DNA of 64,000 nucleotides from Candidatus Deferrimicrobiaceae bacterium (GTDB lineage: Bacteria; Desulfobacterota; Deferrimicrobia; Deferrimicrobiales; Deferrimicrobiaceae). The notes beneath the pieces are model-generated. The model was not told where the DNA came from. It searched no databases and saw nothing but the letters and a program-made list of their open reading frames with translations. The DNA lies in NCBI GenBank assembly GCA_963792415.1, contig CAWBVY010000004.1, forward strand, positions 1,167-65,166. The letters are read 5' to 3'. Below, one piece after another: positions 1 to 64,000 of this stretch (positions are counted from its first letter, which is position 1; each line of letters opens with the position of its first letter). A program made the translations under genes and the position numbers.

Positions 1-1348
1 GTGCTTGTGCCGCCGGGTTTCCACGGACCTCCGCATCGAGGAACATAAACGTCCACGTAAAGATGTCGTAGGTCGAGGCAACGTCGAACCCGTGGGTCAC
101 ACCCGAGAGTGCAACCAGCTCGCGGGTCCCTGTGAGGCGGGACATGCCTGACTTCACTTCGGAGATCGGAGCGGTCGTGTCCGCCGTCCCGCTGATGCCG
201 AGGAACGGCAGAGTGATGCCGTCGAGTCCGTGCTGGTCTCGCCCGAAGGCAGGCAGGACCGGCTGCCCGAAATACGGCACGTAGCCGACCGCCGCCTTGA
301 TCCGCGGATCGTGGGTGACCTGATTCGATGACAACCCGGGGTAGGAGGTCGTCAGGCGGGCGCCGCCCAACAGCAACATCGTCTCGCCGCCCATGCTCGC
401 TCCGAAGCCGCCGATCTGTGTATTATCGATGTGACTTTGCCATTTTGGATCCCCGAGCACGCGGTCGAGCGCCTTGGAAATCGAAAGCGGTCGCAGTGCC
501 TGCAGCGCCGTGAAGTTGCTCAATGGAAACAAGTCAATGACGTCGCCGAGGTTGTCGATCCTGAGGTCGGAAAAGCGCAGGTCGCCGTGAAACGGGGCGA
601 TGACAACGTATCCGTAACTCGCGAATATGGTCAGCGCCGAAATGTAATCGCCGGAAATTGGGCTGCCGCTGTAACCATGCGAAAACGCGACCACCGGATA
701 ACGAGCCGAGGCGTCCGCAAATATCGGCCCATCCGATCCGGTCTGCATGTGCGGCACAACCTTGCCGGTGGTCCACAGCGGATAGTCGGGACGGGGATTA
801 TCGACCGTAGTGGGATAGCACGCGAGCACCACGAACACGACATCATCCCCGGCAAACGACCCGTAGAGATTCGAGTCCTGCGGCGCGGTCACCGTGGCGA
901 TCAGCGTATTCCCCGGGTCCGCCAGCAGATCGGTCGCATAGCGCGCCGTACCGTCACCCGACGGCGCGCCTTCCCAATAGCTCGTCGCGTCTTCGTCCGC
1001 ACCCACGCGACTGAAATCCTGGACGACGTTGCTGCACGCAACCGCATAGGGACCCGGCAACGGCAAAGGCTGTACGACGACGGTCGGCGCCGAGGCACCC
1101 GGCGGATTGCTGCTGCCACCGCCGCCACACCCGGCGAGCGCGAGTGCGATCCCCGACAAGGACGATATCAGTGTTGCCGCCAACAACGCTCCCCGCAAGA
1201 ACCTGTTCATGAAGGAATCTTCTCGACGGCAACCCCTTCGAGCAAATTGCCGGCCATGCTGCTTGTCAAATTCCGTAACGTCATTTAAGCGATCGGAAAA
1301 TCCATGATTGTTGCCGTCATCCCATCGACAGACCGTGACCGCTCGCAT
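1..1348 (-). CDS. Alpha/beta-hydrolase lipoprotein, platelet-activating-factor acetylhydrolase-like. The 3' end runs off the window. The lipoprotein signal starts at Met-1210 (MNRFLRGALLAATLISSLSGIALALAGC); an in-frame upstream ATG at 1348 has a strong RBS.
   Basis: Reverse-strand translation gives a lipobox LAGC and a nucleophile elbow G-A-S-M-G-G. The stretch VVAFSHGYSGSPISGDYISALTIFASYGYVVIAPFHGD is typical of the PAF-AH (PF03403-like) fold. The ORF is open to coordinate 1. An AAAGGAGG RBS precedes the ATG at 1348. Confidence 0.6.
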   Translation of the reverse strand, partial: MRAVTVCRWDDGNNHGFSDRLNDVTEFDKQHGRQFARRGCRREDSFMNRFLRGALLAATLISSLSGIALALAGCGGGGSSNPPGASAPTVVVQPLPLPGPYAVACSNVVQDFSRVGADEDATSYWEGAPSGDGTARYATDLLADPGNTLIATVTAPQDSNLYGSFAGDDVVFVVLACYPTTVDNPRPDYPLWTTGKVVPHMQTGSDGPIFADASARYPVVAFSHGYSGSPISGDYISALTIFASYGYVVIAPFHGDLRFSDLRIDNLGDVIDLFPLSNFTALQALRPLSISKALDRVLGDPKWQSHIDNTQIGGFGASMGGETMLLLGGARLTTSYPGLSSNQVTHDPRIKAAVGYVPYFGQPVLPAFGRDQHGLDGITLPFLGISGTADTTAPISEVKSGMSRLTGTRELVALSGVTHGFDVASTYDIFTWTFMFLDAEVRGNPAAQA

Positions 1349-1501
1349 CGTGGCCTCCTTTTCCCTCTTCCTTCAACCGGTCAGCGCGGGAATTCTCGTG
1401 TTTCCAACACGGTAATCCTTCCCGCCAGCCTTCGGAATCGGCTTCCGTCCGAAACGCGAGTCGCCGTTTGTCTGATTCTCGGCCCGGTGTTTGTCCTATG
1501 G
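1349..1501 (-). repeat. Copy A of the conserved upstream element (core 1429-1501 plus conserved leader to ATG 1348).
   Basis: Core CCTTCGGaATCGGCTTCcGTCCGAAAcGCGAGTCGCcGTTTGTCTGATTCTcGGCCCGGTGTTTGTCCTATGG aligns to five other copies. The leader carries GTGTTGGAAACACGAGAATTCCC...GGAAAAGGAGGccacgATG, nearly identical to copy F. Confidence 0.8.
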
Positions 1502-1550
1502 TTCAGAGCATCCGGAGGATGTGGAGGATGGCCGGCGGTTGTTCCATTCT

Positions 1551-2978
1551 TCATTCCGGCGGCGCCACCGAGCCGGCGTAGAACACTTCGCACGGCCCCG
1601 CGAAGAGTTTTCCCGTCTGTTTAATCAGATTGAGCAACGGCCCCGCAGCGGTTTGGAGGACGCTCACCTTCTCCACCTCCGGTTTCCGGAAAGGGCCTTG
1701 GATCTTTTGCCGCACCTTGGCGCATCCCTTCCCGTCGACCACCGCCACGGTGACATCGTTGAACCGTTCGTTGACGAAATCGAGACTCCCCACGAGCGCG
1801 ATCCGATTCTGGTTCGTAGCCATCGCCACATCCTTCGCCTGCGCAATGCCGCGTTCCACCTTCCAGTCGGAGACGAGCACCCGGATACTGCTGCTGCCGC
1901 CTGACCCCATGAAGAGACTCCCGAAGTTATATCCCTTCGTGATCAGCGGGCCGAAGGGGCCAGCAAAAAAGAAGGCGCCAACGTCGACAAGGTTGAAGTT
2001 CTGGCTGGCTTCGTATCGGGAGAACGTGCCGTCGAGGTCTACGCCGTCGAGCGTCAGGTTTCCACCCCGAAGGGAGAACTCGCCATTCGCGTTCCGCTTC
2101 ATCTCGTTCGCAGTCTTTCCCTGCGTCGAAAGGCGCGAGGAGAAGTCCATCGACCCTTCCGCGGCCTTCTTCGGCGACAGGGTCTTGAGGAACTCCTCGA
2201 TGCGGAATTTCGACAGGGAATATCGAACGTTGTAATGGGGGACAGGGCCCGAAAGGTCCGCCAGGAGGCTTCCCGACCCTTGCCCTCCGAAGAGGCGCAT
2301 CGTAGCCGGGTTGAGATCGAGGACGCCGCCCTTTCCCTCGATGTGGACTTTCAGGTTCGAGACCGCCAAACTCCCCTTGCGGAACTCCTTGCAGGAGAAC
2401 TCCGCCGTAAAGGAAAGGTTCTTCAGGAGGTGGTCCGGGGTTTCCCCTCCGGTGAACCGCAGGCGGCTCACGTCCAGGTCGAAGTTCCCGGCCTCGAGCA
2501 CTTCCCCGGAAATATTGTCCGCATAGAAGAGGGCGCCCTCCGAGAGGAAAAATTTCTTCGCGTTCAGAAAGAATCGCGTCCCTTTGGTCTCCTTCCGTTC
2601 TTCGAAGTTGAATTTCCCGTCGCGGTCCTGCTCGATGGAGATCCGGGGGCGCTTCATCCCGATCTTTACGATCCGGACTTCCTTGTGGAGGAGGGGGAGA
2701 AGTTCGATCCCGAGGATGGCCTCCTTCGCGGAGGCAACGTCCAAACCGCGGTTCCGGATGCGCACATCCCCCAGCGTTACATGGAAGCCCGGGAAGAAGC
2801 CGATCCCCAGATTGCCGCCGATGCGGACTTCCATCCCCAGAGCGTCGGAGGCGGCCGCCTCCAGCCGGGGCTTGTGCGCGTTCACATCCACGAAGAGAAC
2901 CAGCACGACCGCCGCGAGGATGAGAAGCGCAACGATCCCCCCGGCCGCGAAGAGGACGATTTTCCGTTTGTTGGCCAT
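1551..2978 (-). CDS. AsmA-family outer-membrane assembly protein.
   Basis: N-terminal TM (IVLFAAGGIVALLILAAVVLVLFV) followed by an AsmA-like N-domain (GMEVRIGGNLGIGFFPGFHVTLGDVRIRN). 475 aa. Confidence 0.55.
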   Translation of the reverse strand: MANKRKIVLFAAGGIVALLILAAVVLVLFVDVNAHKPRLEAAASDALGMEVRIGGNLGIGFFPGFHVTLGDVRIRNRGLDVASAKEAILGIELLPLLHKEVRIVKIGMKRPRISIEQDRDGKFNFEERKETKGTRFFLNAKKFFLSEGALFYADNISGEVLEAGNFDLDVSRLRFTGGETPDHLLKNLSFTAEFSCKEFRKGSLAVSNLKVHIEGKGGVLDLNPATMRLFGGQGSGSLLADLSGPVPHYNVRYSLSKFRIEEFLKTLSPKKAAEGSMDFSSRLSTQGKTANEMKRNANGEFSLRGGNLTLDGVDLDGTFSRYEASQNFNLVDVGAFFFAGPFGPLITKGYNFGSLFMGSGGSSSIRVLVSDWKVERGIAQAKDVAMATNQNRIALVGSLDFVNERFNDVTVAVVDGKGCAKVRQKIQGPFRKPEVEKVSVLQTAAGPLLNLIKQTGKLFAGPCEVFYAGSVAPPE

Positions 2979-3061
2979 TCGTTTTCCCCTTTATAAGGTC
3001 AGGGGGGCGACCCCGTACAATCTTCGGGATCGCGGCTTATTCAACATTCTTCGAAGATCTC

Positions 3062-4468
3062 CTACAACCCACGTTCAAATTGATGCGCAAACCACTCCTT
3101 GACTCTGTTGAGCCAAGGTCTTTTTCCCCACTCTTCCAGCCGAATCTCATCGGACGCCGCGATATCCCCTGCGAACATCTTCTCCATTTCCGCGGCGAAT
3201 TCCTTGTTCAGAATCACCGCGTTCACCTCGTCGTTGGAGGAAAAACTCCAGAAGTCCATATTGGTCGAGCCGACCGTCGACCAGACGTTGTCGATTACCG
3301 CGGTTTTCGCATGCAGCAGGACATCCCGGCGTTCGTATAACTTCACCCCCGATTTCAAAAGCTCGGAATAGTAATACCTTCCTGCATTCATGGTCAGGGA
3401 AGAATCGGTGGTTCCGGGAAGAACAATCTTCACGTCGACCCCGCGACTGGCGGCATCGATGAGAGCTTTCACCGTCTCTTCATCGGGGACAAAATACGCA
3501 TTCGTCAGGTGGAGCGAATTTTCCGAAAACGTGATGGCGGACACATACAGGACGAACGTGAGCCTGTTGGTCTCTCCCGGGGAACTGCCGACCGCCCGCA
3601 CCAGGGCATCCCCCCCGGCTTTCGGAGCCGGGAAATAGTTCCGCTCGGAAAGTTTCGGGCCCTCCTGTCGCTGCCACGTGTCCAGAAACAGTTTCTGGAA
3701 TTCAGCCACGACCGGGCCTTCGATCCGAACGTCCGTGTCACGCCAAGGTATCGCCGCGATGTTGTCCTGTTTTCCCCCGGAAAGCTGGCTACTCCCGGAA
3801 GGCCGGCTTGAATAAACCGCACTGATGTTGATGCCCCCCGTAAAAGCGACTTTACCGTCGATAATCAGAATCTTGCGGTGATCCGGATGCGCAATGCCCC
3901 ATGATTTGCCGGCTTCCAGGGGATTGATCGGGTTGAAGGCGACGACCAGAATTCCCGCATCGCGCAGGCGCTGAAAAAACGGAGCGGGAGTATTGAAGCT
4001 CCCTCTGCTGTCATAGATGAGATTCACCTGGACGCCTTCCGCCTGTTTTTTCAGCAACAGTTCGGAAAATCTGCGGCCTGTTTCATCGTCTTCAATGATA
4101 AAAGTTTCAAGGTTGATATGGTCCCTGGCATTCTCCATCGCCTTGAACATGGCGGCGTAGGTCGCAGGACCATCGATGAGCAGAGTGACTTTGTTCCCGT
4201 TTGTCAGCGGGCTTCCGCTCACCGACTCGATGACGGCGCTATAGCGTTGCAGCATGTCCGTCGGGGCGACGGAATTCTTCAGCCGATCCATAAGAACCTT
4301 GCTTTTTCCGGGAGACAACAATCCATTCGCCGAGAGGATTTGAGGGGGTTCCTGGGTGCTCGCGTTATCGATCGCGTCCGAAACCTTCGGCAATGTCGCA
4401 CATCCGCCGCCGAGGCTCAGCAGGGAGACCGACAGCAAGAACCAAATGAAAGACCTGATGATCTTCAT
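3062..4468 (-). CDS. Phospholipase-D family cardiolipin-synthase-like lipoprotein.
   Basis: Two HKD motifs (HRKILIIDGKVAFTGGINI and HAKTAVIDNVWSTVGSTNMD). Signal peptide and lipobox LSLGGGC. Confidence 0.8.
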   Translation of the reverse strand: MKIIRSFIWFLLSVSLLSLGGGCATLPKVSDAIDNASTQEPPQILSANGLLSPGKSKVLMDRLKNSVAPTDMLQRYSAVIESVSGSPLTNGNKVTLLIDGPATYAAMFKAMENARDHINLETFIIEDDETGRRFSELLLKKQAEGVQVNLIYDSRGSFNTPAPFFQRLRDAGILVVAFNPINPLEAGKSWGIAHPDHRKILIIDGKVAFTGGINISAVYSSRPSGSSQLSGGKQDNIAAIPWRDTDVRIEGPVVAEFQKLFLDTWQRQEGPKLSERNYFPAPKAGGDALVRAVGSSPGETNRLTFVLYVSAITFSENSLHLTNAYFVPDEETVKALIDAASRGVDVKIVLPGTTDSSLTMNAGRYYYSELLKSGVKLYERRDVLLHAKTAVIDNVWSTVGSTNMDFWSFSSNDEVNAVILNKEFAAEMEKMFAGDIAASDEIRLEEWGKRPWLNRVKEWFAHQFERGL

Positions 4469-4549
4469 CGTTTATTCCGATGGTAAATAATTTGTATCCC
4501 AGCGGCATGAAGAAACCTGTTCATGCAGCCGGAGGATATGCCGCCCTCG

Positions 4550-4735
4550 CTACTTCCCGAAAACCTTCTTGACCTGGCCGAACTTTCCCTGAATTTTGCC
4601 GGCGATCTTTTCGCCGGTGCCTTCCGCTTCCAACGTTGGATCATCGCTTAGTTTCCCGGCGACCTCCTTGACCTTGCCCTTCAGTTCGTGAAACGTGCCT
4701 TCCGCCTTGTCCTTCGTGCCGGATTTCATGTGCAT
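4550..4735 (-). CDS. CsbD-family general stress protein.
   Basis: 61 aa, MHMKSGTKDKAEGTFHELKGKVKEVAGKLSDDPTLEAEGTGEKIAGKIQGKFGQVKKVFGK; classic CsbD repeats. RBS GAAGGAGGA. Confidence 0.9.
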   Translation of the reverse strand: MHMKSGTKDKAEGTFHELKGKVKEVAGKLSDDPTLEAEGTGEKIAGKIQGKFGQVKKVFGK

Positions 4736-4878
4736 TCCTCCTTCGTATCTCGCCCTGCAGGCGCCGGTTTTCCCGTATTAAACACACGGTAACGCTGCCC
4801 GCCGGCCTTCGGTATCGGCTTCTGTCCGAAACACGAGTCGCTGTTTGTCCGATTCTTGGTCCGGTGTTTGTCCTATGG
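4736..4878 (-). repeat. Copy B of the conserved upstream element (core 4806-4878), reading toward csbD.
   Basis: CCTTCGGTATCGGCTTCTGTCCGAAACACGAGTCGCTGTTTGTCCGATTCTTGGTCCGGTGTTTGTCCTATGG, followed by a leader with TTACCGTGT and RBS-ATG of csbD. Confidence 0.8.
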
Positions 4879-4938
4879 GTTGAAGCGTCTGCTGCGGATG
4901 GAAAACTTTCTCGTCCCCTCTTCGGAAAACCGTTCGAT

Positions 4939-5098
4939 CCATCGGACAAACACCGGTGTGAAAATCGGACAAACAACGAATCACATTTCGGACATAGGCC
5001 GATGCCCCCAACGCCGGAACGGGGCTATCTTGGCGATATCAGTTTGAATAACCGGGGGGGGCGGATGACCGTTCCCAAGTCCAAGTAGAGGAGCCGGC
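4939..5098 (+). repeat. Copy C of the conserved upstream element (core 4939-5006, inverted relative to B), reading toward the 5099 ORF.
   Basis: CCATCGGACAAACACCGGtgtgaAAATCGGACAAACAacgaatcacaTTTCGGACATAGGCCGATGCC. B and C sit tail-to-tail 60 bp apart, giving divergent arrangement. Confidence 0.75.
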
Positions 5099-6709
5099 AT
5101 GTCGACGTCGAAAATACTCTCCAAAGGATGGCACAACAACAGGCGAGAGGGTAACGGATCGAGGCCCGCCGGAATGTTCCGGCGGGCGCTCCTCTCCGGA
5201 GCCATCGCACTCATTCTCCTGTTGCCGGGCGCGGGCTTCTCCGCGGAGCCCGCCCCTGCCGCCGCTCCTGCCGAGGGGGCGGTGGCGGCCGTCGACAATC
5301 TTCTGATCACGACGCCTCCCCCTCCCCCCAACGTGCGGAAGCCGGTTCTGGCGTGGGGAGAGGGAAACGGCAAGAGCTATTCGGTTCCAGCGTGGGACAT
5401 CCTTGGCTTCGAGGCGCTCCTCAACGTGTACGGCCGGATCGTTTACCCCGACCTGGTGGACCCGAAATATTCGAACGGAAAGAAAGTCTACAGCGTGACC
5501 CTGGAAACCATAAAGGACCACATACTCCACGGCCCCTGGGGATTCGACGGCGACGACTTCCAGGTGAACCAGCTCCAGCATCCGTATCAGGGATCCGTCT
5601 ATCATGGATTCGCGCGGTCGGCCGGCCTCGGCTTCTGGCCATCGGCCGCCTATACCTTCCTGGGCAGCCTGGCCTGGGAGATTGCCGGGGAGACCACGAA
5701 TCCCTCCATCAACGACCAGGTCGCGAGCGGCATCGGCGGGAGTCTCATGGGGGAGCCGCTCTTCCGGTTGTCGAGCCTGATCCTCGAAGACGGCGGCGAT
5801 CACCCCGGATTCTGGCGCGAGCTGGGCGCGGCGGTGATCTCGCCCCCGACCGGCTTCAATCGCCTCGCTTTCGGCGACCGGTTCAAAGGGGTGTTCCCGA
5901 GCCACAACCCGGCCACCTTCACGCGCCTGCGGCTCGGCGTGAGCCTTACCAATCAGGTTTCCGGAGTGTCAACCGACAACGTCGACCAGCGAGAAGTGTC
6001 CGCAGACTACTCCCTCTCCTACGGGCTCCCCGGGAAAGACGGCTACACCTACGACCGCCCGTTCGACTACTTCCACTTCCAATTCACCGTTGTCTCCAGC
6101 AAGAACGGCTTCGAAAACCTCATGACCCGCGGCCTTCTTTTCGGAAAGAAATACGAGGCGGGCGAGGACTATCGCGGGATATGGGGCCTTTACGGGAGCT
6201 TCGACTACATCTCGCCGCAGGTTTTCCGCGTTTCCAGCACGGCCCTTTCCCTCGGCACTACCGGCCAGTGGTGGCTCACGCGCGCGATAGCGCTTCAAGG
6301 CTCGGCGCTCGGCGGAGTCGGATACGGCGCGTCGGGCTCCGTCCACCCCGTTGAGGAGCGCGACTACCACTACGGCGGGGTAGGTCAGGGGCTTCTTGCG
6401 GGACGCCTGATCTTCGGGGACAAGGCCATGATCGACCTGACGGCACGCGAATACTATATCAGCGGCTTCGGTTCCACCCAGACGGATGGATCGGAACGCA
6501 TCTTCCGCGGAAACGCGTCGTTCACCGTGAGCATTTACAAGCGCCACGCGCTCGGGATCCAGTACGTCATGTCGCGCCGGGATGCGTCCTCTCCCCTTGT
6601 CCCCGACACGCATCAAACGGTTGGAACCTGGAGCCTCGCCTACAACTTCCTCGGCAGCTCCCGGTTCGGCGCCGTCGAGTGGCGGCCTGCCGAAATCGAG
6701 GCTCGCTGA
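5099..6709 (+). CDS. Secreted / outer-membrane hypothetical protein (DUF3943-like).
   Basis: Signal peptide (ALLSGAIALILLLPGAGFSA), a Pro-rich linker, and a conserved ETTNPSINDQVASGIGGSLMGEPLFR block. 536 aa. Family assignment is tentative. Confidence 0.45.
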   Translation: MSTSKILSKGWHNNRREGNGSRPAGMFRRALLSGAIALILLLPGAGFSAEPAPAAAPAEGAVAAVDNLLITTPPPPPNVRKPVLAWGEGNGKSYSVPAWDILGFEALLNVYGRIVYPDLVDPKYSNGKKVYSVTLETIKDHILHGPWGFDGDDFQVNQLQHPYQGSVYHGFARSAGLGFWPSAAYTFLGSLAWEIAGETTNPSINDQVASGIGGSLMGEPLFRLSSLILEDGGDHPGFWRELGAAVISPPTGFNRLAFGDRFKGVFPSHNPATFTRLRLGVSLTNQVSGVSTDNVDQREVSADYSLSYGLPGKDGYTYDRPFDYFHFQFTVVSSKNGFENLMTRGLLFGKKYEAGEDYRGIWGLYGSFDYISPQVFRVSSTALSLGTTGQWWLTRAIALQGSALGGVGYGASGSVHPVEERDYHYGGVGQGLLAGRLIFGDKAMIDLTAREYYISGFGSTQTDGSERIFRGNASFTVSIYKRHALGIQYVMSRRDASSPLVPDTHQTVGTWSLAYNFLGSSRFGAVEWRPAEIEAR

Positions 6710-6712
6710 ATC

Positions 6713-7534
6713 GTGATGTCGCGGAAGGCGAACGGAACAACGGCGATGATCCATTTCCTCCGAATCGGCTTTGGACTGGCCGTGTTGCTTCTCCCTCTCG
6801 GCCATCGATGCGTCGCGGAGGACAACGGGGCGATTTCACGGAGCTACGAAGCCGTAAAAACGGACTTCGGGAATTTTTACCTGGACCGGGGGAACCTGAC
6901 CCGGCTCGGGATCGGCGTTGCCGGAGCCGCCGTGTTCGCCAACACAAATATGGATATGTATATCCGCGACAAGTATCAGAACAGCACGCGAAGCCACCTG
7001 ACGGACCAGGCGACGAAAATATTCAATGGTTCCGCCACCGAAATCGCTCTCGTTCTCGGAACGTCCTACCTCGGCGCCTACGGGGCCGGGGTGTGGCTTC
7101 ATAATCCGACGATGGAGGAATGGGCCCTGAAATCGGTCCGTGCGACCGTTGTGGGCGCACCCGCCCTCGTGTTCCTGGCGGTGGCAACCGGGGCAGACCG
7201 GCCGACCGAGGGAGATTCCCACTGGGGGGGGTATCAGAATTTCCACGGGGTGAGCGGCCACACGTACTTCGCGGCGGTTCCTTTCATCACCGCCGCGAAG
7301 ATGAGCGAAAACCCCTACCAGAAGGGGGTCCTCTATTTTCTATCGACGTTTCCGGCGCTCTCCCGGATCAACGACGACAAGCACTATTTTTCCCAGGTCG
7401 CCCTGGGGTGGTACCTCGCGTATTTGAGCTGCGCCGTCGTCGAGAAGGGAACCGATCAGCGGGAAGGACGCACGCATGTCCTGCTCGCTCCCGTCCCCAA
7501 AGGGCTCGCGGTTACGGTGCAGAAGAGGTACTGA
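6713..7534 (+). CDS. PAP2-superfamily phosphatase (membrane/periplasmic).
   Basis: FHGVSGHTYFAAVPF ... SRINDDKHYFSQVALG (PAP2 motifs 2 and 3). Start overlaps the upstream stop (TGATG). Confidence 0.65.
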   Translation: MMSRKANGTTAMIHFLRIGFGLAVLLLPLGHRCVAEDNGAISRSYEAVKTDFGNFYLDRGNLTRLGIGVAGAAVFANTNMDMYIRDKYQNSTRSHLTDQATKIFNGSATEIALVLGTSYLGAYGAGVWLHNPTMEEWALKSVRATVVGAPALVFLAVATGADRPTEGDSHWGGYQNFHGVSGHTYFAAVPFITAAKMSENPYQKGVLYFLSTFPALSRINDDKHYFSQVALGWYLAYLSCAVVEKGTDQREGRTHVLLAPVPKGLAVTVQKRY

Positions 7535-7541
7535 CCGCGTC

Positions 7542-8369
7542 ATGGCGCTTCCGGGGAGAGCGACGGCCGGCCTGCTGGTCCTCGTGACAGCGCTGCTGTG
7601 GCAGCGCCCCATCGCGGCGGCCCCGGTACCGGTGCGTTTCGCCGAGGGGTCCCTCCACGGCTTCCTCGTGCTGACCACCCCGAAGGAAGTCCTCATCGCC
7701 TCAGGCGATCTTCTCCAGGTCGGCCGGGACGGAGAAGTCAGGAGTCGCCTGGTATTCCACTTCAAGGATGGATCGCTGCTCGACGAGACGGTGGTGTTCA
7801 CCCAGCGGAACGTCTTTACCCTGCAGAGCTACCATCTGGTGCAGCGCGGGCCGGCGTTCCCCGAGGACACCGAGATCTCGCTGGACCGGGCCTCCGGGAA
7901 GTACCGTGTGAAAACCAGGGCCCGCAAGGACGGACGGGAGAACCAGCTCGACGGCACGCTCGATCTGCCCCTCGACGTCTACAACGGCATGGTCCTCACC
8001 GTACTGAAGAACCTGTCCGGAGGGGCCGGCGATACCATCCACATGGTAGCCTTCACTCCCGCGCCGAAACTCATCCAACTGAAAATGGTACCGGCGGGCG
8101 AGCAGAAAGTGCTGGTCGGCGGATCCGAAAAATCCGCAACCCACTACGTGCTCAAGCCGATTCTCGGTTTCTGGTTGAAACTTTTCACGACGCTGCTTGG
8201 GCGCGTGCCCCCGGACAACCACGCCTGGATCATCACCGCCGACGTGCCGGCATTCGTGAAGTTCGAAGGGCCGCTCTACATGAACGGACCGGTCTGGCGG
8301 ATCGAACTCACCAGCCCCCGCGGGACCGGCCGGAAGCCTCCGGTTGAGGAAGATCGCCAGATAAAATAA
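7542..8369 (+). CDS. Hypothetical secreted protein.
   Basis: Signal peptide MALPGRATAGLLVLVTALLWQRPIAAAP. Coding-like composition; no recognisable domain. Confidence 0.5.
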   Translation: MALPGRATAGLLVLVTALLWQRPIAAAPVPVRFAEGSLHGFLVLTTPKEVLIASGDLLQVGRDGEVRSRLVFHFKDGSLLDETVVFTQRNVFTLQSYHLVQRGPAFPEDTEISLDRASGKYRVKTRARKDGRENQLDGTLDLPLDVYNGMVLTVLKNLSGGAGDTIHMVAFTPAPKLIQLKMVPAGEQKVLVGGSEKSATHYVLKPILGFWLKLFTTLLGRVPPDNHAWIITADVPAFVKFEGPLYMNGPVWRIELTSPRGTGRKPPVEEDRQIK

Positions 8370-8431
8370 CCTGTGTTCGTACGGATCGCGGAAGGTTCCG
8401 GGATTCGAAGCATTCTTCACCAGGAGGCCGG

Positions 8432-11400
8432 ATGAAGGTCGTCATCACGCTCTCCCCGCGGGACTACGACGCGGTCCTGTTCGATCTCGACGGGGTGCTG
8501 ACCCGGACGGCGAGTGTGCATGCCTCGGCCTGGAAAAAGCTGTTCGACGGTTTTCTCGAGCAGCGCTCCACCCGGACAGGCGAGCCGTATGTCCCCTTCG
8601 ACATCGCCGCCGACTACCCGCGCTACGTCGACGGCAAGCCGCGGTACGACGGCGTGGCGGCCTTCCTCGCGTCACGCGGAATCGAATTGCCGTTGGGTGC
8701 GCCCGAAGACGGCCCCGACGTGCAAAGCGTGAGCGCGCTGGGCAATCTGAAGGACGAATATTTCCTGAAACACCTGGAGCGGCACGGCGTCGATCCCTAT
8801 GAAGCGGCGATCGCGCTAGTACGCAAACTCCGGGCGCAGGAGGTCAAGACCGCCGTCGTGTCCTCCAGCAACAACTGCGAGGCGGTGCTGGAGGCGGCGG
8901 GTATCGCGCAGCTGTTCGACACGCGGGTGGACGGGACGGACGTCACCCGCCTCGAGCTCAAGGGGAAGCCGGCACCGGATGCTTTCGTGGAGGCGGCACG
9001 GCGCGTCGGTGCGGAACCTTCGCGTTCCGTCGTCGTGGAGGACGCGATCGCCGGCGTCGAGGCGGGACGCGCCGGCCGATTCGGGTGCGTCATCGGCGTC
9101 GATCGCAGGGGACACGCGCAGGCGTTGCGCGATGCCGGCGCCGATGTCGTGGTGAGTGATCTGGCGCAAGTTCGGGTGGCGGTGGAACCGGCATCCGCGT
9201 GGTCGCTGGTGTACGAGAGCTTCGACCCGGCGCGCGAGGGTATCCGCGAATCCTTGTGCACCCTGGGGAATGGCTATTTCGCGACGCGCGGTGCCTCCCC
9301 CGGAGCGGTGGCGGACGGCATTCACTATCCGGGGACCTACCTCGCCGGGGGCTACAACCGGTTGCGCACCGATCTCGCCGGTCACGTGGTCGAGAACGAG
9401 GATCTCGTGAATTTCCCCAACGGGTTCGCGCTCGGGTTCCGCATCGCCGGACAGGACTGGTTCGATGCACGAACCGTCAAGCTCCTGTCGTACCGCCAGG
9501 AGCTCGACCTGAGGCGCGGCATGCTGTTTCGAAGCATACGCTTCGAGGACGGCCAGGGGCGGCGCAGCACCCTCGAGGAGCGACGCCTGGTCTCGATGGG
9601 CGACATGCACCTGGGCGCGCTGGAACTGTCGTTGACCGCCGAAAACTGGTCCGGAAACGTGACGGTCCGCTCGGCGATCGACGGACGCGTCGTCAACGCG
9701 GGCGCGAAGCTGTACCGCAAGTTCAACAACAAGCACCTGGAGCCGCTGGCAAGCGAATTCGTCGGCGAGGACAGCGTGTTCCTGCTGGTGCGCACCAGCC
9801 AGTCGAATCTTCATGTCGCGCAGGCGGCCCGGACGAGAGCGACCCTCGACGGACAGCTTCTCGAGGGTCGACGCCGGGGTATCGAGGAGCCGGGGTACAT
9901 CGCCCAGGAACTGGAGGTCGACGTCGGGCAAGGCGGGACGCTGGTGCTGGAGAAGCTTGTCTCCTTCTACTCCTCGCGCGATCACGCCATTTCGGAGTGC
10001 GGGCTGGAGGCGCGCAAGGCGATCGCGCGCGCGGGTCGCTTCGACGCCGTGATGGCGGCCCATGTCCTGGCCTGGAAACACTTGTGGCGCCGCTTCGACG
10101 TGCATATCCGACCGGCGGATCCCGGGTTCAAGTTGAACGTCCCGATGCTGCTTCGGCTGAACATGTTCCACCTGCTGCAAGGCGTATCGCCCAACTCCAT
10201 CGGTATCGATATCGGCGCACCCCCGCGGGGCTGGACCGGGGAAGCGTACCAGGGCCATATTTTCTGGGATGAACTGTTCATCTTCCCGTTTTTCAACTAT
10301 CGAATGCCGGAAATCACCCGATCGCTTCTGATGTATCGCTACCGGCGCCTGGGCGAGGCGCGCGCCGCCGCCGCGGCTGCCGGATACAAGGGAGCGATGT
10401 TCCCCTGGCAGAGCGGAAGCGACGGTCAGGAAGAGACCCAGGCGCTCAACCTGAACCCGCGCTCGCAGCGGTGGATGCCCGACAACACCTACCTGCAGCG
10501 CCACGTGAACAGTGCCATCGCCCATAACGTCTGGCAGTACTTCCAGGTCACTCACGACGTCGAGTTTCTTCAGCACTACGGCGCGGAGCTGATCCTCGAT
10601 ATCGCCCGCTTCTGGTCGAACATCGCGAGCTTTGATGACGAGCGCGGGCGCTACGAGATCCACGGCGTGATGGGCCCTGACGAGTTTCACGACGGCTATC
10701 CGGATGCCGCGTCGCCCGGTCTCAAGAACAACGCCTATACCAACATCATGGCCGTGTGGGTGCTGTGCCGGGCACTGGACGTGCTCGGCCTGCTGCCCGA
10801 CATTCGTCGCTCCGAGCTCACGACCCGGCTTGCCTTGTCGGCGGAAGAGATCGCGCGCTGGGACGATATCAGTCGCAGGATGTATGTGCCGTTCCATGAC
10901 GACGGGATCATCAGCCAGTTCGAGGGCTACGATGAATTGCGTGAGCTCGATTGGGAGGATTACCGGACCCGGTACGGCAACATTCAGCGTCTCGATCTCA
11001 TCCTCGAGGCGGAGAACGACAGCGCCAACCGCTACAAGCTCTCGAAGCAGGCCGACGTGCTGATGCTGTTCTACCTGTTTTCCTCCGAGGAATTGGGGGA
11101 GCTGTTCGCGCGTCTGGACTATCCGTTCGAATACGAGACCATTCCGCGAAACGTCGCCTACTATGCAAGCCGCTCCTCCCACGGTTCCACGCTGAGTCGT
11201 GTGACAACTTCCTGGGTCCTGGCACGTTCCGACCGGCCGCGTTCGATGAGCTTCTTCGCGGAGGCTTTGCAGAGCGACGTGAGCGATGTCCAGCAGGGCA
11301 CCACCGCGGAGGGCGTCCACCTCGGCGCCATGGCGGGTACGGTCGATCTGGTGCAGCGGGTATCGACGGGTATCGAAGTCAGAGGCGATGTTCTGCGGCT

Positions 11401-11617
11401 CAATCCGGAATTGCCGCGGGAGATGGAGCGCCTCGACATGCGCATCCGCTACCGCGGGCATTCACTCGACCTGCGGCTGACGCGCGACTCGCTCAGGGTC
11501 CGCGGGCATGATGGCGCGGCGCCGCCGATCACCTTGAGTGTCGACGGCAAGGTCTGCGAATTCGTCAGCGGCACGACCCGATGGTTTCGATTGAACGACG
11601 AGGCAACGGTCGGCTGA
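8432..11617 (+). CDS. Fusion of a beta-phosphoglucomutase-family HAD hydrolase with a GH65 glycoside-hydrolase-family phosphorylase (trehalose/maltose/kojibiose-phosphorylase type).
   Basis: N-terminal HAD motifs (VLFDLDGVLT ... KGKPAPD ... VVVEDAIAGVEAG), then GH65 N-terminal, catalytic (a/a)6 and C-terminal domains (FWDELFIFPFFNYRMPEITRSLLMYRYRRL). 1061 aa. Good RBS AGGAGG. Confidence 0.85.
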   Translation: MKVVITLSPRDYDAVLFDLDGVLTRTASVHASAWKKLFDGFLEQRSTRTGEPYVPFDIAADYPRYVDGKPRYDGVAAFLASRGIELPLGAPEDGPDVQSVSALGNLKDEYFLKHLERHGVDPYEAAIALVRKLRAQEVKTAVVSSSNNCEAVLEAAGIAQLFDTRVDGTDVTRLELKGKPAPDAFVEAARRVGAEPSRSVVVEDAIAGVEAGRAGRFGCVIGVDRRGHAQALRDAGADVVVSDLAQVRVAVEPASAWSLVYESFDPAREGIRESLCTLGNGYFATRGASPGAVADGIHYPGTYLAGGYNRLRTDLAGHVVENEDLVNFPNGFALGFRIAGQDWFDARTVKLLSYRQELDLRRGMLFRSIRFEDGQGRRSTLEERRLVSMGDMHLGALELSLTAENWSGNVTVRSAIDGRVVNAGAKLYRKFNNKHLEPLASEFVGEDSVFLLVRTSQSNLHVAQAARTRATLDGQLLEGRRRGIEEPGYIAQELEVDVGQGGTLVLEKLVSFYSSRDHAISECGLEARKAIARAGRFDAVMAAHVLAWKHLWRRFDVHIRPADPGFKLNVPMLLRLNMFHLLQGVSPNSIGIDIGAPPRGWTGEAYQGHIFWDELFIFPFFNYRMPEITRSLLMYRYRRLGEARAAAAAAGYKGAMFPWQSGSDGQEETQALNLNPRSQRWMPDNTYLQRHVNSAIAHNVWQYFQVTHDVEFLQHYGAELILDIARFWSNIASFDDERGRYEIHGVMGPDEFHDGYPDAASPGLKNNAYTNIMAVWVLCRALDVLGLLPDIRRSELTTRLALSAEEIARWDDISRRMYVPFHDDGIISQFEGYDELRELDWEDYRTRYGNIQRLDLILEAENDSANRYKLSKQADVLMLFYLFSSEELGELFARLDYPFEYETIPRNVAYYASRSSHGSTLSRVTTSWVLARSDRPRSMSFFAEALQSDVSDVQQGTTAEGVHLGAMAGTVDLVQRVSTGIEVRGDVLRLNPELPREMERLDMRIRYRGHSLDLRLTRDSLRVRGHDGAAPPITLSVDGKVCEFVSGTTRWFRLNDEATVG

Positions 11618-11680
11618 TACGACGGAAGAAGTGACCCACAGGATCGCCGGGACGGTCGTGGCGATGGTCCTGTATTTACT

Positions 11681-12355
11681 GTGAGGTTTTTTGTGCTGGA
11701 TACGAACCGAAAATGGATTGCTTCCCTCGCAGCGGCATTCCTGCTTCTGTGCGCCCCTCTTCTCTCCGCGGGTGGGGATAACACCCCCATGACCCCACCG
11801 GGCCAGGTGGCGGGGAGGGCGCCGGCAATCGTACCGGGAACGGAGCGCGTCTCCGAGCGTCTCTTCGGTCTCGCGGGACTCAGCAACGTCGGCCGCGTGG
11901 CCAACGGAATCTTCCGGGGCGCCCAGCCGGAACCGGAAGGATACGCCACTCTCAAGGCGATGGGCGTCAGGACGGTGGTCAACCTTCGCACGCGTCACGG
12001 GGAGAGGAAGGCGGTCGAGGCGGCGGGGATGCGGTATGTCGAGATCCCGATGAGTTTTTGGAGGGATGTCGACCCGGCGGTGGTGCGGTTGGTGCTGACG
12101 GTGATGACCGACCCGGCGAGCCAGCCCGTATTCGTCCATTGCTCCCGCGGGGCGGACCGCACGGGAGTGGTGGCGGCGGTCTACCGGATGGAGGTCGACG
12201 GGTGGAGCGAAGCGGAGGCGGAGGCGGAGATGGAGGCGTTCGGCTTCCACGGGATCTGGTCCCAGCTCAAGGAGTACGTTCGCAGGTACCCGGGAGTCCC
12301 CGAGGAGGTCCGGGAAGAGGTTCGGGATGAGATGAAGGCCGGAGACGGCCCGTAA
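11681..12355 (+). CDS. Secreted protein-tyrosine / dual-specificity phosphatase family protein.
   Basis: Signal peptide; CX5R P-loop VHCSRGADRTG. 224 aa. GTG start inferred. Confidence 0.7.
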   Translation: MRFFVLDTNRKWIASLAAAFLLLCAPLLSAGGDNTPMTPPGQVAGRAPAIVPGTERVSERLFGLAGLSNVGRVANGIFRGAQPEPEGYATLKAMGVRTVVNLRTRHGERKAVEAAGMRYVEIPMSFWRDVDPAVVRLVLTVMTDPASQPVFVHCSRGADRTGVVAAVYRMEVDGWSEAEAEAEMEAFGFHGIWSQLKEYVRRYPGVPEEVREEVRDEMKAGDGP

Positions 12356-12503
12356 ATCCATAAGGGGTGGGGGTTCGGCCGATGACGGGAGGAGGATCGA
12401 AGGCGGGGGGGGTGCTCGTCCTCTCGGCGGCGGCCGACGTCGTGTCCCAGGTCTCCGGGGCGATTTCCTGGCCAAAGGACCTCTCTAAGCCTCCCGCGGC
12501 CCC

Positions 12504-13352
12504 ATGATCCTGCTCGGCATCCTTTCGACGGTCGCGGCGCTGGCCTGGCTCTGGCGGTGGCTCGTGCGCCACGAAGCCGGTGTGCGGCACCGGTGGGCGG
12601 AGCTTGCCACCCATCCACGGGTCACCGCTCTTCGCACCCGGTTCCCGTCCCAGATCGCTTTCCTCCAGGCGCGCCTCTCGCCAGCCGGATTCCTCGGGCT
12701 CGACCTGACCACCGGGGCCATCATCCTCATTGGCGCCAGCTGGATTTTCGGAAAGGTCGCCGAGGACGTGGTCACGGGCGATCCGCTCACCGTCGTGGAC
12801 AGGGAAATCGCCGTGTGGCTGCACCTTCACGCCACGCCGACCCTCACCGAAGCCATGAAGTTCCTCTCCCTGCTCGCCTCGTTGCCGGTGGTGACGGGCA
12901 TCTGCCTGTTCATGGTGGCATACTTCGTCCGGGAGCGTTCCCGCTTCCATCTCCTGGCGCTGCTGCTGACCATCCCCATCGGCATGTTGATGAACACGAT
13001 GCTGAAATACGCGTTTCATCGTTCGCGGCCGGCCTGGGACGATCCCATCCTTATGATTGGAAGCTTCAGTTTCCCCAGCGGTCACGCGATGGCGGCGACA
13101 CTGCTCTACGGTTTTCTGGCCGCATTCGTCGTAAGGAAGGTGCAGGCCTGGCGATGGCGGGTGCTGACGGTGCTTGCCTCCGGCCTGCTGATCGTGCTGA
13201 TCGGCTTCAGCCGCCTTTACCTTGGCGTTCATTACTTGAGCGATGTGCTCGCAGGCATGGCGGCAGGGTCGGCGTGGCTTGCGCTTTGCTGGATCGCCGT
13301 GGGAGCCCTCCGGCGTCATCGGGGCCAAGGGCAAGGGGCCGGATCAACGTAA
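12504..13352 (+). CDS. PAP2-family lipid phosphatase (integral membrane).
   Basis: KxxxxxxRP ... SFPSGHAMAA ... SRLYLGVHYLSDVLAG; six TM segments. Confidence 0.85.
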   Translation: MILLGILSTVAALAWLWRWLVRHEAGVRHRWAELATHPRVTALRTRFPSQIAFLQARLSPAGFLGLDLTTGAIILIGASWIFGKVAEDVVTGDPLTVVDREIAVWLHLHATPTLTEAMKFLSLLASLPVVTGICLFMVAYFVRERSRFHLLALLLTIPIGMLMNTMLKYAFHRSRPAWDDPILMIGSFSFPSGHAMAATLLYGFLAAFVVRKVQAWRWRVLTVLASGLLIVLIGFSRLYLGVHYLSDVLAGMAAGSAWLALCWIAVGALRRHRGQGQGAGST

Positions 13353-13383
13353 ATCGTCGTTCCGGCCCCTCGCCCCCGTGCCC

Positions 13384-13698
13384 CTATTTCACAATCAGAT
13401 TGTTCTTCACCGATTTGACACCACCGACACCGCGGGCGACCTCTCCTGCCTTTTGTTTGGCCTCTGCCGAATCGACAAACCCGCTCAACTGGACTTCCCC
13501 TTTGAACGTCTCGACATTGATCTGGAACACTTTCAGGGCGGAATCACCCAATATTGCGGATTTCACCTTGGTCGTGATCGCCGAGTCATCGATGTACTCG
13601 CCGGTGCCCTCTTTTTTTGGCGTGGAAGCGCACCCCACGAATACGGTGATCAACGCGATGCAGACCAGGAAACTCAAAATGCGATGCCTTTTTACCAT
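13384..13698 (-). CDS. BON-domain lipoprotein (OsmY-like).
   Basis: Lipobox FVGCAS; the BON region carries KSAILGDSALKVFQINVETFKGEVQLSGFVDSAEAKQKAGEVARGVGGVKSVKNNLIV. Confidence 0.85.
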   Translation of the reverse strand: MVKRHRILSFLVCIALITVFVGCASTPKKEGTGEYIDDSAITTKVKSAILGDSALKVFQINVETFKGEVQLSGFVDSAEAKQKAGEVARGVGGVKSVKNNLIVK

Positions 13699-13730
13699 GA
13701 TCCTCTCTCCTATCGTCCAGGGTTGGGACC

Positions 13731-13949
13731 TTATTTCTTCATGGGCACAAGAAGCAGTGCCGCGCCGGCCGCGATCGCCGCCACGCCTGCCCAGGCGGGG
13801 ACGTTGACCGTCTCCTTTTCCTGTACAGACAGATTGATCGGTCCCAGTTTGGCGTCGTGGGTCTCCTTGGTGTAGCTGAACTTTCCGTACACCACCCCCA
13901 GGAGGCCGGCCACGATCAATGCGATGGCCAAGATCCTGATTCCGCTCAT
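13731..13949 (-). CDS. Small 2-TM membrane protein (hypothetical).
   Basis: 72 aa with hydrophobic N- and C-terminal helices, operonic with the BON and lmo0937-family genes. Confidence 0.5.
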   Translation of the reverse strand: MSGIRILAIALIVAGLLGVVYGKFSYTKETHDAKLGPINLSVQEKETVNVPAWAGVAAIAAGAALLLVPMKK

Positions 13950-13999
13950 CTCGTCTCCTTCCTGCCAGGATCCGCCGCAGAGAAGCGTTCCCGGACCAC

Positions 14000-14149
14000 T
14001 ACACGACCCTTCGTCCCTGAATTACATTGATCAGCACCACCACGACCGCGATGACCAGGAGAACGTGAATGAATCCGCCCATCGTGTACGAAGTGACCAA
14101 ACCCAGCGCCCAAAGGACAAGCAGGATAACGGCGATGGTCCAGAGCATT
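14000..14149 (-). CDS. lmo0937-family small membrane protein.
   Basis: A 49-aa ORF not present in the ORF track: MLWTIAVILLVLWALGLVTSYTMGGFIHVLLVIAVVVVLINVIQGRRVV. RBS GGGAGGAGG. Matches the lmo0937/DUF5670 signature MLWTI..LL..W..G...GG.IH.LLVIA. Confidence 0.75.
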
Positions 14150-14297
14150 TTTCGTCACCTCCTCCCGTGAGCCGGAAACGTACATTTACCGCATGCATCC
14201 CATATTGATACTTCCCGACGGCCATCGGTATCGGCATCTGTCCGAAATGCGAGCCGATGTTTGTCTGATTCCCGGCACGGTGTTTGTCCTAATCGGC
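14150..14297 (-). repeat. Copy D of the conserved upstream element (core 14223-14297), reading toward the lmo0937-family gene.
   Basis: CCATCGGTATCGGCATCTGTCCGAAATGCGAGCCGATGTTTGTCTGATTCCCGGCACGGTGTTTGTCCTAATCGG. Confidence 0.8.
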
Positions 14298-14628
14298 CGG
14301 AAGTTCCCCCCCGACCTTCGGCGTCGTCACCTCCACCACATTGGAGGGCGACGATCCGCCGAAGGCGTTCCTTGCAAAAACCCGGTAGCGGTAGGTCGTG
14401 CAAGGATCTACGGACCCGTCGCGGAAGGCCGCGATACGCGGCCCCACCTTGCCAATCTCCACAAATTGCGTACGAGGGCTGTGACAGTCTTCTCGCTCGA
14501 CGCGGAACCCGAGTCCGACGGCCCCGCATTCGGTCCACGCCAGAAGCACCTCGCAACCGCCAGCGGCGACCGCCACCAGATCGACTGGTGCGGAAGGAAG
14601 GGCGCGACGCGAAGATCGATTAGCCATT
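14289..14628 (-). CDS. Small fibronectin type-III domain protein.
   Basis: LLAWTECGAVGLGFRVERED ... YRYRVFARNAFGGSSPSNVVEVTT (FN3 beta-sandwich signature). I chose the ATG at 14628 (RBS AAAGGAGGAAGA) over the ATG at 14720, which lies inside the repeat. Confidence 0.6.
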
Positions 14629-14795
14629 CTTCCTCCTTTCGCTCCGGCAAGTACAGATCGTGAAAACCCGGCCCGTCTGGCGAGGAAATCATCCTGTGGG
14701 TAGCATCTCCTGGAAAGCATGCGGGACGGAACAGGGATCCGTCCGAAAAGCGGACCTCAGTTTGTCTGATTCTTCGCCCGGTGTTTGTCCTATGG
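14629..14795 (-). repeat. Copy E of the conserved upstream element (core ~14722-14795; left arm degenerate), reading toward the FN3 gene.
   Basis: ...GTCCGAAAAGCGGACCTCAGTTTGTCTGATTCTTCGCCCGGTGTTTGTCCTATGG. Confidence 0.7.
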
Positions 14796-14821
14796 CGGGA
14801 AGGGGCGCCGGAGGGTACGGA

Positions 14822-15454
14822 TCAATCCACCAGCTTGTTCTGGATGGCGTAATGGGTTATTTCCGCGTTGTTCTTCATCCTCGTCTTCAGCAGGATGTTG
14901 GTCCGATAGCTGCTGATCGTCTTCGCGCTCAGGCATAACTCCTTGGCGATCGCACCGACGGGTTTTCCGGAGGCAATCATCAGCATCACCTGGTATTCAC
15001 GGTCCGACAGAATTTCGTGGAGCGGTTTTTCCGAGTCGATATCTAATTCGCCCGCCAGGATTTCGGCGAGCGTGCTACTGATGTATCTCTCGCCTTTCAG
15101 CGCTTTCCGGACCGCAAGGACCAGCTCGTCACCCGCGCATTCCTTCGTGAGGTACCCGGAGGCGCCTCCGCGCATGGCACGTATCGCAAACTGTTCCTCC
15201 GGGTGCATGCTGAGGATCAGGACGGGGAGCTTCGGCTTGTGCTGCTTGATCTCCTTCAATACGTCCAATCCGCTCTTCCCGGGCATCTTGATGTCCAGCA
15301 CGACCAGGTCGTATTCACTCTTCAAGACCTTGCCCAACGCTTCCTGACCGTTGCTCGCCTCGGCGACCGTGATGGGCTGGAGGGTCTCCGCAAGCACCTT
15401 CACCAATCCTTTACGTACGATTTCATGGTCATCGGCGACCAGTAATCTAAGCAT
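14822..15454 (-). CDS. NarL/LuxR-family response regulator (REC + HTH_LuxR).
   Basis: LLVADDHEIVRKG ... LDIKMPGKSG ... LSDREYQVMLMIASGKPVGAIAKELCLSAKTISSYRTNILLK. Confidence 0.9.
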   Translation of the reverse strand: MLRLLVADDHEIVRKGLVKVLAETLQPITVAEASNGQEALGKVLKSEYDLVVLDIKMPGKSGLDVLKEIKQHKPKLPVLILSMHPEEQFAIRAMRGGASGYLTKECAGDELVLAVRKALKGERYISSTLAEILAGELDIDSEKPLHEILSDREYQVMLMIASGKPVGAIAKELCLSAKTISSYRTNILLKTRMKNNAEITHYAIQNKLVD

Positions 15455-16487
15455 TCGCGGTCGCCCCTTCTCTATCGGGAAGTGTCACTCTTACCGAGGT
15501 CCCCTCGCCTGGTTTCCCACGGATTACGACTTCACCTCCGAGTAGCCGGACGCGTTCCCGAATCCCGATGAGGCCAAACGATTTGGGACCGGCACTCCGC
15601 CCTTCGGTGATCCCGATTCCGTTGTCACTCACCTCCACGATCAGGGTATGGTCCTTCTTCTTCAAGCTCACGTTCACCTGTGACGCCGCGGCATGGCGCA
15701 TGACATTGGTCAGTGCCTCCTGAACGATGCGGAAGATCGCCGTGGCGCGGACGGTGTCGGAGATCTTATCCACTCCCTGTATGGCAACTTTGCAGCCGGT
15801 CCCTGTCCGTTTCTGGAATTCCTTCGACATCCATTCAATTGCGGCGACCACGCCGAGTTCATCCAGGACCCCGGGCCTCAGGTCGGTCGCAATCTTTCGC
15901 ATCGTCCGGATGATCCGGTTTATAGCGCGTTCGTTTTCTTGAATTTTCCCGGCCTGCCCGGCATGTCCGCCGGAGACCAGGCTTCTTCTTGTCAACGAGA
16001 GATCTATTTTCAGGGCCGTCAACGCCTGTCCCAGTTCATCGTGGATTTCGCGAGAGATTCGCGTCCGTTCTTCCTCGAGCTGGGATTGCAGACGATCCGA
16101 GAGGAAGCGCAACCGCTCGCGGGAATTCCTGATCTCCTCCTCTGCGCGCTTCCCCTCGTCGAGCATCTTCTTCATGAGCCGGTTCGCCACCAACAGCTCG
16201 GCCGTCCGCTCCTCGACGCGTCTTTCCAACTCCTTGCTGGCGTTGGCCAAGATCTCTTCTACTTTATGGCGTGGGGTGATGTCGCGAATGTTGCATTGAA
16301 TCACTTTCGTGCTGTTCTCCTGGTAGACGTTGCTGACAAACTCGACATACCTGCGCTCGCGCCCTTTGGTTTCCAGCGGCAGGTTGTCGTAACGGATATA
16401 CTCCTTCCTCTGCAATCTCCTGAAAGCGCCCCGGCTGGCCTTGATATCCCTGAATGGGCCGATTTCCCAGAGCATCTTGCCGAGCAA
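15447..16487 (-). CDS. Cytoplasmic PAS sensor histidine kinase (HisKA_3 + HATPase_c). The N-terminal region appears frameshifted; it would extend to ~16782.
   Basis: H-box REIHDELGQALTALK; N/G boxes (TNVMRHAAASQV, DNGIGI, GLIGIRERV). Upstream in a +1 frame are the rest of the PAS N-cap (ERNRIREALNASEIRYRRVFETAKDGILILDARTGRITDANPFLQELLGYSRAELLGK) and a coiled-coil start MPSKTKSHLMEENATLRARLADLEDKL with a strong RBS at 16782. Confidence 0.8.
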   Translation of the reverse strand: MLGKMLWEIGPFRDIKASRGAFRRLQRKEYIRYDNLPLETKGRERRYVEFVSNVYQENSTKVIQCNIRDITPRHKVEEILANASKELERRVEERTAELLVANRLMKKMLDEGKRAEEEIRNSRERLRFLSDRLQSQLEEERTRISREIHDELGQALTALKIDLSLTRRSLVSGGHAGQAGKIQENERAINRIIRTMRKIATDLRPGVLDELGVVAAIEWMSKEFQKRTGTGCKVAIQGVDKISDTVRATAIFRIVQEALTNVMRHAAASQVNVSLKKKDHTLIVEVSDNGIGITEGRSAGPKSFGLIGIRERVRLLGGEVVIRGKPGEGTSVRVTLPDREGATANA

Positions 16488-16940
16488 CTCTGCGCGGGAA
16501 TACCCCAGCAGTTCCTGGAGGAAGGGGTTTGCGTCGGTGATCCGTCCCGTTCGCGCGTCCAGGATGAGGATGCCGTCTTTTGCCGTCTCGAAGACTCGCC
16601 GGTAGCGAATTTCGGAAGCATTCAGCGCCTCCCGGATCCGATTGCGCTCGGCAATCCTCGATCTCCGGCAGTTCCCCTCCGTTGACGGAGGATCGGTTGG
16701 TCAACTTGTCTTCCAGGTCGGCCAGGCGCGCCCGCAAGGTGGCATTCTCTTCCATGAGGTGGGATTTCGTTTTGGATGGCATCTCCACCTCCCAAGTACG
16801 GGTGTGTCCTTCCGCCAATTGCAGGTACCTTAATTATTGTAGCAAGACAATCTCATCTCCACCTCCTCCTTCCACGAGCCGCGGCTCCGATCGATCTCCC
16901 GATTCGATCGGAGAGGATGGGACCTTCTTTACCCTATTAC

Positions 16941-17111
16941 CCATAGGACAACCACCGGTCCGAAAATCAGACAAACAGCGGGACGCGATTCGGACAGAAG
17001 CCGATACCGAAGGCAGGCGGGCAGGACTAACGTATTGGAAAGACGAGAATACCTGCACCTGCCGGTTGAAGGACGAGGAAAAGGGGAGCGTGGTTTCACG
17101 ATGATGCAATC
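16941..17111 (+). repeat. Copy F of the conserved upstream element (core 16941-17013 plus leader), reading toward the 17112 small ORF and cgs.
   Basis: CCATAGGACAACCACCGGtccgaAAATCAGACAAACAGCGggacgcgaTTCGGACAGAAGCCGATACCGAAGG. Leader ...GTATTGGAAAGACGAGAATACC...CCGGTTGAAGGACGAGGAAAAGGGGAGcgtggtttcacgATGATG is near-identical to copy A. Confidence 0.8.
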
Positions 17112-17282
17112 ATGATCGCAAGGGGGATTTTTGGAATTCTGACGGCAGGCGCGATGGTCGCATTGGCAACGAATTATTTCGGAGCCGACGCCGCCGGAGT
17201 CCCGGGGCCAGGCTCCGCGCCCGGAATGTTGGTGGCGGTCGGGTTGGCCCTGGTCGGGTTGGGGATGCGGGGCCGGAAGTAG
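17112..17282 (+). CDS. Small exported peptide (56 aa) with a PEP-CTERM-like C-terminus. Hypothetical.
   Basis: MIARGIFGILTAGAMVALATNYFGADAAGVPGPGSAPGMLVAVGLALVGLGMRGRK: N-terminal hydrophobic signal; C-terminal VPGP + TM + basic tail. Absent from the ORF track (<60 aa). Preceded by the 4-codon mini-ORF ATGATGCAATCATGA, whose stop overlaps this ATG. Confidence 0.4.
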   Translation: MIARGIFGILTAGAMVALATNYFGADAAGVPGPGSAPGMLVAVGLALVGLGMRGRK

Positions 17283-17552
17283 ATTCTTCAAGGAACACCG
17301 ATCGACGGTTGCACCCCGGCCCCGGGAGAATCGGTCGATCCGGCCCTTTCCATGTCCGCACTCCCGGGATCTGTGGTAATTTGAAAAGCAAGCAAAGGTC
17401 CGCACCCGAAGAGATCCCGGGAATCGCGCTCATGACCTCTTTTGCGCCCCTGCCGCGGCGGCCCTCTCTCATGGAGAGTCTCCCAACGTTCTCGATGTCG
17501 CCTCTGGCCTTGCTCAAAGGCAAACCCTGATCCATCGAAGGAGACCCCTGAC

Positions 17553-20500
17553 TTGAAGGTGAGCGGCACGTCCATCCCCACGAACTTGCGCAATATGGGG
17601 GCGAGCCTCCGCGGGGGCGGATCGGCGAAAAAGTACGCCGGCGACGAGCCTCCGCTGCGATCGGAACTGTTCAGCAGCGAACAGATGAAGCAGCACGGAA
17701 AGACCCTTGCGGGCTCGCACAAGCTGGGTCCGGGACGAATTCGGGACCGGCTTCTGACCCGGCTGGCGGAGAATGAACGCGTCCTGGCGGGAGCCTGCAC
17801 CCTCTTGACGTCGGCGGTCGATGCGAACCGCCGGATCGCGCCGGCAGGGGAGTGGCTCCTCGACAACTTCTATCTGATCGAAGAACAGATCCGCACGGCC
17901 AGGAGGCACTTGCCGAAGGGGTACAGCAGGGAACTGCCTCGACTGCTGGACGGACCGTCGGCCGGACTTCCGCGCGTGTACGACATCGCGCATGAAGCGA
18001 TCTCGCACGGCGATGGGCGGGTGGACCCGGGAAGTCTCCGCAGTTTCGTGGCGTCCTACCAGACGGTGACCGTCCTGACGCTTGGCGAATTGTGGGCCAT
18101 CCCCATCATGCTTCGCCTGGCGCTGATCGAGAATCTCCGGCGCGTCGGAGCACGGATCGTCGCCGGAAGCATCGACCGGGACCTCGCCGCCCGCTGGGCC
18201 GAGCAGATGATGGAGATCGCCGAAAAGGACCCGAAGAGCCTGATATTGCTGACCGCGGACATGGCGCGGTCGAACCCCCCGATGGTGAGCTCGTTCGTCG
18301 CGGAATTCGCCCGCCGATTGCAGGGACAGAGCACCGCCCTGGCCTTGCCGCTCACCTGGATCGAACAACGGCTTTCCGAGTCCGGCCAGACGATCGAGCA
18401 GCTGGTGCGGGCGGAGAACCAGCAAAAGGCCGCCGACCAGGTTTCCGTCAGCAACAGCATCGGCAGCCTCCGGTTCCTGGGAGCGATGGACTGGCGCGCG
18501 TTCGTCGAGACGATGAGCGCCGTCGAGCAGGTGCTGCGCGAGGACCCGGGGGGAACCTACGGCCGGATGGATTTCACCACCCGCGACCGCTACCGCCACG
18601 TCGTCGAGAAGATCGCGAAGAGGAGCGGTTTGCACGAAGCCGATGTGGCGCGCGAGGCGGTCGTGCTGGCCGGCGAGGTCGCGGCCAGGAGCGGGCCGGA
18701 CGATCGCGCGGCGCATGTCGGGTTCTACCTGATCGACAAGGGGTTGGCGCGGATGGAACGGGCGGCGGGGGTGCGCCTTCCCGTTCTCGAGACCCTTCGG
18801 CGGACGGCAGGCCGGTTTTCCCTGCACCTCTACCTTGGCTCGATCGCGCTGTTGACGGTCCTTTTTTCCGGGGCCTTGCTGGCGAAGGCGCACGCCGGCG
18901 GGCTGCGGGATTGGCCGCTCGCCCTGTTCGGCGCCCTCTGCCTGCTTTGCGCCAGCCGACTGGCGGTCGCGCTGGTGAACTGGCTCGCCACGCTGCTGGT
19001 GAAGCCGCATACGCTTCCGCGAATGGATTTCTCCGAAGGGATTCCTTTGGAATCGCGCGCCCTGGTGGTGGTCCCGACGATGCTCGCGAGCCCCCGCAAC
19101 ATCGAGTCCCTGGTCGAGTCCCTGGAGGTCCGGTTCCTGGCGAATCGGGATGACAACCTGCACTTCGGCCTGCTGACGGACTTCCGGGACGCGAACGAGG
19201 AAACGGACCCGGAGGACGGGGAGCTGTTGCGGCTGGCACGGCAGGGGATCGAAGAGCTGAACGAAAAGTACGGGAACGCAAAGAGCGCACCGTTCTTCCT
19301 TTTTCACCGCCCGCGCCGATGGAATCCGCAGGAGCGGACCTGGATGGGCTACGAACGCAAGCGCGGGAAGCTTGCGGAGTTGAACCTGCTTCTTCGCGGC
19401 GGGGCGCCGGATCGCTTTTCCATCGTCGTCGGCAGGACGGCGGATTTGTCGAACGTCAAATTCGTGATCCCCCTCGACACGGATACGCAACTGCCGCGTG
19501 ACGCGGCGCGGCAGTTCGTCGGAGCCATGTCCCACCCGCTGAACCGTGCGCGGTACGACGAGCGGTTGCAGCGCGTCTCCGAGGGGCACGGCATCCTGCA
19601 GCCGCGCGTGGCCGACAGCCTGTCGGGGACGAACCGGTCGCGATATGCGCGGTTGTTCGGGAGCGAACCGGGAATCGACCCGTACACGCGCGCCGTCTCC
19701 GATGTGTACCAGGACGTGTTCGGCGAAGGCTCCTTCATCGGCAAGGGGATCTACGACGTCGACGCGTTCGAGCAGGCCCTCAAGGGAAGGCTTCCCGAGA
19801 ACCGGATCCTCAGCCACGATCTCCTGGAAGGGTGCCATGCGCGGGCGGGACTGTTGAGCGATGCGAGCCTCTACGAGGAATATCCGTCCAGCTACATCGC
19901 GGACGTAGCCCGTCGCCACCGGTGGATCCGGGGGGACTGGCAGATTGCCGGGTGGCTGCTGTCGCGCGTTCCCGGCCCGGGCGACGCCCGCCGCAGGAAC
20001 CCGCTCTCGGGGCTTTCCCAATGGAAGATCTTCGACAATCTTCGGCGCAGCCTCGAACCTTCCGCATTGACGCTCCTGTTGCTGCTGGGTTGGAACGCTT
20101 TCTCTTCCGCATGGTACTGGACCGTGTCGGTGATCGGGATCCTCCTGATCCCCTCCTTGATGACCTCCGCCCTGGAAATGTTCCGGAAGCCCGCCGATGC
20201 GCTGCTGCGTCAGCACCTTGCCGCCGAAGCGCGCTCCGCCGGTCGGCGCTTCGCCCAGGCGGGATTTACGCTGGCGTGCCTTCCGTACGAAGCGTTTTTC
20301 AGCCTGGAAGCGATCGTGCGCACGGCCATGCGGATGCTGATCACCCGCAAGGGGCTTCTCGAATGGAAACCGTCCGGGAACCCGGACCGCGATCGCGGCG
20401 AGGACCTGACGGCATTTTTCCGATCGATGTGGATCGCCCCCGTGATCGCCGCCGCCGGGACGATCCACCTCGCGGTTTCGAGGCCGGTCGCGCTGGCGAC

Positions 20501-23500
20501 GGCCGGGCCCATCCTGGCCCTGTGGTTCGCCTCCCCCGCCATCGCCTGGTGGATCAGCCGCCCGCTCGCCCGCCGCAGGGCCGCTCTTTCGGCGGACCAG
20601 ATCCTCTTTCTCCGGAAGCTTTCGCGGAAGACCTGGGCGTTCTTCGAAACCTTCGTCGGCCCGGAAGACCATTGGCTGCCACCGGACAACTACCAGGAAT
20701 ACCGCATCGGCGCGGTCGCCCACCGCACGTCGCCTACAAACATGGGGCTCTCGCTCCTCGCGAATCTGGCCGCCTGCGACTTCGGATACCTTCCGGCGGC
20801 GCAACTCGTCGAGCGCACGGAGAATGCGCTGAGCACGATGGAGACCCTGGCGCGACATCGAGGTCATTTCTACAACTGGTACGACACGCAATCCCTGGAA
20901 CCGCTGCTGCCTCTCTACATCTCGACGGTGGACAGCGGAAACCTCTCGGGCCACCTTCTGACGCTGCGGCAGGGCCTGCTCGAACTTCCGGATCACGCCG
21001 TCCTCGGGGAGCGATGGCTGGAGGGCATCAGCGATACCTTTCAGGTTCTCGTGGACACCGTGGATGGGGCCTTCCCTTCCCCGCTCGCGCAATTCCAGGA
21101 GATCCTGGAGTCCTCGCTCGGTTCCCGACCGGTCACGATCGCGGAGGCGAGGCTTTGCCTCGAGCGCCTGACGGCAGGCGCCGGGGAAATCGCAGGCGGA
21201 TTCAAGGATGAGAAGCACGGCGAGCCGAACCGGTGGGCGCAAGCCCTCGAGCGTCAATGCCGGGTCGCCCTCGAGGAAGTGGCGTATTTAGGCGACATCC
21301 CCGGTTTCGACGGAATCCCGACCTTGCGCGCGCTGGCAGGACTCGAGGAGAAGAGCGAGTGGCCCCTTGAGCTCCGGGGGCTCCTCCCGGAGGTAAACCG
21401 GCGCGCAAGGGAACGGATTTCGGCGATCGACCGCCTTGCGATGCAATGCGGGGAGCTCGCCCGCGTGGAGTACGACTTCCTCTACGACAAGGGACGCCAT
21501 CTCCTGACGATCGGTTACAACGTCAGCGAGCGGCGGCGGGACTCGGGGTACTACGATCTGCTGGCTTCGGAAGCCAGGCTCTGCACGTTCGTGGCGATCG
21601 CGCAGGGACAGCTGCCGCAGGAGTCCTGGTTCGCCCTGGGGCGCCTGCTCACCGCCACGGGGGGAGAACCGATTCTCCTTTCGTGGAGCGGTTCGATGTT
21701 CGAGTACCTCATGCCGCTCCTGGTGATGCCGACGTACGAGAACACGCTGATCGACCGTACCTGCAAGGCGGCGGTGGGGCGGCAGATCGAGTACGGGAAG
21801 CAGCGCGGCGTGCCGTGGGGGATGTCGGAATCCGGCTACAACATGGTCGACGTTCGTCTCAACTACCAGTACCGGGCGTTCGGCGTGCCCGGCCTTGGGC
21901 TCAAGCGTGGGCTGGCGTCGGAACTGGTCGTGGCGCCGTATGCGTCCGCTCTTGCCCTGATGGTGGCCCCCGAGGAGGCGTGCCGGAATCTGCAGCGGCT
22001 CGGGGAAAAGGAGTTGATCGGGGAATACGGCTTTTATGAGGCCATCGACTACACCCCTTCACGTCAACGACGCGGGCAATCGAGCGCGGTCGTCCGGTCT
22101 TTCATGGCGCATCACCAGGGCATGAGCCTCCTCTCCCTGGATTCCCTGCTCCTGGACCTTCCGATGCAGAAGCGGTTCGAGTCGGATCCGCTGTTCCAGG
22201 CGACCACGCTCCTGCTCCAGGAACGGGTTCCGAAGGCCACGGCGTCCTACGCGCTTGCCGCCGAGCTCTCCGGCGTGCGCACAACCCCCGGCGTCACCGA
22301 GATGCCGATGCGGTCTTTCGGCACCCCCGACACTCCCGTACCGGAAGTGCAGCTGCTGTCGAACGGCAGATACCACGTGATGATCACGAACGCGGGCGGC
22401 GGATACAGCCGCTGGAAAGACATCGCGGTGACGCGCTGGCGTGAGGACGGCACCTGCGACAACTGGGGCACGTTCTGCTACCTCCGCGATACGGCAAGCG
22501 GGGAGTTCTGGTCCACCGCTTACCAGCCGACGCTCAAGAAACCGGAGAAGTACGAGGCGATTTTTTCGGAGGCGCGGGTGGAGTTCCGCCGCCGCGACCA
22601 CGATTTCGACACGCACACGGAAATCGCCGTTTCGCCCGAGGACGACGTCGAGGTGCGCCGGGTCCGCATCGTCAACCGCTCCCAGACCCCCAGGACCGTC
22701 GAGATCACGAGTTACGCGGAAGTGGTTCTTGCATCGCCTGCCGCCGACGCGCTGCATCCGGCGTTCGGGAACCTCTTCGTCCAGACCGAGATCGTTCGCG
22801 AGCGGAAGGCGATCCTCTGCACCCGCCGTCCCCGCTCCTCCAGCGAGCCGGCGCCGTGGATGTTTCACCTGATGTCCGTGCGCGGGAAGGACGCCGGGGA
22901 AGCTTCCTACGAGACCGACCGGGTGCGGTTCATCGGTCGGGGAAACACCATCGCCGATCCGGAGGCGGTCAGCGCTCCCGCGGAGCTGTCGGACAGCCAG
23001 GGGTCCGTGCTCGATCCGATCGTCGCGATCCGGTATCGGATCACGCTCGGGCCCGATGAGGCGGCAACCGCAAATATCGTCACCGGAGTCGGGGAAACCC
23101 GCGACATCTGCATGGATCTCGTCGAGAAGTACCAGGATCGGCGTCTCGCGGGCCGGGTCTTCGATCTGGCGTGGACCCACAGCCAGGTGCTGCTGCAACA
23201 GCTGAACGCCACGGAGGCCGACGCGCAACTGTACGGTCACCTCGCCAGCTCCGTCCTCTACGCCAATCCGTTGCTGCGCGCCGACGCGAGTCTTCTCGGT
23301 AAAAACCGCCGCGGGCAATCCGGCCTGTGGGGCTACTCCATCTCCGGCGATTTTCCGATCGTGCTGCTGCAGATCGCAGACCCGTCCAACATCGAGCTGG
23401 TGCGTCAGCTCGTGCAGGCCCACGCGTACTGGCGGTTGAAAGGGCTGGCGGTGGACCTGGTGATCTGGAACGAAGATCACGCCGGGTACCGGCAACTGCT

Positions 23501-26189
23501 CCAGGAGCAGATCGTGGGGCTGATCGCCGCGGGCCTGGAAGCCAGGTTCACGGAACGCCCAGGCGGCATCTACCTGCGGCTCGGCGAGCAGATATCGAGC
23601 GAGGACCGGATTCTGTTCCAGACGGTCTCTCGCGCGATCCTCACCGACAGCCGGGGGACGCTGTGGGACCAGATCCACCGTCGCCGGGTTGCGGAAGTGC
23701 CCGTTCCGCGCATTCGCCCGGTCCGAAATCGCCACGACGAAACCCCGGCGGCGGCCGAGCCGCCTCCGCGCGACCTGATCTTCTTCAACGGGTTGGGAGG
23801 TTTCACGCCGGATGGGCGCGAATACGTGATTTCCACCGCGCACGGGCAGGAAACGCCGGCGCCGTGGGTGAATGTTCTGGCGAACCCGAACTTCGGAAGC
23901 GTCGTCTCGGAAGGCGGCCAGTCCTACACCTGGAGCGAGAATGCACACGAGTTCCGCCTCACTCCCTGGAACAACGACCCCGTGAGCGATTCGGGCGGGG
24001 AAGCCTGTTACATCCGTGACGAGGAGAGCGGCCGCTTCTGGTCCCCCACACCCTCGCCTTGCCGCGGCAGGCTGCCGTACGTCAGCAGGCACGGTTTCGG
24101 CTACAGCGTCTTCGAGCATGCGGAGGGCGGCATCCGTTCGGAGCTGTGGGTTTACGTGGCCCTGGACGCGCCGGTAAAGTTCTCGGTGTTGAAAGTGCGG
24201 AACGAGTCCGGCCGGTCGCGCAAACTCTCCGCGACGGGATACGCGGAATGGGTGTTGGGAGATCTGCGGCCGGTATCGGCGATGCACGTGGTAACCCAGG
24301 TCGACCCCGGCAGCGGAGCACTCCTTGCGCGGAACGCCTACAACACGGAGTTCACCGGCCGGGTCGCGTTCTTCGACGTGGACGATCCGGCCCGGACGGT
24401 AAGCGGGGACCGGTTGGAATTCCTCGGACGCAACGGTTCGCTTCGGAGCCCGGCCGCCATGACCCGTGCGCGGCTATCGGGCAAGGTAGGGGCGGCCCTG
24501 GATCCCTGCGCCGCGATCCAGGTGCCGTTCGAACTGGCCGACGGTCAGGAGCGCGAGATCGTCTTCCGGCTCGGCGCGGGGAAAAACGCGGACGACGCCA
24601 GGGAACTGGTGAACCGCTTCCGCGGATCCGCAGCGGCGCGGGGGGAGCTTGAATCGGTCTGGGAGTACTGGAAGCGGACTCTCGGGACCGTGCAGGTGGA
24701 AACGCCCGACCCCGCCGTCAACGTCCTGGCCAACGGCTGGCTCCTTTACCAGGCCCTGGCGTGCCGTATCTGGGGGCGGAGCGGGTACTACCAGTCGGGA
24801 GGCGCCTTCGGGTTCCGCGACCAGTTGCAGGACGCCATGGCGCTGGTGCACTCGGAGCCGCACCTTCTGCGCGAACATCTCCTGCGATGCGCGGGTCGCC
24901 AGTTCCGGGAGGGAGACGTCCAGCACTGGTGGCATCCCCCCTCGGGCCGGGGCGTGCGCACGAAATGTTCCGATGACTTCCTCTGGTTGCCCCTGGCGAC
25001 GTGCCGTTACGTTCTCGCCACGGGGGATACCGGGGTGTTGGACGAAACCGTCCACTTCCTCGAAGGGCGCCCGGTAAACGTGGAGGAGGATTCCTACTAC
25101 GATCTTCCCGTCCGGTCGGAAGAAGCGGCCAGCCTGTACGAACATTGCCGGCGCGCCATCCTGAGAGGTCTCGGGACCGGCGAGCACGGCCTGCCGCTCA
25201 TGGGGTCCGGCGACTGGAACGACGGGATGAACCTTGTGGGAGAGCACGGCAAGGGGGAAAGCGTCTGGCTTGGGTTCTTCCTGTATGAAGTGCTTACGCG
25301 GTTCACCGAGGTCGCACGCAATGCCGGTGACGTGTCCTTCGCCGAACGTTGCCGGACGGAGTCGGCCAAAGTGCGCCTGAATATCGAGCAGAACGGCTGG
25401 GACGGCGAGTGGTACCGCCGCGCGTATTTCGACGACGGCTCGCCGCTCGGGTCGGCCAGCAACTCCGAATGCCGGATCGACTCGATCGCGCAAAGCTGGT
25501 CGGTTCTCTCCGGGGCCGGCGATGCCGGGAGAACCCGCATGGCGATGGACGCGGTGGATCAGCGCCTCGTTCGCCGTGACCACGCTTTGATCCAGCTCCT
25601 GGATCCGCCGTTCGACCAATCGGCCCTGAATCCCGGCTACATAAAAGGGTACGTCCCGGGGGTGAGGGAAAACGGCGGTCAATACACGCATGCGGCGATC
25701 TGGGCGGCGATGGCGTTCGCCGCGTTGGGGGACAGCCGGCGCGCGTGGGAACTGCTGTCGATGATCAACCCGGTGAACCACGCAAAGTCCCCGGAGGGGA
25801 CGGCGGTCTACAAAGTGGAACCGTACGTCGTCGCGGCCGACGTGTATGCGCTCCCGCCGCACACGGGGCGCGGAGGATGGACCTGGTATACGGGCTCGGC
25901 CGGTTGGATGTACCGGCTGATCGTGGAATCCCTCCTGGGTCTCAAGCTGGAAGTGGACAAGCTGCGGTTTGGTCCGTGCCTCCCCGCGGACTGGAAAGGG
26001 TTCAAGGTGTACTACCGGTATCGCGAGACGTTCTATGAAATCGACGTTCGGCAACAACACGGGGTGGAAGGCCGGACGATCGTGACCGTTGACGGGATGG
26101 AACAGCAGGACGATGCCATTCCCCTTGTTGACGACCGCCGGAATCATTCGGTCGGGATCGTATCCATCCGGCCACCCATTCCTTTCTGA
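17553..26189 (+). CDS. ndvB: Cyclic beta-1,2-glucan synthase (NdvB/ChvB/Cgs type): N-terminal domain, multi-TM region, GT84 glycosyltransferase, and C-terminal GH94 phosphorylase-like domain.
   Basis: ~2,880-aa ORF. Conserved N-terminus [26 protein letters not shown] cluster around residues 450-1000. GH94 signature near the C-terminus ([26 protein letters not shown]) and a glucoamylase-like (a/a)6 region. Start is uncertain: TTG 17553 has RBS GAAGGAGA; the alternatives are ATG 17442 and ATG 17595. Confidence 0.85.
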
Positions 26190-26346
26190 TCCTCCCACAA
26201 AATCGGTTCGGCACCCCGTCGCCCCCCTGAGCGCCTCCGCCTGCACGTGCGCGCAGGTCTGCGTCGTCAGCCGGACGCCTGATTGTCACGCCGGCTTCTG
26301 TACTGCGAACGGATGGCCGGTTTTTTTGAGAGAAGTTCCGTTTGCG

Positions 26347-26366
26347 CGGGGTTTGCGGTCCGTGCG
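26347..26366. repeat. Left copy of a 20-30 bp direct repeat (CGGGGTTYGCGGTCCGTGCG) that flanks the sulfatase gene.
   Basis: CCGTTTGCGCGGGGTTTGCGGTCCGTGCGGAC here, versus CCGTTGGTTGCACGGGGTTCGCGGTCCGTGCGTAC at 29071-29102. Confidence 0.6.
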
Positions 26367-26444
26367 GACTCCGCAGGAATTTCCCTCGTGCCGATCGACG
26401 GATTGGGGGGAGCCGGATCACCCTGCGATCGTTCTAACGAATAA

Positions 26445-26489
26445 GGAGTCGGAAAGGGAAGAGCCTGCCGCTCTTTCCCTCCCGACTCC
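26445..26489. terminator. Bidirectional stem-loop terminator between convergent cgs and the sulfatase gene.
   Basis: GGAGTCGGAAAGGGAAGAGC-ctgcc-GCTCTTTCCCTCCCGACTCC: ~20-bp imperfect stem, 5-nt loop, immediately after both stop codons. Confidence 0.55.
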
Positions 26490-26499
26490 TGTCGTCCGC

Positions 26500-28962
26500 T
26501 CAGTCCGCAACCGCTTTCCTGTGTGCGGCGACCGCGCGGGCCTTCTCCTCCTCCGCCTTGTCGGCCGCCTTCATGGGAGCGATGTCGATGGTGACCTTGA
26601 CGATCTTGCCGGTGAACTTGTACGGCGCCGGAATTCCGTAATCCTCCACGACCGGCGTCTCTCCGTCTTCACCGACATCGGCGCCCTCATCGGCCGAAAA
26701 GATCATGGGTTGCGTCCGTTCGATCCGTCCTTCGGCCACCTTCTTCCCGTTGACGAAGATCGTGCCGAGGCCGCCCTTGGCGAGGCCGCCTCCGTCGTAG
26801 GCGAACTCGAAGCGGATTGTCGCCTTCCCGTCGGGTACGGACGTCGCGGCAGCGACGGTGAACCGCTGCAACCCCAGGAAATTGTAGGTATAGGCTGGCT
26901 TTCCGTCCTTCAGATACAGGCTCCAGCCACCGAACCGCCCGGCCTGGGCGAGGATCACGCCGTTGGCGCCGCCCTTGGGGATGTCGACCTCGGCGGTGAC
27001 CGAGTGGGATCGGTTCTTCGCGTTGATGAAGACGTTTTCGGACATCCCGATCATTCCCTCGAAGACCGTGAGCGACGTGCGCCCGGCCATCAGGTCGGGC
27101 CTCCCGACGAGGGCGGCGTCTAACCGCTCGAAGACACGGTCGTCGATGGGCAGCACGCTGTACTTCTCCGCCTCCTTCATGAACAGGTCCTGCATCTCCT
27201 TGAGTTTTGCCGGGTTCTTCTTCGCAAGGTCGTTTACCAGGCTGAAGTCGCTCCGGGTGTCGTAAAGCTCCCACGTATCGTTTTCCAGGGTCGCCCGTGG
27301 TTCGCGTTCCCACGGGGCCTTGTGAACGGTTCCGGCCAGCCAGCCGTCGTGGTAGATGGCGCGGTTGCCGAAGATTTCGAAGTACTGGGTCAGGTGGCTC
27401 TCCCTGGCCTTGGCATCGTTGAAGGTGCCCAGCATGCTCACGCCTTCGATCGGGGTCTGGGGAATGCCGTCCACCGCCTTCGGCTCCGGCAGCCCCGCGG
27501 CCGCCAGGATCGTGGGGGCGATGTCGATGACGTGGTGCCACTGCGAACGGACCTCCCCGCGGGCCTTGACACCCTTCGGCCAGTGGACGACCATCCCATT
27601 CCGCGTCCCGCCGTAGTTCGAGGCGACCTGCTTCGTCCAGGTGAAGGGCGTATCCCCGGCGACGGCCCACCCCGCGGAGTAGTGACCGTACGAATTCGGG
27701 CCGCCCAACTCGTCGTAGTGCTTCATGACGCTCTCGACCGTTTCCGGCACCCCGTTGAAGTACGTCATCTCGCTGAACATGCCGGCCATGCCGCCTTCGG
27801 CGCTCGCGCCGTTGTCGCCGACGATGTAGAAGATCAGCGTGTTCTCGAGTTGGCCCATCTCCCCGATGGCGTCGACGAGTCGGCCGATCTCCGTGTCCGT
27901 GTACTCGCCGAAACCCGCGAACACCTCCATCTGGCGGGTGAAGAGCTTCTTCTCGTCAGCCGTCAGCTTATCCCAGTCCTTGATCGCTTCGGGCTTCGGA
28001 GCGAGCTTCGTACCCGCAGGAACGACGCCCAGCCGGATCTGCCGCGCGATGGTCTCATCCCGCAGCTTGTCCCACCCCTGGTCGAACTTCCCCTTGTACT
28101 TCGCGATCCACTCCTTCGGCACCTGGTGCGGCGCGTGGGTCGCGCCCGGCGCGAAGTAGATGAAGAACGGCTTCTCCGGCGTCAAGGCCTTCACCGACCG
28201 CATCCATTTGATCGCCTGGTTTGTCATGTCGGTCATGAAGTGGTAGTTCGGATCCTTGGGCGTCTCGACCTTGGTCATGCCGTCGTAGATCGCCGGCGAC
28301 CACTGGTTCGTCTCCCCGCCCATGAACCCGTAGAACTTGTCGAACCCGGAGCGGGTCGGCCACCGGTCGGTCGGTCCGGAAGGGCTGACTTCCCAGGCGG
28401 CGGTTTCGTGGTTCTTCCCGAAGTGCGCGGTCGTGTACCCGTTGTACCGCAGCATCTTCGCCAGCGGGGCCACGCTCTCGGGACGCTGCCCGGTATTCCC
28501 CGGGAAGGCCGTCGCGGTCTCCGTGATCGAGCCCATGTTGTTCGTGTGATGGTTGCGGCCGCTGAGCAGCGCGGTCCGCGTGGGCGAACAAAGCGCCGTG
28601 GTGTGGAAATTATTGTACCGGAGACCGTTGTTGGCCAGACGGTCCACCGTCGGCATGGTGATGGGGCCGCCGAACGCGCCGGACTGGCCGAACCCCATGT
28701 CGTCGATGAGAACGATGAGCACGTTCGGGGCGCCGGCCGGAGCCTTGACCTCGAACCGCGGGGGCGGCGTCGCTTTCCGCGCGTCCAGCACGGTGCTGTG
28801 CGGATACGCAGGCTCCGGGATCGGCAGCACCGTACGCTCCGTCGGCAGGACGACGCGTGCGGCGGACGGTGCGTCCTGGGCGATGACGGACGGTACCGGC
28901 ACCGTTGAGAAAAACGCCGTTAGCGCGACGACGACGAAAAGGGAAATCGGATTTCGCTTCAT
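26500..28962 (-). CDS. Arylsulfatase (formylglycine-dependent sulfatase family), secreted, with an additional C-terminal domain.
   Basis: Signal peptide MKRNPISLFVVVALTAFFSTVPVPSVIA; sulfatase signature CSPTRTALLSGRNHH; metal-binding DDMGFG. RBS GGAGGA. Confidence 0.9.
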   Translation of the reverse strand: MKRNPISLFVVVALTAFFSTVPVPSVIAQDAPSAARVVLPTERTVLPIPEPAYPHSTVLDARKATPPPRFEVKAPAGAPNVLIVLIDDMGFGQSGAFGGPITMPTVDRLANNGLRYNNFHTTALCSPTRTALLSGRNHHTNNMGSITETATAFPGNTGQRPESVAPLAKMLRYNGYTTAHFGKNHETAAWEVSPSGPTDRWPTRSGFDKFYGFMGGETNQWSPAIYDGMTKVETPKDPNYHFMTDMTNQAIKWMRSVKALTPEKPFFIYFAPGATHAPHQVPKEWIAKYKGKFDQGWDKLRDETIARQIRLGVVPAGTKLAPKPEAIKDWDKLTADEKKLFTRQMEVFAGFGEYTDTEIGRLVDAIGEMGQLENTLIFYIVGDNGASAEGGMAGMFSEMTYFNGVPETVESVMKHYDELGGPNSYGHYSAGWAVAGDTPFTWTKQVASNYGGTRNGMVVHWPKGVKARGEVRSQWHHVIDIAPTILAAAGLPEPKAVDGIPQTPIEGVSMLGTFNDAKARESHLTQYFEIFGNRAIYHDGWLAGTVHKAPWEREPRATLENDTWELYDTRSDFSLVNDLAKKNPAKLKEMQDLFMKEAEKYSVLPIDDRVFERLDAALVGRPDLMAGRTSLTVFEGMIGMSENVFINAKNRSHSVTAEVDIPKGGANGVILAQAGRFGGWSLYLKDGKPAYTYNFLGLQRFTVAAATSVPDGKATIRFEFAYDGGGLAKGGLGTIFVNGKKVAEGRIERTQPMIFSADEGADVGEDGETPVVEDYGIPAPYKFTGKIVKVTIDIAPMKAADKAEEEKARAVAAHRKAVAD

Positions 28963-29080
28963 GACCTTTCCTCCTGGTGATCTCCACCCCTGAAACCACT
29001 CCAACTGCATACCGAGTTTCCCCCGAAAACAGCGTCCATGCAAGACCCCTTGCCCACCCCTGAAATGGCCGTTGGTTGCA

Positions 29081-29100
29081 CGGGGTTCGCGGTCCGTGCG
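29081..29100. repeat. Right copy of the sulfatase-flanking direct repeat. The adjacent CCACCCCTGAAA is also duplicated, at 28984 and 29054.
   Basis: See the left copy above. Lies in the 235-bp region between the NtrC-type regulator gene and the sulfatase start. Confidence 0.6.
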
Positions 29101-29197
29101 TACGGGAGCACGCCGATCCGAAGTCAAGCGCTCTATCCAGTTGAGCCCAGGGCGGGGCCGGAAGAGCGGTCATCTTTCCGCGAGGAGAGCCGCCTCG

Positions 29198-30562
29198 TCA
29201 CGCGCCGTTCCCCTTCCCCTCCACGCCGAGGACGCGGAGGAGGCGGGACAGGTAGGTCGGCGACAGCCCGAGGATCTCCGCCGCGCGCATCTTGCTCCCC
29301 CCCGCCTTGGCGATCGCCCGCCGGATCACCGCCCGCTTGTGCTCCCGGACGGATTCGTGGAACCTCTCCCCCTCGACGTCGGTCGGGGAGAGCACGCCTT
29401 CCGGCTCGGCCAGGCCGAGGCACAGGTCGCCGGGGGTCAGCGAATCGTCGTCCGAGAGCGCCACGGCGCGCGCGACGGCGTTCTCCAACTCGCGGATATT
29501 GCCGGGCCAGGGGTATCGGTCCATCGCCTCCGCCGTTCCCGGAGAAAGCGTCTTCCTGCCGACGCCCAGGTCCCGGCACGTTCGCCCGAGGAAATACTCC
29601 GCCAGCGGGACGAGATCCTCGCGCCGGTCCCGCAGCGGGGGGAGGTGGATCGGGATCCCGCTCACCCGGTAGTAGAGGTCCTCGCGGAACCGCCCCAGCG
29701 AAGTTTCCCGCTTCAGGTCCCGGTTCGACGCGCAGATCAGGCGCACGTCGGCGGTCAGGGTCTTCACGCCCCCCACCCGCTCGAACTCCCCGGCTTCGAG
29801 TACCCGGAGCAGCTTCCCCTGGGCGGCGAGCGGCACCTCGCCCACCTCGTCCAGAAAGAAGGTCCCCCCGTCGGCGAGTTCGAACCGTCCCTGCTTGGAT
29901 TGGACCGCCCCGGTGAACGCCCCCTTCTCGTAGCCGAACATCTCGGCCTCCCACAGCGTGGGGGGAATCGCGGCCCCGTTGATCTTGAGGAACGGCCCGT
30001 CGCGCCGACCGCTGATCCGGTGGATCGCCCGCGCCACCAGCTCCTTCCCCGTGCCGGTCTCCCCCGTGATCAGGACGGAGAAGGGCGACGCAGCGGCCTT
30101 TTCGATCACCTTCCGCACGTCGAGCCAGGCGGGGGAGCCCCCGACCATCCCGAACCATTCCCCCGTGGGGGCGCTCGCCCCCTCCCGGTCGACGGCCACG
30201 GACGTGGCCACCGCGTTGCCGACGACACGGAGCAGTTCCGCCTCGTCGAACGGCTTGGAGATGTAGTCGAACGCCCCGGCCCGCATCGCCTCGACCGCGT
30301 CCTCGATCTTCCCGAAGGCGGTGACGAGGATCACCGGCAGTTCCGGGTGCCGCTCGCGGCAACGGCGGAAGAGGGCGAGCCCGTCCATCTTCGGCATCCG
30401 GATATCGGTGATCAGGGCGTCGGCGCGTTGCGTCTCGAGCCACTCCGCCGCCGCCGCGCCGTCGGGCGTCGCCGCCACGTCGTACCCCTCCCGCGCCAGC
30501 GTCGCCTGCAGGACGCGACGGAGATTCCGGTCGTCTTCCGCCAGCAGAATCGTCCCCTTCAT
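29198..30562 (-). CDS. Sigma-54-dependent response regulator (NtrC family: REC + AAA+ + Fis-type HTH).
   Basis: DDRNLRRVL ... DIRMPKMDG; Walker A GETGTGKE; GAFTGA motif (EKGAFTGA); arginine finger region; C-terminal HTH GGSKMRAAEILGLSPTYLSRLL. Confidence 0.9.
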   Translation of the reverse strand: MKGTILLAEDDRNLRRVLQATLAREGYDVAATPDGAAAAEWLETQRADALITDIRMPKMDGLALFRRCRERHPELPVILVTAFGKIEDAVEAMRAGAFDYISKPFDEAELLRVVGNAVATSVAVDREGASAPTGEWFGMVGGSPAWLDVRKVIEKAAASPFSVLITGETGTGKELVARAIHRISGRRDGPFLKINGAAIPPTLWEAEMFGYEKGAFTGAVQSKQGRFELADGGTFFLDEVGEVPLAAQGKLLRVLEAGEFERVGGVKTLTADVRLICASNRDLKRETSLGRFREDLYYRVSGIPIHLPPLRDRREDLVPLAEYFLGRTCRDLGVGRKTLSPGTAEAMDRYPWPGNIRELENAVARAVALSDDDSLTPGDLCLGLAEPEGVLSPTDVEGERFHESVREHKRAVIRRAIAKAGGSKMRAAEILGLSPTYLSRLLRVLGVEGKGNGA

Positions 30563-30566
30563 TCGA

Positions 30567-32588
30567 TCAAGCCTCCGGAAGTTTCACGGTGAACCGGCTC
30601 CCCCGCCCGGGCGTCGTCTCCACCGATACGGACCCGCCGTTCTCCTCGACGATCCGCCGGCAGATGGCCAGCCCCATCCCGACACCGCGCTCCCGCGTCG
30701 TGAAGAAGGGGCGGAAGAGCTGGGGACGGTCCGCCTCGGGGATCCCCGCGCCGGTGTCCTCGACCGCGATCCGCGCCTCCCCGCCCTCCGAGGCCACGCG
30801 GACGGTGAGGTCCCCCGTCCCCGGCATCGCCTCGACCGCGTTCGTCAGAAGATTGTAGACCACCCGCTCGATCTCGGCCGGGTCCGCGTTCACCCGGGGA
30901 GGGGGCTCCTGGATCAGAACGTGCCGCCCCACCGTTCCCATGCGCTCCCCGCGCTCCCGCAGGAGGAGGGCGATCGCCTTCTCCACCGGCTCCTTCAGGG
31001 AGATCGTCTGCGGCCTGCGCTCCGTCGGGCGGGCGTACTCGAGGAACTCCGTGACCACGCCGTTCAGCCGGTCCGCCTCCTCGACGATGATGTCGAGGAA
31101 CTCCCGTTCCTTCGGACGCGCCTCGCGGGAGAGGAACTGCGCCGCCCCCTTGATCACCCCCGCCGGCGTGCGGACTTCGTGGGCCAGCCCCGCCGCCAGT
31201 TCCCCGACCGTCGCGAAGTGCTCCCGGCGCTGGATCCGCTGCTGCTGCCGGATGTTCTCCACGGCCAGCGCGATCCCGTCGAGGAAGGGAATGAGCAGGT
31301 CCATCTCCCGGAACGACGGCCGCTTGTCGCGCCAGTGGAAGAGGACGACCGCCTGGAGAGTCCCGCGCAGAAAGAGGGGAATCGAGGCGTCGAACGAGTC
31401 GTCCCAGATCGCCACGTCCGTGGCCTTCGACCCGCCGTGCTCCAGGATCCGCAACGCGGGGTACCGCTTCGTGAAGCGGGAGTAGGCGCGCAGGTACTCG
31501 TCGGGCCGCACGGGAAGCGTCCCGATCCCCTCGTCGGTCCCCCCCTCGGGGCGGACCCACAGCGACGCGCGCTCGACGAAGGGGACCTGCGCCAGGGCAT
31601 CCTCCACGGTGCGCCCGATCTCCGGGAGCGCCGTCGATTCGGGCAGCTTCCGCGCGAACCCGGATAACACCGACTGAACCCGGCGGGACTGCCGTACGAG
31701 CAGATCCGCGGAGATGCCGCCGAGTTTGCGCATCAGGAAGGGATAGAACGAGAGGAGGAAGAACGAGATGAGGAACACCCCCGCGAGGGGGAACCAGAAC
31801 TTCCGGCCGGAAACGACCTCCAACACCCCGAAGACCACGGCGAAGGCGAAGATCTGGATGACCAGCACGACCCCGCGTCCGACGATGTCGGGAAGCTCGA
31901 AGAAGTGGAGGTGCAGGATCCCCGTCGCCATGAAGTAGAAGAAGACGAGCACCGCGAACGCCGCCAGCGGCGGGAAGTCCACTCCGGTTCCGGGGAGGAA
32001 GTTGAGCGGCGCCACCAGGCTGGCGATTCCGCCCCCGACGACGAGGAACTGGTACTTCTTCCGCTCCACGGCGGAAGGGGAGTCGCGGAACCCGTGGCGG
32101 ACGATGACGTACAGCCCCGCGCCGAGGTACGGGTAGACGAACAGGAGCGCGGCGACGTTCCACAAGGGGGAGTCGAGGACCGGATCGTAAAAAATCGTCG
32201 CCGCGAACGCGACGCTCGCCCAGACGCCCGCGACGAAGACCGCCGGGAGCCATCGCGGGCGGGTCCGCACCGCGGCGCCGCAGTAGCGAAGGGCGAAGGG
32301 GGGGATGAACATCACTCCCGCCAGGCTCACCTTGTGCCAGAAGGTCGACGGGAGCGTCTTCCACAGGTACTCGGGGAAGCACCACAGGAAGATGAGGAGG
32401 GAAAGGTCGGAGAACGCCCTCGCCTCCGCGTCCCCCCGCGCGAAGGCGCGCAGATACACCGCGATGGCGATCGCCACCACCGCCGCGACCAGGCTCCCCT
32501 GCGCGTAATAATCCACGACCCCCCGCCGAACGTCGGAATGGAAACGGGCTACTGCGCGGAATTCTCCGCAATAGCCCGTCGGTGCCAT
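30567..32588 (-). CDS. Membrane sensor histidine kinase (multi-TM N-terminal sensor + HisKA + HATPase_c), partner of the NtrC-type regulator.
   Basis: ~9 predicted TM helices in the N-terminal 300 aa. H-box ELAAGLAHEVRTPAG. N-box LLTNAVEAM; G-boxes DTGAGIP / GVGMGLAI. Confidence 0.85.
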   Translation of the reverse strand: MAPTGYCGEFRAVARFHSDVRRGVVDYYAQGSLVAAVVAIAIAVYLRAFARGDAEARAFSDLSLLIFLWCFPEYLWKTLPSTFWHKVSLAGVMFIPPFALRYCGAAVRTRPRWLPAVFVAGVWASVAFAATIFYDPVLDSPLWNVAALLFVYPYLGAGLYVIVRHGFRDSPSAVERKKYQFLVVGGGIASLVAPLNFLPGTGVDFPPLAAFAVLVFFYFMATGILHLHFFELPDIVGRGVVLVIQIFAFAVVFGVLEVVSGRKFWFPLAGVFLISFFLLSFYPFLMRKLGGISADLLVRQSRRVQSVLSGFARKLPESTALPEIGRTVEDALAQVPFVERASLWVRPEGGTDEGIGTLPVRPDEYLRAYSRFTKRYPALRILEHGGSKATDVAIWDDSFDASIPLFLRGTLQAVVLFHWRDKRPSFREMDLLIPFLDGIALAVENIRQQQRIQRREHFATVGELAAGLAHEVRTPAGVIKGAAQFLSREARPKEREFLDIIVEEADRLNGVVTEFLEYARPTERRPQTISLKEPVEKAIALLLRERGERMGTVGRHVLIQEPPPRVNADPAEIERVVYNLLTNAVEAMPGTGDLTVRVASEGGEARIAVEDTGAGIPEADRPQLFRPFFTTRERGVGMGLAICRRIVEENGGSVSVETTPGRGSRFTVKLPEA

Positions 32589-32615
32589 CGCCTCCCGCGG
32601 GAGGCGATTTCCCGG

Positions 32616-33047
32616 TTACTTCCCCGCCTTCTTCCTACGGCCTTCCGCCAATTTCAACGCAAGCCCCTTCTCCTGGGCGATCTTCTTCTTCGCCTCCGAA
32701 TATTTCCGGGCGACGAGGGGGGTCTTCGACGGGACGCCGAACGCCTTCCGGTACTCCTTCGGGTTCATCTGGTGGCTGACGGCGATATGCTTTTTCAGCG
32801 TGGTGAATCCTTTACCGCAAACAAGGCAAATGACCTTGTCGGCGCCAAACGCCTTATTCACCGGAACGGCCGGCTTTAACTCCCCGGAGATTTCCGCCCC
32901 TTCCCCGCCCTCGGAGCCGGCAAGGCTCAGTAACTTATGGAACACCGACTGCAATTCCTCAAGAAGCTCTTCCTTCCCCATCTCATTTACCGAAGCGTGC
33001 GCCGACACAATATCCGTCGTGAGTTCCAACAGCGCCTTCTTGTCCAT
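32616..33047 (-). CDS. mucR: MucR/Ros-family zinc-finger transcriptional regulator.
   Basis: DKVICLVCGKGFTTLKKHIAVSHQMNPKEYRKAFGVPSKTPLVARKYSEAKKKIA matches the Ros/MucR C2H2/C2H3-type DNA-binding domain. Start MDKKALLEL at 33047 with RBS GGAGGG. Confidence 0.8.
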   Translation of the reverse strand: MDKKALLELTTDIVSAHASVNEMGKEELLEELQSVFHKLLSLAGSEGGEGAEISGELKPAVPVNKAFGADKVICLVCGKGFTTLKKHIAVSHQMNPKEYRKAFGVPSKTPLVARKYSEAKKKIAQEKGLALKLAEGRRKKAGK

Positions 33048-33370
33048 GGTTCCCTCCAGGATTTTCTGTATTAGTGTCTTTATTCTCTTAAAATTATCCC
33101 ATGATGTCAACACGGGATCGTATTATTTACAAAAACATACGGACCGAATTCCAAAAGAAAGGCGGTTTATTCCCGCCTTTTCGATGCCGGAGTGCGTGAC
33201 AGCGTTCCCGGAAAGACGGATTCCTTGTACAATGTCGAAAATCCGGGGGAAAGGACCGACCCGTCACCCATCGCGCCCCCATACACCCGCCGCAAGCCGG
33301 CGACGCACCGATCCCGCCGCCGATCCTCGTCGCGTGCGCGCTGACGCTCGTCCTGTATCTCGGTGCCTAC

Positions 33371-34471
33371 ATGCGCCTCCCCCTGGTCCCGTTGTTCGCG
33401 CGAGGACTGGGAGCCTCCACCGTCGACGTCGGCATGATCAACGCCGGCTTCATGCTCGCGGCGGCCGCCCTCGCCCTCCCGCTGGGGCTCATGTCCGACC
33501 GCCTCGGACGGAAGCGCCTCATCCTCGCCGGGATGGGGATCTCCTGCCTGACCTCCCTCTTTCTGCTCGTGGCCAGGACTCCCCTGCACGTCGGGCTGAT
33601 CTACCTGTTCTCCGGAGTGGGACTCGCCTGTTTCTCCCCCGCGATGATGTCCCACGTGGGGGATTCCAGCCCGCCGAACTTCCTCGGGCGGGCGTACGGG
33701 TGGTACACCTCCGCCCTTTACCTCGGGATGGCGCTCGGGCCGGGCTTCGGCGGTGCCGTCGCGACGAAAGGATTCGGGACCGCCTTCGCGGTCTCCGCCG
33801 CGATCATCGGCGCGGGGGTGATCGTGGCGGGCTTCCGTGTCGGGAACCCGGCCCCGTCGGCCCAGCGGCCCTTCGGGGGGGGGAATCTCCGCTCGGACTT
33901 CGCCGAGATCCTCCGCAACCGGGCCGTCCTGGGCTGCTGGGTCGCCACCTTCTTCTCTACCTACGCGTGGGGGTCCTTGTTCGCCTTCTTTCCGCTTTAC
34001 GCAAAGGACATCGGGATCTCGATCCCCCAGACCGGCCTCATCTTCACGGCCCAGGCGGGCGTCAACGCCCTCTGCCGCATCCCGATCGGCCATCTGCAGG
34101 ACCGGACGGGGAACCGGCGCTCCTTCATCCTCTGGGGGACCTCCCTGTTCGGGCTCTGCATCGCCCTCACCGGGACGGCGCGGGGGCCGCTGCCGCTCTA
34201 CCTTCTTTTCGCCGGCGTCGGCGCCACGATGGCGGCGACGTTCACGGCGGTCGGCGCCGTCCTGTCGGAATCGGTGGACACGCGCGTCCGCGGATTGGCG
34301 ATGGGGGGGTACAACACGTGCATCTACGGCGGTTTCATGGTCTCCGCGGCCACACTCGGGTTCGTGATCCAGCGGATGGGGTTCGCCGCGGGGTTCGCGG
34401 CCGCGGGCCTGTCGTGCGCCGTCGCGACGGCCGGAGTGGCCGGATTGCTGCCGCGAACGCGTCGTTCCTGA
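33371..34471 (+). CDS. MFS transporter. The N-terminal TM1 appears to lie upstream of the first ATG.
   Basis: Typical MFS loop motifs (GLMSDRLGRKR; GPGFGG). 11 TM segments from ATG 33371. The in-frame upstream sequence encodes a TM1-like segment PILVACALTLVLYLGAY with no canonical start codon. Confidence 0.7.
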   Translation: MRLPLVPLFARGLGASTVDVGMINAGFMLAAAALALPLGLMSDRLGRKRLILAGMGISCLTSLFLLVARTPLHVGLIYLFSGVGLACFSPAMMSHVGDSSPPNFLGRAYGWYTSALYLGMALGPGFGGAVATKGFGTAFAVSAAIIGAGVIVAGFRVGNPAPSAQRPFGGGNLRSDFAEILRNRAVLGCWVATFFSTYAWGSLFAFFPLYAKDIGISIPQTGLIFTAQAGVNALCRIPIGHLQDRTGNRRSFILWGTSLFGLCIALTGTARGPLPLYLLFAGVGATMAATFTAVGAVLSESVDTRVRGLAMGGYNTCIYGGFMVSAATLGFVIQRMGFAAGFAAAGLSCAVATAGVAGLLPRTRRS

Positions 34472-34521
34472 CCGGGCGCCCCCGTCGGTTACGGACGTCC
34501 TCCGAAGAAGGGGTGTTTCGT

Positions 34522-35517
34522 TCAGGCCGGGGCGGCGGCGGAAGCGGGGGCGTACACGCTCTCGGCCTCGGCGACGAGTCGGTCGATCAACTCCTTCACG
34601 CTCGGGATGTCCTTGATCCTCCAGACGTTCTCCCCCGTGAAGACCAGCCCTTCCTTCGTGTCCCCGTCACGCGACATGTCGAGGCGGTCGATGATGCAGA
34701 AGCTGTGGCTGCAACTCTTCAGGCACCCCCGCCGGCATTCCCCGTCGTAGACGTCCCCGCCTGCGAAGAAGCGCTCGAGGAACGGGTTGCGGATCGCGCG
34801 CCCGGGGAGCCCCACGGGGGATTTCATCAGGACCACGTCCTCCTTGCGGGCGTTCAGATACGTCTGCTTGAAGTTGTCGGACACGTCGCACTCCTTCGTG
34901 AGGACGAAGCGCGTGGCCATCTGGACCGCGTCGGCGCCGAACTTCCCCATCATCTCCGCGATCTCGTAGCCGTCGGTAATGCCTCCCGCGGCGATCAGGG
35001 GGACCTTCTTCACCACCTTGCGAACCTCGGGGAAAAGTTCGCGCAGCGGCCGGTCGGTCCCGAGGTGCCCGCCCGCCTCCTTCGCTTCCACGACGATCGC
35101 GTCCGCGCCGCTTCGCTCCGCGAGCTTGCCGAACTCCGGGGAGGAGACGATGGAGACGATGGGGACGTTGTGATCCTTCCCCACCTTGAAGACGTCGCGG
35201 GAGAACCCTGCCCCGGTGACGATCATGTCCACGCCCGCCTCGATCGACGCCATGACCACTTCCATGAACTGCTTGACCGCGAACATGATGTTGACGGCCA
35301 CGATGCCGCTCGTCATCCGTTTCGCCTTGCGGATGTCCTCCTGCAGTTCGTCGATCGGAATCCCGGATCCGCCGATCGTGCCGATCCCGCCGCATTCCGC
35401 CACCGCAGCCGCCAGCGACGACGTGGAGACGCGGACCGACATCCCTCCCTGGACAATGGGTATCTTTGCCTTGAACCGGCCGATGGTTAGTTCCGGAAGC
35501 TTCACGATCCCCTCCAA
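34522..35517 (-). CDS. Nitronate monooxygenase (NMO / 2-nitropropane dioxygenase family, FMN-dependent).
   Basis: IVQGGMSVRVSTSSLAAAVAECGGIGTIG ... AAGGITDG ... TRF (NMO family signatures). 331 aa. Confidence 0.8.
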   Translation of the reverse strand: MEGIVKLPELTIGRFKAKIPIVQGGMSVRVSTSSLAAAVAECGGIGTIGGSGIPIDELQEDIRKAKRMTSGIVAVNIMFAVKQFMEVVMASIEAGVDMIVTGAGFSRDVFKVGKDHNVPIVSIVSSPEFGKLAERSGADAIVVEAKEAGGHLGTDRPLRELFPEVRKVVKKVPLIAAGGITDGYEIAEMMGKFGADAVQMATRFVLTKECDVSDNFKQTYLNARKEDVVLMKSPVGLPGRAIRNPFLERFFAGGDVYDGECRRGCLKSCSHSFCIIDRLDMSRDGDTKEGLVFTGENVWRIKDIPSVKELIDRLVAEAESVYAPASAAAPA

Positions 35518-35589
35518 CGAGAATATGTAAACCTCAATTATAAACGAAAACGCCGTTTTGCCACTTCGAAAAGCAGGATTGTCCCGGAT

Positions 35590-36453
35590 TCATACGGAGC
35601 AGGGGACCGCCCGCCCCGGCAGGAGAGCGGTCCGGAACGGGCGGCCGGGAAGTACCCCGCAGCGGCAGTCGGCCGCGATCCTGGAAAGCGGATGAATCGC
35701 GTAGCCGCGGTCGGACGCCCCGCGCAGGATCTCCGCGAAAGCCTCGCTCCAGATTCCGCCTTCCGCCTCCGCGTGCACCGGGAAGACGTGGACACCCCCG
35801 GCGTCGAGCGCGGAGAGGATCCGGGGAACCCCGCTCCTGCCCCCGACCTCCTCCAGGCACGGCAGGTCGGAGGGGACCTCGACGAGACCGGTTCCCTCGA
35901 GGACGAACGGAGCGGCGGCCCGCGTGCAGCTGAGGTATTCGAGCGGAATCTCCCGCAACACGCCCACCGCCTCTTCCGTGAGCAGCCATGCCGGCGCCCC
36001 GAAAGCGCGCGGACGGTGTCCGAGGACCTCCTCGTAGGACTCGAATCCCCGGAGAAACCACTCCCGGATCCACGCGGCCTTTCTCCGTGGGAGGCTGTCC
36101 TGCCACGCCCGGTGGTCCCAGGCGTGGAACTCCACCTCGTGCCCGCGGTTCTCTATTTCCCGGCAAAGGCCGGGAAGGGCGGAGGCGATCCTCGGGGCGG
36201 GAAGGAGCGTGCCGTACAGCGCGGTCCGGAAGCCGTACAGCCCGGGGGCGTTCGTGCGGAGCATCTTGACGAGGAAGCGCGGGTTCCGCAGGAGCTGGTA
36301 CACGGCCTTCCCCGAGTTGTCGGGCCCGAACGAGAGGAAGAACGTCGCGGGGACGCGGAACGCTCCGAGCGTCTCGAGCAGGGACGGGACGCCGCGCTCC
36401 ATCCCTCGCCGCGTGTCGACGTCGACCTTGAGCGCCAGGATCCGCTTCTCCAA
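35590..36453 (-). CDS. arnD: 4-deoxy-4-formamido-L-arabinose-phosphoundecaprenol deformylase ArnD (polysaccharide deacetylase fold).
   Basis: ILALKVDVDTRRGMERGVPSLLETLGAFRVPATFFLSFGPDN ... HEVEFHAWDHRAWQ aligns closely with E. coli ArnD (LRIDVDTFRGTREGVP ... FSVGPDN ... HAWDHHAWQ). Start is uncertain: TTG 36453 (which overlaps the arnA-DH stop) or ATG 36501. Confidence 0.85.
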   Translation of the reverse strand: MEKRILALKVDVDTRRGMERGVPSLLETLGAFRVPATFFLSFGPDNSGKAVYQLLRNPRFLVKMLRTNAPGLYGFRTALYGTLLPAPRIASALPGLCREIENRGHEVEFHAWDHRAWQDSLPRRKAAWIREWFLRGFESYEEVLGHRPRAFGAPAWLLTEEAVGVLREIPLEYLSCTRAAAPFVLEGTGLVEVPSDLPCLEEVGGRSGVPRILSALDAGGVHVFPVHAEAEGGIWSEAFAEILRGASDRGYAIHPLSRIAADCRCGVLPGRPFRTALLPGRAVPCSV

Positions 36454-36457
36454 AGGT

Positions 36458-37489
36458 TTACCGACCGGCGCGGGAGTCGTCCGCCTCGGCGAGGAAGGCA
36501 TCCAGGGTCTTCTTCAGCGCCGTCTTCATCGGCACCTTCGGCTCCCACCCGAGGATCTCCTTCGCGCGCCGGATGGAGGGGGTCCGCGTCTGGATGTCCT
36601 GGTACCCTTCGCCGTAGAACTGCTTCGAGTTGACCTCGACGATCGGGGGGATCTTCTTCCCGCGGTTCCGGGGGTGCTTCGCGTACAGCGCACGGAGCAT
36701 CCCGGCGAGCTCCCGGACCGAGTGGTCGTTCGCCGGGTTCCCGATGTTGAAGATCCCGCCGTTCGCGCAGCCGTTCCTGTTCGTGAGGATCTTCATCAGC
36801 CCGGCGATCCCGTCGTCCACGTAGGTGAAGCAGCGGCGCTGCTCCCCGCCGTCCACCACCTGGATCGGCTTCCCGAGGTACAGGTCGGCGATGAACTGCG
36901 TGACGACGCGGGAGCTCCCCTCCTTGGCGGTCTCGATCGAGTCGAGCCGCGGCCCGATCCAGTTGAAGGGGCGGAAGAGGGTGAAGGCGAGCCCCTGCCG
37001 GCCATACGCCCAGATGACCCGGTCCAGCATCTGCTTGGAGCAGGAGTAGATCCACCGCTCCTTGGCGATCGGCCCGAGGACCAGCGGCGAGTTCTCCTCG
37101 TCGAACTCCTTGTCCGCGCACATCCCGTACACCTCGGAGGTGGAGGGGAAGACGATCCGCTTTCCGTACCGATGCACCTGCCGGACGATGCGCAGGTTCT
37201 CCTCGAAGTCGAGCTCGAAGACCGACAACGGCCGCTCGACGTAGACCTTCGGGGTTGCGATCGCCACCAGCGGCAGGATCACGTCGGCCTTCTTTATGTG
37301 GTACTCGATCCACTCCTTGTTGATCGAGATGTCGCCCTCGACGAAGTCGAACCGGGGATGCTTCGCCGATATTCCCAGGCGCTCGGCGGAAAGGTCCATC
37401 CCGTAGATCTTCCAGTCGGTCTCCTTCAGGATCCTGGCCGTCAGGTGATGACCGATGAACCCGTTCACTCCCAGGATCAGGACCTTCAT
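36458..37489 (-). CDS. arnA: UDP-glucuronic acid decarboxylase (ArnA C-terminal dehydrogenase domain, encoded as a separate ORF).
   Basis: [21 protein letters not shown] ... [32 protein letters not shown] ... [11 protein letters not shown] ... [15 protein letters not shown] is near-colinear with E. coli ArnA residues 314-660. RBS GGAGG. The ATG overlaps the upstream TGA (ATGA). Confidence 0.9.
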
Positions 37490-38470
37490 GAAAGCCTCCC
37501 GTTCGCGGCGCCGGCGAGCAGGTCGACGATCGCCTCCCCCTTCGCCGTCCGCGTTCTCCATTCGATTTCCTCCAGTTGAAGCCACCCTTCCCCCGTCCCG
37601 ACGACGACCCGGCGCGGAGCGGATACCGGCGCGGCGCACCCCCCGGCCATCGCGAACGACGGTCCGCCGGAAACGCGGATCGTCCCCGGAGACGGCATGC
37701 TCCCCGCCGCCGCCGGCAGGGGGATCGACCACCACACCGAGAGTTTCTCCCCCGCGAGTTCGGTGAACGCCCCGGGGTAGGGGCGGGTGACCGCGCGGAC
37801 GAGGTTGTAGATCTCGACCGCCGGCCGGGACCAGTCGATCCGCCCGTCCTCGGGCCGGCGCCCGCCGAAGTAGCTCCCGCGGGCGAGGTCGTTCGGGCTC
37901 CGCGGGATCGCCCCGTTCGCGATCCGGGGGAGCAGGTCGGCGAGGAGCCGCGAAGCGGCATCCTCCATCTTCCCGAACAGCGTGAGCGCCGTGTCGTCGA
38001 ACGCGATCGGCACCGCCGCCTGGCCCACGATATCCCCCGCGTCGGGCTTCTCCGTCATGAAGTGGAGGGTCACCCCGGTTTCCGTCTCCCCCTTGACGAG
38101 CACCCAGTTGACCGGCGCCCTTCCCCGGTACTTCGGCAGCAGCGAGCCGTGGAGGTTCATCGCCCCCAGCGGCGGGATCTCGAGGATCTCCTTTTTCAGC
38201 ATCGACCGGTAGTAGAAGGAGAAGAGCAGGTCGGGCTGCGCTTCCCGGATCCGGTCCGGCCACGGCGGCGCGTTGACGTCCTTCGGGGAAAATACCGGGA
38301 TCCCCCGCTCCCGGCAGAACGCCGTCACGGAGCCGAACCACCGGTTCTCCCCCGGGTCGTCCTCGTGGGACAGGACCATCGGGATCGCGAAGCCGCTGTC
38401 GAGGAGGGCGCGGATCCCGACGATCCCCATGTTGTGATACGCGAAGACGACCGCCCGCAAGGAGTTCACC
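37486..38470 (-). CDS. arnA: UDP-4-amino-4-deoxy-L-arabinose formyltransferase (ArnA N-terminal domain, encoded as a separate ORF).
   Basis: [22 protein letters not shown] ... [55 protein letters not shown] matches E. coli ArnA 1-300 ([30 protein letters not shown]). GTG 38470 or TTG 38460 start. Confidence 0.85.
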
Positions 38471-39389
38471 CTTCGTGGAGCTTGCGGATCGTGAAGCGCG
38501 GGCGCTTGCGGACCTCGTGGTAGATGCGCCCGACGTACTGCCCCATGATCCCGAGGGCGAAGAAGAGGGTCCCCACGAAGAAGAACAGGACGGCGAACAG
38601 GGTAAAGATGCCGTTCGCGGCCCACGCGGCCCCGTAGAAGATCCGCATCACGACGAGCAGCGCGCCGAAGGCGACGCCGAGAAAGGCCATCCCGGTCCCC
38701 AGGTAGAGGAGCACGCGCAGGGGGAACTCCGAGAACGAGGTGAGCAGGTCGAACTGGAGGTTCAGGAGCCTCCACAGGTTGTAGTTGGACGCCCCCGCGT
38801 GCCGCTCCGCGTGCCCCACGGGGATCTCCGTCATCCTCTTCGCGAAGAGGGTCGCCAGGGCGGGGATGAACGTGGAGTACTCCTGGCTCTCCACCATCCG
38901 GTCCACCACCTCGCGCCGGTACCCGCGCAGCATGCACCCCCAGTCGTTCATGCGGATCCCCGTGATCCGGCGGGTCATCGCGTTCACGATCCGCGAAGGG
39001 ATCTTCCGCAGGATCGAGTCTTTCCGCATCTCCCGGACCGTCCCGACGACTTCGAAGTTCCCTTCCTCCATCGCGCGCACGATGGCGGGGATCTCCTCGG
39101 GAGGGTTCTGCAGGTCCGCGTCGATCGTGATGACGATCTCCCCCCGGACGATGGAAAATCCCGAGATGATCGCCGCGTGCTGCCCGTAATTCCGGGTGAG
39201 TTCGAGGACCCGGACGCCGTCGCGCCCGAGGAGCCCTTTCAGCACCTCGAGGGAGTGGTCCCGGCTGCCGTCGTCGACGTAGATGATCTCGTACGCCCGC
39301 TCCGTCTTCCGCAGCGCCGCCTCGAGCCGGTCCATCAGGAGAAGGAGGTTCTTCTCCTCGTTGTAGACGGGGACGACGACGGAGATCAT
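38466..39389 (-). CDS. arnC: Undecaprenyl-phosphate 4-deoxy-4-formamido-L-arabinose transferase ArnC (GT2).
   Basis: [15 protein letters not shown] ... [11 protein letters not shown] ... [15 protein letters not shown]; C-terminal 2 TM. ATGA overlap with arnB. Confidence 0.9.
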
Positions 39390-40561
39390 GGGCGGTCTCC
39401 CGATAGGATCTCCCGGATCGCCTCGCAGACGTAATCGACGTCGGCGTCGGACATCCCGGGGAACAGGGGGAGCGAGACGATCCCCTTCCCGGCCCGTTCG
39501 GTGTCGGGCAGGTCGCCCTCCCGCGTTCCGAACCGTTCCCGGACGTACGAGAGGAGGTGGCACGGGGGGAAGTGAAGCCCCACGCCGACGTTCCGCCCCG
39601 CGAGGGCGCCGATGACGGCGTCCCGGTCCATCCCCGTGATCTTGACGATGAAAAGGTGCCACGAGTGGGCGTGCGCGTACGGGACCGCCTCCGGGAGATC
39701 GATCCCCGGGACGCCTTCGATCCCGGCGAGGTACCGTCTCGCGAGCTCGGCCCGGCGGGCGTTCAGCGCCGCCACCTTGCGCATCTGGACCACCCCGACC
39801 GCGGCGTGGAGGTCGGTCAGGTTGTACTTGTACCCCGGCTCCCGGATGTCGTAGTGCGGGGTACCCCCCTTCCCGTACCGCTTCCACGCGTCCCGCTCGA
39901 TCCCGTGGAACCGGAGCAGCCGAAGGCGGGCGGCGAGGGCGTCGTCGTAACAGGTGACCATTCCCCCCTCGGCCGTCGTGATGTTCTTGATCGGGTGGAA
40001 GGAGAAGATGGCGATGTTCCCCGGGGTGCCGGGACGCGGAGGGCCGCCGGCGGGGACGCCCTTGTACACGGTACCCACGGCGTGCGCGGCGTCCTCGATC
40101 ACGGGGATCCCGGCGCGGTCCGCCGCCGCACGGATCGGGTCGAGGTCGGCCGGCGCGCCGGCGAAATGGACGGGGAGGATCGCCTTCGTGCGGGGGGTGA
40201 TCCTTGCCGCGAGCGCGTCGGGCCGCACCTGGAGCGTCCCGTAGTCCACGTCGGCGAAAACGGGCGTCGCCCCGCGCAGGACGATCTGGTTGACGGTGGA
40301 GGCGAACGTCATCGAGGGGGTGGCCACCTCGTCCCCCGGGCCGATCCCCAGGGCCGAGAGGACGATGTGGAGCCCGGCGGTGGCGGAAGTGACCGCGACC
40401 GCGTGCGGCGCCCCGGTGGTTTCGCGGAAGATCCCCTCCAGTTCGGCGACTTTCGGTCCGCTCGTGATCCAGCCGGAGCGCAGCGACTCCGCGACCGCCG
40501 CCACCTCTTCCTCGCCGAGGGCGGGACGGGACAACGGCAGGAAATCGTCACGGATCTTCAA
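39386..40561 (-). CDS. arnB: UDP-4-amino-4-deoxy-L-arabinose--oxoglutarate aminotransferase ArnB (DegT/DnrJ/EryC1 family, PLP-dependent).
   Basis: FLPLSRPALGEEEVAAVAESLRSGWITSGPK ... AVTSATAGLHIVLSALGIGPGDEVATPSMTF ... FSFHPIKNITTAEGG ... GYKYNLTDLHAA is near-colinear with E. coli ArnB. Confidence 0.9.
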   Translation of the reverse strand: MKIRDDFLPLSRPALGEEEVAAVAESLRSGWITSGPKVAELEGIFRETTGAPHAVAVTSATAGLHIVLSALGIGPGDEVATPSMTFASTVNQIVLRGATPVFADVDYGTLQVRPDALAARITPRTKAILPVHFAGAPADLDPIRAAADRAGIPVIEDAAHAVGTVYKGVPAGGPPRPGTPGNIAIFSFHPIKNITTAEGGMVTCYDDALAARLRLLRFHGIERDAWKRYGKGGTPHYDIREPGYKYNLTDLHAAVGVVQMRKVAALNARRAELARRYLAGIEGVPGIDLPEAVPYAHAHSWHLFIVKITGMDRDAVIGALAGRNVGVGLHFPPCHLLSYVRERFGTREGDLPDTERAGKGIVSLPLFPGMSDADVDYVCEAIREILSGDRP

Positions 40562-40613
40562 GGGCGCGTCCGTTCCTCGCGGCGTGGTGGGGTGAGGAGG
40601 CCAGCCTCCTGCG

Positions 40614-42293
40614 TCAGAGCCGGTTCACGATGAGGATACCTTCATCGGACCGGTAGAGCAACCGGTGGCCGGGGAACTTCTCGCGAAACAGGGGAAGCTT
40701 GTCCCTGCGACCCACGCAGAAGACGCGGGCCGGCGAATTCCACAGGACGAGGAACGCCGCGTCGTCGAGGAAGAACGCTTTCCGGTCCGCCGCCCGGTCT
40801 GCACCGAACTCGAGCTCCCCCACGTAGCCCACGAGGACGCATCGCCGCTTCGTGTAGAAGGGAAGCCCCTGGCGATACGTCTCGTACTGCGCCACGACGT
40901 CGCCCTCGCGCAGGGAGGCGGAGAGGACGGCGGAGAGCTTCTTCACGGACTTGTAGTTTCCGAGATACTCCGCCGCCGGGCGGTTGAGGGAGGAGAGGAA
41001 CAGGGCGAGGAGCAGGAACGACAGGCAGACGACCCGCTCCGCCGAGAGCCGGCGGACGAACAGCGGCATCACGCCCCACGCAAGGATCAGCGCCGCGGGT
41101 AGGGCGCACAGCGGGACCCACCGCGACGGCTCGATCGGGTACCGTGTGAACGAGGGAAACAGCACGATCCCGGCGGAAAGAATCGCCCCCAACGCGAGGG
41201 GAAACCGGCAACGGACGCTCCCATCCTCCCGGTCGACCCACAGGTCGAGTGCGCGCCCGAAGAGGACGGCGAGCGGAGGGAACAGCGGCGCCGCGTAGGT
41301 GACGAGCTTCGAGCCGGAGAAGGAGAAGAAGAGGAAGATGAAAAGGACCCAGCAGAAGAGGAACCGCCGGTCCTCCGCGGGCAGGTAGGTCCCCCGCGCA
41401 TCCCATGCGGCGCGAACGGCGCGGCGCGCGAAGGCCAGCCACGGAAGAAGTCCCCCGATCACGATGGGGAAGAAGAACCAGAACGGCTCGTAATGATGGT
41501 GCATCTTCGTCGTGAAGCGCAGGAAGTGCTCCCGGACGAAGAAGAACCAGAGGAAATCCGGGTTCGCCCGCTGCACGAGGAGGACCCACGGCAGGGCGAT
41601 CGCCAGGAACAGGGCGAGCCCGGGGAGGGAGATCGCCTTTCCGATCTCCCGTTGACGCCGGGACAGCACCATCCAGAGGACGAGGATCGCCGCGGGGAAG
41701 ACGATCCCGATCAACCCCTTCGCGAGGAACGCGAGGGCGGCGCCCGCGTACGAGAGGAGCAGGTACCTCCGGCTCTCCCGCTTCCCCGACAGATGGAGGT
41801 AGGCGGGAAATATCGCGAGGACCATCGTGACGGCGAGCGTCATGTCGAGGGTGTTGATCCGCCCGACGATGTAGTGGTAGAGGGAGGTGCAGAGCACCAT
41901 CGCGGAGAAGAGGCCGGCCCGGGGACCCGCGAGAACCGCGCCCATCCAGTACGTGAGGAGCACCCCCGCGATCGAAACGGTGGCGGTGAAGAGCCTCGCC
42001 GAGAACTCGCTCTCCCCGAAGAGGGCGAAGGAGACCGCGTTTCCCCAGTAGAAGAGCGGCGGTTTCTCGAGGTAGACCACGCCGTTCAGGTGCGGGGTGA
42101 CGAAGTCGCCCCGGGCGAGCATCTCCCTCGGGATCTCCGCGTACCGCCCTTCGTCGGGCTCGAGGAGAGGGAGGGTTCCCAGCCCGGTGTAGTAGATGAC
42201 CGCGACGGAGAGGAAGAAGAGCGCGACGGCGCGACGGCTCAAGCTGCGCCTCCGAAGTAGGTTCGTGGCGGCATGCACCGGATTATATCCCAA
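40614..42293 (-). CDS. arnT: Undecaprenyl-phosphate-alpha-L-Ara4N:lipid A arabinosyltransferase ArnT (GT83/PMT family).
   Basis: LPLLEPDEGRYAEIPREMLARGDFVTPHLNGVVYLEKPPLFYW (GT83 DE motif and first periplasmic loop); 12-13 TM segments. Confidence 0.85.
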   Translation of the reverse strand: MGYNPVHAATNLLRRRSLSRRAVALFFLSVAVIYYTGLGTLPLLEPDEGRYAEIPREMLARGDFVTPHLNGVVYLEKPPLFYWGNAVSFALFGESEFSARLFTATVSIAGVLLTYWMGAVLAGPRAGLFSAMVLCTSLYHYIVGRINTLDMTLAVTMVLAIFPAYLHLSGKRESRRYLLLSYAGAALAFLAKGLIGIVFPAAILVLWMVLSRRQREIGKAISLPGLALFLAIALPWVLLVQRANPDFLWFFFVREHFLRFTTKMHHHYEPFWFFFPIVIGGLLPWLAFARRAVRAAWDARGTYLPAEDRRFLFCWVLFIFLFFSFSGSKLVTYAAPLFPPLAVLFGRALDLWVDREDGSVRCRFPLALGAILSAGIVLFPSFTRYPIEPSRWVPLCALPAALILAWGVMPLFVRRLSAERVVCLSFLLLALFLSSLNRPAAEYLGNYKSVKKLSAVLSASLREGDVVAQYETYRQGLPFYTKRRCVLVGYVGELEFGADRAADRKAFFLDDAAFLVLWNSPARVFCVGRRDKLPLFREKFPGHRLLYRSDEGILIVNRL

Positions 42294-42373
42294 TCCGCGG
42301 CGCGCGGATCCCGCGGCGCGCGGTCTGCTATAATGTGCGGCGACGTTCGAGCCGACCCGAAAAGGAGAATTTC

Positions 42374-42874
42374 ATGCGTCACCTCGCCGCTCCAATCGTC
42401 GCCCTGCTCGCCGCCGCGTGGGCCCTGTCCCTCCCCTTCCCCGCCGCCACCGCCGCGGATATCGTCGCCGCCCCGACCGGGGTGACGATCCCGAAGGGGT
42501 ACCGGAACTGGCAGGTCGTCGCCCCGTCCCAGCGCGACGACAAGGACGAGATCCGGGTGATCCTCGGAAACAACATCGCGATGAGGGCCCTTCGCGCGAA
42601 GCGGCTCCCCTTTCCGGACGGCGCGATCCTCGCGAAGCTGGCGTGGAAGCGGGTCAAGTCCGCAGAGTTCGACAACACCTTCGTCCCCGGCGAACCGCAG
42701 CGGATCGAATTCATGGTGAAGGATACGAAACGGTACGCCTCCACCGGCGGCTGGGGATTCGGCCGGTTCATCGATGGGAAGCCCGCCGACGAGGCGGCCC
42801 ACGCCACCTGTTTCCCCTGTCACCAGGTCAACGTCAAGAATCACGATTTCGTCTTCACGCGATACGCACCGTAA
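42374..42874 (+). CDS. Cytochrome P460 family protein (periplasmic mono-heme c).
   Basis: Signal peptide MRHLAAPIVALLAAAWALSLPFPAATA. C-terminal heme site TCFPCHQ (CxxCH). ~165 aa with the characteristic NWQVVAPSQRDD / KLAWK pattern. RBS AAAGGAG. Confidence 0.6.
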   Translation: MRHLAAPIVALLAAAWALSLPFPAATAADIVAAPTGVTIPKGYRNWQVVAPSQRDDKDEIRVILGNNIAMRALRAKRLPFPDGAILAKLAWKRVKSAEFDNTFVPGEPQRIEFMVKDTKRYASTGGWGFGRFIDGKPADEAAHATCFPCHQVNVKNHDFVFTRYAP

Positions 42875-42896
42875 CGCGGGGCCAAGGGACCGTTTC

Positions 42897-43706
42897 ATGG
42901 GATTCCACGTCACGCCGCTGCGCAGCGGAAGTTCCGGGAACCTGACGCTCGTGGAGCACGCGGGGACCGTCCTCCTGGTCGACGCGGGGTTGCCGTCCCA
43001 GCGAGGTCTCGTGGCCGCGCTCGAAGAGGTCGACCGCTCCTGGGACGACGTGGACGCGCTGCTGGTCTCCCACCTCCACAGCGACCATGTGAACGGCTCC
43101 GCGGTGGGATGCTGCGCCCGGTTCGAGATTCCGATCCACCTCCACCGGAGAAACCTGGACGGGTTCTCGAAGAAGGTTCTCTCCCGGTCCCCCGGTTCCT
43201 GTCCTGTCCGCCCCTTCACGGACGGAGAGGCGTTCTCGATCGGGGCGATCGGGATCGAGCCGTTCCGCGTTCCCCACGACGCGCGGGGAGTCACCTGCGG
43301 ATTCGCCCTCACCTCGGCCTCCCGCGACGTCCGCGTCTCGATGGCGACCGATCTCGGCCAGAACGAGAACGGCGTCTTCGAGCGGTTCCTCGACAGCGAC
43401 CTGATCCTGATCGAGGCGAACTACGACGAAGAGATGCTGAACCGGAGCCCCCGGCTCGATCGGGGACGGGTGGGGTCGAGCGTGGGGCACTTTTCGAACG
43501 CCCAGGCCGGAAAATTCCTGGTGCGGGTCCTCCAGGAGAGCCGGAAGGCGCCGCAGGCCGTCGTACTGTGCCACTTGAGCGCGGACCACAACACGCCGGA
43601 ACTGGCCCGCCGCACCGTTCGTGGGATCCTCTCCGACCACCGCTTCGGCGACGTGCCGGTCCACGCGGCCCGCAGGGAAGGGCCGTCGCGGAAATTCACC
43701 GTTTGA
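42897..43706 (+). CDS. MBL-fold metallo-hydrolase.
   Basis: HxHxDH motif (VSHLHSDHVNG) and downstream H/D ligands. 269 aa. Confidence 0.7.
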   Translation: MGFHVTPLRSGSSGNLTLVEHAGTVLLVDAGLPSQRGLVAALEEVDRSWDDVDALLVSHLHSDHVNGSAVGCCARFEIPIHLHRRNLDGFSKKVLSRSPGSCPVRPFTDGEAFSIGAIGIEPFRVPHDARGVTCGFALTSASRDVRVSMATDLGQNENGVFERFLDSDLILIEANYDEEMLNRSPRLDRGRVGSSVGHFSNAQAGKFLVRVLQESRKAPQAVVLCHLSADHNTPELARRTVRGILSDHRFGDVPVHAARREGPSRKFTV

Positions 43707-43767
43707 CCTTGAATACTTCGAGCGTCGGATCCGTCAAAATAGCGCGAGAAATCGCGGGAGGGTGTTC

Positions 43768-44388
43768 ATGCGAACCATCGTGAGCCTCGCGGCGATCGCC
43801 GCCCTGTTCCTGTCGATCCTGTCCGGTTGTGCGGCGCAAAACGGGGGGGTGCGGGAGCATCAGGGGGCGGCGGTCGGCGTCGGGGCCGGGGCGGTGGGCG
43901 GCGCGGTCGTCGGAGGGCTGCTCGGCGGAAAGCGCGGCGCGGTCGCCGGCGGGCTCCTGGGCGCACTCGCCGGCGGGCTCCTGGGCAACTACCACGACGA
44001 GCGGGAGAAAAATCTCGCGGAGACGCGGCGCGCTCACACGGACTACGACGCGGCCAAGGGATCGCGCCTCAAGATCGAGCAGCTCCGGGCCAACCCCCCC
44101 GCGGCCGCCCCCGGCGACACGGTCGAGATCCAGCTGACGTACGCCGTCCTCACCCCGAGGGAAGACGTGATGGTCCCCGTCCGGGAGTACCGGGAGATCC
44201 TCTTCGGGGGCAGCAAGGTGGGGGAGGCCTCGGTCGACATCGAGCGCGAGGGTGGCACCTGGCGCTCCGTCGTCTCCATCACGCTCCCCGGGAACGCCCG
44301 TCCGGGGAAGTACCGCGTCGTCGCCTCGGTGGAGTCTCGAGGCGGCGGGAAGGACATCGAGGAGATCACGTTCCGCGTACACCCGTGA
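43768..44388 (+). CDS. Glycine-zipper lipoprotein (hypothetical).
   Basis: Lipobox LSGCAA; Gly-zipper [40 protein letters not shown]; C-terminal beta-rich domain. Confidence 0.55.
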
Positions 44389-44440
44389 TGCGCTCCTCGG
44401 CGGTGATCCCTTCCCTTGCCGTTTCCGGTACAATCGGGAG

Positions 44441-46657
44441 ATGATGAAGACCACCCTCCGGAAGCAGGACCTCGACCTCCTCGTCGGCGCCCGTCACTGG
44501 GACCCCTTCTCCGTCCTCGGCCCCCATGTCCTGGAAGAGAAAGGAAAGCGTTTCGTCTCCGTACGGGCGATCCAGCCCCGGGCCCGCGAGGTCCAGGTGG
44601 TGCGCACCACCGGCGCGACGCGGCGCGCCTCCATGTCCCGCGTCCACCCCGACGGGGTGTTCGAGGCGCTCTTCCCGCTCGACACCGAGATCTTCCCGTA
44701 TCGGCTCGAGATCACCGGTAGCGACGGCTACCGGTGGACGCAGCACGACCCCTACGCGTTCGGGACGGTCCTCGCCGATTTCGACATCCACCTCCTGTCC
44801 GAAGGGAGCCACCTGGCGCAGTACGAGAAGCTGGGGAGCCATGTCGTCGACATCGGCGGAACCCGGGGCACGGCGTTCGCGGTGTGGGCGCCCAACGCGG
44901 AGCGCGTCTCCGTCGTCTGCAATTTCAACCATTGGGACGGCCGCGTGCACCCGATGCGCAACCGGGGAGCTTCCGGGATCTGGGAAATCTTCCTCCCCGG
45001 CGTCGTCGAGGAGGAGGTCTACAAGTACGAGATCCGCGCCCGGGGCACGGGCGAACTGCTCGCCAAGACCGACCCGTTCGGCTTCCGATTCGAGCTCCCG
45101 CCGCGGACGGGAACGATCGTCTGCGACATCGAAGGGTACGAGTGGGGGGACGCCTCCTGGATGGAGAGCCGCGCGCAGCGAAGCATCCTCGAGGCGCCCA
45201 TGGCGGTGTACGAGGTCCACCTGGGCTCCTGGAAACGGAAGGAGGGCGAGGAGGGGCCGTACCTGTCGTACCGGGAATTGGCCGACGACCTCGTCCCCTA
45301 CGTCAAGGGGATGGGATACACCCACATCGAGCTCCTCCCGGTGGCGGAGCATCCGTTCGACGGTTCGTGGGGGTACCAGGTGCTGGGGTACTTCGCGCCG
45401 ACGTCGCGCCACGGCCGCCCGGCCGGGTTCATGGAGTTCGTCGACCGGTGCCACCGCGAGGGGATCGGCGTCATCGTCGACTGGGTGCCGGCCCACTTTC
45501 CCCGCGACGCCCACGGGCTGGCGCAGTTCGACGGGACCCACCTCTACGAGCACGCCGACCCGCGGCGGGGGGAACAGCGCGAGTGGGGAACGCTCATCTT
45601 CAACTACGGACGCCGGGAGGTGGCGAACTTCCTCCTGTCGAACGCCCTCTTCTGGCTGGACAAGTACCACATCGACGGCCTTCGCGTGGACGCCGTGGCG
45701 TCGATGCTCTACCTCGACTACTCCCGGAAACCGGGCGAGTGGGTCCCGAACGTCCACGGGGGGAACGAGAACCTCGAAGCGATCGCCTTTCTCAAGCGGA
45801 TGAACGAACTGGTCCACGAACGGCACCCCGGGGCGATCACGGTGGCGGAGGAGTCGACCGCCTGGCCGGCCGTGTCGCGGCCGACGTACCTCGGGGGGCT
45901 CGGGTTCACCCTGAAGTGGAACATGGGATGGATGCACGACATGCTCTCCTTCATCGCGAAGGATCCGATCCACCGGAAATACCACTTCGGCCAGCTCACC
46001 TTCGCCCTGCTGTACGCCTTCCACGAAAACTTCGTCCTCCCCTTCTCCCACGACGAGGTCGTGCACCTGAAGCGCGCGATGCTCGACAAGATGCCGGGCG
46101 ACCTCTGGAGGAAGTTCGCCAACCTCCGGCTCCTCTACTCCTACATGTACGCCCACCCGGGAAAGAAGCTCCTTTTCATGGGGGGGGAGTTCGCCCAGTG
46201 GGAGGAGTGGAACCACGACAAGTCGCTCTCCTGGGAGCTGCTCCAGTGGGACACCCACCAGGGGGTGCAGCGGTTCGTCCGGGACCTGAACCGCCTCTAC
46301 CGGGAAACCCCCGGGCTCCACGAGGTCGACTTCCGACCCGAAGGCTTCGAGTGGATCGACTTCCGGGACGTGGACAACAGCATCGTCTCGTTCCTGCGCC
46401 GCGGGAAGGATCCGGACGACGCCGTCGTCTGCGTCTTCAACTTCACCCCCGCCCCGAGAGAGAAGTACCGCGTCGGCGTCCCCTGGCCCGGGCGATACCG
46501 CGAGGCGCTGAACAGCGACGCCGCGGCCTACGGCGGGAGCAACGCCGGAAACGGCGGCCTCATCCCGGCGGAGAGCATCCCGTGGATGGGGCATCCCCAT
46601 TCCGTCTCCCTCACACTTCCACCGCTGGGCGCTCTTTTTCTCCTGCCCGACCGGTAG
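44441..46657 (+). CDS. glgB: 1,4-alpha-glucan branching enzyme GlgB (GH13).
   Basis: Full-length colinearity with GlgB: CBM48 N-domain ([21 protein letters not shown]), catalytic [26 protein letters not shown], and the C-terminal domain. Confidence 0.95.
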
Positions 46658-47890
46658 ATGATCCCCCCCGGGAACGGCGCGGTCGCCTCGACGTTCCGGG
46701 GGCTGCGCCACCGCAATTTCCGCCTCTGGTTCTTCGGCCAGCTCACCTCCCTGGTGGGCACCTGGATGCAGACGATCGCCCAGAACTGGCTCGTCTACCA
46801 GCTCACCGGCTCCGCGCGGGACCTCGGGCTCGTGAACTTCGTCGGGGCGATCCCCCTCGTTCCCCTCACCCTCTACGCCGGGGCGATCGCCGACCGCTTC
46901 GAGAAGCGCAGGGTGATCTTCTGGTGCCAGGCCGCGATGATGGCCCTCGCGTTCCTGCTCGCCGCCCTGTGCTGGACGGGGACGGTCCGCTTCTGGCACG
47001 TCCTCCTCCTGGCTTTCCTGCTCGGGGCCGTGCAGGCGCTGGACACTCCCGCCCGGCAAGCCTTCGTCGTGGAACTGGTGGGGAAGGAGGACCTGTCGAA
47101 CGCCATCGCCCTCAACTCCGGGGTATTCCACGCCGCGCGCGTCGTCGGCCCCGCCGCGGCCGGGGTACTCATCGCAGTCTCGGGCGTCGCGGGCGCCTTC
47201 TTCATCAACGGGGCGAGCTTCCTCGCCGTTCTGTTCGCCCTCTTCCTTATGGACGTGGCCCTGATCCGCCGGACCGGCGGGGGGGGCGAATCCGCGAAGG
47301 ACCTTCTTGGCGGGCTGCGGTACCTCCGGAGGGAGCGCCTCCCGCGGGCCATCGTCGTCCTGATCTCGCTGTCGGCCCTTTTCGCCATGCCGTACTACGT
47401 GCTGATCCCCATCTACGCGCGGGAGATCTTCGGTCGCGGGGCCCAGGGGTACGGGGTTCTGATGTCCGCGGCGGGAGTCGGCGCGGTCCTCGGGTCGCTC
47501 TACTCCGCGTCGCACAGCGTCGGCACGCACAAGGGGGCGGCCATCACGGCGGGGAGCCTGACGTTCCCCTTCCTGCTGCTGCCGTTCGCCTTCTGCAGAA
47601 GCTACCCGGTCGCCATCCTGCTCCTGGTCGGGGTCGGTTTCGCCTTCGTGGTGCAGAACGCCCCGGCGAATTCCCTCTTGCAGGAATTGGTGCCGGATCA
47701 CCTGCGCGGGCGGGTGATGGCGATCTACGTCTCCCTCTTCCTCGGCCTCCTGCGGGTGGGAAGCCTCCTGCTCGGGGGGCTGGCGGAGATGACCTCCGCC
47801 CCCGCCGCCATCGCCGCCCTCGGCGCCGCGGGCCTGCTCGTCGGCCTGTGGGTCCGCTTCCGGTACCCGGAGCTCCACCGCGCCGCGTGA
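46658..47890 (+). CDS. MFS transporter (EntS/MFS_3-like efflux).
   Basis: 12 TM; motif GAIADRFEKRRV. Start immediately follows the glgB stop (TAGATG). Confidence 0.8.
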   Translation: MIPPGNGAVASTFRGLRHRNFRLWFFGQLTSLVGTWMQTIAQNWLVYQLTGSARDLGLVNFVGAIPLVPLTLYAGAIADRFEKRRVIFWCQAAMMALAFLLAALCWTGTVRFWHVLLLAFLLGAVQALDTPARQAFVVELVGKEDLSNAIALNSGVFHAARVVGPAAAGVLIAVSGVAGAFFINGASFLAVLFALFLMDVALIRRTGGGGESAKDLLGGLRYLRRERLPRAIVVLISLSALFAMPYYVLIPIYAREIFGRGAQGYGVLMSAAGVGAVLGSLYSASHSVGTHKGAAITAGSLTFPFLLLPFAFCRSYPVAILLLVGVGFAFVVQNAPANSLLQELVPDHLRGRVMAIYVSLFLGLLRVGSLLLGGLAEMTSAPAAIAALGAAGLLVGLWVRFRYPELHRAA

Positions 47891-47904
47891 AATATAATCG
47901 TCAC

Positions 47905-48678
47905 ATGCGAACAAAACGGTTCGCCGGCCTGGTACTGCTCACCCTGCTCTGGGCATCGCACGCCTTCGCCTGGTCGTTCGCGGTGTGCGGCGACAGCCAG
48001 GACGACAGGGACGGGATCTTCCCGCAGATCCTTTCCGCCGTGGACAACTCCGACATGGAGTTCCTGCTCCACACGGGAGACATGGTCAACAGGGACGCGC
48101 CCGGCGAGTGAGACCTGTACCGCGAGGCGACGGCAAGGTTCGGCAAGCCGCTGCGCGTCGTGATCGGGAACCACGAGATCTACGGCGGGGGGACGCCAGA
48201 GAAGTTCGCGGAGAGGTTCGGCCTCCCCGGCGCATCCTGGTCGTTCACCCACAAGGACGCCCACTTTGCGATCGTCGACAACTCTAAGGGGACCTTCTCC
48301 GACAATGCCCTCGGGTGGCTCGACCGCGACCTCGCCGCCCACCCGAAGGGGAAGGACGGGATCGCGACCCTCATCGTGGCGATGCACTTTCCCCCGACCC
48401 CGGAAGGGATCCGCCCCCACGGGACCCGGTACGACTACGAGGAGCGGAGCGCGAAGCTTCTCGGGATCCTGAAGCGGCACGGCGTGGACGCCGTCCTGAG
48501 CGGCCACGAGCACATGCAGCATGTGGAGGATTGGGAAGGGGTCCTGCTGCTGATCTCCGGCGGCGCGGGCGCCCCGCTCGCGCCGTTCCAGAGGTACGGA
48601 TACTACCGGATCGACGTCGAGAACGGCAAGCTGAAGGAAACGTTCCAGCGCGTCCGGCCCGCCAAAAAACCCCGATAA
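47905..48678 (+). pseudogene. Secreted metallophosphoesterase (calcineurin-like) interrupted by a single in-frame TGA at 48109-48111. Either a nonsense mutation or a sequencing error.
   Basis: Signal peptide MRTKRFAGLVLLTLLWASHAFA. Motif I AVCGDSQ and motif II HTGDMVNRD lie before the stop. GNHE (VVIGNHEIY), motif V (GHEH) and the rest continue in the same frame after the TGA. A Trp (TGG) is expected at the stop position. Confidence 0.65.
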
Positions 48679-48752
48679 CAGGATCGCAAAAGCGAAATCG
48701 GCGCCGGGGGAACAATCCCCCGGCGCCGGTTTCCGTTCAGGACACGGTTATA

Positions 48753-49994
48753 TCAGGGGGCCGCGGCGTCGGCGCCTTCGGAGACCGGCTCGGCGTGCAT
48801 CTCCTGCCACGGCGGAAGGATCTTCGTCAGGACCGCGAGAATGACGATCGGCAGCGCGAGCAGCGCGATCGAGTAGAGAAGCCCCTCCAACCCCCCGAAC
48901 TCCATCTTGTACGTGGTGAGGCCGCGGAAGCTCTTCGAGAACATCTGTCCGCCGATGACGACGTTCCACCGCGTCGCGAAGATCCCGAACTGGATGAGGA
49001 TCACGGCGATGAAGTAGACCATCTTCCGCAGGTCCTCGTTCAGGTGGAAGCGCCTCCAGAAGATCTTCGTGAGGGAGATGAGGGTCAGGGGAACCAGCAT
49101 CCCGAGCAGGACCTGGATGATGATGAGGCTAGCGAACAGCTTGTTCATCACCATCTCGGAGAGGATCTTGATCTCCTCCTCGCTCTGGTACACCCGGTGG
49201 ATGAAGTCGACGAGCTCGAGGGAGAAGTCGACGATGACGGCGTAGAAGAGGAAGTCGACCGCCTTGTCGACGCACTTCATGCTGATCTTCCCGCCCGTCA
49301 GCGGCGTGATGACCATGTAGAGCAGGATGACCAGCGCGATCCCGGAGACGATGGCGGAGAAGAGGAAGACGATCGGAATGAGCACGCTGCTCCACCACGG
49401 GTTCGCCTTGATCGAACCGAAGATGAACCCGACGTACCCGTGGAGGAGGAAGGCGGACGGGATGCCGACGATGGTGATCACCTTGAGCGCCTTGTGGTCG
49501 AACGCGACCGCCCGCTCGCCCGTGTCGCGGGAATAAAGGGCCAGCGCCCGGTGGATGTGCCGCATCACCCCCGTCTCCTGCTCCGCCCACGCGATCATGT
49601 CCGTCCGGTGGACGAACCAGATCTCGAGGAGGAGGACGGCCATCAGGTACCAGGCGTAGACGAAGCCGAACATCGCCATCGCCGAGGAGGTCTGCGGGGT
49701 CAGGAGGATTTCGTAGAACCGCCCCGGGTGCCCGAGGTGCGACACCAGGGCCATCGGCGCCACGAGGAGGTACGCGAGCGCGGTGAGGAGCGAGAGGCGG
49801 TAGAGCGGCTGGACCTCCTTCACGTTGAACACCTTCACCAGCGACGCGAGGATGAAGGCCCCCGCGACGACTCCGGTGATGTAGGGATAGACGACGATCA
49901 GCAGTCCCCAGTGGATCTCGATCTCGTTCGGGTAGATGTACCCCTGGATCTGGGGGAGCAGCTCACGAAGGGTGTGTATGAATTCGGGGTTCAT
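48753..49994 (-). CDS. NrfD/PsrC-family quinol-interacting integral membrane subunit.
   Basis: 413 aa with ~10 TM segments and the conserved NrfD N-terminal helices (HWGLLIVVYPYITGVVAG). Confidence 0.85.
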   Translation of the reverse strand: MNPEFIHTLRELLPQIQGYIYPNEIEIHWGLLIVVYPYITGVVAGAFILASLVKVFNVKEVQPLYRLSLLTALAYLLVAPMALVSHLGHPGRFYEILLTPQTSSAMAMFGFVYAWYLMAVLLLEIWFVHRTDMIAWAEQETGVMRHIHRALALYSRDTGERAVAFDHKALKVITIVGIPSAFLLHGYVGFIFGSIKANPWWSSVLIPIVFLFSAIVSGIALVILLYMVITPLTGGKISMKCVDKAVDFLFYAVIVDFSLELVDFIHRVYQSEEEIKILSEMVMNKLFASLIIIQVLLGMLVPLTLISLTKIFWRRFHLNEDLRKMVYFIAVILIQFGIFATRWNVVIGGQMFSKSFRGLTTYKMEFGGLEGLLYSIALLALPIVILAVLTKILPPWQEMHAEPVSEGADAAAP

Positions 49995-50742
49995 CGGACT
50001 TCTCCGTCAAGGCTCGCGTAGTAGACTTTCGGCTCGGTGTTCAGCCCGGGCTTCAGGACGTGGATCTTGTTCATCCGAAGGAACCGGGACATCGGACTCG
50101 CCGCCGCGTTCAGGTCGCCGAAGATCCGCGTCTGGGTCGGGCACACCTCGACGCAGGCGGGGAGGAGCCCGTGCGAGATCCGGTGGTAGCAGAAGGTGCA
50201 CTTGTCGGCGGTCCGGGTCACCGGGTGGAGATACCTGGCGCCGTACGGGCACGCCTGGATGCAGTACCGGCACCCGATGCACGTCTTCTCGTTCACGAGG
50301 ACCACGCCGTCCTTCGTCTGGAACGTGGCCCCGACGGGACAGACCTGGACACAGGGGGGCTCGCGCACTGGTTGCACAGCTTCGGCACGAAGAAGGAGCG
50401 CAGGATCGACTTGTCCGAAGCGGTCTCGGGCGACGGCTCCTCGTTCGGCCCGATCGCCTTGACCGTCGTGTCCCCGTTTTTCCGGAGGATGTACCGCTCG
50501 ACCCACGTCCGGAAGAAGAACGGCTCCCTGGGAACGTTGTTTTCGTTCTTGCACGCCTCCATGCACCGCGCGCAGCCGATGCACTTGTCGACGGAGACCC
50601 CGAACCCGTACCACTTCTGCCCCTTCGGGAGGGCCTCCCGCGCGTCCGCCCTCGATGGCAGTATCTTCAGGATCCCCCCGATCGCTCCCCCGGAGAGGAG
50701 AACCGAGACGAAACCTCTCAGGAATGTCCTGCGGCCGTTCAC
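49991..50742 (-). pseudogene. 4Fe-4S ferredoxin-type subunit (NrfC/PsrB/HybA-like, Tat-exported) with a -1 frameshift near 50360.
   Basis: The N-terminal part (GTG start, RBS GGAGG) reads NGRRTFLRGFV ... SVDKCIGCARCMEACKNENNV ... KLCNQCA in one frame. The C-terminal part EPPCVQVCPVGATFQTKDGVVLVNEKTCIGCRYCIQACPYGARYL ... CTFCYHRI continues in another. The join requires one missing G in GCGGAG. Confidence 0.7.
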
Positions 50743-51497
50743 TGTTCCACCTCCGGCGAATGGGGATAATGGCATTGCCAGCAGACGTACTTCTCGCCGT
50801 GTTCGGCCAGGTCGATCTTCGGCGCGTTCTTCGCCCTCTTGTCCGTCGCGTCCTTGCCGTGGCACTTCCCGCAGAACTCGCGGGCCTCTGGCTTGCTCGG
50901 CCGCACCGAGCGGGGAGAGATCTTGTGCCGCTGGGGCACGTCGTGGCACGTCGTGCACTCCAGCTGGACGTGGTGGGACACCGCCTTCATCCGGGCGATC
51001 TCCCCGTGGCACGCCGAGCACTCCTTCGGCGTGGTCGGGGGCTTCGGGTCGTGCGGGTTGTGGCAGCTCGCGCACGCTTTCAGCGGGTTGTGGGCCACCG
51101 GGTTGATCATCGGGAACCCCCTGGGCCGCGACGGATCGTACGCGTGGCATTGGGGGCAGAACGTGCGCGCCGCGGGGATGCCCGGCTTCACCTTGTCCGG
51201 GTCTTCCGTGTGGGCCTTGACCGGCCCGTGGCACGTCTCGCACGACAGGTCCCGGTGGTATCCCTTCTTCTTCGTCGCGTAGAGCTCTTCGTGGCATTCG
51301 GCGCAGGCGTGGAAACCGGCGTATTTGATCGGCCGCGCCTCCTCCCGCTTGACGGCGTCCGCCCACTGGGCCTTCACATCCATCATCGATTTCGGAATCA
51401 GCCCGAATACGACGACCAGCCCGGCGACTACCAGCGCCAGCACAACGACGAGCAGCCTGGTCACTTGCTCCGGGAATCTCTCGAAAAATTTGCCCAT
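50739..51497 (-). CDS. Membrane-anchored octaheme c-type cytochrome.
   Basis: N-terminal TM LLVVVLALVVAGLVVVFGLI. Eight CxxCH motifs (CAECH, CETCH, CPQCH, CASCH, CSACH, CTTCH, CGKCH, CWQCH) in 252 aa. The stop overlaps the FeS GTG start (GTGA). Confidence 0.85.
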   Translation of the reverse strand: MGKFFERFPEQVTRLLVVVLALVVAGLVVVFGLIPKSMMDVKAQWADAVKREEARPIKYAGFHACAECHEELYATKKKGYHRDLSCETCHGPVKAHTEDPDKVKPGIPAARTFCPQCHAYDPSRPRGFPMINPVAHNPLKACASCHNPHDPKPPTTPKECSACHGEIARMKAVSHHVQLECTTCHDVPQRHKISPRSVRPSKPEAREFCGKCHGKDATDKRAKNAPKIDLAEHGEKYVCWQCHYPHSPEVEQ

Positions 51498-51649
51498 CGC
51501 GCGGTGTTCCTCCTGGGTACGTTTGCGGGAAACACGAATTTATATATATTTATCGAACGGTTGTCCCTGGATGATGAAGACGGGGACGCCCTGAAGCCCG
51601 ACGAAGATATCCGGAATCGCGAGGCCTGTCAACAACAATGGCGGGAGGG

Positions 51650-52936
51650 TCAGTCCCGGTACGACTGCTCCGCGAGGTGGTCCGCCCGCCGGATGAACTC
51701 CATGTCGTGGATCACCGGTTTTACGCCGTCCTTCCCGACGTGGAATTCGCCGGTGAGGATCGGGACGGCCACGCGGAGCAGGAGCGTGTACACGAAGAGC
51801 CCGGTCGCCCAGATCCCGAGGGCCAGGAGGATCTCGGTCCCGGTCGGGGAATACTCGTAGATCTCTCCCAGCGCATCGGGGACCAGCCCCGGGATGACGA
51901 GCCCCATCCCTTTTTCGATGTAGACGCCGATGAAGATCAGGACGCAGCCGATGTTGAGCGTGACGTAGTTCTCCCGCGTCTGCGGAATGAGGAACAGGAA
52001 GAAGGCCGAGACGTTGAAGATCATCGCCGTCCAGATGTACGGGACGAGGTTGCTGTGCCCCTTCAGGCCGAAGAAGAGGTACTGCATCGGAGCGAGGTGG
52101 ATCGTGTTGGAGTAGAACTCCTTGAACACCTCGGCGCCCAGCAGGAACAGGTTGATGAACATGGAGTACGCGATGAGCTCGGCGACCTTGAAGATCGCCT
52201 CGTTCTTGATCTCGATCCGCGTGTACTTTCGGATCACCTGGAAGAGGATGATCATGAACGCCGGGCCGGAGCAGAACGCCGACGCCAGGAACCGGGGGGC
52301 GAGGATCGACGCGTTCCAGAACGGGCGCGCCGCCAGGCCGTTGTAGAGGAACGCCGTCACGGTGTGGATCGAAACCGCGGCGGGAATGGACAGCAGGATC
52401 ATCGGGTTGAAGAAGTTCGGGTTGGGCTCCTCGCGGTTGTAGTGCTTGTAGCAGATGTAGACCGCGATCAGGAGGTTGAGGAACAGGTAGGCGTTCAGGA
52501 CCACCACGTCCCACGCCAGCATCGACTGCGGGAAGTTCAGGATCCCGATCTTGGGGATCAGGTGCCAGAACCGGTCGGGACGCCCGATGTCCACGGTGAC
52601 GAAGAGGAGGCACATCACCATCGCCGAGACGGCGAGCATCTCCCCGAGAACGGCGATCTCCTTGATCGGCTTCCACTTGTACACGTACGCGGGGATCACG
52701 AGGAGGACCGCCGCCGCCGCCACCCCGACGAGGAAGGTGAAGTTGGAGATGTAGAACCCCCAGGAGACCTCGTCGCGCATCGCGGTCACGATCAGTCCGT
52801 TCTGAAGCTGGTAGGCGTACGCCGCCACGCCGACGGCCATGAGGGCGAGGAGGGAGAACATCCAGGTATAGTAGGCCCTGCTCCCCTTGGAGACGAGGAT
52901 CAGCGTACCCTTGAAGAATTCCCAGATCTTTGTCAT
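51650..52936 (-). CDS. NrfD/PsrC-family integral membrane subunit (second copy).
   Basis: 428 aa, ~10 TM, NrfD-like topology; 16 bp downstream of the FeS gene. Confidence 0.85.
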   Translation of the reverse strand: MTKIWEFFKGTLILVSKGSRAYYTWMFSLLALMAVGVAAYAYQLQNGLIVTAMRDEVSWGFYISNFTFLVGVAAAAVLLVIPAYVYKWKPIKEIAVLGEMLAVSAMVMCLLFVTVDIGRPDRFWHLIPKIGILNFPQSMLAWDVVVLNAYLFLNLLIAVYICYKHYNREEPNPNFFNPMILLSIPAAVSIHTVTAFLYNGLAARPFWNASILAPRFLASAFCSGPAFMIILFQVIRKYTRIEIKNEAIFKVAELIAYSMFINLFLLGAEVFKEFYSNTIHLAPMQYLFFGLKGHSNLVPYIWTAMIFNVSAFFLFLIPQTRENYVTLNIGCVLIFIGVYIEKGMGLVIPGLVPDALGEIYEYSPTGTEILLALGIWATGLFVYTLLLRVAVPILTGEFHVGKDGVKPVIHDMEFIRRADHLAEQSYRD

Positions 52937-52952
52937 CGGTCCCCTCGTCGCC

Positions 52953-53879
52953 TCAGGTCGCGTAGAAGTAGTAGAACTTCGGCCGGGTGTTCAGGTCTTC
53001 CTTCAGGATGAACACGCGCTTGTTCTCGATGACGTACCGCATCTCGCTCTCGGGATCGAGCAGGTTCCCGAATTTGCGGGCCCCCACCGGGCAGATCTCG
53101 ACGCACGCGGTGTAGCGCCCCGGAGTGTTCCGGACGCGCTGGATGCAGAAGGTGCACTTCTCGACCACGCCGATCGGCCGGGGGCGGTTCCCCAGATAGT
53201 GCGTGTCCGGGTTCATCTCGGCGGCGGGAAGGCCCGCCTTCTTCCAGTTGAAGTGGCGCGCGCCGTAGGGGCAGGCCGCCATGCAGTAGCGGCAGCCGAT
53301 GCACCAGTTGTAGTCGACGACGGTGATCCCGTCCCGCTCCTTCCAGGTCGCCTGCACGGGGCACACCTTGGTGCACGGCGGGTGCTCGCACTGCTGGCAC
53401 TGGACCGGCATGTAGAAGTGGCCCTTCTCCGGGACCTTCGCCGGGTTGTAGTACTGCTCCGCATCCTCCAGATCGACGCCGCGCTCCTTGTTGAGCTGCA
53501 GCACGCGGATCCAGTGGATCTGGGGGTCGCGGGACTGGTTGTTCTCCCCCACGCAGGCGTAGACGCACCGGCGGCACCCGATGCAGCGGGAAAGGTCGAG
53601 CCCGTACCCGAAGAGGATCCCCTCGGTCGGGGGATTGGCGCGGACCGTGACCGCCTTCTTGTACTTCTCGCTGTACTCCTTCTCGAGCCGGGCGAGCACC
53701 CCTTTGAGGTCCTCCGGGGACATCTCCCGGAAATTCTTCTGGAAGAACGACTCCCAGGCGGAGGCGGGGGCGTCCTTCGCCGGGAGCGCCAACGCCCCCA
53801 GCACCGCCGCCACCCCCTTCATCATCTTGCGGCGCGACATCCGGTGGACGTGGGCATCGCGGGTTCCTTCGTTCGGCAT
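52953..53879 (-). CDS. 4Fe-4S ferredoxin-type subunit (NrfC/HmcB-like, Tat signal).
   Basis: Twin-arginine motif SRRKMMKGVAAVLGALALPA. Four Cys clusters (CIGCRRCVYAC, CQQCEHPPCTKVCP, CIGCRYCMAACP, CTFC ... CVEICP). Start 53879 (RBS GGGAGA) or 53840. Confidence 0.8.
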   Translation of the reverse strand: MPNEGTRDAHVHRMSRRKMMKGVAAVLGALALPAKDAPASAWESFFQKNFREMSPEDLKGVLARLEKEYSEKYKKAVTVRANPPTEGILFGYGLDLSRCIGCRRCVYACVGENNQSRDPQIHWIRVLQLNKERGVDLEDAEQYYNPAKVPEKGHFYMPVQCQQCEHPPCTKVCPVQATWKERDGITVVDYNWCIGCRYCMAACPYGARHFNWKKAGLPAAEMNPDTHYLGNRPRPIGVVEKCTFCIQRVRNTPGRYTACVEICPVGARKFGNLLDPESEMRYVIENKRVFILKEDLNTRPKFYYFYAT

Positions 53880-53920
53880 ATGCCTGTCTCCCGCCGCGCT
53901 CGGCGGCTCTTCGCGTGGAA

Positions 53921-54481
53921 TCATTTCCTGATCGCCTCGGGGCGGACCGGCGGCGGCATCGGTGCCAGCGGCTTGAACCGCGGATCGTGGGGATTGTGGC
54001 AATGGACGCAGAGGAGGTACTGCTTCTCCCCGTTCCACATCCCGGTCCGCTTGCCATGGACCCCCACCTTCCAGTCCCGGTACTTGTCTCCGTGGCACTG
54101 ACCGCACAGGCGGTACGACTCCTCGAAACTGATCTTCTCACCGTTCACGAGGTGAAGCTTGTCGCGGTTGTAGATGTCGTGGCAGTCCAGGCACCAACGC
54201 TCCCCTTCCGCGTGGTTCAGGACGATGTTGGTGTGCTCTTCCGTCAACTTCCGCCGTTTCGGGTTCGGCGTCATCTCCTTGTGGCAGTCGGAGCAGGGGA
54301 AGATCCCGGGGGTGAAGGGCGGCGTCGGGACCGCGTATTGCGGGTGGCCCGGGGCCCCCTCCTTCTTCGCGGGGGGGGACGCCTTCGGCTGCTCCGCCGC
54401 CGGCGCCCATCCCGCGGCCAGGAAAAGCAAGAGGGCGACCGCCGCCGGTGCAGCCGCCCGGCGCATGCGTTCCATTTTCAT
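53921..54481 (-). CDS. Periplasmic tetraheme c-type cytochrome.
   Basis: Signal peptide; four CxxCH motifs (CSDCH, CLDCH, CGQCH, CVHCH) in 186 aa. Confidence 0.85.
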   Translation of the reverse strand: MKMERMRRAAAPAAVALLLFLAAGWAPAAEQPKASPPAKKEGAPGHPQYAVPTPPFTPGIFPCSDCHKEMTPNPKRRKLTEEHTNIVLNHAEGERWCLDCHDIYNRDKLHLVNGEKISFEESYRLCGQCHGDKYRDWKVGVHGKRTGMWNGEKQYLLCVHCHNPHDPRFKPLAPMPPPVRPEAIRK

Positions 54482-54507
54482 CGCGACTCCTTCTTTCCGG
54501 ATTGAGC

Positions 54508-55023
54508 CTACTCCTGCATCCGCAGCCCCGAGCTCTCCAGGAAATCGAGGTATTCGTAGATGATGTCGAAATGCTTCTGCTCCTCGGAGGCCAGGATCTT
54601 GAAGAACGCCTTCTCCTGCTTGTTCGAGGAGTTCTCGGACATCCGGGTGTACATCTCCCGCCCCTCGGCCTCGAACCCCAGGGCCTTCCGCATCGCCACC
54701 GCGGCGTCCCCGGTGATCGTCTTCTCCTTCTTGATCCGGCTGTACTCCCGCTTGAAGAGGCGCATGCGGCCCTCGCTGCTCACGGCGGAGACGGCGGGGA
54801 ACTTGCCGTCCTCCTCCATCTTCTTCGCGACCACCAGGATGTCCTCGTAATGCTTCTTCTCCATGTCGGCGAGGAGCGCGAAGACGCGTTTCGCGAACCC
54901 GTCGGTCGCCTTCTGCGCGGACAGGGCGAAGTAGCGCATCCCGTTCTTCTCGAACCGGAGCGCACGGGTGATCGCGGACCCTGCGTTTCCGTTTTTCGGA
55001 GCGGGCTTGGCCGCTTTCGGCAT
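54508..55023 (-). CDS. Ferritin-like / rubrerythrin-like diiron domain protein.
   Basis: Two E-x-x-H helices (MEKKHYEDIL and SEEQKHFDIIYEYL). 171 aa. Start at MPKAAK with RBS AAAGGAG. Confidence 0.55.
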   Translation of the reverse strand: MPKAAKPAPKNGNAGSAITRALRFEKNGMRYFALSAQKATDGFAKRVFALLADMEKKHYEDILVVAKKMEEDGKFPAVSAVSSEGRMRLFKREYSRIKKEKTITGDAAVAMRKALGFEAEGREMYTRMSENSSNKQEKAFFKILASEEQKHFDIIYEYLDFLESSGLRMQE

Positions 55024-55044
55024 CGGTAGACTCCTTTTATCAGG

Positions 55045-55065
55045 GATATTCACTATTATAATCAC
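55045..55065 (-). promoter_or_regulatory. AT-rich partially palindromic box (GATATTCACTATTATAATCAC) upstream of the ferritin-like gene. Candidate -10 (TATAAT) and/or Fur-type operator.
   Basis: A 21-bp AT-rich island in ~67% GC DNA, ~25-45 bp upstream of the start. It contains an exact TATAAT and resembles the 19-bp Fur consensus (GATAATGATAATCATTATC) at roughly 11-12 of 19 positions. Confidence 0.35.
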
Positions 55066-55192
55066 CGTTCGCAGGTCGCGCGGAGAAAAAAATCCGGGCT
55101 GTGCCCCCCGTTTTTCCTACGGTGGGGGTACCCCAGGGAGTGTAGTCAGTCCGGGAGTGGGGCGCCCCCCCTCCTGCGGCGACTCCGCAGGA

Positions 55193-57004
55193 TCACTCCT
55201 TCCGGCGGGGCCGTTTCCCGGCCTCGAGGATCTTCTTCCGCATGCGGATCGACGCGGGGGTGATCTCGACCACCTCGTCCTCGTTGATGAACTCGAGGGC
55301 CGCCTCGAGGGAGAGGATCCGGTGCGGGACCAGCCGCAACGCCTCGTCGGTGCCGGCGGCGCGGATGTTCGTGAGCTTCTTCTCCTTGGTGATGTTGATG
55401 TCCATGTCCACGGGACGCGTGTTCTCGCCCACGATCATCCCCTCGTACACCTGCTCCCCCTCCCCGATGAAGAACGTCCCGCGCGACTGCAGGTGGAAGA
55501 TGGCGTACGCCGTGGTGCGCCCTACCCGATCGGAGACCAGCGCCCCGTTGATCCGCTCGGGGATCGGCCCCTGCCACGGATCGTACCCGTCGAAGAGGTG
55601 GTTCAGCAGGCCGGTGCCGCGGGTGAGCGTGAGAAACTCCGAACGGAAGCCGATCAGCCCCCGCGACGGGATGCGGTACTCGATCCGCACGCGTCCCTGC
55701 CCCGGGTTGATCATCTTCGTCATCTTCGCCCGCCGGATCCCCAACGCCTGCGTCACGGCCCCGAGGTACGCGTCGGGGACGTCCACGAAGAGCGCCTCTA
55801 CCGGTTCCACGACCGCCCCGCCTTCCGTCTTCGTCACCACCTCGGGCCGGGAGACCGAGAGCTCGAACCCTTCCCGCCGCATCATCTCGATGAGGATCAC
55901 CAGCTGCAGCTCCCCGCGACCCATCACCGTGAACCAGTCGGTCCCGGTAAAGTCGATCCGGAGCGCGACGTTGCCGAGCAGCTCCTTCTCGAGCCGGGCG
56001 CGCACCTGCCGCGAGGTGACGAACTTCCCGTCCCTCCCGGCGAACGGCGAGGTGTTGATCGAGAACACCATCGATACCGTCGGCTCGTCCACGGCGATGC
56101 GGGGGAGGGGCTTCGGTGCCTCCGCGTCGGAGATCGTGTCCCCGATCGTCACGTCCTCCATCCCCGCGATCGCGACGATGTCCCCCGCGGTCGCTTCGGC
56201 GATCTCCGTTCGGCTCAACCCCTCGTACCCGTAGAGCAGCGTCACCTTGATCTTCCGCGCCTCCCCGCCGATCCCGCACAGGGAGACGATCTCCCCGGCG
56301 CGCAGCGTCCCCTCGAAAACCCGCCCGACGGCAAGTCGCCCTACGTAGTCGCTGTATTCGAGGTTGGTCACCAGAAACTGGAGGGTGGCCGACGGGTCGC
56401 CGGTGGGGGGCGGCACGTGGGAGAGGATCGCGTCGAAAAGAGGCTGCAGGTTCCGCCCGGCCGCTTCCCCGCGGAGAGCCGCCGTCCCCGCCCGGGCGTT
56501 CGTCATCATGACCGGGAAATCGAGCTGGTCTTCCGTGGCGTCGAGGTCGATGAAGAGGTCGTAGACCTCGTCGACCACCTCGTCGATCCGGGCGTCGGGC
56601 CGGTCGATCTTGTTGATGACGAGAATCACGGGGAGTTCCCGCTCGAGGGCTTTCTTGAGCACGAAGCGGGTCTGCGGAAGCGGACCCTCGGAGGCGTCCA
56701 CGAGCAGCAGCACCGCGTCGACCATCTTCAGCGTCCGCTCCACCTCGCCGCCGAAGTCGGCGTGGCCGGGGGTATCCACGATGTTGATCTTGACGCCCTT
56801 GTAGATCACGGCGGTGTTCTTCGCCATGATCGTGATCCCCTTCTCCCGCTCCAGATCCATCGAGTCCATCACCCGGTCGACGACGGCCGCGTGGGCGCTG
56901 AAGATGCCGCTCTGCCGCAGCATCGCGTCAACCAGGGTGGTCTTCCCGTGGTCGACGTGGGCGATGATCGCGACGTTCCGGATGTCGGCGGTGGCCTGCG
57001 TCAT
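55193..57004 (-). CDS. typA: Translational GTPase TypA/BipA.
   Basis: [20 protein letters not shown] ... [14 protein letters not shown] ... NKIDRP; full-length colinearity with BipA (603 aa). Confidence 0.95.
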
Positions 57005-57016
57005 GGGGGAAGGGCG

Positions 57017-57577
57017 TTACGCGAAGGAGCGGGCAAAGAGCTCCCGGATCGCTTTCCGGCCGTTCTCCTCGAGGAAGCGGGTTCCCGTCCCGGCGAAGCA
57101 GGGATTGCCGATGCGGACCGCCTGCCCGCCCGCCGGTTCGACCCACCGGTCGTCCTTCCATGTGAGCCAGGCGCTCTTTCCCTGGTCGAAGACGAAGATC
57201 GGCTTGTTGCACAGCTTGGCGAACTCCGCACCCCACCCGGTCCCGCCCTTGACCGTCCCGTCGGGGAGGACCGCCCCGATCACGTAGACCACTTGGCCGG
57301 AGTTGACCTGGTACCAGATCGTCTGCAGGACCTTCCGGATCGTGGGGGCGTCGGTGTAGCTCCGGTTCAGGAGGCGTGAAACGTAGGTGAGGCTCACGTC
57401 CCCCCGGACCAGCTCCTCCCGGGAAAGGACCCGGACGCCGCGGGAGCGGGCGATGTCGCGGCCCTCGTACGTGAAGTTGATCTCCTCGATCCCGTACCGC
57501 TCCGCCTGCGCGCCGAACTCCGCCTCGGCGCCGACGGCACCGCCGCTGTAGAGGACGCAATCCTCCTTTTTCAGCAT
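57017..57577 (-). CDS. Hypothetical protein (possible Rossmann/SLOG-like nucleotide-binding fold).
   Basis: 186-aa ORF with coding-like composition. Motifs YSGGAVGAEAEF and VIGAVLPDGTVKGGTGWGAEFAK faintly resemble the LOG/DprA-like SLOG superfamily. Confidence 0.4.
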   Translation of the reverse strand: MLKKEDCVLYSGGAVGAEAEFGAQAERYGIEEINFTYEGRDIARSRGVRVLSREELVRGDVSLTYVSRLLNRSYTDAPTIRKVLQTIWYQVNSGQVVYVIGAVLPDGTVKGGTGWGAEFAKLCNKPIFVFDQGKSAWLTWKDDRWVEPAGGQAVRIGNPCFAGTGTRFLEENGRKAIRELFARSFA

Positions 57578-57642
57578 CTTCGTCTCCTTAGGGATGGTCG
57601 AATGGAATAACGGACACTATACCACGAAGGGTCCGGGATCGG

Positions 57643-59694
57643 TCACTCCGCCGCGAAGCCGTCCGAAACGCCGAGGAGCTCGCGCACCTTCCTTCCGAGG
57701 TCCTGCCGCCGGAACGGTTTCTGGAGGAAACCGCCGAACCCCGCGGCGACGATCTCGCGGATCCGCCCGCTCTCGTCGTACCCGCTGACCAGGATCGCGG
57801 GCACCGCCGGGGCGATCCGGCGTATCTGCCCCAGGGCGGCCTCCCCCGTCAGGTGGGGCATCACGAGATCGAGGATGACGAGATCGATCTCCGCGGCGCG
57901 GCGCCGGAAGATCTCCACCGCCTCGAGTCCGTCCCTGGCCTCGATCACCTCGTACCCGAGGGTATCGAGCATTGCGTGGACCACGCCCCGAACATCCTCC
58001 TCGTCGTCGGCCAGCAATACCCGGCCGGCGCCCGCCGACCGACTCTCCGCGGAGGGCGGCTCCGCCGCCGCGGGGACGTCGCTCACCGGAAGGAGGACGG
58101 TGCACGTCGTCCCCTTCCCCTCCCGGGAGACGACCCGGATCTCGCCGCCGTGGTTGTCGACGATGCCCCGGATCGCCGCCAGCCCCATCCCGCGGCCGAC
58201 GTCTTTCGTGGTGAAGAACGGCTCGAAGATGCGAGGCATCGTCTTGTCGTCGATGCCGGATCCCGTGTCCGACACCTCGAGGACGACGCGTCCGTCCACG
58301 GGCTCGGAACACGTGCGAACCGAGAGCCGGCCGCCGCCCGACATCGCCTCCGCGGCGTTCAGGCAAAGCCCGATCACGACCTGCTTCATCTGGGCGATGT
58401 CCACATGGACGAACGGAAGCTCGTCGTCGCATTCCGTCGAGAGCTCGACCCCGGGAGGGAGGGACGTCCGTATCGTCGGGAGGGTCTCCGACAATACGCG
58501 CGCCATCGTGATCGAAGTGGGCGCGTACTTCCCCTGGCGCGAATACGCCAGGAGCTGCCGGGTCAACTCCGCGGCGCGGTTCGCCATTCGCCGGATCACG
58601 TCGATATGCGGACGGGCTTGAGGGTTTCCCCCCGCGTGCATCGAAAGAAGCTCGACGGAGCCCTGGATCGCGGCGAGAACGTTGTTGAACTCGTGGGCGA
58701 CCCCGCCGGCGAGCATCCCGATCGTGGAGAGCTTCTGGACCTCCGCGAGACGGGCCTCCATTTTTCTTCGCCCCGAGATGTCGCGGGTAACTCGGAGGAC
58801 GCGCCGGTCCCCTTCCGGGCCTTCCGGGAACGGGGTCGATGACGATTCCACGTCCACGAACCGCCCGTCGGCGCTCCGCATCCGGTACGGGAGGGACGCG
58901 TCCGGCTTCTCCCCGCCCGCCGTGCGCCGGATCTCCGCGACGACGTTCCCGGCGTCGTCGGGATGGAGGAACCCCTCGATGGGCGAGCCGTTCATCAGCT
59001 CCGGGCGGATCCCCAGCATCGGGAGGGTCGCCGGGCTCGCGTAGAGGATGCGCCCCGTCGCGTCGTGGAGGGTGACGAGGTCGGGGGAGTGCTCCGCGAG
59101 GAACCGGTACCGCGCTTCGGACGCGCGGAGGCGGTCCTCGGCCCGTCGGCGCTCCAGCGCCGCGGAGAGGATCGCCGCGACCATGTCCATCGCGGACAGC
59201 ACCTCGCCCCCCCACGGCTTCGGCCCGTCCGTGACGTGCAGGGCCACGAATCCGAGCAGGCGGGTTCCGAACCGGAGGGGGATGAGCAGCGCCGAACGGA
59301 CGGGAAAGGGATCGAGGAGCCGCTTCAGCGGATCCGACGCCGGCAGGAGGGAGAGATCGTCCGCCTGGACCCTCCCCTCCGTCCGCATCCGGTCGAGCAG
59401 GCGCTCGAGGGCGGGGCCGGGACGATACGCCCCGTTGACGTCGGGAAGCGTCCCCGACTCCGCCGCCGGCGAAAAGGTCTCGGAACGCGTGTCCCGTGTG
59501 CTCAGGAAGAGACAACCGCCGTCGGCGCCGCTCAAGTCGAGGATCTCCCGGCACACCTCGTCCAGAAGCTCGTCGAAGGCCAGTCCCAGGGCGCAGATCC
59601 GCGCGATCCGCGGCACGGCCGAGGTCGGCACGTCCCTCGAAGGGAATCCGGACCCCTTCGGGGAACCTCCGGGAAACCGGATCGCATTGACCAT
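57643..59694 (-). CDS. Hybrid sensor histidine kinase (GAF/PAS sensors + HisKA + HATPase_c + C-terminal REC).
   Basis: H-box GVAHEFNNVLAAIQGSVELL. G-boxes DTGSGIDD / GRGMGLAAI. C-terminal receiver RVLLADDEEDVR ... DLVMPHLTGE ... K. Confidence 0.9.
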   Translation of the reverse strand: MVNAIRFPGGSPKGSGFPSRDVPTSAVPRIARICALGLAFDELLDEVCREILDLSGADGGCLFLSTRDTRSETFSPAAESGTLPDVNGAYRPGPALERLLDRMRTEGRVQADDLSLLPASDPLKRLLDPFPVRSALLIPLRFGTRLLGFVALHVTDGPKPWGGEVLSAMDMVAAILSAALERRRAEDRLRASEARYRFLAEHSPDLVTLHDATGRILYASPATLPMLGIRPELMNGSPIEGFLHPDDAGNVVAEIRRTAGGEKPDASLPYRMRSADGRFVDVESSSTPFPEGPEGDRRVLRVTRDISGRRKMEARLAEVQKLSTIGMLAGGVAHEFNNVLAAIQGSVELLSMHAGGNPQARPHIDVIRRMANRAAELTRQLLAYSRQGKYAPTSITMARVLSETLPTIRTSLPPGVELSTECDDELPFVHVDIAQMKQVVIGLCLNAAEAMSGGGRLSVRTCSEPVDGRVVLEVSDTGSGIDDKTMPRIFEPFFTTKDVGRGMGLAAIRGIVDNHGGEIRVVSREGKGTTCTVLLPVSDVPAAAEPPSAESRSAGAGRVLLADDEEDVRGVVHAMLDTLGYEVIEARDGLEAVEIFRRRAAEIDLVILDLVMPHLTGEAALGQIRRIAPAVPAILVSGYDESGRIREIVAAGFGGFLQKPFRRQDLGRKVRELLGVSDGFAAE

Positions 59695-59804
59695 CGACGC
59701 CTCCCAGCGAAACGATCGGTGAAATTATATCGCACCCGACCCCGGTGTACCGTACGGCACACTCAAGTCAGGTCAGGAACGGGATCCGTGAGGGCGCGCG
59801 AGAA

Positions 59805-60941
59805 TCATCCGGCCGAGGCGGCGTTCAGCCGCCCCTCGACCGCGGCGAGGAGCTTCCGGTGGGAGTCGAGGAAGCTCTTCACGCCCTCCTCCTCCAGGAG
59901 GGCGCAAACCTCCTCGATGCCGGTTTCCATCAGAGCGTAGTCGTCGAGGACCGCCTTCGCGGCCGCGCCGGCGCCCGAGAGGACGTCGACCACCACTCCG
60001 TGGTCGCGGAAGGCGTCCATCGTCTGGGGCGGCATCGTATTCACCGTGTCGGGCCCGATCAGTTCCTCGATATATTTCACGTCGGAATATTTCGGGTTCT
60101 TCGTCCCGGTGCTCGCCCACAGGGGCCGCTGCACCCGCGCGCCGCGAGCCGCCAGGGAGCGCCACCGCGGCGTGTCGAAGATCACGAGGAACCTCGCGTA
60201 CGCCAGCCGCGCGCTGGCCACCGCCGTCTCCCCGAGGAGGGAGAGGGCCGTCTCCGACTTCGGCGAGCCGGGCCACCGCTGCGCCGTGGAGAGGAGCAGG
60301 GCGTCGACCGCCGTGTCGATCCTCGAAACGAAGAAGGAAGCGACCGACGCGACGACCCGGGGATCCCCGCCGGAGGCGATCCACCGCTCCAGGCCGCGCA
60401 GGTAGGCCTCGGCCACCTCCTCGTACCGCCGCACCGAGAAGATCAGCGTCACGTTCACCGGGATCCCGGCGGCGATCGTCTCCTCGACGGCCGGAAGCCC
60501 TTCCTTCGTGCCGGGGATCTTGATCATCACGTTCGGCCGGCCGACGGCGTCGAACAGCTCCCGCGCCCGTGCGATCGTCGCCCTCGTGTCGCGCGCCAGG
60601 TCCGGGTCGACCTCGAGCGAAACGTACCCGTCGTCCCCCCGGGAAGCGTCGTACACGGGACGGAGCACGTCGGCCGCGGCCCGGATGTCGTCGGTGACGA
60701 TCGCCTTGTACGCCTCGAGGAGCTTCGCCCCCGCGCGCGCAAGCGCGCGGATCTGGGCGTCGTAGTCGCTGCCCGAGGAGACCGCCTTCTCGAAGATCGT
60801 CGGGTTCGAGGTCACCCCCCGGATGCCGTCCTCCGCGATCCGGCGGGCGAGCTCGCCGGACGCGATCATCCCCCGGTGGATGTAGTCGATCCAGGGGCTC
60901 TGGCCTGCCCTCCCCAACGCAACCAGCGGATTCGTCTTCAT
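59805..60941 (-). CDS. tal: Transaldolase.
   Basis: [12 protein letters not shown] ... [10 protein letters not shown] (Schiff-base Lys region). 378 aa, long-type Tal. Confidence 0.9.
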
Positions 60942-62986
60942 GCCCGGACTCCTCCCCGGATCGCCGCGAGGACCGATTTCGCGCGATCGCGCACCGCCTC
61001 CGGCGTGATCCCCAGCTCACGGAAGACCCTGCCGGCCGGCGCGGAAGCGCCGAACCGGTCGATCCCGACCGACGCGCCGCGGTCCCCCACGTACCGCCCC
61101 CATCCGAAGGTCGACCCCGCCTCCACGGAGACGCGGGCGGGAACCGACGGCGGCAGGACCGCCTCCCGGTACCCCGCCTCCTGCTCCTCGAACCGTTCCC
61201 AGCACGGCATGCTCACCACGCGCGCCGGCACACCCTCCTCCGCCAGCAGCTTCCTCGCCGCCAGCGCCACGGACACCTCGGATCCCGTGGCGATCAGCAG
61301 GACGTCGGGACGGCCGTCCCCCGCGTCCTCCAGCACGTAGGCTCCGCGGAACACGCCGTCTTCGCGGAATACGCTTGAAGGCGGAAGGACGGGGAGTTTC
61401 TGCCGCGTGAGGACGAGCGCCGTGGGGCCCGTGGTCCGTTCCAGCGCCATCCGCCACGCCGCCGCCGTCTCGTTCGCGTCCGCGGGCCGGACGACGTGAA
61501 GGGTCGGCATCGCCCGAAGCGACGCGAGCTGTTCGACCGGCTGGTGCGTCGGCCCGTCCTCACCGACGCCGATGGAGTCGTGCGTGAACACGTAGACGAC
61601 GCGGCACCCCATCAGCGCCGCCAGGCGGATGGAAGGACGCATGTAGTCCGAGAAGATGAAGAAGGTGGAGCCGTACGGGATCACCCCCCCGTGCCGCGCC
61701 ATCCCGTTGAGGACCGCCCCCATCCCGTGCTCGCGCACCCCGAAATGGACGTTCCGGCCGCCCGGTTCTACATCGGGAAGGAACTCGCCGCCGCCCTTTA
61801 TCACCGTCACCGTCGAAGGGGACAGGTCCGCCGACCCTCCGGCAAGCTCCGGCACCTTCGCGGCGATCGCGTTGAGCACCTTGCCGGACGCGCTACGGGT
61901 GGCCATCGGACCGGCCTCGGGCGGAAACGTCGGGAATCCCTCCGCCCATCCCTCGGGGAGGTCGCCCCACATCCGCCGCTCCCATTCGAGGGCGAGCGCC
62001 GGGAACGCGGCGGCGTAGGCGGCGAACTTCATCCGCCACGCCTTCTCCGCCTTCTCGCCGCGCTCCAGCGCCTCCCGGAAATGAGCGAGGACGTCTTCCG
62101 GCACGAGGAAGGCCGGGGTGGCGGGCCACCCGAGGCGTTCCTTCGTGAGTGCGACCTCGGCCTCCCCCAGAGGCGCCCCGTGGGCGCCCGCGGTGTCCTG
62201 CTTGTTGGGGCTTCCGTACCCGATGGTCGTGCGGACGATCACGAGGGTGGGGCGCTCCTTCTCTCCGAACGCCACCTCGATCGCCGCCTCCATCCCGGCG
62301 AGATCCGTATTCCCGTCCCCGACGTTCACCACGTTCCACCCGTACGCCCGGAAGCGGCCCGCCGTGTCCTCCCGGAAGGCGAGGTCGGTGGACCCTTCGA
62401 TCGTGATCCGGTTGTCATCGTAGAACGCGACGAGGTTTCCAAGCCGGTGGAACCCGGCCAGAGAGGCCGCCTCGGATGCGATCCCCTCCATCAGGTCGCC
62501 GTCGGAGCACAGCGCCACGATCCGATGCGAGACGATCTCGTGTCCGGGGCGGTTGAACCGCTGCGCCATCATCCGGGAGGCCACCGCCATCCCGACGGCG
62601 TTCCCAAGCCCCTGGCCCAACGGGCCCGTGGTCACCTCGACGCCAGGGGTGTGCCCGGCCTCGGGGTGTCCGGGGGTCCTGCTCCCCCACTGCCGGAACT
62701 CCCGCAGGTCGTCGAGGGTCACGTCGAACCCGGTGAGGTGGAGCAGGGAGTAGAGGAGCATGGAGGCGTGGCCGCAGGAGAGGACGAACCGGTCGCGCCC
62801 GGCCCAATCGGGGTTCGCCGGGTTGTACCGCAGATACTTCGTCCACAGCAGGTACGACAGCGGCGCCAGCCCCATCGGCGCGCCGGGGTGCCCCGACTCC
62901 GCCTTCTGGACCGCATCGACCGACAGGAACCGGATGGTGTTGATCGCCCGCAACGCAAGCGCGTTGTTCTCCACGGTGGCCTCCAT
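60938..62986 (-). CDS. tkt: Transketolase.
   Basis: [25 protein letters not shown] ... GDGDLMEG ... [16 protein letters not shown]; 682 aa. Overlaps the tal start by 4 nt. Confidence 0.95.
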
Positions 62987-63034
62987 TGATTGGGTCAGCG
63001 AAGATTCATCTTATCATCGCCGATCCCCTTCATT

Positions 63035-63727
63035 TTAATCCCCCGCCATGGAAATATTGAATTCGACGACCGAGGCCAGCCCGAGGAGGGTTTTCGACAA
63101 TTTCTCGATATTGTCGCCATCCATGGTTCGAACGGTCATGCGATATTCCAGCTGCTCCCCCTTTTCCAACAGTCGGTAGCTGACCTTGGCGACGGAAAAC
63201 CCGTTTTTTTCATGCAATTCCCTGATTTCCGTCTCGGACAGATAGTTGTCCCGACCGAAGACGATGGTGTTGTTCGCGAATATCTGCACAGGCATCCTGT
63301 TTTCCACCTTCCGGAAAACCGTCAATATCCCGACCGTGATGACGGATCCGACGAGGACGACGCTGTAGAAACCTACCCCGGCGAGAATTCCTATCGCAGC
63401 CGTAATCCAGATGGAAGCCGCGGTCGTCAACCCCCGCACGGTAAGTCCTTCCCGCACGATAACGCCCGCACCGAGAAAGCCGATTCCGGTCATGACCCCC
63501 TGCGCCATGCGCGTCGGGTCGATTCGAACGGTCTCGAGCGGCGCACCGGCAAACCATTTCGCCTGGTACATCGTGACGAGCATCAGCAGGCTCGATGCGA
63601 GACAAACCAGCGTATGCGTCCTGAAACCGGCCGGGCGGCCATGATAACTCCGCTCCAGCCCGATGATCCCGCCGGCCAGGGTCGCAACCAGCAGATGCGT
63701 CAATATATCGAGCCATTCCCGCTCCAT
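63035..63727 (-). CDS. mgtC: MgtC/SapB-family membrane protein.
   Basis: LLVATLAGGIIGLERSYHGRPAGFRTHTLVCLASSLLMLV ... GIGFLGAGVIV; C-terminal ACT-like domain. 230 aa. Confidence 0.85.
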   Translation of the reverse strand: MEREWLDILTHLLVATLAGGIIGLERSYHGRPAGFRTHTLVCLASSLLMLVTMYQAKWFAGAPLETVRIDPTRMAQGVMTGIGFLGAGVIVREGLTVRGLTTAASIWITAAIGILAGVGFYSVVLVGSVITVGILTVFRKVENRMPVQIFANNTIVFGRDNYLSETEIRELHEKNGFSVAKVSYRLLEKGEQLEYRMTVRTMDGDNIEKLSKTLLGLASVVEFNISMAGD

Positions 63728-63750
63728 GCCGTGAACTCCTTTCCGTTGCG

Positions 63751-64000
63751 TTACCCCCGGTAATGGTCGAACAGGATCTTCACGCCGATGGCGACGAGGA
63801 CGAGGCCGCCGACGACCTCCATCCGACTGCCGAAGACCGTGCCCAGGCGCTTGCCGAGATGGAGCCCCGCGGCGGTGAAGGTGCACGCCACGATCCCGAT
63901 CACGATTCCCGGGTAGACGATCCCCTCGCTGTGGAGCACGCCGAGGCTGATCCCCACCGCGAGCGCGTCGATGCTGGTCGCCACCGACAGGACGACCAGG
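63751..64000 (-). CDS. mntP: Manganese efflux pump MntP (partial; the 5' end lies beyond the window).
   Basis: ATSIDALAVGISLG ... GKRLGTVFGSRMEVVGGLVLVAIGVKILFDHY matches the C-terminal half of MntP. The ORF is open at coordinate 64000. Confidence 0.8.
   Translation of the reverse strand, partial: LVVLSVATSIDALAVGISLGVLHSEGIVYPGIVIGIVACTFTAAGLHLGKRLGTVFGSRMEVVGGLVLVAIGVKILFDHYRG

Follow-up and report, generated by a model that had tools for sequence, protein, structure and literature searches.

A recurrent, apparently undescribed triple-repeat cassette upstream of stress and envelope genes in the uncultured Candidatus Deferrimicrobium lineage

At ompF and ompC, OmpR occupies three contiguous ~20-bp sites upstream of the −35 element, and LytTR regulators recognize 9-bp direct repeats with a period of 21–22 bp. 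General stress regulons are in other cases read by a dedicated sigma factor, as with alphaproteobacterial EcfG, Firmicute sigma-B and RpoS, and the gene content of these regulons is well established. The NarL-family regulator BvgA binds the Bordetella Pfha promoter as three head-to-head dimers, one every 22 bp, with the last dimer abutting the −35 element, and deletion of 22-bp units preserves the phasing (PMC7250471). Here we describe a cassette with three direct repeats at a 23-bp period that is found six times in a 64,000-nt stretch of DNA, referred to as the window, and many more times in related genomes.

Six copies in the window and their downstream genes

A profile HMM trained on 130 unique copies returned exactly six matches in the 64-kb window (nhmmer; E-values of 4e-29 to 7e-18), the next best match having an E-value of about 1. 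The pattern GGACAANCNCC-N8-AATCNGACAAAC gave six exact matches per 64 kb compared to 0 expected from shuffles. These are the six copies that the original prediction had located, and neither search found anything else. All six are intergenic and oriented toward the downstream gene, which confirms the uniform orientation claimed previously (6/6), and Pfam or family conservation backs every downstream gene. Cassette coordinates are counted from the first G of unit 1, which lies 138–166 nt from the start codon; the end of unit 3 lies 77–105 nt from it.

Copy A (1408..1502, minus strand; E = 4.4e-29; pattern match) contains unit 1 (U1) at 1482–1500 (CATAGGACAAACACCGGGC), U2 at 1459–1477 (AATCAGACAAACGGCGACT), U3 at 1436–1454 (TTTCGGACGGAAGCCGATT) and a −10-like TACCGT at 1409–1414. 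It precedes a PAF-AH/chlorophyllase-like lipoprotein gene (2..1348, minus strand; weak Pfam matches) that runs past the window edge; about 12 loci have a member of this family, with its lipoprotein signal, behind a copy. The ATG at 1348, previously taken as the start codon, leads into ‘MRAVTV...’, which is how the proteins of an unrelated 77-aa family begin. Codons 1–46 look like a captured leader of that family, and MNRF at 1210 is the more likely start. Copy B (4784..4879, minus strand; E = 4.5e-27; pattern match; U1 4859–4877, U2 4836–4854, U3 4813–4831, −10-like TACCGT 4786–4791) precedes csbD (4550..4735, minus strand; 61 aa; Pfam CsbD, 2.6e-17), and CsbD is downstream of copies in about eight loci. 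Genes for a cardiolipin-synthase-like PLD protein (3062–4468; Pfam PLDc_2) and an AsmA protein (1551–2978; Pfam AsmA) follow in turn on the same minus strand, and the three genes may be co-transcribed.

Copies B and C are arranged back-to-back, with unit-1 starts at 4873 and 4944 and 70 bp between them. Copy C (4938..5032, plus strand; E = 1.5e-19; pattern match; U1 4940–4958, U2 4963–4981, U3 4986–5004, −10-like TATCTT 5026–5031) precedes a DUF3943 gene (5099–6709, plus strand; Pfam), a family found behind copies in four other loci. Genes for PAP2 (6713–7534), an ORF (7476–8369) and HAD plus GH65 phosphorylase (8432–11617) follow on the plus strand (Pfam), and the short gaps suggest that 5099..11617 constitutes an operon. 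Copy D (14201..14292, minus strand; E = 9e-26; pattern match; U1 14275–14293, U2 14252–14270, U3 14229–14247, −10-like CAATAT 14202–14207) precedes genes for a DUF5670/lmo0937-like protein (13999–14148), a 72-aa membrane protein (13731–13949) and a BON lipoprotein (13384–13698), all on the minus strand and identified with Pfam, with a GC-rich hairpin at ~13328–13376 past the last gene. DUF5670 and BON proteins are encoded behind copies in about 22 and 12 loci, respectively.

Copy E, of the fn3 type (14726..14796, minus strand; E = 6.6e-18; U1 14776–14794, U2 14753–14771, U3 14730–14748), starts 29 bp past the stop codon of a response regulator gene. Its sequence following unit 3 is unlike that of the other copies and includes a TGnTA extended −10-like element, TGCTACCCA, at 14697–14705 on the minus strand. 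The target encodes an fn3-like 112-aa protein (14289..14627, minus strand; weak Pfam fn3 match). The start proposed previously, at 14720, gave way to the ATG at 14627, as L055, L057 and L106 share the family start MANR; a 112-aa gene was also called at the matching position of a related contig. Copy F (16940..17034, plus strand; E = 4.5e-24; U1 16942–16960, U2 16965–16983, U3 16988–17006, −10-like TAACGT 17028–17033) is divergent from a histidine kinase start 158 bp away. It precedes an ORF for a 56-aa membrane peptide (17112–17282, plus strand), followed by a 2915-aa ORF (17442–26189, plus strand) for which the original prediction suggested cyclic beta-1,2-glucan synthase. In related genomes, the ECF sigma gene occupies this position (synteny in L046, L078, L035 and L085).

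Anatomy of the cassette

The cassette is ~95 bp long and nearly identical in its six window copies. Its core consists of three direct 23-bp units resembling wwTCGG-ACAAACA-CCGAww: U1 (CATAGG-ACAAACA-CCGG) is centered at +5, U2 (AATCRG-ACAAACA-GCGA) at +28 and U3 (TTTCGG-ACAGAWG-CCGATA) at +51. The consensus is common to all three units and the centre-to-centre period is exactly 23 bp. The direct repeats recognized previously are present, but there are three rather than two, the third being the ‘TTTCGGACAGA’ block. An inverted repeat of the form TTCGG...CCGAA, also proposed, did not hold up; it is complete in just 60 of 130 copies, and changes in the 3′ arm are never compensated by the 5′ arm. 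The strongest dyad of the entire element is that of U3 (mean arm complementarity of 0.74, centre +51), U2 has a value of 0.56 (centre +28), and U1 has nearly no dyad symmetry outside GG-N7-CC. A naturally occurring variant is shorter by exactly one 23-bp unit and retains the normal spacing upstream of its gene, homologs of which carry three-unit copies.

A −10-like TAnnnT is found at fixed spacing from +82 to +87, with A at +83 and T at +87 conserved, and the interval between U3 and this block is free of indels in almost all copies. Alternative −10-like blocks are GCCGATA at +54 and a GAGAAT-like sequence at about +99, either of which could be the real promoter. No copy contains a canonical sigma-70 promoter; the core promoter has no good −35 and its −10 is weak. 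Among 11 orthologous ECF promoters the core was 90% identical (44 of 68 columns invariant) and the leader 80%; the 68-nt flank, by comparison, was 46% identical and had 0 invariant columns.

We considered the possibility that the conserved block is transcribed as a 5′ leader and functions through its RNA primary sequence, e.g. by offering a CsrA-like protein or an sRNA three GGA-type sites. Conservation does continue through the leader up to the RBS, GGA is present in units 1 and 3, and the regulator encoded next to copy E has UvrY/GacA as its best NCBIfam match, although below the cut-off of that family. Nevertheless, this explanation is very unlikely. In most copies unit 2 reads AGACA and lacks GGA, no covarying Watson–Crick pair emerged from MI/APC analysis of the 130 unique copies, there is no stable conserved helix, and no Rfam family matched even at E ≤ 5. 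Conservation begins sharply at −5 relative to unit 1, and the sequence before that point has no promoter-like signal. Moreover, the back-to-back divergent copies in L008 and L026 are just 15–16 bp apart and therefore leave no room for a promoter upstream of the units, and the exact loss of one 23-bp unit fits the helical phasing of DNA sites. Because covariation and Rfam matches were not found, and because of the sharp edge and the 15–16-bp gaps, we conclude from sequence comparison that the cassette acts as DNA.

Distribution across the lineage and candidate regulators

A metagenome scan identified at least 142 copies by strict criteria and 45 by looser ones; the lineage is the uncultured Candidatus Deferrimicrobium/MBNT15. 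Downstream families include an orphan 77-aa protein, DUF5670, BON/OsmY, CsbD and the PAF-AH-like lipoprotein, as well as Thivi_2564, DUF3943, LTXXQ, Usp, GGDEF and ECF sigma proteins. About 16 gene families recur behind the cassette in more than 120 independent metagenome contigs, and the downstream ORF is conserved in at least two other loci for 109 of 127 evaluable strict copies. Independent gene calls placed 7/7 copies in L126–L128 and L130 upstream of co-oriented genes; L129 has no copy. As the same cassette precedes the same gene families throughout the lineage, we conclude that it is a real gene-control signal. It is apparently undescribed, as had been suspected, since the motif strings had no relevant context in the literature searched. 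These comparative data support the original prediction of a promoter-plus-leader cassette that serves a dispersed stress/envelope regulon, and a search of related genomes for the core, which it had recommended, is what revealed the same families.

The presence of many copies per genome raises the alternative of a mobile REP/MITE-like repeat with an outward promoter that spread by transposition. The similarity of copies A, B and F, which was reported previously and extends through the leader (A/F, 82% over 152 nt; B/F, 78% over 138 nt; A/B, 81% over 129 nt), indicates that promoter-leader duplication has occurred, and the seemingly captured 5′ end of the 77-aa gene before the lipoprotein gene is in keeping with such events. 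Transposition is nonetheless a highly improbable explanation of the copies. Long-range complementary column pairs were not found, and no copy among those checked was inside a gene or wrongly oriented, the arrangement that had been named as the mark of a MITE. In addition, copies are kept at orthologous positions before the same families even where the proteins are only 53–75% identical; the flanks diverge and the core is fixed.

The two-component pair to which the original prediction had pointed is in tight, conserved synteny with the copies. A NarL/FixJ-type response regulator with receiver and GerE HTH domains (14822..15454, minus strand; Pfam, NCBIfam) is preceded by a PAS-HisKA_3-HATPase histidine kinase (15447..16782, minus strand; Pfam). 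Regulator orthologs with 75–96% identity were present in at least 19 loci fetched with the motif. In 14 of 15 loci a copy begins 27–29 bp past the regulator's stop codon, and in 5/5 the kinase has a divergent copy upstream of it. This synteny is documented in the window's clade; ECF loci L126–L128 contain the cassette and no adjacent ortholog of the regulator. Alignment with intact orthologs (L055, L046 and L078) showed that a 1-nt insertion at ~16658 breaks the window kinase in two; this is a genuine frameshift or else a fault of the assembly. The kinase/regulator operon has a sigma-70-type extended −10 (TGCTACAAT, 16836..16844, minus strand) that is kept as TGnTATAAT in four orthologous loci. 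The contrast between this conserved element and copies without a canonical sigma-70 promoter points to activator dependence, and the NarL-type regulator is the prime candidate for binding the three units.

The most likely explanation is that each copy is a DNA-level cassette in which three tandem operators, a weak non-canonical core promoter and a leader are combined for activation by a regulator; we consider this probable on the sequence evidence. The three candidate operators, fused at fixed spacing to the core promoter, would be occupied on roughly one helix face by a dimeric helix-turn-helix activator, with the promoter-proximal dimer abutting the −35 region and recruiting RNA polymerase. 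This activator would most likely be the phosphorylated NarL-type regulator encoded between copies E and F, with the PAS histidine kinase as its partner, and transcription might start near +94. The output would be a lineage-wide general/envelope-stress regulon comprising CsbD, BON/OsmY, DUF5670, Thivi_2564, LTXXQ, Usp, lipid and glucan functions and the orphan 77-aa protein. An ECF sigma gene within the regulon, accompanied by a zf-HC2 anti-sigma in some genomes, could amplify the response or read these promoters. As counterpoints, a symmetric GerE-type dimer has no obvious need for the asymmetric invariant ACAAACA centre, U1 is nearly without a dyad, the kinase is split in this window, and near-invariance over ~65 bp plus the conserved leader exceeds that of most operator arrays. 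Another protein, the ECF sigma or a second factor, may read the cassette in addition to the regulator or in its place.

The same units could instead serve as operators at which a repressor covers the promoter region cooperatively until stress releases it. Phased, highly conserved tandem sites reaching right to the promoter suit such a protein, and the sequence by itself is compatible with either sign of regulation. We regard repression as quite unlikely. If the −10 is at +82 to +87, the units are upstream of the −35 and do not overlie the −10 or the start, and sites upstream of −35 are in the usual position for an activator. A core promoter with a poor −35 and a weak −10 would be nearly silent without activation, and a repressor would therefore be unnecessary.

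Another possibility is that the cassette primarily serves the ECF sigma factor as its cognate promoter, with −35 and −10 elements inside the conserved block. The sigma would then autoregulate its own operon, in some cases a sigma/anti-sigma operon, and control the whole regulon, the repeats being accessory. An ECF gene (Sigma70_r2 plus r4_2) lies directly behind a copy in at least 13 loci (53–99% protein identity), and in L128 a zf-HC2 anti-sigma gene comes next; this gene order is the classic mark of an autoregulated ECF. The lack of a canonical sigma-70 promoter and a regulon content like that of EcfG and sigma-B also agree with this proposal, which we nevertheless consider unlikely. No AAC...CGT-type bipartite motif at 15–18-bp spacing fits the invariant blocks, and GAATC-N17-CGTT fails in 45 unbiased copies, where AATC is changed to ATTA, ATTC or AATA. 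GGAAC-N16/17-CGTT is absent from every copy; the earlier statement that the motif is neither sigma-54 nor EcfG was correct, since neither consensus is present. ECF promoters leave three 23-bp repeats and conservation extending 90 bp upstream of the putative start unexplained, most ECF loci have no recognizable anti-sigma, L129 encodes a 65%-identical ECF without a cassette, and the window has six copies and no ECF gene. The proposal is partly compatible with regulator-dependent activation, as a regulator-plus-ECF feed-forward arrangement.

Comparison with known systems

REP and MITE repeats resemble the cassette as short, multi-copy intergenic sequences with high copy-to-copy identity. They differ in that the cassette has a fixed orientation toward a gene, orthologous positions across genomes and no detected long-range complementarity. 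The presumed regulon is similar to those of EcfG, sigma-B and RpoS in its CsbD, BON/OsmY-type, Usp, small membrane stress protein and osmoprotection targets, and an ECF sigma gene lies behind the same element. Unlike those systems, no GGAAC-N16/17-CGTT or GTTT-N-GGGTAT-type bipartite promoter was found here, what is conserved is a triple repeat of 65 bp lying upstream of the promoter, and the syntenic regulator is a two-component system. OmpR and LytTR share the arrangement of phased tandem response-regulator sites ending beside the −35 region; their DNA-binding domains belong to other families (winged helix and LytTR), neither of which was found in synteny with the cassette.

The BvgA promoters of Bordetella, Pfha and Pptx, are comparable in several respects. 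The cassette has three units, here at 23 bp, with the last beside the probable −35 position; its natural one-unit-short variant parallels the phase-preserving 22-bp deletions, and the gene for a NarL-type regulator lies in the midst of the copies. The differences are a period of 23 rather than 22 bp, regulator binding that is inferred here from sequence context, and a unit 1 that is barely palindromic. Most BvgA sites are weak and degenerate; the present units, in contrast, are nearly invariant across genera with a strongly conserved asymmetric ACAAACA centre, and a stress/envelope regulon takes the place of the virulence regulon controlled by BvgA.

Copies of the cassette and the genes behind them

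A profile HMM of 130 unique copies of the intergenic cassette recovered six copies in the 64-kb window at the places given in the original prediction, with E-values of 4e-29 to 7e-18; all other matches had E-values of about 1 or worse. The copies extend from 1408 to 1502 (copy A, − strand), 4784 to 4879 (B, −), 4938 to 5032 (C, +), 14201 to 14292 (D, −), 14726 to 14796 (E, −) and 16940 to 17034 (F, +), and the first 17 kb of the window contains all six. The 13-mer CCGGTGTTTGTCC occurred 11 times in the window with up to two mismatches, compared to 2.15 expected, and 10 of these 11 matches were inside the six copies. The two-repeat pattern GGACAANCNCC-N8-AATCNGACAAAC gave exactly six matches with none expected. 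Each copy is intergenic and directed at the downstream gene, and the flanking genes are backed by Pfam or by family conservation. The genes behind the copies are a lipoprotein hydrolase gene (A), csbD (B), DUF3943 (C), DUF5670–BON (D), an fn3-like gene (E) and a 56-aa ORF followed by a 2915-aa ORF (F), the latter called cgs in the original prediction. Copies A, B and F were 78–82% identical across 129–152 nt, with similarity extending to the RBS.

Two features near these genes were recorded separately. The 56-aa ORF (17112–17282, +) has a hydrophobic segment at its N-terminus, and a putative PEP-CTERM-like sorting signal can be read at the C-terminus (VPGPGSAPGMLVAVGLALVGLGMRGRK). Directly after the stop codon of the BON gene there is a long GC-rich hairpin (GGGGCCGGA...TCCGGCCCC; 13317–13397), whose matches to miRNA precursor families (E 0.24–2.2) were below threshold. 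A role as terminator of the copy-D operon is probable, although the hairpin has no T-run behind it.

A metagenome scan with the two-repeat pattern gave matches in at least 120 contigs. Including the window, at least 142 strict matches were considered real, and the HMM added at least 45 looser ones; strict-pattern matches in contigs L080 and L110 were attributed to chance and left out of the 142. Among the matches listed, every strict copy with enough downstream sequence was followed by a co-oriented ORF (127/127), and this ORF was conserved in at least two other loci in 109 of the 127 cases. Independent gene calls on longer contigs placed two copies in L126, one each in L127 and L128, and three in L130. 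All of these copies were upstream of co-oriented genes, counting a 77-aa ORF that the gene calls had missed in L126, consistent with the gene-ward orientation noticed originally in the window.

The most frequent target among the matches listed was an orphan 77-aa protein (MRAVTVYRVDYG...; about 25 loci), with DUF5670 at about 22 loci, the PAF-AH-like lipoprotein and the BON lipoprotein at about 12 each, Thivi_2564 at about 9, CsbD at about 8 and OsmY-like double BON proteins at 6–9. An ECF sigma factor was the target at about 10 of these loci, and overall a copy was directly upstream of its gene at no fewer than 13. Further recurrent targets were DUF3943, the fn3-like protein, a PAS-GAF-GGDEF protein, LTXXQ, an EipA-like protein, Usp and DUF6627. 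The sources of the ECF homologs are named Candidatus Deferrimicrobiaceae, Candidatus Deferrimicrobium and 'Deltaproteobacteria bacterium', and the 90%-identity cluster of the NrfD protein of the window contains a 'Candidatus Deferrimicrobium sp.' entry. The lineage is the uncultured phylum MBNT15/Deferrimicrobiota (PMC9386147).

The 77-aa family (MRAVTVYRVDYGRKTKDPIG...NNYxDLLRLARRLF...) often has several paralogs per contig; examples among many loci are L004 219–449 (−), L126 9364–9597 (−) and L130 10001–10234 (+). Only 378 homologs were found among 5.8 billion proteins, and the protein had no match in Pfam or NCBIfam. An AF2 model of moderate confidence (pLDDT 72) consists of a beta-hairpin, a helix and a strand, and a Foldseek search of this model against the PDB returned nothing below E = 1. 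The window contains a remnant of the family at 1211–1348 (−), the first codons of which ('MRAVTV') precede the lipoprotein gene in the same frame. A family start in this same arrangement was present in L008, L082 and L112.

Three direct units and a fixed downstream block

Alignment of the 130 unique copies established that the cassette core is made up of three direct units that recur at exactly 23 bp. With the first G of the first GGACAAAC as the origin of coordinates, the units are CATAGG-ACAAACA-CCGG (U1, centred at +5), AATCRG-ACAAACA-GCGA (U2, +28) and TTTCGG-ACAGAWG-CCGATA (U3, +51). Two direct half-sites had been proposed initially; the direct repeats are real, their number is three, and the segment read as 'TTTCGGACAGAAGCCGAT' is therefore the third repeat. 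An asymmetric ACAAACA centre is common to all units. U3 and U2 also contain an internal dyad, TCGG-N7-CCGA, with mean arm complementarities of 0.74 and 0.56, respectively; the dyad centred at +51 is the strongest of the whole element, and the dyad of U1 is reduced to GG-N7-CC. Contig L036 carries a two-unit copy (8298–8232, −) that lacks exactly one 23-bp unit and retains normal spacing to the downstream block. The gene behind it encodes 405 aa, and its homologs carry three-unit copies. Loss of exactly one unit is the behaviour of phased protein-binding sites. A second length variant, in L049 (3753–3809, −), has a first unit shortened by 10 bp.

U3 is followed at fixed spacing by a block reading GGATTAYCGTGT or GGATCAGCATGW. 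The A at +83 and the T at +87 carry 1.5 bits each, and the resulting TAnnnT resembles a −10 hexamer. The fn3-type copies, including copy E, diverge beyond +62 and have TGCTAY instead of this block. About 90% of the copies also have a Shine–Dalgarno-like GGA at +78 and, 5 nt behind it, a GTG, ATG or TTG at +86; this reading overlaps the −10-like block (in the window, for example, at 1408–1418 and 14201–14211, both −). The NTG may be an upstream start codon at a fixed position. The copies showed neither a conserved stop codon nor a conserved peptide for this frame, which overlaps the real gene out of frame in the DUF5670-type copies. The longest ORFs spanning the core had a median of 168 codons versus 269 at random positions, a comparison that says little in GC-rich DNA in which frames stay open from the cassette into the gene behind it.

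The TTCGG/CCGAA inverted repeat had originally been noted as part of the core. Its reading as a hairpin did not hold, as the repeat was complete in just 60 of the 130 copies and zero two-sided changes were present. A structured RNA leader or riboswitch was rejected because compensatory changes were absent from TTCGG/CCGAA and from the other arm pairings. Similarly, the top-scoring pairs in a covariation analysis (MI/APC) of the 130 unique copies were not Watson–Crick, and an Rfam search matched nothing over the 64 kb at gathering thresholds and nothing in the copies with E ≤ 5 allowed. We conclude that the cassette acts as DNA. A mobile repeat of the MITE or REP type is very unlikely: the element has no long-range complementarity, has a fixed gene-ward orientation and occupies orthologous positions across genomes.

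The conclusion that the cassette acts as DNA also draws on the arrangement of neighbouring copies, on the boundaries of conservation and on the one-unit loss in L036. In L008 and L026 two copies lie back to back with just 15–16 bp between their divergent unit-1 starts, so no promoter can sit upstream of the units. Among 11 orthologous ECF promoters, whose proteins are 53–99% identical, conservation changed abruptly at the 5' edge of the cassette: mean identity was 46% in the 68-nt upstream flank, where no column was invariant, 90% in the core (44 of 68 columns invariant) and 80% in the leader (26 of 71). The 80% conservation of the leader suggests that more may be encoded there.

Candidate sigma factors and the adjacent two-component pair

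A canonical sigma-70 promoter was absent from every copy. The motif had not been recognised as a sigma-54 or EcfG consensus at first, and the searches agreed. No gene-ward sigma-54 consensus was present in any window copy; TGGCAC-N5-TTGC (GG-N10-GC) with up to two mismatches matched 37 times in the window versus 41 expected, and the single overlap with a copy, copy D, was on the opposite strand. The EcfG pattern GGAAC-N16/17-CGTT was absent from the copies. In the window as a whole it occurred five times compared to 1.66 expected, a count reached by 2 of 100 shuffles; the sites, all outside the cassettes, are at 46671–46697, 48622–48646, 51991–52015 and 58968–58992, two of the five being both strands of one palindromic site.

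The cassette stands immediately before the ECF (and anti-sigma) operon, just as it does before the genes of the predicted regulon. An ECF-type promoter within it was not apparent, as no pair of AAC-type −35 and CGT-type −10 elements with a 15–18 bp spacer fits the invariant blocks. GAATC-N17-CGTT(TC) was rejected since it was lost in the 45 unbiased, looser copies, and AAC-N16-GAC between successive units was unconvincing, as was GGATTA...CGAGAAT further downstream. GCCGATAC matches 7 of 8 positions of GCCGATAA, the sigma-28 −10 consensus, yet no TAAA −35 element is at the right distance. The rejected ECF-type placements were retained as alternative TSS positions. An ECF sigma factor cannot explain three 23-bp repeats that extend to about 90 bp before the likely start.

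The surroundings of the ECF genes were variable. In L128 (1249–4257) a zf-HC2 anti-sigma gene is downstream of the ECF gene, and two KaiB genes and a gene for a PAS-HisKA protein are upstream; no anti-sigma factor was recognisable beside the ECF gene in L064, L126 or L127. A divergent dCache hybrid kinase gene accompanies the ECF gene in L127 (6705–9536). L129 (11201–12318) contains a cassette-free ECF gene, 65% identical, beside a second ECF/zf-HC2 pair.

A response regulator with receiver and GerE domains (14822–15454, −) and a PAS-HisKA_3 kinase (15447–16782, −) are encoded between copies E and F. The original prediction had pointed to this NarL-type pair, and the link to the copies was borne out by conserved synteny. 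Orthologs of the regulator and kinase with 75–96% identity were present at no fewer than 19 loci retrieved by the DNA motif alone. A copy begins 27–29 bp past the regulator stop codon in 14 of 15 loci, with a second copy about 535–596 bp further on, and a divergent copy is 76–200 bp upstream of the kinase start in 5 of 5 loci. The divergent copy is the predicted promoter of an ECF gene in L046 and L078, with L035 and L085 as probable further cases; its counterpart in the window is copy F, the predicted promoter of the 56-aa ORF and of the 2915-aa ORF behind it. Apart from the ECF sigma factor, the NarL-type regulator is the only DNA-binding protein in conserved synteny with the copies. A regulator ortholog was not seen next to the ECF loci of L126–L128, and the regulator synteny is that of the window's clade.

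Relative to the intact orthologs in L055, L046 and L078, the kinase gene of the window has a 1-nt insertion at about 16658 (16650–16665, −; GAGATCGAG-G-ATTGCC) that splits it into two overlapping frames, 16264–16818 and 15447–16487. An assembly error is one explanation, a real frameshift that makes a pseudogene the other. Some 55 nt before the kinase ATG is an extended −10 element, TGnTATAAT (TGCTACAAT in the window; 16836–16844, −), which is also present in L055, L078, L085 and L046. Housekeeping promoters of the lineage therefore look canonical, whereas the cassette promoters do not.

A predicted stress regulon and its relation to known systems

The best-supported reading of these sequence data is an activator-dependent promoter cassette that would mark a lineage-wide general or envelope-stress regulon. 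Its reader is probably the adjacent two-component regulator; the ECF sigma factor would be a target or the sigma factor used there. The copies with their three units, their orientation and recurring targets, the lack of RNA-type covariation and the synteny with the two-component pair and the ECF gene are observed; the binder, the sign of regulation and the TSS are inferred from them. A dimeric helix–turn–helix protein on three phased operators would account for the three 23-bp repeats. If the −10 element is TAnnnT at +82 to +87, U3 (+42 to +60) would end at the −35 position; with transcription starting at about +94, the unit centres would be at about −89, −66 and −43.

Dedicated sigma factors of general stress responses include sigma-B, RpoS and EcfG. 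We tentatively consider a different arrangement for MBNT15/Deferrimicrobiota, one that is possible but rather improbable: the general stress response would be run not primarily by a dedicated sigma factor but by a PAS-kinase/NarL-type system reading a near-invariant three-operator cassette before every regulon member, with the ECF sigma factor as one target, i.e. a feed-forward amplifier. If this proposal is true, it would provide a further, distinct architecture for the bacterial general stress response, and the regulon would have a ready, sequence-defined marker in a phylum that lacks cultured representatives.

The cassette gives precise, testable access to gene regulation in this phylum, for which all knowledge comes from metagenomes. 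A stress regulon of 16 or more gene families can be predicted from the 95-bp motif, which also points to two candidate regulators, the NarL-type two-component system and the ECF sigma factor, both of which can be tested heterologously. Public wetland and aquifer metatranscriptomes mapped on the cassette could reveal when these organisms are stressed in situ. In the literature searched, the motif strings appeared only as primers in papers on unrelated subjects, and among publications mentioning the genus Candidatus Deferrimicrobium no title or abstract concerned gene regulation there. Phased regulator sites fused to a promoter are a well-known kind of object; this motif is absent from Rfam and from the relevant literature searched. 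The cassette is solid as a finding and useful for an uncultured phylum, and it leaves the understanding of bacterial transcription control unchanged.

The closest likeness is to BvgA-type promoters. At Pfha, three head-to-head BvgA dimers bind every 22 bp, the last abutting the −35 region, and phasing survives deletion of whole 22-bp units (PMC7250471). Head-to-head dimers would call for an inverted repeat in each site; in the cassette units arm complementarity is 0.74 in U3 and 0.56 in U2, U1 retains only GG-N7-CC and the centre is asymmetric. The barely palindromic U1 and the asymmetry of the invariant ACAAACA are weak points of the proposed reading, as are the regulator synteny that does not extend to the ECF loci of L126–L128, the 1-nt insertion in the kinase gene of the window and the conserved leader. 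BvgA belongs to the same NarL/FixJ family as the regulator of the window, and the cassette resembles a BvgA-type promoter both in its tandem sites, spaced at 23 bp here and about 22 bp for BvgA, and in the one-unit deletion variant of L036.
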